Origin: Phyllosticta citribraziliensis
Lineage: Eukaryota
Direction of reading: 5' to 3'
Length of the DNA: 64,000 nt
Assembly: GCF_038025025.1 (NCBI RefSeq)
Contig: NW_027117347.1
Location: 1,674,001-1,738,000, forward strand
Shown: positions 1 to 64,000 of the stretch, in pieces
Layout of the letters: the number at the start of each line of letters is the position of its first letter
Position numbering within the stretch: position 1 is the first letter of the stretch
Translations under genes and position numbers: made by a program
Notes under the pieces: generated by a model
What the model was told of the DNA's origin: nothing
The model's input: only the letters and a program-made list of their open reading frames with translations
The model's database searches: none

Positions 1-1602
1 GCGGATACCTCGACATTGCGACGATTGGCCACGTCTCTGCCTTCACGGGCGGCGAAGTCTTTTACTTTCCCAACTTCCATGGCCCTCGGGATACCCTCAA
101 GCTTTCCAAGGAAATCAAGCACACCGTCACGCGCGAGACTGGCTACCAGGCTCTGATGAAGGTGCGCTGCTCTAACGGGCTTCAAGTATCCGAATACCAC
201 GGCAACTTTTACCACCACACGTTTGGTGCCGACTTGGAGTTTGGCGTCATTGACTCGGACAAGTCGATTGGCGTGCTCTTTAGCTATGACGGAAAGCTGG
301 ACCCCAAGCTCGACGCCCACTTCCAGAGCGCGCTGCTCTACACGACGGCAAGTGGCGAGCGGCGAGTGAGATGTTGCAACTTGGTCGCAAGTGTCAATGA
401 GAATGCCGTCGATACTATGCGCTTCGTGGACCAAGACGCCGTCGTCAGCATGATTGCCAAGCAAGCTGCAGACCGCATGGCAGAGCGGCCGCTGAAGGAA
501 ATCCGCTCGGCCATTACCGAAAAGACTGTCGACATTCTCGCCGCGTATCGCAAAAACTTTTCACATGGCCATCCTCCGGGCCAGCTTGTTCTCCCCGAGC
601 ATCTCAAAGAATTCAGCATGTTCACCCTCGCCCTCATCAAGTCGCGCGCCTTCAAGGGCGGCAAGGAGCCAACCGACCGCCGCGTCTACGAGATGCGCAT
701 GATCAAGTCCATGGGCCCGCTCGAGCTCTCCCTCTACCTCTACCCTCGCATCTACTCGCTGCACAACCTGGCGGCAGAAGAGGGCTTCCCGACGGAAAAC
801 GGCCGGCTACGCATGCCGCCGGGTATACGAGCCTCCTTTTCTAAGATCGAAGAAGGCGGCGCATACCTCGTCGACAACGGGCAGCAGGTGCTGCTGTGGC
901 TGCACGCGGCCGTGTCGCCCAACCTCCTCGAGGACCTGTTCGGGCCCGGCGTGGCGGACCTGCGCCAGCTCGACCCGTTCCTCAACCAGATCCCCGTCCT
1001 GTCGACGCACCTCAACGCGCAGGCGCGCAACATGCTGCAGTACCTCGAGCAGGGCCGCGGCAGCAAGGCCGTCACCATCCAGCTGGCGCGCCAGGGCTTG
1101 GATGGCGCCGAGTACGAGTTTGCGCGCTTGCTGTACGAGGACCGCAACGGCGAGGCGCAGAGCTACGTCGATTGGCTGGTCCATGTGCATCGCAACATTC
1201 AGCTCGAGGTGAGTTGAGACTCTTTTCCATCTTTCGTCCCCTCCCATCCCCTCCTCTTCCTGCTCCGCCGTCGTCTTTTCCGCCCGATCCAGCGTGCTTT
1301 GATTAAACCTCTTTTCTTACGTCTCCTCTCCTCAAAGCTCGCGCCGCACTCGCACTTCCGCTCCTTCTGATGCGTTCGTCACTGCACCCGTCCTGTCTTC
1401 ACCACACCAACAACTTCTACCCGCCGCCGTCTGCCCCGACCTCTCTCCCCGAGTGAGTCCAGACATCTTTTGCCTATCCAAACGCTGACGCTCTCTTGTC
1501 TCCTCGCCGCAGCTCTCAGGCCACCGCAAGCGCGACGACGGCGCCGACTCGTCCGGCATGGCGTCCACTTTTGCCGGCCTGCGCACGCCGTACTGGGGGT
1601 GA
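1..1602 (+). CDS. SEC24: Sec24-family COPII coat subunit (Sec24C/D, Sfb3/Lst1-like), 3' part; runs off the window's 5' end
   Basis: Sec23/24 beta-sandwich, helical and gelsolin-like motifs (FQSALLYT..GERRVR, GQLVLPEHLK, LYPRIYSLH, EDR...SYVDWL). Intron 1209-1512 (GTGAGT...GCTGAC...CAG) joins last exon 1513-1602 LSGHRKRDD...LRTPYWG*. Confidence 0.93.
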
Positions 1603-1954
1603 TTCGCGATTGTCGTGATGGTCGTGATGGTCGTGGAATGGAATGGATTAGGTTAAGCGGAGCGTCGTCGTTTCTTGTCCGTGGTGTTTTCTCTGCTTCG
1701 CGTCGTTGTTATTGTAGTTGTAGTTGCCTTTCGTTTTTTTTTTTTTTTTTTGGCCAGCCGCCACAGCTCGGCTCGGCTCGGCTCAGCTCATTCATCTTTT
1801 ATCTGTCTGTTGTCTGTCTGTCGTTGCGCTGCTGCTCCTGCTGCTGCCTTGCTGCGTCTGTGTAGCCCTGTAATATAGCCTTTTCTTGTTTCTTCGGTTT
1901 TTTTGGGTTGTGTTAGTGGTTGGCTGGGGGTTGGTGCGATGCGGTTGGATTGGC

Positions 1955-2060
1955 AGGTGGGCGTGGGATGGGATGGGATGGGATAGGATAGGATGGCTTT
2001 GGGATTGGGGTTGGGTTGACTCGTGGATGGGCGGATGGAGATGGATGGAGGGGAGGGTGT
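1955..2060. repeat. Low-complexity GGATG/GGATA/GGGTT pentamer microsatellite tract
   Basis: Visible runs gggatgggatgggatgggataggataggatgg and gggttgggttg downstream of SEC24. Confidence 0.7.
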
Positions 2061-2895
2061 GGCACTCACACGGCAGACCAGGTACTGTACTTACCTTACC
2101 ACCGTAGCAGCGGCGTGTGTGTGTGACAAATGAAAAGTGAATGTCTGGTGCTAGTGGTGGACTCGTGATGCGCTGCTGTACATCTACGTGCCTGTCTGAT
2201 ATGGGGTGGACGTCGTGGCACACTTGAACTCCTACCGCAGTCACTACCCTCAGTCAGTACCTTACCTTCACTTATGGACTTCTCTGGAATGCTCCCTGCT
2301 AGTTGGCGGTCATGGCATTGGATGCTCCCGGACCGGCGAGACTATACCTGCACACCCATTCTGTGTATGCCACAGCTTTTCTTCATCTGATTTGACGTTG
2401 GTCCACCCACATAGTTGGACGTGCTGCGGGCACCCGAAAATGGCCCGCTGACGTCATTGGTGCCGTACCCGGACGCGACGCGACGCGACGCGGCTCCCGT
2501 CCTCCCCTCCACCGCAGTCGTGTCTCTCCTCTCCAACAACCCAGCCCAAACGACAAATCGACCGATCGATGGCGCGGAAATGTTTGCGACGGCTCAGTCA
2601 CCCTCCACGCCAACAAGACCTCGGGTTTGCGCGCACACGAACGCGTCGCTGAGGGCGTTTGGCCAAATATTCGAGCCTACGACGCGGAACGATGGGGGGC
2701 ATGTTGCGACGGATGCTCCCGCGACGCGACACGCAGGCTGCGCAACGCTTTTCTTCCGCTCTCTTTGCCGCGGGCAAGTTCAACTTTGAGAAGGTTCCAA
2801 CGTTCCACTCGGCCCACCATTTCAGCCATCTCGCCCAAAAGAAATATTTCACCTCTAACGTGGCTCTCGTCCAGAACTAACAAAAATACTACGAA

Positions 2896-5132
2896 ATGGC
2901 ACCTCAAACAGAAAGCCAAGGAGTCCCTGAAGGAATTCCAGTGCCACCTGCAGCTCGAGGAGCGCATGATGCTTTCTACGTCCGAAGAGGTCCAAGAGTT
3001 TGTCAACTCGCTACCAGACAACGAGCGGGCGATCAAGAAAGAAGATTCAACTGAGAATCTGGCCAAGCGCAAGGCGCGGAAAAATCGGAGGGTACATTCG
3101 AGCAGACCTTCGGCACCCTCTGCCCGCTCAAAGCGGTCATGGACCGCTTAAGACGATTCCAAGAAGGCGCAAGTCTCGAACAAATCAAACAGGCAATCCC
3201 CGAGTAAACGCTGTGGCTCCACATGATGCTGCCAGTTTTTGAAAAGTACCGCGACCAAAAGGTCTACGCTCTTCTCGGTAAGCCAAGATTCCTACGTCCT
3301 TGACAAATCAAGACATCGTTGTCATAATGTTTCAGGAACTTGCTCAGTATACGACCAGCCAGCCGTGTATGCCATGAGTCGTCAGCGACACCAGATACAC
3401 TTCCGGCAGGACCGTCGACACCGAGCGGTCACAAGAGGACGAGATCGTTGAAGACGACACCAGCCGGCTCGCCTGCGCGCCTCATCTCGTACGTCGACGG
3501 TACCGTGGACATCGAAGCCAACAAGTGGGATTTCGAGCCGGCGATCCCCGTTTTCTACGATGGCACAATGAACCTGGAGGACACAAAGGATCATCCTTTC
3601 TACGACTTCGGTTCTGGTTTCCTGTTCAGCGACCTGGGACGCTTGCCGCCACCCGGCGTGCATCTGTCGTCCAGGCTGATCGGCCACCTATACCTGGCCA
3701 CCCAGCAGGGCAGGATCTCAATGCAATACGAAGACCTTCACGCCCACTGGCCGTTTGCCCGCAAGGAGGGTTCCATGAACCCATTTTACAGACCCACGGG
3801 CCGGGCCTTCATCACGCTGGGCGCCATGGGAAAGCCACGGTACGGCTGTGTCGCAGAGAAGTACGTCTTGTACGGAGGATGCGAGTACGAAGGCCTGAAG
3901 GCTTTGGGAGGTGATGACCCCAATAAGAAGCACGCCTGGGGAGACGGCGTGGGCATTCCTTCCGTGCGGTCGTCGAGGGAAACATCATCAAGCCCCACAT
4001 GGGTTGTGAAGTGCACCCGGAAGACCTCCAGGACGCCTTCAGCTTCCCCAGAATCAAGTATGGCAGGCTACTCCTGGACCCTGTCATGCTCAGTTACGAA
4101 GAACGTACCCGAGCCGAAGCCATCGTCATCAACCTGCTTAGAGATTATTTCATCCGAGTACCGACAGGTTGGAAACTGGCCATGGGGCCGCAGAATCTTC
4201 GACTGAGACCTGCAGACGCCATCCCTGACCTGCTGGACCCGTGTGAGCTGCCACTCTTTGACTGGATGTTTGAAAATCGGACTGCGGGGCCGGTAGAGGT
4301 TAGCCAGCACATGGACTGCTATCCTCACAGGCTGAACGGCGAATGCGGTGTTGTTACATCCGACTTCGAACCGATTTTGGACTGGGAAATCGAAGGCGAA
4401 CGCATCATAAGCATCCATTGGTTCCCTCAATGCGTCAAGAGGCAGTCAATCCCACCAAACACCTCTACATCACAGGACGAGGAGCCTATCGTAGGCCCGG
4501 CTAGGCGCCAGCACGCCAAAAGGCCATCCAGCTCGCCCGGAATGTCCGATTACGAGAAAGAGCCTGCCGTGGTCTCAGCAAAGCGCAAGCTTGCCATAAG
4601 GTCGCCTGTCAAGCCGAATAGAGACTCATCTAATTCTGCCGACAGCACTCATGAGGACTCTTCGCCGGGACAGGAGTCGCCTACTCCCTCATCACGAAGG
4701 AAGTCCAAGGGCGCTAAGACGCCACGAAGGACCAAGATCGCCCGGCGGCTGCGCAATCTGTGGCAAAAAGCTTCAGATCTCTTGAGGAGGTCCTCGCCCG
4801 TGAAGGATTCAGAAAGCGACGACGTCTTTGAGAAATCTTTTGAAGATCCCGAGTCTCCGACCAAGCCAGAAAGCAGGCCCGCTAAGAAGCGCATTATCCG
4901 GTGCTCAAAGCGGTCAAATCCACCACCAGCTGCGAAGCCTGAGCCTGCCCACCAAGAGGTCGAAGATGAGGATAACGCGATGACCTACGAACTCTTCGAG
5001 CTCCAGGAGCCGGTGAATCATGATGCCGCGGCCGCCGACACGTCTGAAGACCAGGATAATGAGTCCGATGAGTTCCCTAAAGCCCGGATCTGGCTGCAGC
5101 ATCAAATTGCAGCTCTCTGCGCGCATGCATGA
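2896..5132 (+). pseudogene. Disrupted hypothetical protein gene (globular middle, S/P/K/E-rich C-terminal tail)
   Basis: Protein-like segments in different frames: apparent frameshift in the A-run near 3083, in-frame TAA at 3205-3207 (QAIPE*TLWLHMMLPVFEKY), ORF 3340-3948 joined to ORF 3993-5132 by a candidate 44-nt GT-AG intron 3949-3992. Family not recognised. Confidence 0.45.
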
Positions 5133-6822
5133 TGGCGGATGACTGCTCCCTAGGCGTGACCGTAGTAGTAGAGGACTGCTCCTTGAGTGTCGCTGTAATA
5201 GAAGATGACTATTCTCTAAGCGCAAAGTGAATGGTGTCTGGTCTCTTTTGACATCCACGGTGCTGACCCAGTCGAGAAAGAGGATTCTCCCAGCTCGCCC
5301 AGGTCACTAGAAGTACCATCTCGTGTCCGTCAGGCATGTAGCCCGGCCAGCGGCAATATCGAAAACTCTTCAGAGGACGAGATCCCGGCCGCAATCGCGT
5401 CCAAAAGGCTAGGCAGATAAGGAGGGAAACGTCGAGCGCCCGTTCGCCGATACGAGTCGAAAGCCAGATCCACGCCTGCTAGAGCGTCAGGCCTCGTTTC
5501 TACCCTTCACTCCGACCCTTCCAGCACAGGGGTATGGAAGCCGCTTTGAAGCACCTCATAGTGATGCTGCTGCCTGGTTGCAGTCGCCCTCTCCCGTCAT
5601 TGTTGCAGTCCTCGCGCAAGGTGGTGTCCCTGAGAGGCACAAGGCGAAACACGAGCATCTCACGGTTTGGCTAGAATGGACTCTAGACAGGGAGATTCGC
5701 GAGCCACCTGATTCTACAATGGAAATAACGAACGAGGCGATTGATAACTGGAACGCGTGGTTCTACTCGCTCTCCCCTCGCGTTGTACTAGGCCTTGACG
5801 TCCGCTGTCTGCTCCAGGAGCGCCTCACTTGCCCACGCAATGGGGTTGGGAACATCATGTGGCCCAAATTACTCACTTCCCTGTTGTTGTGGAACAAGAA
5901 GTTGGAGTCGAAGTCGTAGAACTTGAGTTCTTTGGTACCCTACTCTCCAGATCCATAGTACTGTCGTGGAATACGAGAATCGCAAGCTACACCTGCAAGC
6001 TTCCACCTCCGCTGTCACCACGACGTTCGAACTTGCAACATCTGCTTCCCGATTGGTTACTTTGGCTTGAATTGAGCAAGTTTCCACCTCCGCGGTTATT
6101 GCTATGTCCGAAGTTGCGACTTTGTCTTTGCCATGGCTTATGTCGAGTCGAATGGAGTTTGTGCGGAGGCATTGATTCGCTTGCTGGAAGTCCACTTGAA
6201 CGGCGGCGGCGCAGCAAAATCAGGCAAGTTCCGAGACTGGATCACGTTTTCCATGCTCGGAAACCAAGAACGGTCTCTCCAAGGCGTGGCGAGACCAAAT
6301 GGGCCAGCACGGCGCCATTTATCCCAAGGGAACCAAGAAGAGATGACGAGGATTAGGAGCTTCCAGAGATGGACTTTCTGTTTGATCGAACAATCCCGTG
6401 TATCAAGCCACGTCAGTAGGCCTCGCCATCCACGGCTTCCAAATCTACGGCCTCAAACAAGTCATTCAAAGTGGCTGGTGCTTTGACGCCCGCAATATCG
6501 AGTTTGACGACACTCCCGCAACGGCCGCAATCCCGGGCTCCTCCACTTAACTCTTGTTTACGTCGTAAGACTCTTAGAATAATTACTAAACCAAAAGCCA
6601 GGTCTAACCAGACCCTCATGACTTATCTTCATTGGGAAGTAAACGCTGTCTGTCTTTTCGCCTAATGGCCACTGTGCTTCCACTTCTTATGCTTTTGACG
6701 AAATACACTCTGTTCCTTTGACTGCATGATTCACATGGGGAGGGGAAGCGCAGTTTCTTACTGATGAAGCCCCAGATTGCAAGGCCGCGGGGGAGACCCC
6801 CGTAAATCGGTGTCTCCAGCAA

Positions 6823-6925
6823 ACTCCGTCCCGCGTAGACTCCGTATCCCCCGCAGACTCCGTGTCTGCCGCGTACTCCGTGTTCCCCGCGTACTCCGTG
6901 TCCCCTATAGACTCCATGTCTCCGT
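6823..6925. repeat. Degenerate 18-bp minisatellite (about 6 copies, unit near ACTCCGTGTCCCCGCGTA)
   Basis: Tandem units visible; minus strand reads GDMESI-GDTEYA-GNTEYA-ADTESA-GDTEST. Confidence 0.8.
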
Positions 6926-7684
6926 GAAATCCCCTGCATAGCATTCTAGTGCCATCAGCATTCATGGCACATCGTACTGTCTTATTCTATTTACAGTCCG
7001 TCCTTACAATACACGTTCTTTACGGAAAGAAAGGGTGAGCGGTATTCACATTAGCTTACATTTAACTCTAAGGTTAACATCTTCCGTTAGGTGCGTGCAG
7101 AGTAAAAAGCTACGAGATTTTTCCCCATTCTCCGAATCGACCTATCAAACCCATGAGGCGTCGACATTACCGCAATGGCCTAGCCTAGTGGCTTGCTGGA
7201 ATTCTGGCTTTACGCCTGGATGCCATAGCGCCGTGAATAAGCTACATTTACTCGGCGTCGAAATCACCGACGGTGGCATTCTTTGGGTCAACCAGGAATA
7301 CGAGCACACGTAGTTCCGGGGCATAACTTCCGCTTTTGTTCGTGTCACTTGCGGCGCAAGAAGTCCAAGTCATCATTGATGAGAAGGAACTCTTGTTTCA
7401 GGCGCGGAAATGCCGGAATGTCGGAGTGCCGGCGGGCGCGCCGGCGGGTTGCGGCCCCGAACGCCCGACGAACGGGTCAAACTTTCCGAAACGACTGTGG
7501 ATTGATACTCAAGAAGCAACTAGCTGACACGAGGCGCATCGATTGGCCCGAGGATAGGACACGTCGATCAAGCAAAAGCAAATGCCCCTTGCAACAGCGA
7601 GGCCTACGTTTCGAGCTCTTATCTTACGAGCGCCTCCTCCGCGCAAATGAAAGGAAGCCTCCTCCACCGCTTCAAATCATGGAC

Positions 7685-8792
7685 TCAGCCATTTCCCCAG
7701 ATGGAGTAGAAGAGGACTGCCCTCTGCTTGGTCGACAAGCCATACGAGAAGTCGATAATGCTGCCAACGATCAAGCTGTAGCGGAACAGAGGGTTGCAAT
7801 GGCGTATATTATGGGCCGGCGGTGCGCCCACCGGTGTGCCCGCCGGTTGGCCGCTTCTGCAGAGTTTGTACGTGTTCCCACGAGCGTAGGCATTTAGCTC
7901 GTTGTTAGGCGCGAGGACGTAGGACTTGTTTTCATCCGAAAGGAAGCCGCTGACGGAAGCATCGCCCGTGGCGACCTGGAGCGTGATGGACTGTGTTTGC
8001 TGGGTGTTCCCGACGGCCTTCACTTCCGGTATGTAGCGGTAGCCGTACTGCGATACTTTTTGACGCTTTCCATCTCTGCTGACGTTGTCGTTCCTGGGCG
8101 GCGTCCTGGGCTCGCAGATGATGACTTCGTGGCCGTCCGTGTCAATGTGCTCTGCGCAGTTCGTGTTGGGGGGGCAGTCACCTCCGATTTCATAATGGTG
8201 GCCTGTTACCGTATCGACGCATTCGTCTTCCCATGCTGTTTCGCTTTCATTGGCATCGCAGATGCGCCTGAGCCAGTGATCAACTTGGTCGCAGCCTTGA
8301 TCGTCCGGGATAAAGCGCTTTCTGAGACGACGAGTGGAGTTCGATGCGGGGGCAGGGTGGTCCTCCTCATGACGAAAAACGCTGGCCAGCACCTTCTCAA
8401 TGAATTCTTCTGGCAAGCCTGGGTTGTTGTCGAGAGCGTTGTTCGAAGGAGCCGTCGAGGCGTCAACAGGCGAAGGAGTCTCTGGAGACATGACCGCAAA
8501 AGCTGTGAAGGCGATGGCGCCAATGACCAAGAAGACAAAAGCGACCACTAGGACGGTCCGTAGAACGGAGGTTCTCTTAACGCCGGACTTCCTTTTCAAG
8601 GCTCCGAACTCCGATGAGGAAATGTTGCTGGCCTGGAAAGGGGAAAGGATGGCTGCGAGGCTGTTCAGAAATATTCCAGAAGCTGACAGGTTGGAGTTTA
8701 CCCTTCTTGGAATCCTCAGCGACCATGATGCCACCAGACTCGATTGTCGGATCGTCAGTGTAGTTTCCCGCAGCGGATTGGTAATGGTTCAT
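7685..8792 (-). CDS. Cys-rich effector-like protein with internal signal-anchor and Kex2 site; FOLD-effector-like Cys spacing
   Basis: ATG 8792, candidate intron 8653-8701 (GTAAAC...CTGAA...CAG) joining to the long ORF. Hydrophobic TVLVVAFVFLVIGAIAFTAFAVM, pro-region ending RRLRKR, then C-x10-C-x12-C-x14-C-x5-C-x13-C and two more Cys in a beta-rich C-terminal part. Confidence 0.7.
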
Positions 8793-10059
8793 GTTGACGG
8801 ACTTGAGATTGGTATAAGCCTTTCGTCTTCTTCCATCTGCTGCTGACCTGCCTTCGTCGCCATCGATTTGATGTTGCAGCCACAACGGATCGTAGGAATT
8901 GGCTTACCTTTGGGCGAGGGTCTCAAAGTAACGTCAAGAGGGCGGAAGAGGGTTAGCACGAGCCCAAAGAAACAAGTCAACTCCGTTTGGAGCAACAGCA
9001 GGCGGCAGACATGGCAGATAAGCATATCTTAAATAGTACACTGCAAGATGTGGCTACGACTGATCCCAGCGGAGCGAATCAGGTAGAGGAGAGCAAGGGT
9101 TTCTACCTTTTTTGCAAAATTTCTCGCTGAGAATTCTTCCAGCACAAAAGACTACTGGCCATCGTCAACCAACTTCTATTTTGAGCCGGTGTAGTGGCCC
9201 GAACGCCCGGAGCTTGCTTAGTACGAGATTAGCTTTCTAGCCGTGGTTTATCTAGAAGATTGATGCGCGACCAGAATTCAGAAAACCATATTTTGATAAA
9301 GGGGAAGCAGTCTATCAGGATCCACGGCATCTGGTTGGAGGATGCTCTCCTCTCTCGAGGGGGCTAGCGCATTGTTGATACCTTCGTGTTGATGGAGACG
9401 GGTCAGCCCTGGCGCTGCTGGCGGGAATTGGCATGGAGTCCGCAGTGGACGTTGCATTGGGCGTGATCCACTAGAGCAGTCAAATCCACGGTAGTTCCAC
9501 GAAGTAGCCTTTCCGAATATCCACTGGTGTCTTGAGTTTGGCCATCCCGCATGGACCAGTTGCATAGCGGCAAATTGAATCGCGTGGGATGCCATTCTTT
9601 GACACCGAGATCCGCTGTGTCGAAAAGTTCCATGGCTTCCGCAAAGTAGGCCGCAAGGATTGACAAAAAGTACTCGAGAAGTGAGGGCGTGGCATGGCTG
9701 AGTAGACGGGCGACAGGCAGAGTGTCTGTTGGTGGAGATTCTGCTGCTGAGGCCGACTGCGTTGATTCAGAATTGGATGGAGGTCGAGTTGGTCGCGAGG
9801 CAGACGTTGGCAAATCGAGCCCACAGCCGCTCAAAGAGTCGGAACTGAGCGGGCGGAACATGCGGGTTTCGCTGTGACCTGTCGACGGTGCGAAGCGAGA
9901 GTGGAGAAGATATTGTGGCTGTGAAGTGGTGTTGTGGCTTGGAGGAGGTGACGACAGCGGCGGCCACCACAAAAGCCTCCGCGGCTCGCGTGCCTGGTAA
10001 GCTCAGCTTGACTTCCACCACCTTGGTCTACTTCACCATCTTGGCTACCTCTCGTAGCC

Positions 10060-11327
10060 ATGACCCAATTCGAGCCAAATGCCATCCTCAGAGGTGCGCA
10101 GCTCACCGTGGTCGGCGGTAAGTTTCTTTGTTCCAACCCGCTGCGCTGTAGCTGACCCATCTCTTGCACCGCAGCCAACCGCGCCCTCCAGAATCCCGGC
10201 CTATTCACCTCAGACCACTATCGACAGGCAGCACTCGCTGTAGCAGCCGGCCTTGCGATCCGCCTCATAATCTCCATTCCGGTAGGCCTTTCATGTCGCC
10301 TGGTCGGAGCTGGAAGCTCATGTATTTTGGCGTAGATTCTGGGTGTGAAAGCACTGCTATGGTCCCGCACTCTGTTCATGGAGACGGAGGGCTCTACCTT
10401 GGACACAGATGTCGTTGATGGCCTGCACTTCTTGGAGCACTCGGTCCTCCAGGTGCCTTTCTTCCTCATGTCGCTGATGCGCTACATTACGCCTACGCTG
10501 GACGACATGTTCATGAACTCGCTGCAGTGGGTTGACCAGACCTACCTACAAAAGCACAAGACCGAAGACCCGCGGACATTGCGCGCGCTGTTCTACCCCA
10601 ACCTGAGCATGTATCCGCGAGGAGGACCGACGGCTACGGGCGACAAGAAGAAGCCGATGGAGGCCGTCATGGCGTTCCTCCTCAAGTTCGGAAGGAGAGC
10701 TGGCATTTCGCTCGCTGTATTTGCTCTATCGTACCTCCCTGTCGTCGGTCGCTTCGTCCTCCCGGCCGCCAGTTTCTACACTTTCAAAAAGGCGGTCGGA
10801 CTGGAGCCTGCGCTGGTCATTTTTGGCAGCTCCATATTCTTGCCCAGGCGCTACCTTGTACAATTCCTGCAGTCATACTTTTCATCCCGCAGCTTGATGC
10901 GTGAGCTGGTGAGTATATTTGCCCTCTTGCAGAGACTTTGGATATTGACCATGCTCAGCTTGAGCCTTACTTTTCGCGCATCCGATTCAGCAAAGAACAA
11001 AAGAAGGCCTGGTTCAAAGACCGTGAAGGCGTTCTCTTCGGCTTCGGTGTCGGCTTCTTCGTCTTCCTCAAGATTCCTCTCCTTGGAGTTCTCATTTACG
11101 GAATCGCCGAAGCCTCGACAGCCTTCCTCATCACCAAGATCACCGATCCCCCGCCACCCCCGGTCGAGGCAGAAGCTACGAATTTCGCAGAGAGCCAAAT
11201 TCCTTGGAAGAATAAGCACGAGTTTTTGTCAATGCCATTGGCCAACATTGATGCAGCAAACATTGATGAAAAGGTGGAGAAGATCAAGCCGAAGATGCCG
11301 GAAACTCCGACCAAGAGATTCTCTTAA
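10060..11327 (+). CDS. usgS: UsgS-like (EI24-type) transmembrane protein
   Basis: Start MTQFEPNAILRGAQLTVVG; introns about 10118-10174, 10282-10335, 10909-10958; motifs LMRELLEPYFSR, WFKDREGVLFGFG, IYGIAEASTAFLITKITDPPPPP; lies immediately upstream of formamidase. Confidence 0.85.
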
Positions 11328-11679
11328 CGGTGTTGAAGGACTGAAAGGAGCAAGCATAGAGGCAGAATGAAGGGATGATGATGCTTCACAAAGATTCAAG
11401 ACTTTCTACTTTATCACCAGCGTCAACAATCTAAGCATTTCGCAAGTACTCGGACTCGCCATCAATCAGGCAGTCTTTTATACATTTCCAGACTTTCTTC
11501 AGCAACTCTGAGTGCTTGGAGAGCGTTGGTTGGACCTCAGCCAAGCCATTTCCCCTTCAAATCATGACAATCACCCCTAGAGAGGCCTCGCACGTGACGA
11601 CGCGCGCGCGCGGATGCAAGGATGGCGGGGAGCTACCCCACCTGCAGCTCCTCTCCACCCCGACGTGACTAACGACAGT

Positions 11680-11825
11680 GAGCATTATCTACGACTTATC
11701 GGGATGGGCCCGCCGGCCAATGGTTCTGCGACGGCATGGATATCGGTCTGCTTCGTCCCCGCTGGCTCTATCAGCATTATGTTCTTGATTTAGTATGCGA
11801 GGCGCTTGACGGCTATATATGCGCC
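11680..11825 (+). promoter_or_regulatory. Putative formamidase promoter with GATA (AreA/Nit2-type) cores and TATA-like element
   Basis: TTATCT near 11686, TTATC near 11696, GATATC near 11739, CTATCA near 11768, TATATAT near 11814. Function inferred from known nitrogen regulation of fmdS. Confidence 0.35.
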
Positions 11826-11917
11826 TATGCGACCATCGCGCCGCGCGGACGGTGTCGACTTCCTATCCCAATCCTCTGGCTTTCCTCCGATTAACCTCCA
11901 AATAAGTCTGTTTGAAA

Positions 11918-13383
11918 ATGGTCCGCTACGCTGCCAAAGTCGATCTCAATAAGGATGCCGCCGAGCAACCCATTCTTCACGTAAGCAATTCGACGAAACT
12001 GGCGATATTTTGCTGACCGACTCCAGAATCGATGGCACCCTGACGGTTCGTAGCTTTGTCGTGCTTACCGAATCCCTGCTCACTTCCACACGCAGTGCCC
12101 TTCGTCGGAAAAATAAAAAACGGGGAGACAGTCAAGATTGAATGTGTCGATTGGACGGGTGGGCAGATCCAGAACAATGACAGCGCAGACGACGTCAAGA
12201 ACGTCGACTTGACCAAAATCCACTACCTGACAGGACCATTCGAGGTTGAAGGCGCGGAACCTGGCGACGTCTTGCTGGTCGAGATTGCGGATGTGCAGCC
12301 TTTGGAGGAGCAGCCATGGGGCTTCACGGGCGTTTTTGCAAAGAACAACGGCGGCGGCTTTTTGGACGAGCTGTATCCCAAGGCGTAAGTAGTCTCTCGA
12401 CCATTTGATGCAGTTGCAGAGCTGATGCGACGCGACGCACTCCAGCGCCAAAGCTATCTGGGACTTTGAGGGCATCTTTTGCTCGTCGCGACACATCCCA
12501 GGCGTCAAGTTCGCCGGCCTCATTCACCCTGGAATTCTGGGCTGCGCGCCGTCTCCCGAGATTTTGGCTGAGTGGAACCGACGTGAGGGCGAGCTCATCA
12601 CCGCCATGGATGGCTGTGGCCGTATTGTCGCGCAGCCGCCCAATGCGCAAAACGTCCACGCGGGCTCGGGGACCGCTGATGTCAAGGAGAAGGTTGGGCG
12701 CGAGGGCGCGCGCACAATTCCAGGCCGCCCTGAGCATGGCGGTAACTGCGATATTAAGAACCTGTCGAGAGGAAGCAAGGTCTACTTGCCCGTGCACGTC
12801 AAAGGCGCAGGCTTCAGCGTGGGAGACTTGCACTTTTCGCGTGAGTGATACCTACCCCTGGCAATTCACAATTTCTCCCCCTGGTACCTGGCACTGACCA
12901 TCCACTCCAACAGAGGGCGATGGCGAGATCTCCTTCTGCGGCGCCATCGAAATGCCCGGCGTCATCACCATCAAGTTCTCCCTGATTAAATCCAGCATCG
13001 ACGCCAACGCGCTGCAAATCAAGTCGCCCATCTACCAGCCGGGCCCCGTCGAGCCAGCCTTCGGCCCGGGCCGCTACATCTACTTCGAAGGCTTCAGCGT
13101 CGACGAGCACGGCAAGCAGCACTACCTCGACGCCACCGTCGCCTACCGCCAGACCTGCCTGCGCGCCATCGAGTACCTGCGCCGCTACGGCTACTCCGAC
13201 TACCAGATTTACCTGCTCCTGAGCTGCGCCCCTGTGCAGGGCCATCTTGCTGGTGTCGTGGATATTCCTAATGCGTGCACGACTATGGGCTTGCCGATGG
13301 ATATCTTTGACTTTGACATTTCGCCTGATAAGCCCGCCGTCAAGCGCGACATGGGGACGTGTGCTTTTACGAGTGACCATTAG
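11918..13383 (+). CDS. fmdS: Formamidase (FmdA/AmdA family)
   Basis: Exons encode LH|NRWHPD, ECVDWTGGQI, HYLTGP, PWGFTGVF..NGGGFL, HPGILGCAPS, EHGGNCDIKNLSRGS, SVGDLHFS|EGDGEISFCGAIEM, VVDIPNACTT; canonical introns starting 11981, 12047, about 12385 and 12841. Confidence 0.96.
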
Positions 13384-13747
13384 GAAGGCTGTATGGTGGC
13401 TGCGGAGTTGCGTCGTGATGATACCAGGGGGTGAGGTGGCGATTTCTTTGTGCTTTTGAAGTGCCGGCCGTCGAGTTTGTTTTCAAATGATGCTTTCTGG
13501 GTAACCAAGCAACGCCAGAGATGTGGGAAGTGGAAATTTTGGCCTTGCAATCAGTGTTTTGGCTCAAAATTGAAGTATTTGAAGTGCAGAATGCATAAGC
13601 CGACAGGAAATTCAATTTGCTCTGGCAAATAGCATCACTCTTATCAGTGTGCCCAACAGCTGCCTCATGATGTGTATCTCTTGACTCCTGAGGACAAACA
13701 GCAATGCCACAGACAGCCACAGCACCTCCGACACTTCAACACCAGAC

Positions 13748-13798
13748 TCGGCATCATCGGCATCATCGGCATCATCGGCATCATCGGCATCATCGGCA
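13748..13798. repeat. 9-bp tandem repeat (TCGGCATCA) x5.7
   Basis: Perfect tandem copies; minus strand reads DDADDADDADDADDA. Confidence 0.95.
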
Positions 13799-13918
13799 AG
13801 TCTCGAGCCCGCATCCAACCCGCCCGCGGACTTATTCCGCAGCCCAGCCTAGCCGAGCCAACGGCAAGGCCACCATCCGCTTCACACCGCCAGTCCAGCC
13901 AGTCCACTCTATCATGGC

Positions 13919-14520
13919 CTGATTGGCTGCTGTTCAACTTCGAACGTAGTAATGCGGTCGTCACTGATGGAACAAAAGACCATGCAGCTGTGCAGCTGGA
14001 GCAGTCAGAAAAAGCAGCGCTTCGATGATGACCTGCAACGATCTCTGCTTTTGGACTGTTCGCCCGGTTGCCTCCAGGCCTGATTGGCGTCTTTACAATT
14101 TCAAACGTCTTGCAAAACAACAATCTCTGCTTGTGGAATGCTGTGGTACGTGTACCCAATTGGTTGATTGGGCTGGCAAGAGGGAGGCTGCAGTGCGCTG
14201 ATTTGCTGGCCTGCAACTTTGGACGTCTGTCAAAACGTACTGCAGGTCAGCGTCGCGGGTTTTTCGCGGGCATGGAGGACAGATCAGCTTCATGGTTTGG
14301 GTCCGGGCCGACAAGCAAGCTTGCTGATTGGTCTTCTTGCAACTTTGAACGTAGGACACATTGTTGTGCGTTTGCTCGATGTTCTCCTTTTTTCAGATGT
14401 CACGGTCCGGAGAGTGGTCTGCTAGTTATTTCCGGGATCGACGGTTTCAATTTTGCAGTCTGCGTGCCCCTGCGGTCGACGGCTGCGGACTCTGATTTGT
14501 CCACTTGCAACTTCGAACGT
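13919..14520. repeat. Five dispersed copies of a 29-nt motif CTGATT(G/T)G-N6-T(G/T/A)CAA(C/T)TT(C/T)(G/A)(A/G)ACGT separated by unique spacers
   Basis: Copies start at 13919, 14080, 14198, 14324, 14492 (periods 161, 118, 126, 168 nt). Confidence 0.85.
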
Positions 14521-17000
14521 CTATCAACTGTTTGCGTCTGTGCTGCGCTGCGTAAACGGTGGACGATCCCATCATCATGTCGCGGTTCCGACGATGCCCT
14601 CCTGCTGGCTACCGGTGCGTCCGAGATCGGCGATGCGGGTTGCGTGCCTTGGCTGTGTCCGTTGAACTGCAGTGGGATTGTTGGAACACCTCAACACTTG
14701 AGCTTTCACGACCATCCAGCATTGGAAAGAGCTTACGGCAGAACGACATCAGATTTCACACCTGCCCAGTTGCTTCTTTCGAAGCGCTGTTGGCCGCAGA
14801 ATAGCATTGCCAGAACTTCCGGGCCCCGATGCAACGCGGCGTGCCGCGCCAACGCCTAACAACATCCGGCCCGCAATCACAGGCAGACGTTCCTTGCGTC
14901 ACTTCTAGCTCAATGATTGGTCCAACCACCCGTCTCTTACTCAATCATATCCACCAAGGGCGCTTGGAGCGTAGCGTGCGGCGCACATTATGCTCATGGC
15001 TGGCGGTCCACCACAGCACCATCCAATCATCTCACAAGGATTCCGCCTCGGCTGCAACTTAGCAAGGCGCAAACCCGGCCTCTTCCCTTCCGGCGGCCCT
15101 TCATCCCTGGTCTTCTGCCCTCGCTGCGTCAGCACCCAACTCCTCGCTTAGCCGCAAACTCCAGCCCTTCGCAGGTATAAATAAGAGCCTTCCCACGCAT
15201 CCAAACCAGTTTCTTTTGGTATACTTACCTTGTTGGGAACACCAGGATCATGAAGCTGGTCGTTCTAGGGGGTTGCCCTGCATTGCACAGCGCGGAGGCG
15301 GCCCTCTATGAATCTCCTTCGGGGGCTTCACCGGCGCAATTTTTGATGGCTTGCTGCCTAAAGCCGCTTGTTCCTTTTTCGCTGGCTGTTTTCGCCTTGT
15401 GCGGGACGTCGAAGATGAAGAGGACTGGTCGACACGATGGACGTTGGGGTCGTTGAGTCGAAGTGTTGCCGGTTTCAGGGGGGTGGAAAAGGCGTGCTGT
15501 GCGGTCTGTGCCAGGCACTTTGTGTGCCGACGCTGTTGCCGACACTTTCCCGGGCTTTGGCGTCCCTGCCGGTCGCCACCGCTGGCTCCATGACCACACG
15601 ACCGGCGACTCTATTTCAACAGCACCGGCCACTTTTGCTCGCCATGTGTTGTTTATCAGCCTAGGCTTCGACGCGCTCCGTCCAAACCCCCGTTTGAGAC
15701 GCGTACGGTCTTCACGGACTGTGCATCGCAACGCGAGTGGTTGGAGAGGACGGCGGCTCCAAATTACGCAACCAGTCGTGGCCTTCGGCCTTGATGCCGC
15801 GACAGGCGCGGTTCATCCTTTCGCAAGGCACGCGACAATGTGCAGTCGACCGTAGAAGAGTTGTTGTAGAAGCCAGGTTGCCAACCGATGGTCCTCGGTC
15901 ACCAACAACGCCCTCGCTGAGCGGTGTCGACAACTCACACCCCGCGCCGCGGTGTCAGGTAAAGGCTTGCGAGTATGCGCGCACTCGCAACCAGTGCTTG
16001 AAAACAAGGCTGTTTTTGGTTCTCATTCCTCAGTTCCATGTTTCTTCATTATCGTCATCGCGTTTTCCTCTCTTTCGGCACCTTTTCATGATCCTTGGAT
16101 GTCCACTCCCTTTCTGCTTCATCTCTACGGTCTCCTGTCCTCGTCATTTTCGTCACCATGCCATTCCACGTTTCGGTCAAGCTTCTTTACCATGTTCGAC
16201 ACGCCTCAATTAGGAAATTCAGCCGCGTAGTCCAACGTCGAACGTCTGAAGTTTTTTCGTTCAGTCAAAAGTCGAATGAAGGCTTTGCGCTTCGAAAATC
16301 GGCAAATGTTGTGCGGAGAACCATTGCGCTTCTTGCACGCGCATTCGGACACTTCTTTTGGAAGCTTGTGAGGGCTCTTCCAACAAGCACTCCTATACCT
16401 TTACATTCGCACATCTGCTTAGGCGGTCGAGTGACCAGACATAAACGCTTTCGGGGCTTTGTCTAAACGAGCACGCCTCTGTAACCCGCCCGAAACAAGC
16501 GTTGATGTGCCGCTCCATTTGCGCGAGTAGCCGACTTATGGACTTACTAACAATTGTTGCCATTCTCGGTGACACTTCTTCACGCTTCGCAATTAGATCT
16601 CCGTATCAGGATGCAAGTTCCTCTCGTGCACGCAAGAGTATACACAAATAGGGTTCATCAGCCGCACTGCATGCATTGCGCGTAGATCGTCATCCTTTCA
16701 CAACGTACCCAGTGCGCACAGCATAAGCCTCGCCCTCGCTATCGATGCAGTGAGAAGCTATGTGAGTAAGCATGTGCGAATAGCCCACGTGAGCGAGAAC
16801 TACGACGATGCGCTTTGTCCTGCTGCAATGTCTCAAGCGCTATGAATGAGGTGGAGGAACTCCTAAGCGCCGGAGGCTCTCGCTTCTAACCCCAATCGGA
16901 GCTGCAACAAGCGCAGTCGCCCTCCTGCCACATTGTTCCGACAACCCGCTCGCCTCCCTTCAATGCATTCAGGGACTGGAACGACAATTTGAAGAGCACG

Positions 17001-18443
17001 ATGGAAAAGACGTTACCATACGATGATGTGGCTTGGGAGCACAGCGACAAAGTGGTCAGCGATTGGACCAACGAACTGTGAAAGCGTGAGAATCTTCAAG
17101 CAATCGCCACTCTCGTTGCGAGTCACCACGGTGGGAAGCCTGTCGAGGTCAAGCCGCCCATGAGCGGTGCGTTCAATGTCATGATTGCAGTTGAGTTCGC
17201 CGATGGCAGCCGCGCTGTCATGAGACTTCCTAAGCCAGGTGTTCTGCCATTCCGGGAAGAAAAAGTACGCAATGAAGTGGCAACAATCAAGTATCTCCAG
17301 GCGCATACCACTCTACCTATTCCGTTAGTCTTGCATGTGGGCACGAAGGAGGAATCTCCCGCAGGCCTTGGTCCGTTCTTCATCATGGAATACGCCGAAG
17401 CCACCAAGGCTGCCAGTCGTGATCTCAAATGGTCGCTTCTACCAGAAGACCAAAGCCCGCAACTTGATCCAAATATCGACCAGGGGATCCTGGAAACAAT
17501 TTACAGTCAAATGGCAAAGATTCTCCTCCAGATGTGGATACCATCAAGCGACAGGATCGGATCGATTTACGAAGTGGACGAGGACACTTTCGAAGTGACC
17601 AGAAGGCCATACACCTTCAACATGGGGGAACTGGCAGTTCTTGGAACCTTTTCGCGGGCAAAACTGCCACCAAAAGACCAAATATTTGACTCATCGGCGT
17701 CGTACTTTCAGGCTCTTGCCGATCTCCACCTCCAGCATCTCTCCCACCAGCGCAACGACGCAGTCAAAGACGCGGACGACTGCAGAAAGAAGTTTGTCGC
17801 TCGCCGGATTTTCAGACGACTTGCACAGGAAAACCGTCTTACATCGCCTTCCACTGCAGCTGGACCGTTCAAGATCTGGTGCGACGACTTGAGGCCTGCG
17901 AACGTCCTCCTTCACTCAAACTCCGAGGTAGCTGCCGTCATCGACTGGGAATTCACCTATTTCGCCCCATCCGAGTTCGCTGAGTCGCCGCCCTGGTGGC
18001 TTCTACTCGAGCTTCCAGAGTACTGGCCAAACGGAATCGATGACTGGACCAAGTGGTATGAGCTCCGGCTTCCAACCTTTCTTAAAATGCTCCGTCAACA
18101 TGAGGACGCCATGATAGGGGAAGAAAGCCTCGGTGAAGACCAGAGGCTCTCGGATCGCATGCAGCAGAGATGGGATTCGGGGGACTTCTGGGTCGCGTAT
18201 GCGGTGCGCAAGAGCTTCGCTTTCGACATGGTCTTTTGGAAGAAGATCTTCCCGCGGTTCTTTGGCCTGGAGCCTGGACAAGATGCATGGCAGAAGGCCT
18301 TGACTTTGCTGGGTGCGGACGAGAGGGATGAGATGGAGAGACTGACCAGTAGGAAGATGGAAGAGTTGGAATCTCGGACTTTGGTATGGGAAGACGATGA
18401 AATTCTCTTGCCCGCTGCCGAGACAGAGCGAGGAGGGACGTGA
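17001..18443 (+). CDS. Aminoglycoside-phosphotransferase/choline-kinase-like (APH family) protein with premature TGA at codon 27
   Basis: GAFN P-loop, EVAT..YL, catalytic CDDLRPANVLL and VIDWEF. In-frame upstream MEKTLPYDDVAWEHSD...W matches the N-terminus I recall for this fungal family but is cut by TGA 17079-17081; next ATG is 17160. Confidence 0.85.
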
Positions 18444-19822
18444 GCAGTTGGGTTGCACGGCAACGAAAACTAATCTGGCTGCGCGGATCATCGAGCATAA
18501 CACCCGTTTCGCCATCTCGAAATACAAAGGCGAGTGACCCTTCAACCACGCTTCGGTGCACTGTTGCGCAATAATCGTTGCGCAATACTGGAATCTACGC
18601 TTCAGACCTTTAACAAACGTGGCTGCATACAAAGCCCAAGATCGAAATATGAAAGCAATGAATGCTCCGAGAACTGGACTGCCTGGACAAAAGGTGTGAT
18701 GACGCTAGATCTTCTGCAGAAAGCCGAACGCCTTGGCCTCAGCAAACGCCCTCTCTGTCTGCCAATGCAAACTACTGCTGCCTTGTTTGGACTCACATGA
18801 ACTTGTGGCGTCCATAGCGCTCTCATCACCGAGGTGCGTCAGTGAAACTAGGCCATGTTGCGGAAAGAACAACACCACTGCGTCGTATTCGTTTCTCCCG
18901 TACTCGTTTTCGTGCTGACATCGCAACGCGCGATCCTTCTGACAGCTCTTTCTGCGCGACACATACACGGTAGATTCCTGGTAGTCTAGAGGGCCAGTAT
19001 TCAAGCTGACAGATCGAATAGACCCGTATGAAGGGATTAGTGATGGAAAGGCAAGGTGAGTGGTCAGTACATCTGCATGAAGACTTCCATCTATAGAGTT
19101 CAAGATCTTTCACGAAAACTCTATTTAAGGCCATCCGATATGGTGCGGCTCTCCAGAGTAAATTGCAAAGCTTCTCTCTCCAGTAACCCTTCCATGGCCA
19201 TGGCTTGATTCAAACAAGCTTACTTCACCCCGGCGGGCCGACGCGAGGCGTGCTGTTCTGCAAGCTGCAGCCTAGCCCTGATCGTCCACTGCAAGTACAC
19301 TATATTTTTCGCCCCGTACCTCAAATTGAGTGGCTCAGCTCATCAGCTAGCAACCGCCGCCCATGGTGTTGTCGTCATCTAGTGTTCCCTTAGAGGCCTC
19401 CTCTCGGATTCTCGTATCCCGCACACAATCTGTGTGTTACCTGGCCCCAGTACACCGCTCACTTGCCTCCTATCACGGCCCGACGTTGGTCGCTAGCCTC
19501 CCGTAGTGCTTTGGACTAGCCACAGGGCATTGGGGGTTTGTTCGGACAGCGCACTCGCTTCCTCGCTTATGGTCCGCACAGTCACGCTCTTTCTCGGATA
19601 GGGCCTTCCCATGGTCTTTTGAGTACCTGATAGGGAAGCAGCATTCATTTGGCTGGCACGGCTACCAGCATCTGATCGTCGGTCGATATAGCTGCCTAGG
19701 AGAGACGATGATGTATAAAATGCGCACTTCTTGCCAACGTCCACCGCACCCCGCACACCGCACTACATCACCAGAAACAAAACAAAACATTTTGAAACCC
19801 ACACCCTCAAACTGTCGCCATA

Positions 19823-20395
19823 ATGAAGTGCCAATCCATCTTCGACGCCGCCACGCTCTTCGCCCACTCCTACAACGCCTCGATGGAAGTCTACCGCTCG
19901 GGCGCGCCCGTCTCCGTCTTCGCCAACACTCTCGCCCAATACTACAAAGCCGACAGCTTTAACGGCTACTTCATCGGGCACTCATCGCCAGGCATCAACA
20001 CATCGTCGATCGCCGCCGGCACGGAAAAATCCGTCAACTTCCTCAACAAGCAGGGCGTCGGCCACGACCTCGTCATGACGCACCTGCGCGTCGAGCCGGT
20101 CAGCGAGGGCTCCGCCGCCGTCTGGATCGTCTGGAAGATCTGCCCGCGCGACGGCCAGGAATCCTGGGAGTGGGAGACGCTGTATGGCTATCGCCGCGAC
20201 GTCAATATGACGGAGCAGGTGGCGTCGAAGCGCTCCGAGAGCCAGCTGCACCTTTCGGACTGCGAGGAGCAGGATGTTGAGACGATTGAGAGTGCTGAAG
20301 GCCGCCCGGATGGCTGGTGGGAGTACACGATTACGGATAATGAGATTTATTCGTTTGCGCAGCGGGTGCCGAATTATTTGTCGTCGTACTCATAG
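19823..20395 (+). CDS. Conserved fungal hypothetical protein, probable NTF2/SnoaL-like fold
   Basis: Intronless 190-aa ORF with strong C-ending codon bias and TATAAAA upstream near 19714; motifs RVEPVSEGSAAVWIVW, WEWETLYGYRR, GWWEYTITDNE. Confidence 0.75.
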   Translation: MKCQSIFDAATLFAHSYNASMEVYRSGAPVSVFANTLAQYYKADSFNGYFIGHSSPGINTSSIAAGTEKSVNFLNKQGVGHDLVMTHLRVEPVSEGSAAVWIVWKICPRDGQESWEWETLYGYRRDVNMTEQVASKRSESQLHLSDCEEQDVETIESAEGRPDGWWEYTITDNEIYSFAQRVPNYLSSYS

Positions 20396-20900
20396 ATGGG
20401 AATGGAAGGGGGGCAAGAGGCTAGGTAATGTTTGTTTGATGTTTGGTTTCACTATTCCTGCATGGCTGGAACTCGGATGTCCTTTTGCCCTCACTTTCCG
20501 TCAGTTGTCCATTTTTGAGGACTGTTTTTTTTTTTTTTTGTTCTTTGAAATTGTATAGCACAAATATGTATATAATTGACAGGAAACAATATATCGCACT
20601 GACAAAGAAGATATGTTACATGATGAGCACTAGTGTTTGTTCTTTTACCAACTCGCGTGTAGACGTTGCCAAGTGGTACGGTCCTGTTGGACAAAGAAGC
20701 CTCCGCAACCGCATCCATCCACTTGTACTCTTAAAAGGGTTCTTCAGCACGGAAGAGGCAGATCAGATTTGCGTGCCAACTTCTTTAATGTCCCACAGGA
20801 GTTCCGCAGACGACTCGACCGGAGCTCTCTGGTCGGCGCAGCCAGGGGCCAACCAAATTGTTTTCGGGTTTTGGATGGAGAAACAGACGAAGAGAGCCCA

Positions 20901-22136
20901 TTAGCGGCGGTGGTGAGCTCGGAAATTCTGGTCTTGAGTCTGGTACTTGAGCTGTCGTTGGCGAGGGTCGCCCATGGTCCAAGGACGTTGAAGGGGCTGC
21001 TCGTGTCGATACCGCTCTCCATGCTCATCGTCTGGAAACCATTCTGTCGCAGCTTGCCGCATATGGAAAGCAGCCTGTCGAAGACCATCGGTGGCGATGT
21101 AATGTTGCAAGCGGGCGCCCGAGTCTATCACGCCGTCCCACCAATGGAAATACATGTTGTGTAGGTCCTGTATCCAGAGTCCCTCCAGGTCCCCTGTCTG
21201 CTCTCCGTCGGCCGCCAACTCGAGAATGTGGTCGAGTGAATCAATACTGATGTGCGAATTCTTGATGGTAAGCTTGGTTTTGTAAGACATGAGATTCGCC
21301 CACGGTATATGCTCGCTAAGAATGCAGTTGTCGATCACCAGCGTTGTCGGGAAGTTCATATAAATCTCCAAGCCGAGATAGAACCAATCATTCACCATCC
21401 CTTCGGTGAGTCCGTCGAAGTTGACACAGGAGAGGTGGACCGCCTCGGCGTCAAAACAGAAGTGATCCATGACATTGTTGCAAGCCACGATCAAGAAATC
21501 TTGCCTCTGTTCAGTGATGGGCGCTAACCTGGAACGACCCGAGGGACCGCTACCGATGAGTCTTATCTTTTTCGTATCGTGCTTGGATCCTTCCCAGTAG
21601 ATTGTGAAATCGAATTGGCGGCCTGCGATGTGGATTTTAAGTCTGAGACCTTGCAATGCCGCGGCAAACACCCTCAAAGGCCGATCTTCGCGCTGCGCCA
21701 ATAGAGGAAGCCACCCTGGCACTACAATTTCTTCTTTTCTCTGGGTCACTTTCCATATGACTGTTTTGAGATTTGTCAGTCTACGAAAGATTGCTGACAG
21801 GCCGTCTTTCACAAGCTGGTCCACTCTGGATCTGGGATTGGTGACGGAGGCAACATCCAGGCTCCTACGAACTTCTTCTTCGTCGATGAGCAAAGTCGTA
21901 ATGCGATCCTCGTATCTGCCACCATTCTCCACCACGAACTCTTGGAGACCTTGGACTGAAGTATTTCCAATCGCTCTGAAAGGCGAGATCCGAAGACTGA
22001 GCTCATATTCCAGATTACCATCTGCTGTGTGATTGACCAGGCGCATGGATCTCAAATCCTCAACAGGAAGGAATCTTGCGATTAGCTGGTACATCTCGAC
22101 CGGTAGGTCGTTTTCCAGTCTGTTCCTGCCGTCCAT
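20901..22136 (-). CDS. F-box protein, FDWDG-cap family member 1 (divergent outlier)
   Basis: F-box LENDLPVEMYQLIARFLPVEDLRSMRLVN; LRR-like LTNLKTVIW; middle FTIYWEG; cap variant MYFHWWDGVIDSGARLQHYIATDGLRQAAFHM. Confidence 0.8.
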   Translation of the reverse strand: MDGRNRLENDLPVEMYQLIARFLPVEDLRSMRLVNHTADGNLEYELSLRISPFRAIGNTSVQGLQEFVVENGGRYEDRITTLLIDEEEVRRSLDVASVTNPRSRVDQLVKDGLSAIFRRLTNLKTVIWKVTQRKEEIVVPGWLPLLAQREDRPLRVFAAALQGLRLKIHIAGRQFDFTIYWEGSKHDTKKIRLIGSGPSGRSRLAPITEQRQDFLIVACNNVMDHFCFDAEAVHLSCVNFDGLTEGMVNDWFYLGLEIYMNFPTTLVIDNCILSEHIPWANLMSYKTKLTIKNSHISIDSLDHILELAADGEQTGDLEGLWIQDLHNMYFHWWDGVIDSGARLQHYIATDGLRQAAFHMRQAATEWFPDDEHGERYRHEQPLQRPWTMGDPRQRQLKYQTQDQNFRAHHRR

Positions 22137-22604
22137 GGCTGCTTATTGAGGTGCTGTATCCTGTGCGGTTGTGTCCTAGGCAGATTGTAATGTCGTGTTC
22201 TGAGGGAAGCAATGTCGAAGTAGCTTTGGTCGCGAAAAGCACAGCAGACGCAGCGATTATAAACTTTGACTGGGACCCCAAAGGCACAAAAAACGAAAGA
22301 AGGAAATCCTGCTTTGGGACACAATACTGGACGCTTGCAGATGCCGCAGAGCGCAAGACAAAAAACTGTTCTTTTATTCCAAGCAGATGATGTTGAGCTT
22401 TGGGCATTCGAATCACCACGATGAAAGTGCTTTGTTGTCCGGAAACGGCGGCTCTTTCTTTTCGGAGAGGACAGAGTCGCCAACCTGGCTGCGAAAATCG
22501 AATCGATTGCACCTCTACCGATCTCAAGTCTTTGTCCTGTTGCTCCTTTGACGCCAATTCTCCGGATAATCACTCAGACCTGTAAGCCGACGCCCGGAAA
22601 TCCT

Positions 22605-25600
22605 CTATGCAGACGTCTCAGCAGTCTCCAATCTTGTTGCGACACTTCCCTTGCGCCACGCCTCCTTGGGATCTCTTCCCTTGACCGCGACGCTCTTTTC
22701 ACCGAGCCGACCCCATGCGCCACCACCTGGCGTCTTGATAATGATGCGGTCTCCAGGCTGCATGCTTGCTGTGTTTTTTGCGCCCAAGTTGATCTGTCTG
22801 AACTGGCTTTCATCCACTGCCGCACTCGTCGCAGCTTCTGGCTTTTCGTCGCTGCTTGCTATTCTCCTGACCCAGATATTCTGCCCACACGCTGCATCTT
22901 CACCGCCTTCGAGGCCGTAAGGATGGTATACGCGGCGCTCCGAGAGAATCGACACCTGTACGGGGATGCGGAATTCAATGTCGCGGGTCACACCGTCTCC
23001 ACCAGAATGTTGACCACGGCCACCAGAGCCTTCGCGCAAGCTGAACTCGCGCAGGATGACTGGGTAGCGACGCTCGAAGACCTCGGCGTCCGTGATGCGG
23101 GTGTTAGTCATGTGGGTGTGCACACCAGACGTTCCATCCCACGTTGGGCCAGCGCCCGAACCACCGGCAATCGTCTCGTAGTAGCCCTAATTTTGTTAGT
23201 TTTGTATATGCAGCGCAGAGTAATCGACTTACAAAGCCCTTCTGCTCTTTCTGTCCAGCCTGGTTTCCACCGTAGCCGAAAGTGAGGTTGTTGCAGTCAC
23301 CCTGGGATGCTGCACATGCACGGAAAGCCTTGAGAACGACGTCGGTGACACGTTGAGACTAGAGGATGTGAGCAAGTAAGAAATCGATACTTTTGTTCGA
23401 GACTTACAGTAAGGACGTTGCCGCCAACCACAGCGGCTTTGTCGGATGGCGAGAGGAAACACTTCTCTGGAATCTTGACATGCACGGGTTTGAGACAACC
23501 CTGGTTCAAGGGAATGTCTTCCTTGATCAAACAGCGCAAACAGTAGATGATGGCAGAATAAGTGATTGCGGCGGGTGCATTGATGTTGCCTGACGTCGTT
23601 AGAATGAGTGGAGTGGAAAAGAGCGAAAGTGACATACCGTAAACCTCGGGCCCCGTGCCTTCAAAGTCAAAGACTGCTTCTCCCTTTTCTGCGTCAATCT
23701 GAACCTTGAGCTGTATTGGGCTACCGTCATCCATGTAGTCGACGGCACTGAGATCTTGGCCCTCAAATCTCTTGCTGACTTCTTTGAGGAGCTTCCTCAC
23801 ACTCAGCTCCGCATTGTCCTGAATCTTGTGCATGTAGAATTGGACAACCTCCTCGCCGTATTCCTCGATCAATGTCGAGATGAGGTTGATGCCCTTTTGG
23901 TTCGCGGCAACTTGCGCTTTGAGGTCATTGAGGTTGTCGGCAAGACATCTCGTTCCACTGCAACCAGGATATTGTGCAGGCTCTTTGTGAAGAAGTTCCG
24001 TGATTCGCTCCTCATTGAAGTGGCCTTCTGAGACCAGCTTTTCAGTCTTGATCGCGGCACCTTCTTGGTAAAGTTCGCGACTGTGAGGTGGCATTGAGCC
24101 GGGGAGGATGCCACCAATGTCGGCATGGTGGGCGCGCGAGGCCACATAGAAAACGATTTTGTCGCCGCTGAATGCTGGCGTAATGACCGTGATGTCAGGA
24201 AGATGCGTACCACCAAACATAGGGTGGTTTGAAACAAGCACATCACCCCTCTTCAGCTTGCCCTTCCAAATGCCGGCCTGCTTGCGAACGCAAGTGGACA
24301 TGGATCCCAGGTGAACGGGAAGATGGGGTGCATTAGCGACAAGGCCGCCGTCCGCATCAAAGAGAGCACAAGAGTAGTCAAGGCGCTCCTTGACATTGGT
24401 GCTTACACTCGTCTTTTGCAGCGCCCGACCCATCTGTTCTGCAATGGCCATGAAACGGTGGGCAAAGATGCTGAGCATGATTGGGTCGACCTCATCCGTG
24501 GTAAGTTTCTTCTCGGTCTGCTCCGATTCTCCGACATTGATGATGACGTGAGTCTTGAGGACAAGCGCAGAGGCGTCGGGAGTAACGACAATCGTCTGGG
24601 TGCCGTCGGCAATGATTGCTGGACCCCTCAGGCGGTCCCCAACCTCCAAGTCCTCAAGTCTATAGATTGGCGTGTTTTGTCGGCCACCGTCAAAGTAGAC
24701 CGACTTCGAGCTGTGCTGCTTTGCGCCGTCCTTGAGGTCTTTTGCCGTGATTTCCTTGAGCTGTTCGTCCACAGTCTTCTCGAGGCCTTGGAACGTCATG
24801 CCAATGCCTCTGACGCGCACGTCGTCGATGATGATGTCTCGGTCCGGGAGCGTAAAGCCAAATTCTTGGTCGTGTTGCTTGACGAAAGCTTTGCCGTAGG
24901 CCCAATCGTCCCCGCCATACTCAGTCTTCGCTTCCTCGTTGGTGGGTTTGACAACCATGATTGCCGATTCGGTTCCACGGTAGCGCATGTTCAAGTACTC
25001 TTCAAAGTGAATCTGGTCCCCAGAGAAGCCCTGGTCATTCAAGGTAGTGCTAGACTTGCGCTTCAGGTCCTCCATCTTCTGTTGAAGGTAGTTGCGGGTC
25101 TCCTGGTCCTTGTCAGACCACACCTTGCTTTCAGGCTCTTGTCTCTCGTCAACGACATCTGCGAGGGCCATGCCGTAAGCCGACAAGACAGACGAGTATC
25201 TGTGAATGAGGATTTGAGAGATTCCGAGAGCCTGCGCAATGGCGACGGCATGTTGGCCTCCAGCACCTCCGAAAGTCGCCAGTCGGTGCTTGGATGTGTC
25301 GTGACCTCTCGCCTCCGTCAATGAACGAATGGGCCTAGTCATGGTCTCGTTTGCAATCTTGATGAAACCGTACGCCACCTCGTCCATTGACATCTCCTTG
25401 TCCTTGTTGTCGCCCGCGACCTCTTGATTGATGCGCTCCGTCAACTCCTTGAAAAGCTGCTCACTGGCCTCGGAGTCGAGCGGCTCGTCCTCATTCTTGC
25501 CAAAGATTTTGGGAAAGAATTCGGGCAAAAGTCTACCCAGAAACAGATTGGCATCGGTGATGGTCAGAGGACCACCCTTGCGATAGCAAGCAGGGCCAGG

Positions 25601-26889
25601 GTGAGCGCTGGCGGATTCGGGGCCGACCACGAACAAGCCATTGCGGAAAAAGAGTCGAGAGCCACCGCCTGCGGCAACCGTGTTGATGTCGAGCTGTGGC
25701 GATTGAATCGTGACTCCGGCGGTGGTGGTCTCGAAAACGTGATCGTAGCGGCCAGCGCCATATCGGCTGACGTCAGTGCTTGTACCTCCCATGTCGAAGC
25801 CGATGACTGGGGTCTTGGTCTTGGGGTCGTACGAGGTCAGCGCGTAGCCAACAACACCACCAGCGGGACCAGAGAGAATTGCGCGCAGGCCGGAGAAGAT
25901 GTCGACATCGACCAGACCACCGTCGCTCTGCATAAACTCGCATCTTGCACCCTTGTCGCCGCTTTCCCGCTTTACACTTTCCGAGCCAAGGCCGCCTGCG
26001 AAACCCTTGGAGAAGCCGTCGATGTACTTTCTGATGGCCGGAGTAAGATATGCATCAGCGCACGTGGAAGTTGCACGTGGGACCAGCTTGATCATCGGCA
26101 TCAACTCGTGGCTCAAGCTGACATGCTCGAAACCGATGTCCTTGGCTATTCTGCCAACGAGCGCCTCGTGGTGGGGGAATGTGTAACCGTGCATCAGACA
26201 CACAGCGATGCTGCGCAGCCCGCTGTCATACACCTCCTGGAGCTGTTTTCGGATGATGTCTCCCTTTGGCCTGGACAATATTCTTACGGCTTCTCCAGAG
26301 AGACCTCGCACAAGCTCCGCGTCGGCACCGGAATCTTCGAATGGTTGTGCTTTTGTCTCGTTTCTCTCGGGGTCCTCGGCATAGTCTTCCAAAGTGACGC
26401 GCTCGTCAATCTCGACGACCTTCTTGTACAGCACGTCGGGCTTGCGGATTGCCAAATCAAAGATGTTTGGTCTTGACTGGTTTCCAATATCCAAGCAGTC
26501 GCGGAAGCCTTTGGTGACCACCATCGCAACATCTTCTCCCTTCCTCTCCAATAGTGCATTTGTTGCCACAGTTGTGCCCATCCGTATGCTCTCAATCTTG
26601 GACGTGTCCAATGGCTCGCCTCGGGGTATTTCTTTGCCGGTAAATTTTGATAATAATCTTCGGATGCCTTCGAGAGGTGCATCGTCGTAGTTTTCGGGGT
26701 CGACTGAGAGAAGCTTGATGACAACGTCGTCTTCCATCCTGCCGGTACCAGGATTTCCAACGCAGTCTGTGAAGGTGCCACCACGCTGTCATAGTCAGCT
26801 TGCAAGCTCCATGTAGGTTTGGCCGGACTTACGTCAATGGCTATGCGGATGCCGCGTCCAATCGTCTTGGCGGAAGTCATTTCGCCCAT
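22605..26889 (-). CDS. OXP1: 5-oxoprolinase (ATP-hydrolysing; hydantoinase A/B domains)
   Basis: [88 protein letters not shown]; introns near 26786-26832, 23590-23636, 23360-23405 and about 23186-23228. Confidence 0.97.
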
Positions 26890-28947
26890 GTTTGCTGAGG
26901 TATGTGAGGGTGGAGAAGGTGGAAGTATGGCAAGAGAGTGTGAGAGGGGTATATTGTTTGTTTCGGCAGAGCGTGAGACAGTGCCCAACGTTTGTATTCC
27001 TATACACAATATATACAATGGTGACCTGTTTATCGCTGATCGGGATCGGAAGCCGATGGCTAAGAAAGGAAGATTGACAGGCCGTCCGTTGAGGCCCGCC
27101 TGGAGGATTTCGTGGGGTAATGGCAACAGAAAGCGAGGAGAGAGATCGGGTTCGCGAGGAGAGCTGGAGCAGCACCAGGAAGAGGCGTAGCCGCGACCAG
27201 AGTGGGATTGTTGTCTTGTCGATGGTGTTGGCTCATGGCGACATTCTGCCACCGCCCTGCCCTCGATCGGCAAACGTTCCGATGGTCCGTGCTCTCCCGC
27301 GTCTTAGCGGAGGTCGGCTTGCCGGTGCCGTCCGCGTCTCCGTCCCCCAACACCAAACCCTCGCCTTTGCCCCTGCTATCACCATATCGCCATCGCGCGA
27401 GCCATCAAGTGCCAGTGTGTCATTTCGAAGTCTGGTTGCTCGGCAGCGTCTGGTGTCTTCCTCTACCGCTTCCCAGAATCGCCTCGCCGCAGCACGGATT
27501 GCCGTCGACTTTCAATGCCACAGGCCAAACTCGCGACCGAGAAGTCCTTCTCTACAGCTCAATGCGCTATTGCCCGAGTCGCCCTAACGAAGCGGATCCT
27601 CCATCGTCAGCGACATGGACCAGGAGAAGTGATCCTAGCTCGGATTCAAATTCAATGAAGATCAACTTCGAGTATAGTTGAACTACCCAGGTGGCTGCAT
27701 TTCCCTCAGTACCAGACCTTGTCGAGCAGCAATCTCATGCACTGTAGCACTCAACTCAAGGACGGTATTTGTCGCTAGAATAATTTGAGGTCATCAAAGT
27801 CACCGGGCCTGTTGCAGCTCACAGCACTTCCCACACAATTCTCTTATCGCTGGACGTCCGCGAGTCTCAACACCTCATGATCATTGGCAGCAGTAGCCGT
27901 TGCGCCTCAGGTCCATCCATCACATCCACAGGGATCTCCCCACCTCGTAGGCCTTCAGCTCTTCCCGAGAGCTCCTGACTCAGTCACGAAGCGGGGCTAC
28001 GAAGAGCTTGGCCATGTCTTGGGAACCGTCTTCACATGTACCTTGCGTAGCGCTCCAGAACGTCCAAAACATGACGGACCGATGCGTTGCTCGATATTGG
28101 CCAAAGCTGGACATATAGCTCAAGGTAGATCTGCTCCCGTACCGATAGCTTATTTCAACTCACAGAGTCTGTCCAAAGCTTTGTTTCTCTTAACTAACGC
28201 AGGTTCTCCGGGCTTTACTCGCATTTGTCCTCGCTTCTATTTAAATTGCTGGATATATCGTTGCATTGCAAGAGCTGGGTGGGCCACGTGCAGAGTATGG
28301 CATATCTCAGTCCGAGGATTGCAATGTTGCGACTCGGTTCCTGTGCCGGCAAGCTCAACACGTGAAGCGCCAGTCACAGTCCGCCGAGGCTCTAACGGCG
28401 TGCATGCCTTTTCGTTTCAAATTCCTTTCCTTGGACGGTTTAGCTCTTTCTGGGATCAAAACTTGTGCCTGACGGTTAGGCATAAGCTTCCCCGCACTTT
28501 CCTTCTTTGGATGGTGTTTTCTCGGCATCTGACTTGCCAACCCCTTTACGGCATAGCTACGCAGCGTGCTGGTTGTCCCCACATCAGTCAAATCACTAGA
28601 TCGTCAATGTTGACGGCGCATATGTCACCCCCCGCTCCTGTACCTTGTTGGTGCCTTACCTCCTTCCAGGCTAGCCTGATGAGGATACGCAGTTGCTTCG
28701 ATCGCCTTCATGGCGCCTCTCTAAAGGCATGTGGATACACATCAGAGGGGACATTGCGGGGAATTCGTGTCTGGATGCCCTTGCTCGGTGGCATGTGTCT
28801 CCACCGAGGCAGGTTTTGGCAAGACATTTATGGCAATATATGACATTCCTCTATGCGGTCATTCTACAAGCTTTGGACGCCCGTTGAGACCATCTTCTAC
28901 CAGTGGACCAACTCGTTGTGTCCTTCGTTTCAATCTCTCCGGTCACC

Positions 28948-30459
28948 ATGAAGGCCCTCACCATCCTTGGCGGCTTTTTTGCTGCCATTTCTTCTGTCTA
29001 CGCTCAGCAAGGATGCGTCAGTTCGGCTCTCTCTCTCATCCCTCAGTGTGGACAGTCTTGCCTCTTGTCGGCGCAGAAAGCCGCCGGCTGCAACGTTGCT
29101 TCGACCGACTTTCGTTGCGGCTGTGAAAAGTCGGCAGAGGTTGAGAAGAATCCTACCATCACTCAGTGTGTCCTTCAGGCCTGCAACCAGGATGTAAACC
29201 AAGCCCTCAAGGTCTCGTCCGGAGCGAAGGAGCTGTGCAAATGCGTCGCAACAGCTGCACCGGAAGCTCAGCCTGGTCCCACGACCCCGGTTCCGCCTCC
29301 TGCCCCTGGCCCGCCTGCGGAAACCCCACCCCCTGCCGAATCACCCACCACCCCTCCGGCTGCTCCCCCGGCTCCCGAAACTCCTCCGCCGTCTACACCC
29401 CCTGGTAAGACAGCTCCTACCCCGATCGTTCCGCCCGTCGCTCCACCAGCTCCGCCGCCGCCGAACGCTTGTCCCTCGATCGCCGAAGTCACCGAAACGG
29501 CCTCTCCTGTCGAGGCAGGGCCAGCTCAGACCCCGCCGCCTCAGGAGAGTCCTCCGCCCGCTAGCCCTCCACCCGCCGGCCCTCCGCCCCCCGGGACATG
29601 TCCGAACGAAGTCACTGTCACCAGCCCGTGCCCGACCGAAGTTACTGTTACCAGCCCATGTCCAACAGAAGTCACTGTGACATTGGGCTCTGCTCCAGGC
29701 GGCGCTCCGCCTCCAAGTCCTCAATCTTGTCCCTCCGAAGTCACTGTCACTTCCCCGTGTCCCACGGAAGTGACCGTCACCCTCTCAGGGCCAGCTGGAG
29801 CTGGCGGAGCTGGCGGAACCGGTGCTGCACCCCCCAATTCATGCCCCTCTGAAATTACCGTCACTTCCCCCTGTCCTTCTGAAGCTACAGTCACTTCCCC
29901 ATGTCCCACTGAAGTCACCGTCACTCTTTCGCAAACACAAGCTGGAGCGGGCGGTGCGCCCGTCGGCGCGACGCCCGGCTCAGTAGGTCAAGGTCCACTT
30001 GTTTATGACAACGGCGCCTTTGCTAACTCGTCTGTCTCTGCAGCTGCCCCCAACCAATCTACTCTCCTCACGGTCCCCACCCCCGGCACGGCCCCGCCTG
30101 GACAAGGTGCTGGTGGCGTTGGCGTTGGGGCCCCTCCTGGGACTTGTCCTCCTCCACAGTCGATCATGTTGACCACGACGGTCACCGTGACGGCGGGCGC
30201 TGAGGAGTCGGGCGCCGCGGCCGCTGCGCCACCGCCTGCGCCGCAGGCAGCAAAGGGAGACGCTGAGGTGCGCGTCAGCTACGGCGGCAAATCGCGTGGC
30301 CGTCAGCAAGTCAATTGCGACGACGAGAATGGCATCAAATGTGAGTACCGCCCGTCTACTTTCCTTCAACGCGTCAATCTAACAATGGCAGACTTTTTGT
30401 GCGGCTTCAAGCAGAAATTCCACGGGCCAGGCCGCCATGACCATCGTCGCATGTCCTAG
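28948..30459 (+). CDS. Secreted CFEM-domain protein with Pro/Thr-rich stalk and Cys-containing repeats
   Basis: Signal peptide MKALTILGGFFAAISSVYA; CFEM-like IPQCGQSCLL..AGC..TDFRCGC..ITQCVLQAC..AKELC; candidate intron 30341-30391; 3' end uncertain. Confidence 0.85.
   Translation: MKALTILGGFFAAISSVYAQQGCVSSALSLIPQCGQSCLLSAQKAAGCNVASTDFRCGCEKSAEVEKNPTITQCVLQACNQDVNQALKVSSGAKELCKCVATAAPEAQPGPTTPVPPPAPGPPAETPPPAESPTTPPAAPPAPETPPPSTPPGKTAPTPIVPPVAPPAPPPPNACPSIAEVTETASPVEAGPAQTPPPQESPPPASPPPAGPPPPGTCPNEVTVTSPCPTEVTVTSPCPTEVTVTLGSAPGGAPPPSPQSCPSEVTVTSPCPTEVTVTLSGPAGAGGAGGTGAAPPNSCPSEITVTSPCPSEATVTSPCPTEVTVTLSQTQAGAGGAPVGATPGSVGQGPLVYDNGAFANSSVSAAAPNQSTLLTVPTPGTAPPGQGAGGVGVGAPPGTCPPPQSIMLTTTVTVTAGAEESGAAAAAPPPAPQAAKGDAEVRVSYGGKSRGRQQVNCDDENGIKCEYRPSTFLQRVNLTMADFLCGFKQKFHGPGRHDHRRMS
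29599..29927 (+). repeat. Coding repeat: 8 copies of CP(T/S/N)E(V/I/A)TVT(SP) in groups of 3-2-3
   Basis: 30-nt units TG(T/C)CC...GAAG...AC.GT.AC visible in the CFEM gene. Confidence 0.9.
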
Positions 30460-32194
30460 TAACCAGCGTCAGATCAAGAGGAGGAACGGTGGTTCTCGCA
30501 CCACATCACGTCATATGAGTGTGCAGAGACCACTATTTTGGCCGCTGGTAGCAGCAGCTCTGTTTATACGCCCTGCACAGAACCCGCACAAAAATGTACA
30601 GCAAACTCGGTGTTGATAATTTGTACATACGCGACACACTACTGTCTATACTCTCAACGATCAAAAGACGCTCGACGACGTTGATGATTTGACGTTTTCT
30701 CTTGAATCTGCTCCTCCACATGTACCATGAAGCCAAACCCGTTTGTATTGCGAAGATCAAGGCAGATAGGACTGGGCCACTCACAAGCCGTGAGCCAGCG
30801 CAGTGAGCAAGACTTACCCGTCCGTCAATCACTTGCGTAGCATCGCCGTGAAATACTCGGCCCCGAGGTTCCTCGCCTCCGTCCCGCGCGTGCTCTCCTC
30901 CCGTCCCTCGCAATCCTGTGACGTCGCCCGCGCAGCCAGACAGCGTCTCCGCACCCGCAGCGGGCGGCAGGCAGGGAACCGGGATGGCCAGGCCAGGCCA
31001 GTGCAGCCCGCCAACGGCGACTCAGGCGGCGCGCAACCCAAGACGGCACCTGGGACGCGGGGCGGCTGGCCTTTGGATGACTGATCGCGCCGGTGACGAC
31101 TGCTGCTGATGCGCTGGTGGGCGGACGGGCGTCTGTCGTGTCGCTGCTGGAAGCAGAGCTGTGCAGCATGGATGGATGGATGGATGGCCGGACGGATGTC
31201 CTCCAATCATTTACTAGCCAGCGAAACCTACATGCTGTATCCCCCTATCAACCAGCCAAACAAACCCCGCCGTCTTCTCTTCCCTTCTCGCCTTCGTAGC
31301 CTGGCGCCCTCGCAACAAAACCTATCACACCAGCTTCGAATCCGCCGGCATTGTTGAAAACAAGCGACAGCGACAGTGGCAGCAGGGAAAACGTCGATGA
31401 TGAGTAAACGGACCGACAGACGTGGACGCGACTAACGACCCACCCGAAGCGGTAAGCGCGACGGGGTTGCGAGTTGGCGAGTTGCCTGTTTGGGTTAGCG
31501 TGGGGAAGAGAGGTGTAAGCTTCTTTGCCGTGGGGCTTAGCGACGATACAGAGGAGCCTCGGTGTGGCTGGATGGACGAAGCAAGTCTGCGCGTGGGGGG
31601 AGTGGCGTGGTAGATAGCCTGGCTCGTCGCGCTGCGTGGACACTGCTGCCGTGCCGTCGTCGTCGTCGTCGTCGTCGTCCGGACTGAGAACATCGCCGTC
31701 AGCTCGAGTCGGTTTAGGAGAACACGCCCCTGAAGCTCGCCCCCAATGACCGCCCTGGCTTTCGCTGTTGGACGAGACGCATTCCTGTGCGCCGCTGGGG
31801 ATGGCGGCCCGGCGTCCCCGTTGAAAGCGAGATCGGCGCTTTTGATGAGAGCTAGTGGTACATTGGACGCGAGCTATTGGAAGATAGGCTTCTGAGGTCA
31901 GATAGTTGCGCAATCTGGAGCCAACTCGATATTAGACGCACTTGATTGCCTAACCTGAGTGACGCCCAAGGAAATGTGAGCATACGACTGACTGAACAAG
32001 TTAGTGGAATAGAAGATATCAAGGTACCACGAAGCAAAGCTCATGAATCGTCATTCGTATGCCAAAGTGTATGCTGTATAGAATGCGAGAACACGCGAAT
32101 AGTCTATCCAAGAGCCGTTTTGGTCTAAAAAGGAAACAGGAAGAAGTTCTGCTGAGCTGACCGGGTAATGATCAAGACAAACCGCGCAACACAC

Positions 32195-33353
32195 TCAGAC
32201 AATGTCTTTGAAATCATTCGTGCTGTCGCTTGAAGCAGTCTTGACATGTAGACGCCCACCGTCAGGCAAGACAATAATGCCCGTCCGACTCAAATGTCTT
32301 GACAGACCCTCATCGCCGTGTTCGTGCACTGCGCGCCCCGTCCCCAACCGGGCAAGGCTGTCTCGCATCACCAGCTCGTAGTAGCACGTGGCGAACAGCG
32401 TCGCCGGAATGCTGACCAGAATCGCGATCCAGGCGTAATTTTTGTACGTGAAGGCTTCGGGGCCGTAGAAGATGAGGGCGACGAGCCGCAGCCCGAGGTC
32501 GCGGGCCATGTTGGCCGAGATGGAGACGCCGGCGAAGCCCCAGATCATCGAGCCGTATGCAAGGCCGATGACCCAGGGCGCGGCGGCGGGCGTGATGAAG
32601 GGGTTGGCGGGATCGAGACACGCCCAGATTACCATTGCCTGGTCGTGTTCAGCTGTCACCGTTTATGCAAGGGGTAGTATCTGGTGCGACTTACCAGGTA
32701 GGTGTCCACAAAAAATTCAATCATGAACAGATAGCCCAGATTGTTCTGGTCGACGCCAGGAAATGTGCACAGGATGCTCGCGGGTCCGCCGTTGTATACT
32801 TGCGATCCGGTCTGGGCCAGCGACGCGGCGTTGAAGACGGCAATCTGTTCGTGATATTGGCCCATGAGAAGTAGACCAGCCATGAAAGCACCGAAGATTT
32901 GCGCACAAATGTACAACGGTACTTTGCGCCATGGGAAATCTTGCCAGACTGCAAACGCAATGGTGATGGCTGGACTGAAGTGGCCCCCTGAGGTTGATGC
33001 GCTGGTGATGATGGCAAATGCAACGCCCACTGCGTACGCCCAGCCGATTTGAAAGATGGAACTGAACGCTGGCTCAGTGCCGTTCAAGAAAAACGTCGCG
33101 GTGGCCGCAATTCCGGGATACACTGCGACACGGATTAGGGAAATGGGCCTTGTGTAACCAGCGCACACGCACCGTAGAAGAACACCCCGGTCGCCTCTGC
33201 TGCCAATTCTCGCAACAATCTCGGCCGACGGTGCTCAAAGTCGAGCCTGCGTTGCGAAACAGGCCTCCTCTCAATGACATGGCGCGCATAGTGTTTGCGG
33301 ACGGCGTCTGTGGCTCCGACCTCGAGGGTCTGCAAGCGATGAATGTCGCCCAT
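32195..33353 (-). CDS. Aquaglyceroporin-like MIP channel
   Basis: LLRELAAEATGVFFY, SGGHFSPAITIAFA, FPWRKVPLYI.AQIFGAF.AG, ANMARDLG.RL; introns near 33122-33172 and 32640-32694. Confidence 0.92.
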
Positions 33354-35002
33354 CTTCGGAGAATTGGAAAAGAAGGTTGTGGGAAGGAAATCAAAAGCGG
33401 AGACTAGCACAGCTTTATCCTGCACGCTACAGCAAATCTCACTTGCGAAGGCGTGGTTCAGTAACACGTCCGAGGCCTTTTCCAACCAATCCTCCTTGTT
33501 CCTGAACCCAAGACCAGGGCCTCGCGTGTCGCGCGAGGTCAGCTGCAGTGCGACACCACGTTCGCCGCCCAGCCCTTTGTTCCCAGGTTGTTTGTGTCTC
33601 GTGAGAATGACATGCCGTGAGAACCGCCGTCTTGTCCGGAGGAGATGGAGGTGGTCGACCGTCAACGTGGCGGTTTCGACATGCGATAGCCCTGGCGAGC
33701 CCGGACCAGCCACTCGAATCGAGCGCTGGCTTCGCTAGGCTTGAGTGCTTAGCATAGGCGATGCATGCAATAATTGGTCCGCAGGTGCGGCTCGTAAGCG
33801 GCTTTGGTGCTTGGCTGGCCAAGAGAGAATGTCCTATCGCTACCCCACTTGGCGCCACCACGGACCTCTGTGCTTCCGGTCACGGCTGTGAGGGATAGAA
33901 GTCGGTTTCGAGGATACGAGAGGTCATAAATGGCGTTTGTGGTGGCGTGTCGGAGGAAACTGTTAAAAAACGGACGATCGGCAGTGGGATGCGGCTTGCT
34001 CCATTTGGAAGTTTGCGGGGGAGGGTGAAAAAACGTCCTTACTGGTGTTGAGTGCAGAAAGAAGACTACCATGTGCTTCAATATCCGTTTGCCGGCCGCT
34101 AGCGCATCCATCACTATGTTTTCCACGTGGTGTTTGGTTTCCGGGGTCAATCGAATCTCGGACGCACCACTCGTCGCAAACAGATGGGAAAAAGCAACGT
34201 CTGACTAGGCCCTACGCTCACCGGATATACGAAAAGGAATCTGCATCGAAATAGAGTGCCAAGTCTTGGCCATGTGTACTGTGTATCCACTTTAAAGGCA
34301 CGGATATCCTGTTGTCCATGATAAGAATCGCATGGTGGAAAGTCGAGGTGGACATCTAGGGCCGAAGGTTCTGGAGGGTGCGAAAAATCGCTTTGGCATG
34401 CAACGCAGCCGAGAACAGGGGATGGCGCGGCCAATCAGCTTCGCGCCAGGTTTGTCCAGCACAAACGAGTTGTTCCCTGGAGACGCGTCTGGTGGTATGT
34501 TTATCAAGCGGTCGCGGACATGGGGTTGAGTGACCATTGAGTGTCAACGAAGCCATGTCGCTGTTGTATACTGGCAAGTTTGACTGGGCGAAGGAAAAGA
34601 CGTTCTGTGGAATGAGACTATATCCAAAACGTGACAATATTCGATACCGTCTTTTGAAAGAAAGCGTCGCAGAAGCGCTGATTATGGTCCACGACAGGTG
34701 AGGCACGCACTTGGGCCAGGGACACGCTGCATTACAATGAATCTCGTCCCGTACTTTTTGTTCGAGTGGTGGTCTGAGAGTTTACTCCGAAACCCTCTTC
34801 CTGCAAAACGACTCGCCCAACTGCACTTGAAACTGATGTTTCTGGCAGGACATGCTGAAATTGCTTCCCTCGGCGTAAGCCTTGGGTCTCCCCCTATTCG
34901 TTGCAGTGTCTGAGATTTAGCGAGGCTCCTGCCATAGCGATGGAGGTGTCGAGTCTGAGGACAGTGAGGGCGTTGACAGCTGACGGGACGCTTCAATCCG
35001 GA

Positions 35003-36204
35003 TCAGGCGTAAATGTTGCAGTACGCACTGATCATCTTCTCAAGCGTTGGCTTCATCCCAAACTCCTCGACCATCTGTGGAATTCTGGACCCTCTGTCAA
35101 GTTTCCCGTCGCCATCCCAGTCAAAGCGAACGCCTCCATTTCGCTCGAACCCAAGATGCTCGAGCTGACTTTCCTCCAATAACCGTTTGAGCATAGGAAT
35201 CCAGGTAGCACCCTGTTCATCTGTACTGCAGCCGAAGATGGAAAGCTTGCGCAGAGACTGTAGGTTTTCTCCCTGCACCACGACATGGTGGAAACAATGC
35301 AGGAAACCAGCACCAGCGGATTCCATCTCACTAATGTTCAACAGCTCCAGTTCTTCCAGGCAGGCGTTAAAATACTCAGGTGGTTGACAAAGCACCACAT
35401 CGGAGACACTGAGAAATTTTGGATCGCGTCCAGTCAGATGGTAGCCATCAATCCAGAATGGCACATTCTCCGGCCTACAGTTCTTGATATAGATCCCGTA
35501 GTCGTTTGTGGTATTCCCAAACCAGATGAGATCGAAGTAACGCCCCCAGTCATAGAAGACTCGGAATTCAACGGAGCTTTCGATTCTTTCCAGCGCATAG
35601 TAAAATGGCAAGGATCGGGAGTCAGGCCGTCCTTGGCCGTCCGTTTAGCTCCTCCGAAGTCAAGCGAGATCCGCTCCAGATTTTCGAATCTTTTCAATGC
35701 TTGTGCGAGCATCAGGCCCAAGACAAGACAGTCATCTTCTTCTCCTGGTAGCTTCTTCAAGGCCGGGTCGGGGAAAGTTTTCTCCACATATTTGCGATGC
35801 CTTTTGAGGTCCCTTTGCCAGGAATTGGCAGGGAACTTGGTGAAATGCAAGTACTCAACGCTCTTGGCAAATCGAGTTTTGCTCAAGTTGACGAGAAGCC
35901 TTGCTTGCTTCCATGTCAGAGGGCCTTCGATGGTCGTGGACTGAGACTGAAAAGTCTTTTCCAGGTGGTTTCAGAGCGTCTTTGAGCTGACGGTGAGTGA
36001 TTTGAGATCTCGTCGCTGCAGCTTTCCACCGATCCTGCACACAACTTCTGCGGGCAGCTTCTCCAAATACGAAGGCGATGCCTCACGAGGGACAGGCTTT
36101 GTCGTTTTGCGAGACCGGGAGCTGTTCGATTTGCGAGGCTGAGGGGTCTTTTTGGCGCCGCCTTGAGGTTTCGTCAGGTTGTGAGATTTTGGTTTGGGTG
36201 GCAT
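35003..36204 (-). pseudogene. F-box protein, FDWDG-cap family member 2, disrupted
   Basis: F-box LEKLPAEVVCRIGGKLQRRDLKSLTVSS; in-frame TGA 35971-35973 (KTL*NHLEKTF); frameshift near 35620-35650 with no GT donor to explain it; intact cap VRFDWDGDGKLDRGSRIPQMVEEFGMKPTLEKMISAY. Confidence 0.85.
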
Positions 36205-36958
36205 GTCGACAACCATCCGGACGGGCGAGATGGGAGGCCAAACTGTGGGAGGATCGAGTAAGTTTGATGGGAAATGGCTGTATATACCACAGACCACTCG
36301 ATCCCTTGCACCGGTTACAATTCCGCTGATCCACTGGCAAATTGATATGCGGGTTCTGGCAGGCAAAGCCCACACAGCCGGAACGTGTCACACGATGCTC
36401 ACGCGCGAGCGAGTTCTCCAAGTCAAGCGCCAAAACTACTCCCATAGAGTCGCCAATCTGGAGGATCGCGAAGTTTCCATGGTTTCCAGCCGTTTCGGAA
36501 CCCATTCGTGGTGTTTACGGACACGTCTTCTGACCAAATCGACGCGTCAGAGGGGCTGAGGTTGATTTCCAGGGTCGTTTTCGCGTCTGCTCTCTTGCGT
36601 TGTAACACTGAAGCGCAAGCGATGCAGCCGTAAACGATTAGGAGACGTGAGGTGAAAACCCTCAGATCGTCGGCCGTGATCTGAAGGCTCCAGGCTGCTG
36701 CACTGGCTTTGCCATCTTGGGGCTCGGTGACGAAGCACTTGACTTCATTGACGCCATGAGTGGATAGAACCCGGGATCATGGACAGATGAAGGGATCAAT
36801 TGCTCGATGGGATGGGAATGGGGCTGTCTGCACTGCCCATAGTTCTGGAAGCCCGCGACGTACGGCCGAGCCCCGCACCAGGCCTAGTTTGCCCCTATGA
36901 TCCAGCAGCTCATGTAAAGACTGAGGATTGTGGACAGGAACGCCATCTCAAAAATCTC

Positions 36959-38113
36959 TCAACGAGCAACTTGACGGTAGGCATTTATCATCTTGTCGAG
37001 AGCCTGCTCCATCCCCAGTTCTTTGATGATTTCTGGCAGTCGAGTCCCGTTATCCAAATTTCCGTCGCTGTCCCAATCGAAGCGGACACCACGCACGTCT
37101 TCGAATCGTAGATTCTCAAGATGTTTGTGTTTTTTCAAGGCTTCAAAGAATGGTATCCATGACTCGTTTCTGCCTGACGGTTGGCATCGGACCAGGGACA
37201 GCTCGCGAAGATTATACTTCGGGTGGCTCACAAGACGCTGGAATGCGCACCTGCGAGCATCGCGGCCGAAAATACCGTCCTCATCGCCGTCCTCATCAGC
37301 GTGAAATTGGGCGAACTCGACAACGTCCTCAAGAAATAGCACATCTGGAGCTTTTGTTGGACTGTATATCCGATCAACAAAAGACTGTTTAACAAACATC
37401 TGTGAAAGTCGAAGGATTGAAGGGTATTGGCATCCACTCAGAAGCGTATTTGTGATGCCGCTCCACAAAGCCGCAAGCATGTCGTCCAGGTCAGTGAAGA
37501 GGTCGTTGCCACCGCGCAAAATCACTTCATCGATAGTGCGTTTGCAAATACCGAGCCGGGGAACTTCGCACCGGTAGTGGCGGTTGTCTGCCGAGAAGCT
37601 GATGTCGTGTTCTAGCCCCTGAAGCATCTGCGAAATAGTCTCGAAGCACCATGGAATGTCGTCTGGGTCGCCGCCCATGCCAAGAGACAAGTCCATGGGA
37701 TTCCAGAGCATGATGGAAACAGACTCCAGGTTTTCAAACCCTTTCAGCGCTTTGTGGGCTGTGGGGATAAATTGCTTTTTGTAAAACTCGGTTTCGGCAA
37801 AATTTGAAATCGAAGGCCGCTTGAAGACAATACTCGTGAGGTGTTTGGCGATCCTGCGTTCACCCACCCACTTGAAGTTTAACAGTTGAGAAAACTCCAA
37901 ATAGAAAGGTCGCACGGCACCCTTCAAAGCCCACTTCATCTCGCGGTCCATTTCATGGTGAAGCTTTTTGCTCGCCAGTCGTAGACTCAAAATGTCTCGA
38001 GGAGACACGAATCGAGCAATCGCAGACACCATTTCACCCGGCAATCTCTCCAGAGCTGAGTATGGTTGTTGAGAAAGTTCGGAAGCGATTAACATGGTCG
38101 CCTTGGCCGACAT
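36959..38113 (-). CDS. F-box protein, FDWDG-cap family member 3
   Basis: Intronless; F-box LERLPGEMVSAIARFVSPRDILSLRLAS; LRR-like FENLESVSI, LRELSLVRC; cap VRFDWDSDGNLDNGTRLPEIIKELGMEQALDKMINAY. Confidence 0.9.
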   Translation of the reverse strand: MSAKATMLIASELSQQPYSALERLPGEMVSAIARFVSPRDILSLRLASKKLHHEMDREMKWALKGAVRPFYLEFSQLLNFKWVGERRIAKHLTSIVFKRPSISNFAETEFYKKQFIPTAHKALKGFENLESVSIMLWNPMDLSLGMGGDPDDIPWCFETISQMLQGLEHDISFSADNRHYRCEVPRLGICKRTIDEVILRGGNDLFTDLDDMLAALWSGITNTLLSGCQYPSILRLSQMFVKQSFVDRIYSPTKAPDVLFLEDVVEFAQFHADEDGDEDGIFGRDARRCAFQRLVSHPKYNLRELSLVRCQPSGRNESWIPFFEALKKHKHLENLRFEDVRGVRFDWDSDGNLDNGTRLPEIIKELGMEQALDKMINAYRQVAR

Positions 38114-39053
38114 TGCTGTACGCGAGGTAGGAATCGGTACGCCGAGGTTTTGTGGCAAAACTCGTGGCACACACAACCCCCCAATCACCACACTCGGGGC
38201 TTGAATGCTCCTTGTCAGTCGCAATTATAGCGTATGAATGCTCCCAAGCCTAACACGGTGGGGTGGGATCGAGCGGGCGAAGCGTTGGCCGACGTAGGAT
38301 TTTGTGGGAGCCCAGATGGCGACGGGGCTCGAGGAGATGGCGAGAGGCCGAGTCGGGCGGACGTTTCCGCACGGTGTCTGTTTCAACGATGGCTCCTGGT
38401 GGCGAGGATGGTGATGAAAGGGTTGGGGCCTAGCGCGGCGAGAGTGCAACGGCGAGGACTGGAGTTGAGAGATGGTACAGGTACCACATAGGTAGGTACC
38501 GCAGACGCGTGCAGGTAGGCGCGCCGGGCAGGCGACGACGCTAACCCCGATACGGTAGCAAGAACACAACACCAAGGGGAAACAGACATGGAGCGCCCAC
38601 ACCAAACGCCATTGCCGCTGTCAATGGGGAGCCCAGCAAAGATTTCAAATCGCCGCATCCTAATCCAATAGCGAAGGAAACAGTCCCTCGTCAATGCTGC
38701 ACCTAGCTCGACCAGCCACGCCCGCGGAGCCATCCTTCAGCAATCAACACATCCTAAGCAAGCGAATCACAATTTCTTGTCTCTTACCAGCCTCCGGCCT
38801 TCGCGATTCGCCAAGTCAAAGAGTATAACTAGGATAAGCTCAGGCCAGTGACAAGAAACCGGCATGTGCGTTTTTCCGATCAGATATAAAAAGCCGGCCG
38901 CGTCCGGATGCGTGCGGTCGCGTTGAAACAAACCCTCCAGATCACCCAAGAGCCCCCTCTCGACCAGGGAGACGTGGTCACGTCTAGCTGACCCATTGTT
39001 CCTCTAAATCTTCCGATCCTTAGACTGCAAGGGGAGGCCAAGTTCAATGAAGT

Positions 39054-40507
39054 ATGATGGAAAGACTTCTTGACCTGTCGGCACAGGAGGAGGAAGCTCA
39101 AATCGGAAACCTGCAATCGACCGCCACCATGCTCAGACGTCGCGACCTAAATCCTTTAACGTCAAAACTGCCGACGGAGCTGGTCAACGAGGTCGCCCTA
39201 TATCTCGATGCCAAAAGTATCGCAGCTTTCAGGATCATGAGTAAGGCTGTTGCCGGTCGAATCGATAACGCGTTCAGCAAGCGCTTCGAGACCACGAAGT
39301 GCCGGTTGGCTCACGATTGTGAAGATACCCAAAGAGTGAAAGAGCTCGGCAAGAGCAAGTACGCCGACAAGGTCAAGCACATTGAATGGATTGAGACAGA
39401 ACCAGGTCTTTTTTCATCGTTGGGGAGGGAAGAGGTAAATCCGCGACTGGAGATGACTGGCGCTTGGTTGGTTGACGACTTTAGGATATTCGGGATCCTT
39501 CCGTCGCCAAAATCGATGAGTACCAGCGCTTGTTTGAAAAAAGGTTGCAGTTCATTTTGTCCCCACAGCGGTTCGGAAACCTGACATCACTTACACTGTG
39601 TGGGGAATACGATCTGCGCGAGGAATGCCTAGCAGGGCCCGAACGATGTGAAGGAGAGCTGCTCCTTGAATTCCTATCGTACGTTTTTGCCGGCACAATT
39701 AGGAGCTTGGAACAGCTGCTCTCTCGCTCCTGTAAAAGCCCCTTAGAAGTTCATGTGACGTATCAAAATTTGATGCGATGCACCATCTTTTGGGCTGGGG
39801 ATCGAGAAGAGTCTGGAGACATCATGATGACAAGTCTGTGCAGAGGCTCCGATCATGCCACAGAGACATATCATATCAGCACACTAACGTTTCAAGATGT
39901 TAACGGGCAATGGGTGCAACTTGACGAGGGTTTTGATTGTTCTTTCCACGAAAGAGCACTCATAGTTTGCACGCACTTCCTGGAAGTAAAGCTGCTGGGA
40001 CATCCTCTGAGAAGTCTTCATCTATCTGCCTTTGACATTCGGACGAGCGAGCTGGCACATCTTTGCTGCTATTGCGATGACCATTTTCCTATCACCCACT
40101 TTGAAATCTTGACCCTCGAACACTGTTCAATCCTCTCCGAGAAAGGCCGAACAACCCGGTACGTTGGACATGATGAGGTCTTTAGATTTGGGGGCTTCAT
40201 TTCCCGGTCAGAGAGGACACGCGAGCTGTCTCTAGTCGACATTAGAATTGAGCTAGAGCCAGGTGTCTCGTGGATCACAGTCTTCCAACACCTTCGTCGA
40301 TCCAAAACGCTGCAGAAATTCCGCTTCGAGAAGGTGCAGAACGTCTTCTTTGACTGGGACGGCAATGGGGAGCTCGATGACGGTTCAAGGCTCCCGAGCA
40401 TCATCGAGCAAAAGGGTCTCAAAGGGGCGCTCAGAAAAATGATTGGATGTTACCGCTACGTGCGGTCAGAGGATCAGGTGGAGGAGGCGGAAGAGAGCGA
40501 GTTGTAG
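39054..40507 (+). CDS. F-box protein, FDWDG-cap family member 4
   Basis: F-box KLPTELVNEVALYLDAKSIAAFRIMS; phase-0 intron 39435-39484 (GTAAAT...TTGAC...TAG) joins the two ORFs in frame; cap FFDWDGNGELDDGSRLPSIIEQKGLKGALRKMIGCY. Confidence 0.9.
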
Positions 40508-40825
40508 TCGAGCTCTGGGACTACTTCAGACGAGGAGGAGGAAGAGAGCGAGGAGGAATGGGAAGAGGGTGCCGGGCTAGCCTCAGACGTCGACCATTCG
40601 GAGGGGAATACTAGGGCTGCTTCAGAGGTGGAATAGTGGTGGGCTTCAGGGAGGGTCAGATTGGTCGGAGTTTTTTGGTTTCCATAGCAAAGTGGCTGTA
40701 TCCGGTTGAATGCGTCTTGTCTATACCCTGTACACATATTGGAATGCTCCTTACTTTCCCCGAGGCTCCTGTCCGCGGTGGCTCGAATGGTCCACGCCAA
40801 TCGTCTGTTGACGCGTAGACCGTCT

Positions 40826-42237
40826 TCAATGGTCAAAACCATCCGACCACATCTGTTCCTCTGTGCAATGACACCCAACAGTCAGGTTGGAACAGTCCAG
40901 GTCCTCGCGGACTCTGTAGGCCTCGATCATCCTGCGAAGTGCTTCCCGCATGCCAAAGTTTTGGGTCATTTCTGGCAGCCGCGATCCGTCATCCAGATTC
41001 CCGTCGCCGTCCCAGTCGAAAAACACACCACTGACCTTCTCGAACCGGAATCTTTCCATCATTTGACTTTGTCCCCGAAGACGCTTCAGAAACCAGGTTC
41101 CATGTACCAAATTGAGGAAGGATGGGAGCCTGCAGCAAACAATTGAAAGGTTTCGGCGCGCTCCATACCTCCTTGTGCACAGGCCCAACACGCGGAGAAG
41201 GCCGTCTTGAAAGTTATGTGATCCGTCGTAGCCTAGATGCTCAAAGTTGTAGAGAATCAAAGTATTTGCGTCTACCTCACGAGTCGCCTGATAGAAATTG
41301 GTGGTGAAAGTGCCTCTGTCTAGCTGAATGCAGTGCAGTCGGAGTGTGCATGGGCCGTGGGAATGCATGAAAAAGGCGCTGCGCTCTCTGAGTGGACACC
41401 TAGGGAGTTGCTCATAGACCGGCACACCGATGACATCTTGGTCTTGCAAGAACTTTTCCCAATCACGAGCTTCATTCTGCAAAAAGCGCACTGGCAGCGT
41501 TGGATGCCACGTCGCCGCCATTTGAGTTGTCTTCAGAGGGTCTCCTTTCCAAGGAATCTCACAGAGCCAACTCTTGAAGTCAAGACGCAGTCTCAGCGGA
41601 GTATCAAGGCTTTCGGCGAACAACCTCACGGCATCCGTGTTTGTATCAGTCATTGGCGACATGAATTGTAGGCGCGAGACTTTGGGCATGGTATTTTCAC
41701 ATCCAAATATACCTGAACAGTCCAAAGTGAGGGTCTGAAGGTTTTTGAATGAGCCAATCAAGTTCGGAAGCTGCACCGCCAATATCTGAGCGACGTCGGC
41801 GCGGAACTCCTCGAGGTCGTCTCGTCTTTCGCTATTGCTGGAGTCCGCTGTTGACGGTGGAGGAGCTGGGTCCTAGGACACCTTCAGTTCATGACAATCA
41901 AGTCTTGACATTGCCGAGGAGTTGGTCCTACAAGTCTGCCGGATACGAATTGCAAACTATCTGGTCTGGGCAAGACGAGATGCTTCACATAGTCGGAGAA
42001 ACAGCTCTCGTTCAATGTCTCCAGTCGCTCTAGCTCAGACGGTGCCAAACCGAAGCGTATCTCTGCGAATCGGGTCTTGAAATTGCAACGAGCCTGGCAT
42101 GCAATTTTGGCGCTGGCTAGCCTGAGCGATAGAAGACTCTGTTTGTCCAGATGACAAACGATTCTCTCCACCATTTCCGTTGGGAGTTGGTGGATGGCCG
42201 CATCGAGCCCAGAACAGGAAGATGACCTGCTGGCCAT
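40826..42237 (-). CDS. F-box protein, FDWDG-cap family member 5
   Basis: F-box IHQLPTEMVERIVCHLDKQSLLSLRLAS; phase-0 intron 41873-41931 (alternative donor 41946) restores the frame; cap FFDWDGDGNLDDGSRLPEMTQNFGMREALRRMIEAY. Confidence 0.88.
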
Positions 42238-44403
42238 ATTCGCTGTCTCCGTGAGGACTAAGGATTGGTGAGATCTGGCCCCCAAAGAAATGATGAAATG
42301 TTTTTGAAGTTGCGGCGTGGGAGTGTCGCGTCAACGCTGCAAAGGACGTGATGGCTTACCTAAGCAACTACCCTGTAACAACTAGGTCCCGAACCTCAAC
42401 CAAACACCCAGCATAACCACGACGCGATGAATTGTTTTCCTGTCCTCCAAATCATCTCAAGCTCAACAATTGCTCGACACTTCTCCTCTGTACACCATGG
42501 ACCCGTCATTCTGCTTCGCATTGCGCGCGATGACAATGTTTCATGGCAATAAGAGAAGGCCTTCCATCCACTCCCTCCGCAGGCTTCATGTATACTGACA
42601 GGTGGGTATTTGACGTCTACTCGCCATGCAGACAGCTATGACCTGCCCTCCATACAGAACGCATCCTGGCCGAGCCAGAGAGCAACAATCGACCTAATTC
42701 TCCCGTCGCGACAACGCGGAGGGACACCGCCAGCAGCCAATGAACCAGGCCGCGGACTACATTACATCTGCCGCGTCTACCTCGCACCCATGCCTCGCCT
42801 CATCTCTCTGCGCAACCGCAATCATCACCAAACCCACCGGGACCACCATCCACCGCCGGCCTCGCCAGCCATCCATCACCCATCCCGTCCTCCCATCTCG
42901 CCGACGCGTCCTCCACATGGATAAACCCTGCTCATACCGCAACGCCTCACCCTACCGCTAGCGCGCTCGCGTCGCGCCGCGCCGTCGCTGGGACGGATGG
43001 CGGGGAGCGCCCCGGGCCCCGGATGAGCTGCTCAAGCGAACGTCCGAGAGTGCTGGGCGACTGCCGGCTTGTGGGTTGGCAGGTGGACGACATGGGCGGA
43101 CAACGCAGCGGCGCGGCGCGACGCGACACAAGATGGCGATGGAATGGCGTGGTTTCAAGTGGCTGGGCGACGTCTGCGTGAAAAGTTGGTTGCGAGGACA
43201 CTGCGGCTCTTATGGTACCCGCTGTGGGCCGTTGGCCAACGAGGTCAGCTCTCTGCGCGTACGGGAGTCATTTCGAACGACAACACCAGGGCTCGAGCCG
43301 TACAGCGCGCTCTAACTCCAATCTCTCTCCAAATTCCACTGGCCATCCATCCGATCGAACCCAGAAACCAATCACCTTCAACACAGGTAAGCCCCGTCCA
43401 TGCACCCGCCAAGCCGCAAATCCAACACTACATACTGCACGCCTCGGGTAACATGCTACTTGGCATACATCGCGCAAAGCAGCATGCATGCACGCCAAGT
43501 GCAGTCTACACAATCAATCAGCGAGAGATCTGGCGGGGCCCGACGGTCCATTCGCTTTACGCGCTGCAATATTTGGGCTGCTGTTGCTCGGCATCTGTCG
43601 TGAACAGGCGTGGATGCGTCCTGTCGAGATGGGAACGGAGCTGTGTGGTGCGTCATGCATCGTGCGAGGTGCCCAATAGGTGGGCTGGTTGATAAGGTAG
43701 GTCGACTGCTGCACGTATACTTGACTTGCATTGCAGGCGCTCGCTCGCGTGGTCGGATGTGCAGCTGAACTGATAGCTGTCCTCCGGGTACTCGGACACC
43801 TGGGCCCAGCTTGGACGAGGCGAAAGGGGCGCGAAACAAAACAGCCGCATCTGACAACTCCATCAAATATTTGTGTCGGAGAGAGCAAACAGGTGGAGAG
43901 CCTGACTCCCAGGTTCTCGAGCGGGCTTAGCGGAAGCTTTGATCTGGCGTCCAGATCCCTCTTTGTCAAACACGGCTCAAACGCACATGCGAGAAGAAAC
44001 AAGCAGAGCATTCAACCAGAAGCCAATCCGAATCCAATTTCATTCTCTCCAATTTGGGACGAGTCTCGCTCGCCCTGTGCCTACGCTACGCTACGCTATG
44101 CCGCAGCTTCAGTCTTCGCAACATCAACAACAACAACCGCAATTTCCCTTCCTCCACATCGACTGACTGACTGTCTCGATCCACAAAAGCCGTAAACATT
44201 GACCTGACCCGACCTGACCCTCCCGCAAATGCAAGCGCAAGTGTACAACCAACCAAACAACCAAGCATCCACGCACGCAAGCACGGCACCAATCCCACAG
44301 CCCTCGGGACATTTTGCAGCAAATCAATCTTCTTCTTCGCTCGCTTGCTCGCTCGCTCATTGCAACAGCCAAATCGACGGACGGGAGGCAGGTAGACCAT
44401 CAT

Positions 44404-44450
44404 TACAACAACAACGACGACGACGACGACGACGACGACGATAACGACGA
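44404..44450. repeat. (ACA)n(GAC)n microsatellite within an SSR-rich intergenic region (about 44080-44680)
   Basis: acaacaacaacgacgacgacgacgacgacgacg, plus nearby (ctacg), (gact) and (ctcg) runs. Confidence 0.85.
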
Positions 44451-44819
44451 CAAAAACCCCGCGGAAAACAGAAATATGCCGCCCATCCGACCGCCCCACA
44501 GCAATGCAGCAGACTGACTGACTGAAGAATCCCGGCTCCCTCTATCAACGATTAATGACGACGGATTTGCTGGAAAAGAAAGGAGAACGAAGTGGCAGGA
44601 AAGCAGTGGTCTGGTATTTCTCTTTTCTTTGCAGACGACGACGAGGACGACAACGAGACGACGAGACGACGAGAAAAATGGCAATGATCATCAAGACGAT
44701 CTGGTGACGGTGGCGAAGGAGAGAAAAGGAGACGGTTTGATGGGAGATTCCAAGCTGGCGGTTTAGGAACAGACGGGACTGGAGAGCATCTCGCGCAACG
44801 ACGGCCGCGCAGACAAGCG

Positions 44820-46443
44820 TCATATGCGCTTGAGGGCGAACACGCGCTTCGGCGTCAGCCACCACTGGCTTGGGACGGCGGACTCGGGGCTTCGGGGCTG
44901 ATTCTGATTCGAGCCGCCCTGAGGATGTTGTTGCGGCGGCGGGTGCTGCGAGCTCCGCGGTGGCGACGTCGACGACGTCAAACTGCTCGTCTGATCATCC
45001 GCATACGGGGCGCGCAACTCGCACTGCCAGACCTTCCACGCGCGCAGCGACGCCAGGAACACGGCGCCGGAGACGAACATGGCGCCGACGAAGATCTGCG
45101 AGGGGATGTAGTTTGCCTCGCCAGTGCCGCGGATCAGCGCCATGGCGATGCTGTCGGCGAAGGTGGTCGGCAGCACCAGGCTGAAGCAAAGCATGCCGAA
45201 CGAGCTGGCGAAGTTCTGGATGCCCACCACGTCGGCCAGGATGGGCGGCACCGCGCTCCAGAAGGTGCCGCACACGGCGCCCGACGCGATGGCGAAGACG
45301 ACCAGCAGCCCGTAGCTGTTGGCGAGCGTCCACAGGACGAGGCAGAGCAGGCTGCACAGGATCGTCATCCCCAGCGCCATGTTGATGCGGCCGTAGGCGT
45401 CGGAGTAGTAGCCGATGATGGGGCGGCCAACGCCGAGGCCTAGGTTGAGCAGCGCGCCGAGCAGGCTGCCCTGGCGCGCCGTCAGGCCGATGGACGTCGC
45501 GTAGCTGGGCAGCGAGTACAGCAGCGAGATGTAGCCCAGCTGGGTGAGGAAGCCCCAGGTGAAGATGAGCAGGACCTCGACGCGGCGGAACTCCTTGAGG
45601 CCGACAAAGGCGCGGTGCTCCGTGGACAGCGCCTTGCCGCGCTCCTTGAGCAGCACGGCGCTGATGAGGTTGAAGACGAGGCTGCAGTACGCCAGGAAGC
45701 GGTAGGTCCAGGCGACGCCGAACTCGTTGACGAGGTAGCCGGCCGCGAGCGTGTAGCCCAGGCCGCCGATGCCCGCGCCGCTGGCTGCGAAGCCGATGGC
45801 CAGGCTCTGCCGCGACGAGAACCACGCCGGCAGCATCGACGTGCCCGTGATGTACAGGAAGCCCGTGCCCCAGCCAAACAGGAACCCCTGCGTCAGGAAC
45901 AGGTGCCAGACTTTGGTCGCGTACGACGCGGCGAGCATGGACAGGAAGACGACGACGGCGCCGAACACCATGGTGAAGCGCACGCCGAGGAAGTGGTTCG
46001 AGACGGAGATGACGGGCGACACGATGAGCGACTGCGAGATGGACAGCCCGCCTATCAGCGCGTACTGCCACCGCGTCGCGTCCGGGTACGAGTGATGCGA
46101 GACGAAGTAGTCGAGGAAGATGGCCCAGGACTGCTCACCGGTTAGCCCCCGTGGTTCTGTGAGAGACAACTCCACCTACGCTATTGACTCCTGCCGTATG
46201 GGCGTTGATGAGAAAGGCGCAGGCGGTGCACACCCAGCCATAACCGCCGTCGGGCGGGCCTTCGTCCAGCCGTGATGTGCTCGGGTCGGCGCGCTCGGGG
46301 TCCTGCGACTGCTGCGAGGACGCAGACGCAGGCGACGTGTGTGATCGATCGCTGCCCATGCCGCCGTTGGCATCGTACTGGTGGTGCTCGAGGAAAAGAG
46401 ACTCGCGTGGGCTCTCACGAATAGAGAAGGACTCTCTACTCAT
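44820..46443 (-). CDS. MFS monocarboxylate-transporter-like protein (Mch family)
   Basis: PPDGGYGWVC..AFLINAHT.GVNS|SWAIF, WFSSRQSLAIG.AASGAGIGG, GRP.IGY.SDAYGRIN; intron 46131-46179; about 12 hydrophobic segments. Confidence 0.93.
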
Positions 46444-48033
46444 CGCGCTCTCCAACGGATCAGGGCCGAAGAGAGAAGAGAGAGCGAGGGGGGAGAAGAG
46501 GAGGTGGTGGATTTTTGGGACGACGAGAACTGCAGATCAAAGCCAGCCAGCGTGCCAAAGAAAGGGGGGGGCGTTGGAGCCCGCGGCCCTTTTGCACCAT
46601 TATGTAGGTCCAAGGGGCCCCAGTGGGGTTGCGATAGTCTAGTCGTCTGCCGATGCGAAGCGTCGTGGGCCGGACCTAAAATTGATTCAAATCGAGCATA
46701 TCCCACGGGAGGCCAGTATGGGTTTTTTGTGCCTCTCCACATTCTCTCCACATGATAGCAATCGCTAGTGTGCGTCTTGGGCTCCCCTGTGACCCCCCAC
46801 GCCGCACTGCACATGGTGGATAAGTGCGCAGGATCTGTCGTATCATGTTTGAGATCTCTCCGTTGCTGGATACCACGAAGAGGCGAGGCAGCGTCGGCGT
46901 GGGTCAGTTCCAGGACGGAACTTTGAGCGCCCCCCGAAGGCAAAGTGTCCGTCCGATATGGGGAGTCATTGCCGTCATTTGTGAGTCTCTTGTCCCATGG
47001 TCCAATCTCCTGATCATCGTGACGTGGTCCGGAGTGTTGTGCTCGAGACAAGAGGCTGTTTGATACGAGGCCTTGCGGACGAAAAAGCCGTCACTGCAGC
47101 GTCAGACTTATATCTCGAGCCATCGTGGGGAGCGGTGAAAGTGAGGGAGCCGCCGCAGGCGGACCTTCCCTGCAACGACTAGTCTGGCGACGCGGACGTA
47201 TGCAACACCACGCCCACAGTCTACTGCCGCTAAGGGCTCCCCCAAAGTCGCCACTCACTGACTGCCCTGGTTGTTCATTGGGCGAACCGCTGGGAAAGCC
47301 CCTCACGCGTGGGACTCGTCGTTGTGGCGCCCTACGGCACTTCTCATGGCGGTCTCGCCAGTTCTGAGGGGTTCGTACTGTTTCTTCCAAGATGTGCTAA
47401 AGATGCAGCTAGTCAGTAGTAGGGACTGTGAAGCGTGGGAGCAGCGCGAGGGGTAGCTTTTTGCTTGCCGTCCTTGTCGCTCTAAATAGAGTGTAGACAC
47501 GGTGGGGAATGATGGATCTGATTTTTGTCAAACATAGTCGACGCATTTCGCTATTTCGAGCTCATGAGACCAGATGAAGTGATTGAGTCCGACCATACTC
47601 CCCATCTGTTTCTGAATTGGTTGTCTTCAAAGACGCGCGTGAGAATTGAAACCGTTTTGGTGGCAGGTCGCCGTGATTGGAGGGCTCGCGGGATCTTCGA
47701 TTGCAAGGAAGACCCATTTCCATATTCAAGGTGGGTATGAGACTCTCTACTGCGACTCATAGCACAATGCGTGGAGCCGTGAGAATAATGGAAAGCGACG
47801 TATTTCATTCAAATTATGGGTCATGTTGCCAAGGCAAACGCCATCGGTACCTCACAAAGCCTGCGATGGAACCAGCTCCTCAGATCCGTAGACCCAGGAG
47901 AACCGCAATAAGCCGTGAAGCCCTCAAGAAATCTGCCCTTGTCAGTTTTCCAAAGACTAGACGTATCCAGCCCTGCGGTCGAGGCTACACGCTAAAGCGT
48001 GTCGTCGACTCAGGGCACCATCGTCCTCGTTCC

Positions 48034-48663
48034 TCATTCTTCATTCTCGTCGCTCGTGGCTTCGAAATTCTTCTTTGGATCAATGCCATCGTCATCGTCG
48101 TCGACGTCTTCGTCTCCGTTCTTGGCCGCGGCGCTGCCGTCGTAGTTGGGCCTGTTGACGTTCTCGCCCTTGCCGACGAGCACCGATTCGACGGCGGGGA
48201 GCGCCTCCAGCAGCGCGCGGTATTGATCGACAGTCAACGAGATACCCTGAATATGTCCCGTCAGCTTCCCTCCGTGTGCATTGTGTTGTGGGTGTGGTGT
48301 ACCTTCTTCCCTGGCAGCGTCTTGCCATCTTTTTCGTAGTACTCGCGAATGTTGACCATCGACTTGCCCTTGAACTCGGAGACGGTAACGCGACGGGAGT
48401 TGGAAATCTGGAGGCGTGGTCAGCCGTTGGCCGAGTACAAAGCTCGCCCAGCTTGGGCTCTGTCCCGTGGCTGGGGCGCTGGCACGCACCTCCCAGTACG
48501 GATCGCCATTGTCGTCCGTCATCAAGCCATCGGCGCCGGCGGACTTCTTGGCCTTGGTCGTCTTGGCCTTTTTCGACTTGGGCGCTTCGTCGTCGTCGAC
48601 GACAAACTCGTCGCTGATGTAGCCGTCGGTCGCGCGCTTGCGGGATCCTCGCTTCGACGACAT
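48034..48663 (-). CDS. SUB1: Transcriptional coactivator PC4/Sub1 (p15)
   Basis: Spliced DPYWE|ISNSRRVTVSEFKGKSMVNIREYYEKDGKTLPGKK|GISLTVDQY; two introns about 48409-48489 and 48247-48301. Confidence 0.93.
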   Translation of the reverse strand: MSSKRGSRKRATDGYISDEFVVDDDEAPKSKKAKTTKAKKSAGADGLMTDDNGDPYWEVRASAPATGQSPSWASFVLGQRLTTPPDFQLPSRYRLRVQGQVDGQHSRVLRKRWQDAAREEGTPHPQHNAHGGKLTGHIQGISLTVDQYRALLEALPAVESVLVGKGENVNRPNYDGSAAAKNGDEDVDDDDDGIDPKKNFEATSDENEE

Positions 48664-48955
48664 GGCAAACGGCAGTATTTGTATGAGGAAGGGTCGCGGT
48701 TGGAATTGAATCTGCGCGGTGCGATGGACCTGTGAAGCGGGCAATGGGCGCGCGCGGAGGAGGTGTGGACGTAGGCAGCTTTTGAACATGGGTTGGGTTG
48801 CAAAAGTGAGAAGACGCGGCTAAACGCGCAGCCGGAGGAAGTGACGTGATGCGTTTCTGCGACACGGTGGCCCGTGCTTAAGCTATTCCAATCGGGCAAT
48901 CTAATTGAAGTGGCACATGTTGCATTTCTACTGTACGTGACTACAAAACACACTA

Positions 48956-50711
48956 CTACTTCTTGGAAACCTTATCCTCGCCGTTATCGGTATCCTGCGT
49001 TGTCACGTCGACCCCTTCCACGATTTCCTCGACCGTCCTCCCGCTTTCTCTGGCTGCTCGCAGCAGTTTTCTCTCCTCGACAAACTTGCGGCAATTCTCA
49101 CGCCCTTTGGCCACATCTACAAACCAAATGACGATGCTGGCCGAAGTCGTCAATGCGACCAGGAAAGGGAATCCCATCCAGTTGTTGTTGGTGTCGTTGA
49201 TGATCGCCTGCACCACGTTGGGCCCGATAATGGACGACGCGCGGTTCGTGATGCCAAACAGTCCGAAGAACATGTTTTCGTAACCGCGTGGGGTGACCTC
49301 GGACATCATCGTCTGGGAGTAGGCGTAGTAGGGCGCTTGGAACAACCCGAAGAGAACGTTGAAGAGCCAAAAGTCGTACTTGTGGTGATAGCCCACGCGC
49401 GACGACCACAGTCCCAGCATTCCGTAAAACGCAATAAACACGGAAAAGAAATTAGTCACCATGAACATGCGCTTGGTGGTAATCTTGAAGTACTTTTGGA
49501 TATACCAGAAGCCAAATGTAGAAAACGTGCTGCACGAGGCCTGCGCAATGCCAAGATAAGTAGTCTGCAAAAAGGAAAACGAGACCCGGTCCGCTTGGAT
49601 AATCTGGACAAGCGTACTCGTCGTGTTCAGGCCGTCAGCTAGGAGGAAGAAGGCCACCAGGTAGATGAACGTCTGGGGTAAATGCTGAACTTCCTTTAAG
49701 GCAAGAGCGACCTGTTTCCAGCCAATAGTCGCGTAGTTGGATCCCTGGGGCAGCTTTGGACCTGGGCGGCGCTGCTGAAATATAAACCACCATATTCCCA
49801 AAACAATCCAGTATGTGTTGGTGAGGAAGAGGGCCCAGTTGTTCGCGTAATTGTTGCCTTGGAGCGGGAGCAGCACGCTCAGATTGATTGCCAAAGTGAG
49901 CAGGTACCCAATGTTGGAGTGGGCCGTCGAGATGCTTGAGAGATGGTTGCGCTCCAAACTCTCAATCTTGTCATATTCCTCCTGGCTGATCTTGCCCTCT
50001 TTGAGATCCTCCTCGCGCGCCTTTCGGACGTGTGGCTGATATCTCGCGAGACGGGGAAATACGGCGGCGTAGAAGACAAGAGTCGCGCCGTAGGAGATGT
50101 AGCTCACAATGTACAAGCCCATGGCGGAGTGCCACTGGGCCGCACCCTTGATGGACATGAAGCTATACTGAAAGGTCCAGCAGATGACGGTGAGTACCAG
50201 CAACAGCCATCGACCAAAGGAACCGTAATCGGCCGCGCTGCCGAGCCAGACAAAGATAATGGTCATGACGGTAAAGGCGAGGCCGTTTGCCAGGAGCACG
50301 ACCGACGCGACGCTCCTCGTCCCGCTGCCGAATGGCACGACGCATCCGCCATCTCCACAGTTGCCAATCTCTCGTGGAGACTTGTCAGGGTCGAAGCCGG
50401 CGTCTGTCAAGGCTGACTGGAAGCTATCATAGCTTGTCAGCAAGTCGCCCGGCAGTCACGTCTGCGTCTCGCGTGGCTCACAGGGTTTGGCTGTAGCTCC
50501 CGGGACCCACTCCATTGTCTCCGTTGTAGTATAGGTAGTAGCTCCACAGCTCCTTTCTCGTCGTCGTGGGTTGCTCAAAGGCGTCCTCGTCGGTGCCGAA
50601 GAGGGCTTCGAACTGGGAAACGTGGTCGCGGATTTTGGCAGAACGGTCGTTCGTGGGATCGGCTGCGACCTCAACCACGTCGCGCACCTGAAGGTCTTTC
50701 TTGGACGTCAT
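48956..50711 (-). CDS. ATG22: Atg22-like vacuolar effluxer (MFS)
   Basis: TTRKELWSYYLYYNGDNGVGP, GSAADYG..GRW, YLVAFFLLADGLNT, QAPYYAYSQTMM.E.TP.G.ENMFFGLFG; intron about 50430-50479. Confidence 0.92.
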
Positions 50712-51341
50712 TGGGCGCGCGGAATGGAGGAGGGGCTCGAGAGAAGGGCGGCCAGCGCTGGACGATGGGACGGCATCGTAAGGCATGCAGGGCGACGGCG
50801 AGGCCCTGTCATGATATGATGGACCAAGGGCGCTGTAGTGGGGGGAGATGGCAGATGTGGATGGGAGCAACGCAGGGTTGCAGCCAGATTGCCAAAGTCA
50901 TGGCCCATCTGGCGGGCAGTGACAAGCAGAGGGACGGCAGTGACTTCTGCCCCACTTCCCCTCCTGCCGCCACAAACCTTGCCGAATCGCGCAGTGACCA
51001 CAGCAAAGTTGGACCTCAACCTTCAGCGTTGCATCTCCTTTTCGCTGTCACCTCGCTATCAAAACTCTACCAGCATTGACATCCTGATACCGAGAGATCT
51101 GTGTGTCGCCGTCATCAACAAGCAGAGTCTACCAGGGTAAGACGCAAACATTTCCCATTGGACAACCACTTGCCCTCTTACCCCCATTCGGTCCTGCTTA
51201 CCAGAAATAGCAGTTTGCGGAGTTGAAGCTTTGTCCACTGGCCCACACGATATCGACCATTCAGCCTGCCCACCCCTCGTGACCCATCTCGAGCTCTCTC
51301 AGTCAAGCTCCAATACGACGACCGCTCTTATTACCCGGAAC

Positions 51342-53007
51342 ATGGCTTCCATTTCTCAGCACCAAGACAGTCTCCGCCGCCAGATTGGCCAGCTTTTCAT
51401 CGTCGGCTTCCACGGCCAGACCGTCGACGAAAACATCAAGAAGCTTATCCGCGCCCCGTATCACGTCGGACAAATCGTCCTTTTCCAGCGCAACGTCGCC
51501 AGTGCTGCCCAACTGGCAAAATTGACCCACGACCTCCAACAAGTAGCCCGCGAAGCTGGGCACGAACGCCCTCTGATTATTGGCATTGACCAAGAAAATG
51601 GCCTCGTTACTCGCATCGCGCCCCCAATCACAGCCCAGCTTCCGGGCTCCATGGCGGTTGGAGCGACGGGATCGCCCGAAGCTGCCTTTCGTGTTGGCCG
51701 AGGCACTGGCGAAATCTTGCGCTCCCTGGGAATCAACATGAATTACGGCCCGGTCTGCGACGTCAACAACAATCCTTCGAATCCAGTCATTGGTGTTCGC
51801 TCTTTCGGTGACGATCCTCATAGAGTTGCCACCTTGGCGCTTCAGAATATGCATGGACTCCGTGATGGCGGTGTCATTTCGTGCGCAAAGCACTTTCCCG
51901 GCCACGGCGACACAGCTGTCGACTCACATTACGGCCTTCCAAAGATTGAAAAAACGTGGGAGCAGCTTGAGCTGTGTGAGGTGGTTCCTTTCAGGGAAGT
52001 TGTTCGAAACAAGATCGAGTCGGTCATGACAGCTCACATTGTCTTTGGCGATTCGTCCTTGCCTGCCACCCTGGATCCAAAGGTCCTGTCGAAGCTCAGG
52101 AGCGGTCTTGATTTCCATGGTGTTATCATCTCCGACTGTCTCGAGATGAATGCCATTCGGACAGAGTGCGGCGGAACGGTGCAAGGCGCCGTCACTGCCT
52201 TGAAAGCAGGCTGTGACTGCGTCATGATCTGCCACACAATCGATCTCCAGACGAGTGCGCTGGAGGCCGTCTTTGAGGCGGCAAAGGATAAACAGTTTGC
52301 TGAGCAGTTGAGCCAGTCCTTCAAACGTGTCAATGCGACCCGCGGAGGATTGTCCATGGAAACTGCTTGCAGGGAGCCCGACCTCAACAAGTTTTGGCAG
52401 ATCAGCGCCGAAAATGCGAAGCTGGCCCAGGAATTGTATCAAAGCAGCGCGACTTTTGTCCGTACAAGCTCGAAGCTTCCGCTGCAGAAAGACAGCAAAA
52501 TACTGTTTGCCATGCCCGCCGACATGCCGATTCCGAGCGGAGTCGTCGAGTACGGAGATCTCCAAGGCCCAGTACCCGAGACGCCATCCGGGTACCTCGA
52601 AGTGTTGAAGTCGTTCAGCTCGTCAGTCGAGCACATGAAATTCTTCCAAGACGGGCGCAACGACAAAGAGTACGTCCAAAGCACCCCCACCCCCAAAAGA
52701 ACCAACATGCTAACCGATCTGCAGCATCCTCGACGCAGCCGCTGCCGTCGACGTGGTCATCTTGGCCACCAGAAACGCCCGCCTCTCCCCGTATCAGCGC
52801 AACATGGCCAAAGCGCTGCAGTCGGCGGCGCCTTGTCTTGTTGTCGTTGCTACTTGCGATCCGTACGACTTTCTGGGCACGGACGGCGCGTTTGTCGAGA
52901 ATTACGTCGCGATTTATGAGCCGACTGTCGCGGCTTTTAAGGGTGCTGCTGATAATTTGTTTGGCCTGCGTCATCCTGTGGGTCGGCTGCCGGTCCAGTC
53001 TTCCTAA
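51342..53007 (+). CDS. GH3 beta-N-acetylglucosaminidase (NagZ-like)
   Basis: IGQLFIVGF, IDQENG.V.R, NP.NPVIGVRSFG, catalytic KHFPGHGDTAVDSH, SDCLEM; intron 52670-52724; C-terminal ATCDPYDFL...YEPT. Confidence 0.94.
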
Positions 53008-53585
53008 GGGTCTTTCTCATAAACCGAGGCTTTGTCCGAGGTGCAGGTGAGGTGCCACCTTGACACGTATATCGCTCTGGAAGAATAGCTGTAAAAAGGT
53101 CGCGCCTTCCTTTACACCTCGCCTGTCAGCAAGCACTACTATTAAGGGCTAGGGGCCTGAAATAGCTGAATAGCAGGTGAGTGAGGTATAGAGCGAAATA
53201 TACTAATTACTGACGGGCAGACTGGTGGGGTTTTTAGTGATGCCTCAGGCATCCACATCAGTAACACCTCGGAAAGTTCCTCAATTTGGGAGAAAACACC
53301 ATGTGAAAAGCAATCGCCATGGAGAGACTGAAGCTTGTCCTGATGCTCGACGAAAAGAGTGACCGTGCACCCAAGATCGGCTCGTACCCATGTACGACGT
53401 GACAGCTGCTGTCTGGAAAAAAGCTTGTTGACGCGTCGACGCGTACCCCTGCTTCAGATCTTCCGGTGTTCACCGCCGTGGTCCGGTTTTCCTCCGACTT
53501 TCAACAACTCTTTGCGACCTACTGCATTCACCTCTGGAACTCCTCGCGCATCGCAAACAAAATCCCAACCAGCCGCCAGAAAACC

Positions 53586-54713
53586 ATGTCTTCGAATACA
53601 GGAAACGATCAGGTCGCGTTTCGCTTCAAATTCTCATCTGAATCAATACCGCAGCTGCAAAGGCTCTCTGACAGCCCATCAGCCCACAAGATCAAGCGAC
53701 TCGCTTTATTCAGCCTTGGGCTTCGGGAGATGCCAGATACCGGGGGCTACCTCAACCCAGCACCGGGAAAAGTCTACCACGTCCCGGGCGAAGGCGACTA
53801 CGAAATGGCAGATGGCGATGGTGTATTGCCTGACATCGCCTGTCTGCATTGGACCAGGAAATTTGCCCCCATCATTGGGTCGTTCGACTCTCTTGAAGAG
53901 CTCACTCTGGACACTTCTCCGTACCGCGGTATGGGCTTGCCGTTCTCCAGGAGCCTGTTGTCGCACGTCGAAGACAACGAGGCTCCTGTCCTGGTGCGCG
54001 TCGAATTCCAGACTTATATTTGCGAGTTTTTCTGGAGAGGCTTCCAAAAGACCAAAGAGGTCACGTTTAAACCCAACCCGCGTCTCCAAGGGTCCGAGCG
54101 GAAAGCGATCTACTCGGATGCTGAGCGATTGTCGAGTCAGTTTGAAGACGTTTTTGAAAAATTGTCCATGGCCTACTTCGATCAAGGCCCGTCCACCTGC
54201 CGGTTCGAGTCGCTGGATATGGCGGGAGCGACCATCTTCTCTCTTTGCCATGAATACCTAGACGAGCCGTTTCTAGAGTCATTCAACCGTCCGCCTCTGT
54301 CTTTATCCCTCAAGAACATCAGGGAACGAAGACTGTTCGAGGACGAGTCGGACGACGAGTACGACACGGAGGAAGAGGAAGAGGAAGAGGAAGACGAGGG
54401 AGAAGAGAACCGCCCCATCCTCGAACAGCTGGCCAACAGCGAGCGCGTCCTCCGCGAGCTGTCGATTGTCAATTGCACATTCTACAAGGCGGACACGCTT
54501 CTCGTCCCGTTGTTCCAACACCTCAAGAACAATTGCTCCGAAAATCTTCGCACTTTCCGCTTTGAAGGGGTCAAGGATTTGGACGGCACCCCCGTCATGT
54601 TTGACTGGTCTGGCAATGGCAAGCTGGATGACGGCTCGCTTGTGCCGGAGATGGTGGAAAGCATGGGTATGTGGGGGGCTCTTGGACGAATGATTCGCTG
54701 CGTGCGATTTTAG
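53586..54713 (+). CDS. FDWDG-cap family member 6, lacking a recognisable F-box
   Basis: AAACCATG start; begins at the post-F-box region (LQRLSDSPSAHKIKRLAL); FDSLEELTLD, ICEFFWRG, poly-E tract, LRELSIVNC; cap MFDWSGNGKLDDGSLVPEMVESMGMWGALGRMIRCV. Confidence 0.82.
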   Translation: MSSNTGNDQVAFRFKFSSESIPQLQRLSDSPSAHKIKRLALFSLGLREMPDTGGYLNPAPGKVYHVPGEGDYEMADGDGVLPDIACLHWTRKFAPIIGSFDSLEELTLDTSPYRGMGLPFSRSLLSHVEDNEAPVLVRVEFQTYICEFFWRGFQKTKEVTFKPNPRLQGSERKAIYSDAERLSSQFEDVFEKLSMAYFDQGPSTCRFESLDMAGATIFSLCHEYLDEPFLESFNRPPLSLSLKNIRERRLFEDESDDEYDTEEEEEEEEDEGEENRPILEQLANSERVLRELSIVNCTFYKADTLLVPLFQHLKNNCSENLRTFRFEGVKDLDGTPVMFDWSGNGKLDDGSLVPEMVESMGMWGALGRMIRCVRF

Positions 54714-55396
54714 AGCGAGCTTGCTTTACCTCTCTCTCTGTTCACAAAGACTTGTTTCTTTCTTTCCTTGGAATCATCTTGCGGACGTGATCCGACCAGC
54801 TGGGCCGGTACTTCTGGACGCCCTGACTCGTTGCACGCGTTCGCCCGCTCTTGACGCGTTCACGCGCGCGCGTGCCCCGTTTACTGCCTCCCTGCTGTAT
54901 TTACATAGCGACCGAAACAAGGTTAAGCTGCGGTACTGAGCTCCGCCAGGCAGAACAGGAAGGAACTACCCCGCGGCCCTCACCATTCTTCGACTCATCC
55001 ACCATCCACGGCCGCTGTCACTCTGCACGTCATCTACTTGCTTCCAAAAAACATCCGTTCGTGTCCGTATCTCATCTTCATCAAACACCTGTCTGCGTAC
55101 ATATCTCCTCTGTCTCATCTGAAGCTGGTTGACCCGCTTTGATCCGACCGGAGGTACTGCCCTGTGAATGACGGGCCGGACGGCCTTGCCGGTACAGGTG
55201 CGGGAGCATTCGCCGTCCGACTTCAACCCACATGAGGTACTGACGGTAAGCAGGAAACAAATGGAAAAAGAACGACATACTCGTTGATCAGCGTTGATCC
55301 GACTTGATTCGACAGTAAGTACTACATCCTTAACGGCGGGTCCGAAGACCTCGCAGCAGGAGCGGGAGCCGTTGCCGACTGACGGCACACAGAACA

Positions 55397-56947
55397 ATGA
55401 CCAAAAAAAGAACCAAAAAAACGTTGACCCCCCTTGGGCAGACAGTAAGTATTGCCCTCAGCGCTCGTCGACTAACTCCAATACACACGCGACCGGGACT
55501 GACTGACGGCAAACAGATGTCGGAATCTTCAACGCAGCCTCCGACCCAATCGTCGTCCACCACTCACCCTACCGCCGTCATGCACCGCTTCTCAAGCTTT
55601 GAGAGCCTCCCGACCGAGCTCTCGCATCTCGTTTGCGAGAACCTGGACTTCAACGATCTGAAAAAGCTCCGCCTGGCTAGCCGGACCATGGAAGCGAAGG
55701 CCACATTCACGATGGAAAAGTTATACCGGTCGAAATTCTACAAGATTCGCCTCGCCCTCACGCAATCCAATCTCCGTGCGTTGGAAAAGTTTGCGGATGG
55801 CTCGTTAGCCAAATACGTCTTCCGTCTTACATTGAAAAAGACGGACTTCGAGACCTTTGTCCAGGATGCTAAGGAGACGGCACAATCAGCTGAGACGTCG
55901 CCGTGGCGGGCCGCAATGAAACCCTATCGACGCAACTACAAGAAAAGGCTCTATCATGAAGCCAATAAGTGGACTGGGAAGCCACTCCATGCGATCCTTC
56001 CTTGCTTGAACCAGCTTCGTCTCACCACTCCCGGCCTAAACAACGAATATGGTCCCAAAGCATCAATCAGCGAGATCATCTTGTGGGACTGTGAGGTCAT
56101 TGGAACTCTTCTTGGGAATTTCGAGAGACGCTCATCCATGGAGTTGAACATAGACGGCTTCCTCGGCTGCAAAATCGAAGTCAATGAAAATTCACCCATG
56201 CCAGATGTAGCCTTTTGGGAATCTCGTGGACGTTGGGAACCTCCTCTAGGCGATCCATATCATACGGTGCCTGGGTCCCTCGATCAGCTCGAGGCACTGC
56301 AGAGCTACTGCCAGCAAATCGAACTCCGCCTCTGTCAGCGCCCGATCCGGATCCTAAAGTTGTGGGATTTGCGGTTAGCCCTTCCCCACTTGCAGTCAAT
56401 TTTCCAAACGGCAAGCCCTCCTCGAGAATTGAAGCTTGAGTCGTGCTTGCTGGACTTCGATGAGAACTTATCCAGGTTGCCTCTACCATACGAGTGGAGT
56501 TTTCCACTGGAGGCGTTTACGAATCAACGCAACAGTACTTCTCTCAGACCGCCCAGGCTATGGGGGCCGTCAAATCTCACAGAGCAACCGCGCTTCGTAG
56601 CCAACAGAGAGTCAATCGAAGCCTTTGTCGCGTCAGTCCGCCCAAATCTCCGGAAACTGGCCATACACCACTGCAAAACTCAACCGTATACAAGTCCTTC
56701 TTCGTTAAGCCATCTTCTCGAGACACTCAAGTCGTGCCAAGATTTGGAACTAGTTGAGATCGAGTTTCAGGAGTACACATTTAAGGAGCAGCGTGACGGA
56801 AATGAGAACAGCGACATGTTTGAAGCCCTGTTCCATGAACAGAACCTGGACTGGGCAGCCGTGGTTGCCGAAAAGGGAATTGTGGGAACTCTCGACGACG
56901 CGATTCGCTGCGTGGCTCGAGTTCGCGCGGAATGGGAACCAAGATGA
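55397..56947 (+). CDS. F-box protein, family member 7 (cap degenerate)
   Basis: Exon 55397-55444 MTKKRTKK..., in-frame intron 55445-55516 (GTAAGT...CTGAC...CAG); F-box FESLPTELSHLVCENLDFNDLKKLRLAS; LRR-like RELKLESC, LRKLAIHHC; ends VVAEKGIVGTLDDAIRCV. Confidence 0.85.
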   Translation: MTKKRTKKTLTPLGQTVSIALSARRLTPIHTRPGLTDGKQMSESSTQPPTQSSSTTHPTAVMHRFSSFESLPTELSHLVCENLDFNDLKKLRLASRTMEAKATFTMEKLYRSKFYKIRLALTQSNLRALEKFADGSLAKYVFRLTLKKTDFETFVQDAKETAQSAETSPWRAAMKPYRRNYKKRLYHEANKWTGKPLHAILPCLNQLRLTTPGLNNEYGPKASISEIILWDCEVIGTLLGNFERRSSMELNIDGFLGCKIEVNENSPMPDVAFWESRGRWEPPLGDPYHTVPGSLDQLEALQSYCQQIELRLCQRPIRILKLWDLRLALPHLQSIFQTASPPRELKLESCLLDFDENLSRLPLPYEWSFPLEAFTNQRNSTSLRPPRLWGPSNLTEQPRFVANRESIEAFVASVRPNLRKLAIHHCKTQPYTSPSSLSHLLETLKSCQDLELVEIEFQEYTFKEQRDGNENSDMFEALFHEQNLDWAAVVAEKGIVGTLDDAIRCVARVRAEWEPR

Positions 56948-57635
56948 TATGGCCGTCTTTCTTCTGTGAGTGCCTAGAGTCCTGGAGTTGGCGGCGTTTA
57001 GTTTGGAGTGTTGACAGAGCCGTTTTCCTTCTGAACGCAAAACACTTACATGGGATTTGAAGTCGGAGCGACAGACTGCAGACACTGAGCCGGGTATCAG
57101 ATATTGGAACAAAATTTGCACATGGACAAGCTGTGGATGTAAGTCAGTCGTAGGTAGTTTCTCAATCTCAAAAGTCATCGGTGGAGCAAGCAGTGATGGA
57201 GCAGCTCTCAAAAAGTCGGAGGGACTAGTACACTGCACGTTTTCCCCCTTCCGCCGTCCACAGCACCAACGCGATTGATACGGCGAATGATGCGGCAAGT
57301 CGGCGTGCAGCTAACTAACAAATTGAGATAGGCAGGGTACTGGCAATTCACACCGCGCATTTGCTTCTGCGGCGTGACGGGGGCGAGTGCCGCGCTGAAA
57401 TGCTTCTTTCTTCGACCAACACACTGCCGGAGTGCTAGCACAAAGCTCTTCCAGATGAGCCAGTCGAATCAATGTCGTTGAAGGCTGGCTGCAAGCGTCT
57501 GCTGGCATATTGGCAACGATGCCAGTATCTGCGCGCCATTGTGTTTTGGTGAGGGGGTCAAAAGCGAGTTGTCTCCCGCCCGTCAACTTCGCGCAGCAAC
57601 CACCGCACCATCACTAGTCGCCATGTCCCAAGAAG

Positions 57636-58351
57636 ATGCCGCTACAGCCCTCTATCCCAAGCCCGGTCCCACGCCTCGAGGAGTTCCCGAATAAGCTTCT
57701 GCTCCAGATACGCGAGTACCTACGTCAAGACCAGCCCCGCAGGGTCCGTCTTGTCTACGAACCTTGAAGGATCCTGCAACTTGCCACATTCTCATGTGGC
57801 ATGGGCCGACACGACGATGGTGGACCTCTTTTCTCCTGCGCTCCGCGCTTTCGAACGCTTTGTGGACACTGGACTGTGCGAGGATGTGCGGGTTCTTGCG
57901 GTTTGGACGCTTGGTTCCGAGGGCTTTGTGCGAGGTGTTCGCTGGATGGCTGTGGAACGACAGGAGGCTGCGAAAGCACCGTCGAATGCGGACCAAAGGT
58001 CTTTGCGCAAATTGGCTGGAAAGCCGCCGCGACCACCTGTCGACTAATTCTGGAGCACGGAGAGCTGGATTTTGAGGAACGCCCCAACACTAGACAGTCA
58101 ACGAAGAAACAGTCACGGGCTTTGTCGCTGTGCTCCCGAATCTGCACCACCATATTACCATTGACGATTACCAACACATGTCTGGAACAAATACAGTCTC
58201 GTGGGGACGCTTTGCTCTGGCACTGAAGGAGTGCAAGGAACCGGAGTCGCTTCATTTCAGGGGTAATCAGATTCAAAATTTTCTCGGTCCTGTGACATGC
58301 TGGAGCCATATCTTGGGTCTGACTACCTACTTGAACCGAAGAAAGTTGTAA
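57636..58351 (+). pseudogene. Relic of F-box family member 8
   Basis: ATG 57636 MPLQPSIPSPVPRLEEFPNKLLLQIREYLRQDQPRRVRLV (F-box-like), frameshift near 57755, then LRAFERFVDTGLCEDVRVLAV matching paralogue LRALEKFADGSLAKYVFRLTL; several stops, no cap found. Confidence 0.65.
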
Positions 58352-59107
58352 AAACGGCTCTTGGCTGCCACCATGAGGTTCAGGAGGCTTTGCCAGACCC
58401 GCTGTTGACATCTGATTGATGGGCCGACGTTCCATGTGGGGGAAATTTTGGCAAGCGACGGACTACATCATGCCCGCGTGGGAGCCTTCTCGCGAAACCA
58501 CGTCATTTGATCGCGACGGTGCCTGCAAACTTTCGTTCGCAACCATATCGCCAAGGTCGGCGTCTGACGGAACGAAGGAACAAGTAAGCTCGGGTCGGCT
58601 CATGGGCCTCCTTCTCTTCCCCAAAATGATGCCTCAACCATTACTTCACGGCGAGGAAGGCTGACATCATCAATCTTCTTGCTCCTCATCGAAGCTTGTG
58701 CCCGGCTAGGAAAAGATTACACTTGGTTGCGATGAGCACCACAAGTGATAAAATTGACGCGGCTTCCTGTGTTTTTCGAACGTCCTCTGGGCTTTTTGTT
58801 AGAGAAATTCAACACTTCGCGGTGATTGCTTTTCTTGGTACACTCCTTGGGCTTTCCGTGGTCGACATCCATCACTTCGCCGGCATCCGTGTTCTCCTGC
58901 GCTCCAACAATGGACAGCATGCACCGCTGTACCGTTGTTATTCCCAACAACAAAGGGAAGCTCAACATTGCATGCTCGCAGACATATAACGCCGTCTGCT
59001 CCTGCGGTCGCATCTTCCAAATCATCCCCTCCACAGACAACCCGGCGACTTTTCAAGTTCTCTGCCAACCCCCTTCACAAATTTCGCGCACTCCTTCGCT
59101 CTCAGAC

Positions 59108-60727
59108 ATGGATCTTGCCCGAATACTGCAAAAGCCTCCGACAGCAAGTATGGAGCACGGTAATACAGATGGGTTAGCAATCAAGTCCACTGAAGCCCTA
59201 TCCACGACCAGGTCTACGGAAGCCACTGGAGGATCTCCTCGGACGCCACATAACAACGGTGCCAACTATGTGGCCGTTGATCGTGGAATTGAAAATATTC
59301 CGTCACCCTTTAGGCTGTGGTCCACCGAGTTGGTGGAGGGCGTCGCCGACCACCTTGATACCAAAGATTTGTGCGCGTTTCGAGCTACCTGTGCAACAAT
59401 TGCAGGTCAGGTCGACTATCCGTTCAAGAAGCGCTTCGGCAGCGTGGAATACACCATTACGGATAGCCAAACGGTAAATGCCGCGAAATTCGACCGTCTG
59501 AGACAGTTCAGACGAAGTCGACTCGCCGACGAAGTCAGGACTCTTACGTTCATTGAGCGCGAAAAAGGAGGGTTCCCCATTCTAAATGTAAGTCCCCCCA
59601 GCACGACCAAGCGAGCCAAAGCTGACATGTCTCAGAATTCTTTGCCTGGTCATGAAGACGGAGACATTCGCTTCTTCAGGGATGAGATAAGGATCCCAAT
59701 GACCTTTGTCAATTCGCTGGAATGGTTTCCGAAACTAGAGACCCTTGTCTTCTCCTCGGACTATGTTCCTCGTGAACGCATCGTATCGGAGATCACTCCC
59801 GCGATCGAGGACTACAAATCTGTTTTCACGAGCCTGGAGCAGCTCCTCCGCAGACGGAAAACCCCATTGCAAGTCCAAGTCCGACACAGGGACTTGATCT
59901 CGTGCGAGTTCAACTGGACTGGAAAGCGCGAAACCACCCACAACATCTCGTTCCGGTCCCTCAGGACGAAGACGGCAGTCGAGGAGGAAATTCGCGAGAT
60001 GATGCGTATCGCTTTGGACCCGACCAGGCAGTGCTTTTACAACTTCGAGATCAAACGGTACTGTGTCCAGTTGAAGGAAACTCTCCTCAAGCATAGCCTC
60101 CGCGTCATCAAGCTGTCTGGCTTCACGTTTCGCATCCTCGACCTCGCAGACCTGTTCAGTTCGCGGAGAGCCCTCTTTGGGCCCGAGACCCTCATTATAA
60201 ACGACTGCCAAATCAGGTTTGATGAAGAACCCTTCAGTGGCCAAACGATCGTCAGATGGACCCAGATGAGGGCCTTCATCGAAGACCTGGGTCGCACGGG
60301 AGTTCGGCACCTCGAGTTTGTCGATGTCAGTCTCAATATAGCTGCCCATTTGATCTGCATTCCTCTCTTCCAGCTGATTCGGAAATTCTGCAGGCTCAAA
60401 AGCTTCCGCTTTGAGCGGTTTGATCGCGTGTTCTTCGATTGGGACGGCGACAACCAGTTGGACGATGGCAGAAGACTTCCAGAGATGATCCGAAAGTTGG
60501 GTGGCGTCAACATGGCTATCTGGGAAATGGAGAGGTGCGTCCTCTACAAGAGAATTCTTCCTGCAGGTTCCTTTCCCAAAAAGGAGAAAAAGCAGGAGGA
60601 GCAAAATCAAGAGACGAAAGAGCAGGAGGAGGAAAAGCAGGAAAGTGGAAAGAAGGATGCAGAGAAGCCTGAGGAAGAAGAAGATGAGGACAGATATGAT
60701 CTGCCTGACGAGTATTTTGGCTTTTAG
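59108..60727 (+). CDS. F-box protein, FDWDG-cap family member 9
   Basis: F-box FRLWSTELVEGVADHLDTKDLCAFRATC; in-frame intron 59588-59635 (GTAAGT...GCTGAC...CAG); SCEFNWTG; cap FFDWDGDNQLDDGRRLPEMIRKLGGVNMAIWEMERCV; acidic tail. Start codon uncertain. Confidence 0.88.
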   Translation: MDLARILQKPPTASMEHGNTDGLAIKSTEALSTTRSTEATGGSPRTPHNNGANYVAVDRGIENIPSPFRLWSTELVEGVADHLDTKDLCAFRATCATIAGQVDYPFKKRFGSVEYTITDSQTVNAAKFDRLRQFRRSRLADEVRTLTFIEREKGGFPILNVSPPSTTKRAKADMSQNSLPGHEDGDIRFFRDEIRIPMTFVNSLEWFPKLETLVFSSDYVPRERIVSEITPAIEDYKSVFTSLEQLLRRRKTPLQVQVRHRDLISCEFNWTGKRETTHNISFRSLRTKTAVEEEIREMMRIALDPTRQCFYNFEIKRYCVQLKETLLKHSLRVIKLSGFTFRILDLADLFSSRRALFGPETLIINDCQIRFDEEPFSGQTIVRWTQMRAFIEDLGRTGVRHLEFVDVSLNIAAHLICIPLFQLIRKFCRLKSFRFERFDRVFFDWDGDNQLDDGRRLPEMIRKLGGVNMAIWEMERCVLYKRILPAGSFPKKEKKQEEQNQETKEQEEEKQESGKKDAEKPEEEEDEDRYDLPDEYFGF

Positions 60728-61654
60728 ATCGCCGTTTGGCGTGGTTTGGCGTCTTGGTGTGTTTTTTTGGGTCTTTAACTCCTGCGGGAGACGGGGAGCA
60801 TTCTAGTATTCGTGCTTTCTGTTTCCCCGGTTTTTCATGCACTTCGTGGTATTTTCTGGTACGTTATCTCTTTCCACGATGATACCTCTCACATCCCAAG
60901 ACATGTGTAGACCTAGCAATTTATTTTCGTCGAATGGAAGTCTTTGTGTCCTTTGACGCATCTGTGGCCTGAAATGTTCACCTTATGCCTATTACCTTGA
61001 CGGAGGCGTGATTTTGTGCGCTGCGTGGGCAAATTTTCTTTGTGGTCCGATGCCAGGTTGGCTCAGTCGCGTCCTCGGTCGCGTCCGCTCCTGGAAAATA
61101 CAACACACAAACCTTGGACTTCTTCAAGGTACAACCCCACTCACCACAACTACAGCTTGGCTGATTGAAGCTGTCAGAACTCGCTAAGTCGTCTGCGACG
61201 AGCAAATCACCTCGCCGCTCGCCGATCGCCGTCGCCGCCGCCAGCGCAAGCTCTTCACCTCTACTGTTTCCACGTTCCGCCGACTCTCGACTCTCAGCGA
61301 CAACATCGAGCGACCTGGCCTTGGGAGACATCCAGAACCATCTTGCGGAGGTCTCTGAGCACCCTGGGGTGAGCGGGGCGAGATCACTCTTCTTTCTGGT
61401 CACCGACTACCGCATGCTCGCCTCCAATCACCACACAAGATCCTTGTGAGAGGTCGACCAATCAAAACATTCGCCGCCGTGGTGGCTCCAAGCTATTCGT
61501 TTTCGCTGCCGAGTCAAGGGAGACTTGCACGTCAAACACAAGAACCCATTCTATCGGGTAGCTGGGTCTTGGCAGAACCGAGCATTAAGAAGATCGGTGG
61601 CTCGTCCTTTGTCGCCGTTCAAGAGTTGGTGCTTTGCTCTCTACTCCTTTCGCA

Positions 61655-62905
61655 ATGGCGGACTCTTCAGCGTGCAATGGGTCAGAATGCGGCAGTGAGA
61701 CCTACACCCCGATTGAAGAGTTGCCAACGAAACTGGTCGCGGCCATCACTTCATACCTCGACCCCGTCGACCGGAAGAGGCTCCGCCTCGTCAGCATCAC
61801 CATGCTCAATCACCTCAATGAGATCATGAAGCCGGCTTTCCAGAATCTCAGATGCCGGCCCCTTCTCTCCGAACTCTACTCCCTCGCAGAATTCTCGACT
61901 GACAGTCCGCTGGCCAAAGAAGTCAGATCATTGACTTTCACCTTCTTCGATTCTGCCGCTGTCAAGCAAGACCTGAAGGACCTACGCGACGGAAAGGGTC
62001 ACGGTTTGATGATATGTGAGAACATCAAAAGCGAAATGAAAGAAGAAGGTGGAATCGAGAGAGTCCATTCTGTGTTCGCTCTCCAGCAATGCCAAGCAAT
62101 GATTGCAAGGGTAATCAGAGGCTTGGAGGGTGTGACGACGCTTGGACTGGTTTTCAAGACTGCACCCGTCTTCTTCATCCCTCCCGAATTCTTGCGCGAG
62201 CCACACATGTACCAAGACATGATCGTGGGCAGGTTGCTTCCCAGGATCGAAAAGCCGTTGATGGTCCGCGTTTACGACCCTCCCATGCGTTGGGGATTTT
62301 CCTGGACGGGAACCCACGCCTCCGCCATGTCCTACGAGACGTTGACGCCATCCACGCAGCTTGTGCGCAATTGCCCAAGTCCCGAAGACGAGACTTGGTT
62401 CGCGAACATGGGTTGGTTCTTCCTTCTCGCCGGTCACCAGCTAAAGTCTCTCCATTTACACAACGTCATTGTGCCACTGCAGGTGGTTGAGGAAGTGCTC
62501 GAGGACGTGAAGAATTTGGAAGTCTTGTCGATTACTGAGAGCATTCTTCTAGAAGATGCTCCAATTTATCCTCCGGCGTTGATCGACCCAGGCAGCAAGC
62601 TCCAGAAGAGCCTTCGCGAGCTGTCCCTTCGTTTCTGCAGCGGAGCCACCCACCCTTTGCCCCGCCTATTCAAAGCTTTCCGAGAGGGCGGCAGGCTGGA
62701 ACGCTTCCAATTCGAGCAGATTGAAGGCATCTGGTTTGACTGGGACAAGACCGGCACTTTTGACGACGGCTCGTCGGTGCCGGCAATGATTGAAAAGATT
62801 GGTATGAAGAAGACGCTGGAGAGGATGGAGCAGTCCTGTTGTTGGGGCATGACGCCGCGCCATCCCCGCCTGGCAGAATTGTTTCCCCCCAACATCGATG
62901 CCTGA
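61655..62905 (+). CDS. F-box protein, FDWDG-cap family member 10
   Basis: Intronless; F-box IEELPTKLVAAITSYLDPVDRKRLRLVS; LRR-like LKSLHLHNV, LEVLSITES, LRELSLRFC; cap IWFDWDKTGTFDDGSSVPAMIEKIGMKKTLERMEQSC. Confidence 0.9.
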   Translation: MADSSACNGSECGSETYTPIEELPTKLVAAITSYLDPVDRKRLRLVSITMLNHLNEIMKPAFQNLRCRPLLSELYSLAEFSTDSPLAKEVRSLTFTFFDSAAVKQDLKDLRDGKGHGLMICENIKSEMKEEGGIERVHSVFALQQCQAMIARVIRGLEGVTTLGLVFKTAPVFFIPPEFLREPHMYQDMIVGRLLPRIEKPLMVRVYDPPMRWGFSWTGTHASAMSYETLTPSTQLVRNCPSPEDETWFANMGWFFLLAGHQLKSLHLHNVIVPLQVVEEVLEDVKNLEVLSITESILLEDAPIYPPALIDPGSKLQKSLRELSLRFCSGATHPLPRLFKAFREGGRLERFQFEQIEGIWFDWDKTGTFDDGSSVPAMIEKIGMKKTLERMEQSCCWGMTPRHPRLAELFPPNIDA

Positions 62906-64000
62906 GCCTTGGCTCATTCTGGAACTCACCAGTTGGTCCCTAGTCTTCTTTCAGTCGAGCCGACGAAGATACTCGGATTTGCACCTCTTTTTGTCTGCAT
63001 TGCTCGTTCAGGAATGCTCCCTGATCACTGCTCACCACGTCTGGGTCAACGGTTCTACCAAATTGCTGGATTCGTGCATGCCTCGCAGCTCCGCTCTGTC
63101 GCTCCTTAGTATATTCATGGCTCGATTCATGCTTGGACAATGGCTTGACTTGCGAGTACGGTGGCTAGGCTTTGTCTGGCGTTAGAATGACAGGATTGCC
63201 TAGGTAGAAATAGGAAAATACTTCTATACAGCGTTGTCATTGAGCTCAACACCACTCCAGTGGCTGCTTTCTCCTTCAATCTGATTGATAGTGTCACACC
63301 GGAGGTGCAGCAGAGAGGACAGTCATAGCTCGTCGGTAGATTTTGAACTCTCCCCTGTGGCGCATCTTCACATGTGTTCGTCGCTTAGGCCTGGATGCGA
63401 TTGGTACGTTTGGTTGGAGTTGCTGGTGAGTTCCGACGTTGGCGTTGATACAGAGACATGTATAGCTTGTGAGTCAGCATGGTCCCAAGAATAGGATGAC
63501 TCTGTCCAGTTGAGAGATGCGGACGTACCGCCAGGCGGTGAGACAGGTAGTTTCCCGCTCAGCCAGTTCGCTGTGGACTGGGAAGTGCCAAACTCTAATT
63601 CCGCGCTGATCCCAGCGGAGTTCGTGATGGGAACAGTGTGAAACTGCTGTGCTCCCCGCTCACCACCTTCGCCTCCATTCGCCTCGAGGGTCCCTCCGAA
63701 TTGAATTCTTCAACCCACAGGAACCTCCATACCTGTTCGAAGAATAAGAAACAGAGGCCAGTCCTTCTGCTGCTCTTCCAAATGCTGTCACCACTTTGAG
63801 GTCCGAGCATTCAACATATCCTTCGAAAACGAGCTCCACGAACGATAGTCGGCTGCAAACCACATGTCCAATTCTGAACCTCCTGATCCGCGGCCAGCGG
63901 CAAGTGGTCCACCATCTGTCGCTACCATGGGGACCCGATTCATTCACAATCTCGCGACTGATGGAAATGGATTGTCGTCTACCCTTTCGCCAATCGAAAG

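What the first reader, a model, noticed from the sequence alone, without database searches (positions are those of the whole stretch)
35030..62830. Conserved C-terminal FDWDGDGxLDDGSRLP cap with a DxDxDG-type loop
Seen in seven copies plus one variant: RFDWDGDGKLDRGSRIP (about 35100), RFDWDSDGNLDNGTRLP (37060), FFDWDGNGELDDGSRLP (40360), FFDWDGDGNLDDGSRLP (41000), MFDWSGNGKLDDGSLVP (54610), FFDWDGDNQLDDGRRLP (60445), WFDWDKTGTFDDGSSVP (62745) and YFHWWDGVIDSGARL (21130), each followed by a G-[ML]-xx-[AT]-L-xx-M-type helix. It is better conserved than the F-box itself. Established: Dx[DN]xDG loops bind Ca2+ in EF-hands, FG-GAP and dockerin domains. Inference: a metal-binding LRR cap or a docking site for a common partner, which could make the ligases Ca2+-sensitive.
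Basis: partly seen in the sequence, partly recalled or inferred. Interest (0 to 1): 0.7.

Follow-up and report, generated by a model that had tools for sequence, protein, structure and literature searches.

The report
Conserved end-cap of fungal F-box/LRR genes
A family of probable ubiquitin-ligase adaptor genes, found almost only in the fungal genus Phyllosticta, shares a strongly conserved tail that most likely seals the end of its repeat domain; the tail carries an acidic loop that looks like a calcium-binding site, but calcium binding is not shown.

Summary
All eight quoted peptides sit at the stated places: 8 motif hits against a mean of 0.035 in 200 shuffles. They belong to eight of nine paralogous F-box/LRR genes spread over 42 kb. 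AlphaFold models are confident (pLDDT 84.7 for the whole protein, 92.7 for the cap) and match Skp2, TIR1, MAX2, FBXL2/3 and ribonuclease inhibitor. The motif is the last, irregular LRR: a strand, a 12-residue Asp/Gly loop anchored by Phe and Trp, and two amphipathic helices. It matches no Pfam family (no FBD, no EF-hand), no solved sequence and no solved fold. Every named relative but one is from Phyllosticta. Conservation is at protein level, not from gene conversion. The published Dx[DN]xDGx[ILV][DSTN] pattern is intact in only 3 of 8 window copies and 14 of 50 distinct family loops. A sister group keeps the cap with a shorter loop that lacks two of the three Asp residues. My reading: a structural LRR cap. 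Calcium binding remains possible for a subset and is untested. This is a new variant of a known kind, of moderate to low interest.

The parts
35003..36387 (-). Paralog A: F-box piece 35977-36096; cap 35024-35167 (loop DWDGDGKLDRGS). The reading frame is interrupted between three ORF pieces.
   Evidence: The annotated model P0004 maps here. The X1 contig is colinear (unspliced) across it.
36959..38113 (-). Paralog B: single exon, 384 aa (P0001). F-box about 37943-38053; cap 36980-37123 (loop DWDSDGNLDNGT).
   Evidence: AlphaFold model pLDDT 84.7. Fold matches to F-box/LRR proteins.
39054..40507 (+). Paralog C: F-box exon about 39132-39260; predicted 50-nt GT..AG intron 39435-39484; cap 40307-40450 (loop DWDGNGELDDGS).
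   Evidence: The intron is used in annotated model P0005 but is retained in the one X1 contig.
40826..42237 (-). Paralog D: F-box about 42076-42201; 59-nt intron 41872-41930; cap 40919-41062 (loop DWDGDGNLDDGS).
   Evidence: Contig 5 of run X1 joins 41871 to 41931 with GT..AG on the minus strand, in frame.
53586..54713 (+). Paralog E: LRR plus cap, no F-box found; cap 54558-54701 (loop DWSGNGKLDDGS).
   Evidence: family profile positions 60-357 only.
55397..56947 (+). Paralog I: F-box about 55574-55693 and LRR. The C-terminal helices are kept, but the Phe-Asp-Trp loop is replaced by a longer, different loop.
   Evidence: (family profile positions 7-329; no hit to the cap profile at E<=10). (hhalign E 0.0017 over 78 columns).
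58910..60727 (+). Paralog F: F-box about 59300-59425; cap 60392-60538 (loop DWDGDNQLDDGR; extra Gly before helix 2); acidic/Lys-rich C-terminal tail.
   Evidence: annotated model P0015.
61655..62905 (+). Paralog G: single exon, 416 aa (P0006). F-box about 61712-61804; cap 62693-62836 (loop DWDKTGTFDDGS).
20901..22136 (-). Paralog H: F-box about 22029-22112; short-loop variant cap 21048-21191 (HWWDGVIDSGA).
   Evidence: It groups with the Lasiodiplodia short-loop proteins.

Best explanation
The conserved block is the terminal, irregular leucine-rich repeat plus capping helices of a fast-evolving F-box/LRR family that is almost restricted to Phyllosticta. These proteins are probable SCF substrate receptors. 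The segment 'LxxLRFExV' is the last LRR strand. Phe0, Trp2 and Leu8 anchor a 12-residue Asp/Gly-rich omega loop. The segments 'LPEMIEEF' and 'MxxALxKMIxAY' are two amphipathic helices that cover the open end of the solenoid core. Every paralog needs this seal in order to fold, so it is held by purifying selection while the LRR surfaces diverge, presumably for different substrates. On this reading the Asp, Asn, Ser and Gly residues of the loop are kept mainly for turn geometry: Asx-type turns, helix capping, and salt bridges to the conserved Arg13 and to the Glu of the last strand. A metal is not required. Shown here: the fold class, the position of the block, the conservation pattern, the distribution among species, and expression of one member. 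Inferred: the capping role and the metal-independent stabilisation.
For: Fold. The AlphaFold model of paralog B has pLDDT 84.7 and pTM 0.82, with cap blocks at 96-98. Foldseek hits are MAX2 (E 1.7e-4), NLRP3, FBXL2, FBXL3, TIR1 and Skp2. VIA gives NLRP3 Z 10.6, ribonuclease inhibitor Z 10.3, TIR1 Z 9.8, and Skp2 Z 8.7 over model residues 16-368. The family profile hits ribonuclease inhibitor at E 2.6e-7, and the alignment ends on 'LesLrFE', an LRR strand.

Secondary structure of the cap: strand, helix, strand, short strand, loop, two helices.

Conservation. The lowest-entropy positions are Phe0, Trp2, Gly6, Asp9, Gly11, Pro15, Gly22 and the i/i+3/i+4 hydrophobic positions of both helices. The regular expression used in that call fixed Phe0, D/N at position 1, D/E at position 9 and Gly11.

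Selection. Across the 7 canonical window caps, amino-acid identity is 0.50 but third-codon-position identity is 0.41. Identical residues use identical codons in 130 of 297 cases, and the longest shared nucleotide run is 13. This points to protein-level selection, not gene conversion.

Ligand pattern. The strict pattern is present in only 14 of 50 distinct loops and 3 of 8 window copies.

Sister group. It comprises paralog H, P0010, P0035 and the Lasiodiplodia proteins P0044 and P0096. It keeps the strand, Phe, Trp, Asp-Gly, Asp and Gly residues and both helices, with a loop one residue shorter that lacks Asp1 and Asp3. Paralog I keeps the helices with a different loop.

Literature. LRR proteins generally carry specialised caps thought to shield the hydrophobic core (passage of PMC3986869).
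Against: The only conserved polar residues of the cap are clustered in the loop: Asp1 in 35/35, Asp3 in 29/35, Asp or Asn at position 5 in 33/35, Asp or Asn at position 10 in 30/35, and Asp or Glu at position 9 (fixed by the regular expression). They follow the EF-hand spacing 1-3-5-6-8-9, which a purely structural turn does not require. Seven of 50 distinct loops carry Glu at position 12, and 3 of these give a complete D-x-D-x-D-G-x-L-D-x-x-E loop. The cap profile cross-hits bacterial GEVED repeats at their similar 'WFDWNxxGxFD' motif, and Pfam also gives weak EF-hand matches to those repeats. I could not inspect model coordinates, so the proposed hydrogen-bond and salt-bridge network is inference only. 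The capping role itself is untested.
Confidence: 0.5

Rival explanations
1. The loop is a true Dx[DN]xDG calcium site in a strand-loop-helix context. It could be a structural ion that rigidifies the cap, or a sensor that makes substrate binding or stability of these SCF receptors depend on Ca2+. It would work at least in the copies with an intact pattern (A, B and D in the window, and the Glu12 subclade elsewhere).
For: The consensus D-W-D-G-D-G-x-L-D-D fits the pattern Dx[DN]xDGx[ILV][DSTN]x quoted in PMC3123361 (passages). That paper reports the motif evolving convergently at least 16 times, in contexts that include strand-loop-helix. It also describes homologues that differ in whether a longer loop carries the motif. 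That situation matches the long-loop versus short-loop split seen here. D/N exchange at positions 3, 5 and 10, and S/T at positions 3 and 5, are the substitutions tolerated in such loops. Three of 50 loops have the full 12-residue arrangement with Glu12. The loop is modelled with pLDDT 96-98.
Against: The strict pattern holds in only 14 of 50 distinct loops and 3 of 8 window copies. Gly6 is replaced by Arg, Ser, Thr or Asn, and position 8 by Lys, Arg or Pro, in several members. Position 12 is Ser, Thr or Arg in the 7 long-loop window copies (the short-loop variant H has no acidic residue there either), and Ser in 24 of 35 family loops. The element before the loop is a strand, not a helix. No EF-hand, dockerin or other calcium-domain Pfam hit appeared at E<=1. 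No fold match of the cap alone to a calcium-binding domain was found; the best VIA Z was 3.2, which is inconclusive. As I recall, the PROSITE EF-hand pattern disallows Trp at loop position 2 (recalled, not checked). These are presumably cytosolic or nuclear proteins, where a site lacking the position-12 carboxylate would probably be empty at resting Ca2+ (inference).
Confidence: 0.25
2. The acidic loop and the exposed faces of the helices form a docking surface shared by all paralogs. The partner could be a common accessory factor (as Cks1 is for Skp2; recalled) or another family member in a homo- or heterodimer.
For: A conserved patch of surface-type polar residues is shared by otherwise 15-20% identical paralogs. 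The cap also persists in members without an F-box (paralog E). Short annotated proteins also carry it (P0019, P0030, P0032), although these may be truncated gene models.
Against: No partner is known. Most conserved cap positions are hydrophobic and Gly/Pro, which points to the core. The polar positions vary among members.
Confidence: 0.1
3. The cap looks conserved only because recent gene conversion or recent duplication has homogenised the 3' ends of neighbouring genes.
For: The genes are clustered and the cap is the most similar part.
Against: Third-codon-position identity is 0.41 against 0.66 at positions 1 and 2. Identical residues share codons in only 130 of 297 cases, and the longest shared nucleotide run is 13. 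Terminal branches of the tree have a median of 0.66 changes per site. The same cap occurs in five named Phyllosticta species.
Confidence: 0.02

Closest known systems
FBXL-type F-box/LRR substrate receptors of SCF ligases (Skp2, FBXL2, FBXL3; plant TIR1, COI1, MAX2/D3)
   Same: An N-terminal F-box-like helix bundle is followed by a curved LRR solenoid. These proteins are the top Foldseek and VIA matches. ESM Atlas neighbours are Ascomycota 'F-box domain-containing' clusters.
   Different: F-box scores for the window copies are below Pfam's cut-off (16.6-17.9 bits against 20.5). The repeats are irregular and include a three-strand insert. The C-terminal cap with the Phe-Asp-Trp loop has no counterpart: Atlas structural alignments of the whole protein end at residues 343-367, and the cap alone has no fold match.
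Ribonuclease-inhibitor-type LRR
   Same: The family profile hits ribonuclease inhibitor at E 2.6e-7 and VIA gives Z 10.3. 'LxxLRFE' aligns with the ribonuclease-inhibitor strand 'LESLKLE'.
   Different: In the last repeat the strand-to-helix connection carries a 12-13-residue Asp/Gly loop, and an extra helix follows.
Dx[DN]xDG calcium-binding linear motif (EF-hand loop and its non-EF-hand contexts; Rigden et al. 2011, PMC3123361, passages read)
   Same: The spacing is D1-x-D3-x-D5-G6-x-L8-D9. The loop is followed by a helix. A homologous group has a shorter loop without the motif.
   Different: Position 12 is rarely acidic and Trp sits at position 2. The pattern is intact in only 14 of 50 loops. 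No ion binding has been shown.
Internalin B N-terminal cap (described as resembling a truncated EF-hand; PMC3986869, passages read)
   Same: It is an LRR capping unit with EF-hand-like features that shares the LRR hydrophobic core.
   Different: It is bacterial, extracellular, N-terminal and helical. [quoted passage not shown] No sequence or fold match to the cap was found here.
GEVED domain (PF20009) of bacterial adhesins and T9SS proteins
   Same: Its first roughly 20 positions read 'WFDWNxxGxFD', which resembles 'FFDWDGDGxLD'. The cap profile hits these repeats.
   Different: The match covers only profile positions of about 16-56. The window proteins do not hit PF20009 at E<=1. GEVED has a different fold context and belongs to a different kingdom, so the likeness is probably convergent. 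No metal is mentioned in the passages of PMC10952558 that I searched.
Plant FBD domain (PF08387)
   Same: It is a conserved block near the C-terminus of F-box/LRR proteins.
   Different: No hit at E<=1 in the 8 window copies or the 32 family members. One member weakly matches the 'FBD-associated' LRR family PF24758 (E 0.0079), but that match lies in the LRR, not the cap.

Membership tests
F-box (PF00646 / PF12937) | Sequence match to the F-box profile above Pfam's gathering score | tested here: inconclusive
   Window copies B, G and H score 16.6, 17.9 and 12.6 bits against a cut-off of 20.5. 14 of 32 family members hit PF00646 at E<=1, with a best E of 2e-5. Relatives P0020 (20.7 bits) and P0023 (24.8 bits) pass the cut-off.
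F-box (PF00646 / PF12937) | Three-helix F-box fold at the N-terminus, placed as in Skp2 | tested here: met
   Model helices span residues 20-65. VIA aligns model residues 16-368 to Skp2 residues 107-398 with Z 8.7, rmsd 9.2, 251 aligned. Binding to Skp1 was not tested.
Leucine-rich repeat, ribonuclease-inhibitor-like | Repeated strand-helix units forming a solenoid, with sequence similarity to LRR proteins | tested here: met
   The family profile hits ribonuclease inhibitor at E 2.6e-7 and COI1 at E 0.0067. Foldseek and VIA matches are to LRR proteins.
EF-hand | Helix-loop-helix | tested here: not met
   In both models the element before the loop is a strand (residues 343-345 of P0001).
EF-hand | 12-residue loop with ligands at positions 1, 3, 5, 7, 9 and an acidic residue at position 12 | tested here: not met
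   Positions 1, 3, 5, 6, 8 and 9 fit in 3 of 8 window copies. Position 12 is Ser, Thr or Arg in the 7 long-loop window copies, and the shorter variant has no position 12 equivalent that is acidic. Glu12 occurs in 7 of 50 distinct family loops.
EF-hand | Match to the Pfam EF-hand profiles | tested here: not met
   No EF-hand family hit at E<=1 in the 8 window copies or the 32 members.
Dx[DN]xDG calcium-binding linear motif | Sequence pattern Dx[DN]xDGx[ILV][DSTN] | tested here: inconclusive
   Present in window copies A, B and D (3 of 8) and in 14 of 50 distinct family loops. Absent from the rest.
Dx[DN]xDG calcium-binding linear motif | A bound Ca2+ ion with the canonical ligand geometry | not testable with these tools
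The complex tool does not score small molecules.
FBD domain (PF08387) | Match to the profile | tested here: not met
   No hit at E<=1.
GEVED (PF20009) | Match to the profile over the domain | tested here: not met
   No hit at E<=1 in the family. Only the reverse, partial motif-level hits were seen.
DUF6546 (PF20183; lead from ESM Atlas, score 0.88) | Match to the profile | tested here: not met
   No hit at E<=1. The Atlas score is below 0.9, so it is a lead only.

The most novel reading that the evidence does not exclude
In Phyllosticta, an F-box/LRR receptor family has turned the connection of its last repeat into a working EF-hand-like Ca2+ site, complete with Glu12 in one subclade. The stability or substrate capture of a whole battery of SCF receptors would then respond directly to calcium. 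I found no description of an F-box/LRR protein that binds calcium through its own LRR cap (literature searches; listings and abstracts only).
Probability: 0.18. Interest if true: 0.6.

Novelty: new variant of a known kind. Interest (0 to 1): 0.3.

Why it matters
If the structural reading is right, the finding gives a clean, searchable signature for an uncharacterised F-box/LRR family that is almost restricted to one genus and has expanded in tandem. About 40 representatives at 50% identity were found among 1.84 billion proteins. The genus includes citrus pathogens and endophytes. The finding is also an example of an LRR cap held constant while the binding surface diversifies. If the calcium reading is right, it would be a new structural context for the convergently evolved Dx[DN]xDG motif and a direct link between Ca2+ signalling and SCF substrate receptors. 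Both readings can be tested with one recombinant protein.

Tried and rejected
- **Whole-genome search.** No genome is held for this window, so copies outside the window could not be counted.
- **Word-index protein searches.** They found only 2-3 relatives each. The exhaustive profile search was needed.
- **Sequence search of the cap profile against PDB.** Nothing was found (best E 0.59, a 21-residue stretch of a protease).
- **Cap-only fold searches.** VIA wide gave a best Z of 3.2, with none of 48,161 chains at Z>=5. Foldseek gave none at E<=0.001. This is no evidence that the fold is new, because the piece is only 89 residues long.
- **ESM Atlas on the cap.** The nearest clusters are unnamed Ascomycota clusters. 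The structural rows are LRR ends (LRR_9 TM 0.53, tropomodulin LRR) and are leads only.
- **PDB search with a GEVED protein, P0047.** No solved relative was found, so the GEVED motif could not be checked for a bound ion.
- **Complex prediction (two copies of paralog B with two Ca2+ riding along).** The queue was full, and the job was accepted. The result was 'no answer' (score 0.00, mark 0.32). The alignment was not used and small molecules are not scored. This counts neither for nor against dimerisation or calcium binding.
- **The look-up of sequencing runs.** No holder is on record as RNA. X1 and X2 are 'RNA?' guesses. X2 covers only parts of the stretch.
- **Earlier-findings look-ups by sequence, by nearby place and by relatives.** Nothing was found.
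- **Literature.** Nothing on this family appeared in the searches 'Phyllosticta' + 'F-box' (4 papers, none on these genes) or 'F-box protein' + 'EF-hand' + 'SCF' + 'calcium-dependent'. The comparative genome paper PMC6612112 contains neither 'F-box' nor 'ubiquitin'. Its supplements were not read.
- **Gene conversion as the cause of cap conservation.** Rejected on the evidence.


Full report
**1. The observation**

A six-frame scan for the motif found exactly eight sites. The first base of the Phe codon lies at 40349, 60434, 62735 and 54600 on the + strand, and at 41020, 37081, 35125 and 21149 on the - strand. The same pattern gave a mean of 0.035 hits (maximum 1) in 200 shuffles of the window. 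The helix signature that follows is exact in 6 of 8 copies.

A profile built from a wider family alignment (A3) finds nine paralogs in the window:
- the eight cap-bearing genes;
- 55397-56947 (+), which matches profile positions 7-329 only.

The tail of that ninth gene still aligns to the cap (hhalign E 0.0017 over 78 columns), but with a longer loop that has lost the Trp.

Three copies (A, C and D) have their F-box in upstream ORF pieces. Copy E has none that I could find.

**2. What the proteins are**

Pfam gives only weak F-box hits. For window copies B, G and H the scores are 16.6, 17.9 and 12.6 bits against a cut-off of 20.5. Of 32 family members, 14 hit PF00646 at E<=1. Nothing hits the C-terminal block.

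An AlphaFold2 model of paralog B, made with 32 aligned relatives, is confident: pLDDT 84.7, pTM 0.82, and cap blocks at 96-98. Its matches are:
- Foldseek: MAX2 (E 1.7e-4), NLRP3, FBXL2, FBXL3, TIR1, Skp2 and COI1;
- VIA-align: NLRP3 Z 10.6, ribonuclease inhibitor Z 10.3, TIR1 Z 9.8, and Skp2 Z 8.7 over model residues 16-368.

The family profile also hits ribonuclease inhibitor by sequence (E 2.6e-7). That alignment ends exactly on 'LesLrFE', so this segment is an LRR strand. ESM Atlas neighbours of the whole protein are Ascomycota 'F-box domain-containing protein' clusters. These are therefore F-box/LRR proteins, probable SCF substrate receptors. Binding to Skp1 was not tested.

**3. Anatomy of the cap**

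In both models (the cap alone has pLDDT 92.7) the order of elements is:
- an LRR strand and helix;
- the last LRR strand ('NLRFE', residues 334-338 of P0001);
- a short strand ending in Phe345;
- an eight-residue loop closed by a bridge at Asp354;
- helix 359-366;
- Gly367;
- helix 368-383.

The cap is thus a terminal LRR in which the strand-to-helix connection carries a 12-13-residue Asp/Gly loop, followed by one extra helix.

I measured conservation in 35 distinct canonical-length caps. The regular expression used in that call fixed Phe0, D/N at position 1, D/E at position 9 and Gly11. The least variable positions are:
- Phe0, Asp1, Trp2 (34/35), Asp3 (29/35), Asp5 (26/35, plus Asn in 7), Gly6 (31/35) and Leu8 (24/35, plus Phe in 3);
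- Asp9, Asp or Asn at position 10 (30/35), Gly11 and Ser12 (24/35; Glu in 5);
- Arg13 (22/35), Pro15 (31/35) and Gly22;
- the i/i+3/i+4 hydrophobic positions of both helices.

**4. Is it a known domain?**

No.
- FBD, EF-hand, dockerin, GEVED and DUF6546 all gave no hit at E<=1 in the 8 window copies or the 32 members.
- No PDB sequence matches the cap profile (best E 0.59).
- The cap-only model has no fold match: VIA wide best Z 3.2 among 48,161 chains, and no Foldseek hit at E<=0.001.
- ESM Atlas places the cap next to unnamed Ascomycota clusters. By structure it sits next to the ends of other LRR domains (LRR_9 TM 0.53, tropomodulin LRR). These are leads only.

**5. Distribution**

The 80-position cap profile was searched against 1.84 billion representative proteins and gave 54 hits at E<=0.001.

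Forty of these are family members with the cap.

The other 14 are partial, motif-level matches:
- GEVED repeats with 'WFDWNxxGxFD': P0028, P0036, P0037, P0038 and P0047, confirmed by Pfam;
- helicase-associated-domain repeats: P0040 confirmed by Pfam, and seven others judged by eye;
- one unassigned bacterial repeat protein, P0034.

Of 20 family clusters looked up, 16 carry Phyllosticta names (P. capitalensis, citricarpa, paracitricarpa, citriasiana, citrichinensis), one is from Lasiodiplodia theobromae, and three are unnamed. P0002 and P0010 are also from Phyllosticta. Runs of consecutive accession numbers on single contigs suggest that similar tandem clusters exist in P. capitalensis and P. 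citricarpa (inference).

**6. Evolution**

Pairwise identity among the 32 aligned members is 0.43 in the cap (0.60 in the loop), 0.31 in the F-box and 0.16-0.20 in the LRR body. The set was collected with the cap profile, which favours the cap.

The conservation is not due to gene conversion. Among the seven canonical window caps, third-codon-position identity is 0.41 against 0.66 at positions 1 and 2. Identical residues share a codon in 130 of 297 cases, and the longest shared nucleotide run is 13.

I built a tree from 37 rows (IQ-TREE quick). It used 9 window paralogs taken as single ORF pieces plus 28 of the stored relatives. The fusion proteins and near-duplicates were left out, and the cap columns were included. 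The tree puts all 28 long-loop rows on one side of a branch (SH-aLRT 90). The other nine rows are paralog H, P0010, P0035, P0039, the Lasiodiplodia proteins P0044 and P0096, P0048, P0051, and the paralog I that lacks the loop.

The short-loop group reads F-[HRN]-W-x-D-G-x-x-D-x-G. It keeps Phe, Trp, Asp-Gly, Asp and Gly and both helices, but lacks Asp1 and Asp3. The root is unknown. Because the short-loop type is the one shared with another family of the order, the Asp-rich loop is most simply read as a Phyllosticta innovation (inference).

**7. The calcium question**

The consensus D-W-D-G-D-G-x-L-D-D fits the pattern Dx[DN]xDGx[ILV][DSTN]x given for EF-hand-type loops (passages of PMC3123361). 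That paper also reports the motif in strand-loop-helix contexts and in homologues that differ by a longer, motif-bearing loop.

Several points weigh against a general calcium site:
- The strict pattern is present in only 14 of 50 distinct family loops, and in 3 of 8 window copies (A, B and D; also C if Asn5 is allowed).
- Gly6 is Arg, Ser, Thr or Asn in several members.
- Position 12 is not acidic in any window copy.
- The preceding element is a strand.

Other points favour it:
- The conserved polar residues are exactly those at the ligand positions.
- D/N and S/T substitutions dominate at those positions.
- Seven of 50 loops have Glu12, and three of these give a full D-x-D-x-D-G-x-L-D-x-x-E loop.

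I could not see model coordinates, and the complex tool does not score ions. The internalin B cap is a precedent for an EF-hand-like LRR cap. According to passages of PMC3986869, the potential calcium sites of that cap had no appreciable role in receptor activation.

**8. Expression**

Run X1 is listed as 'RNA?', which is a guess. Its contigs cover most of 34900-42272. One contig joins 41871 to 41931, skipping 59 bases with GT..AG on the minus strand. By my frame count this links the F-box ORF and the LRR/cap ORF of paralog D in frame. So at least paralog D is transcribed and spliced into a full-length reading frame.

The predicted 50-nt intron of paralog C (39435-39484) is retained in the single X1 contig there. 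The contig over paralogs A and B is colinear with the genome.

**9. Verdict**

The block is the C-terminal LRR cap of an F-box/LRR family that is almost restricted to one genus and has expanded in tandem.

My estimates for how it works are:
- a structural seal of the solenoid, with a turn-rich acidic loop that needs no metal: 0.5;
- a true Dx[DN]xDG cation site in at least the intact-pattern members: 0.25;
- a shared docking or dimerisation surface: 0.1.

I class it as a new variant of a known kind, of moderate to low interest, until a binding measurement says otherwise.

Noticed in passing
window 55397-56947 (+): A ninth paralog has an F-box and LRR, but its cap has lost the Phe-Asp-Trp loop. 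It has a longer, different loop, and the two helices are kept. It also has the longest branch in the tree (1.96).
   Followed up: partly
window 53586-54713 (+): Paralog E has the LRR and cap but no detectable F-box (family profile positions 60-357 only). No upstream F-box piece was found. It may be an F-box-less member or a truncated gene.
   Followed up: partly
window 35003-36387 (-): The reading frame of paralog A is split over three ORF pieces. The annotated model (P0004) uses a 59-nt GT..AG intron at 35483-35541, which removes part of the conserved mid-protein 'W-x-G' motif. The X1 contig is unspliced here at the highest depth (259). It may be a frameshifted pseudogene or a mis-modelled gene.
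   Followed up: partly
window 39435-39484 (+): A predicted 50-nt GT..AG intron joins the F-box exon and the LRR ORF of paralog C in frame, but it is retained in the only X1 contig covering it. The annotated model P0005 additionally skips about 540 nt of LRR (39680-40222), which looks doubtful.
   Followed up: partly
P0001 residues about 165-201; window about 37511-37621 (-), and the equivalent place in the other paralogs: A second conserved family motif, 'PLxVRVxxxxxxCExxWxG', is modelled as a three-strand beta meander (E171-176, E180-187, E196-201) inserted in the LRR. It is an island of unknown role.
   Followed up: no
P0003 (672 aa) and P0073 (1250 aa), relatives from other Phyllosticta genomes: These annotated proteins carry two caps each (for example at residues 476 and 631 of P0003). 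They are probably neighbouring tandem genes merged into one gene model.
   Followed up: no
P0118 (47 aa), in the 90% cluster of P0031: A 47-residue 'hypothetical protein' labelled Pseudorhodoplanes sp. sits in the same cluster as Phyllosticta F-box proteins. It is probably fungal contamination of a bacterial assembly.
   Followed up: no
P0028, P0036, P0037, P0038, P0047 (bacterial proteins): The N-terminal motif of the GEVED domain (PF20009), 'WFDWNxxGxFD', closely parallels the fungal loop, including the Trp at position 2. It draws weak Pfam EF-hand matches. No solved relative was found, so whether GEVED binds calcium there is open.
   Followed up: partly
window 156-1217, 17160-18443, 23297-26737, 28903-30459, 44820-46175, 48956-50443, 51231-52919: The F-box genes are interspersed with ordinary genes: a Sec23/24-type C-terminus, an APH-like kinase, 5-oxoprolinase, a CFEM protein, an MFS transporter, an Atg22-like transporter and a GH3 glycosidase. 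The paralogs therefore form three small groups, not one uninterrupted array.
   Followed up: yes
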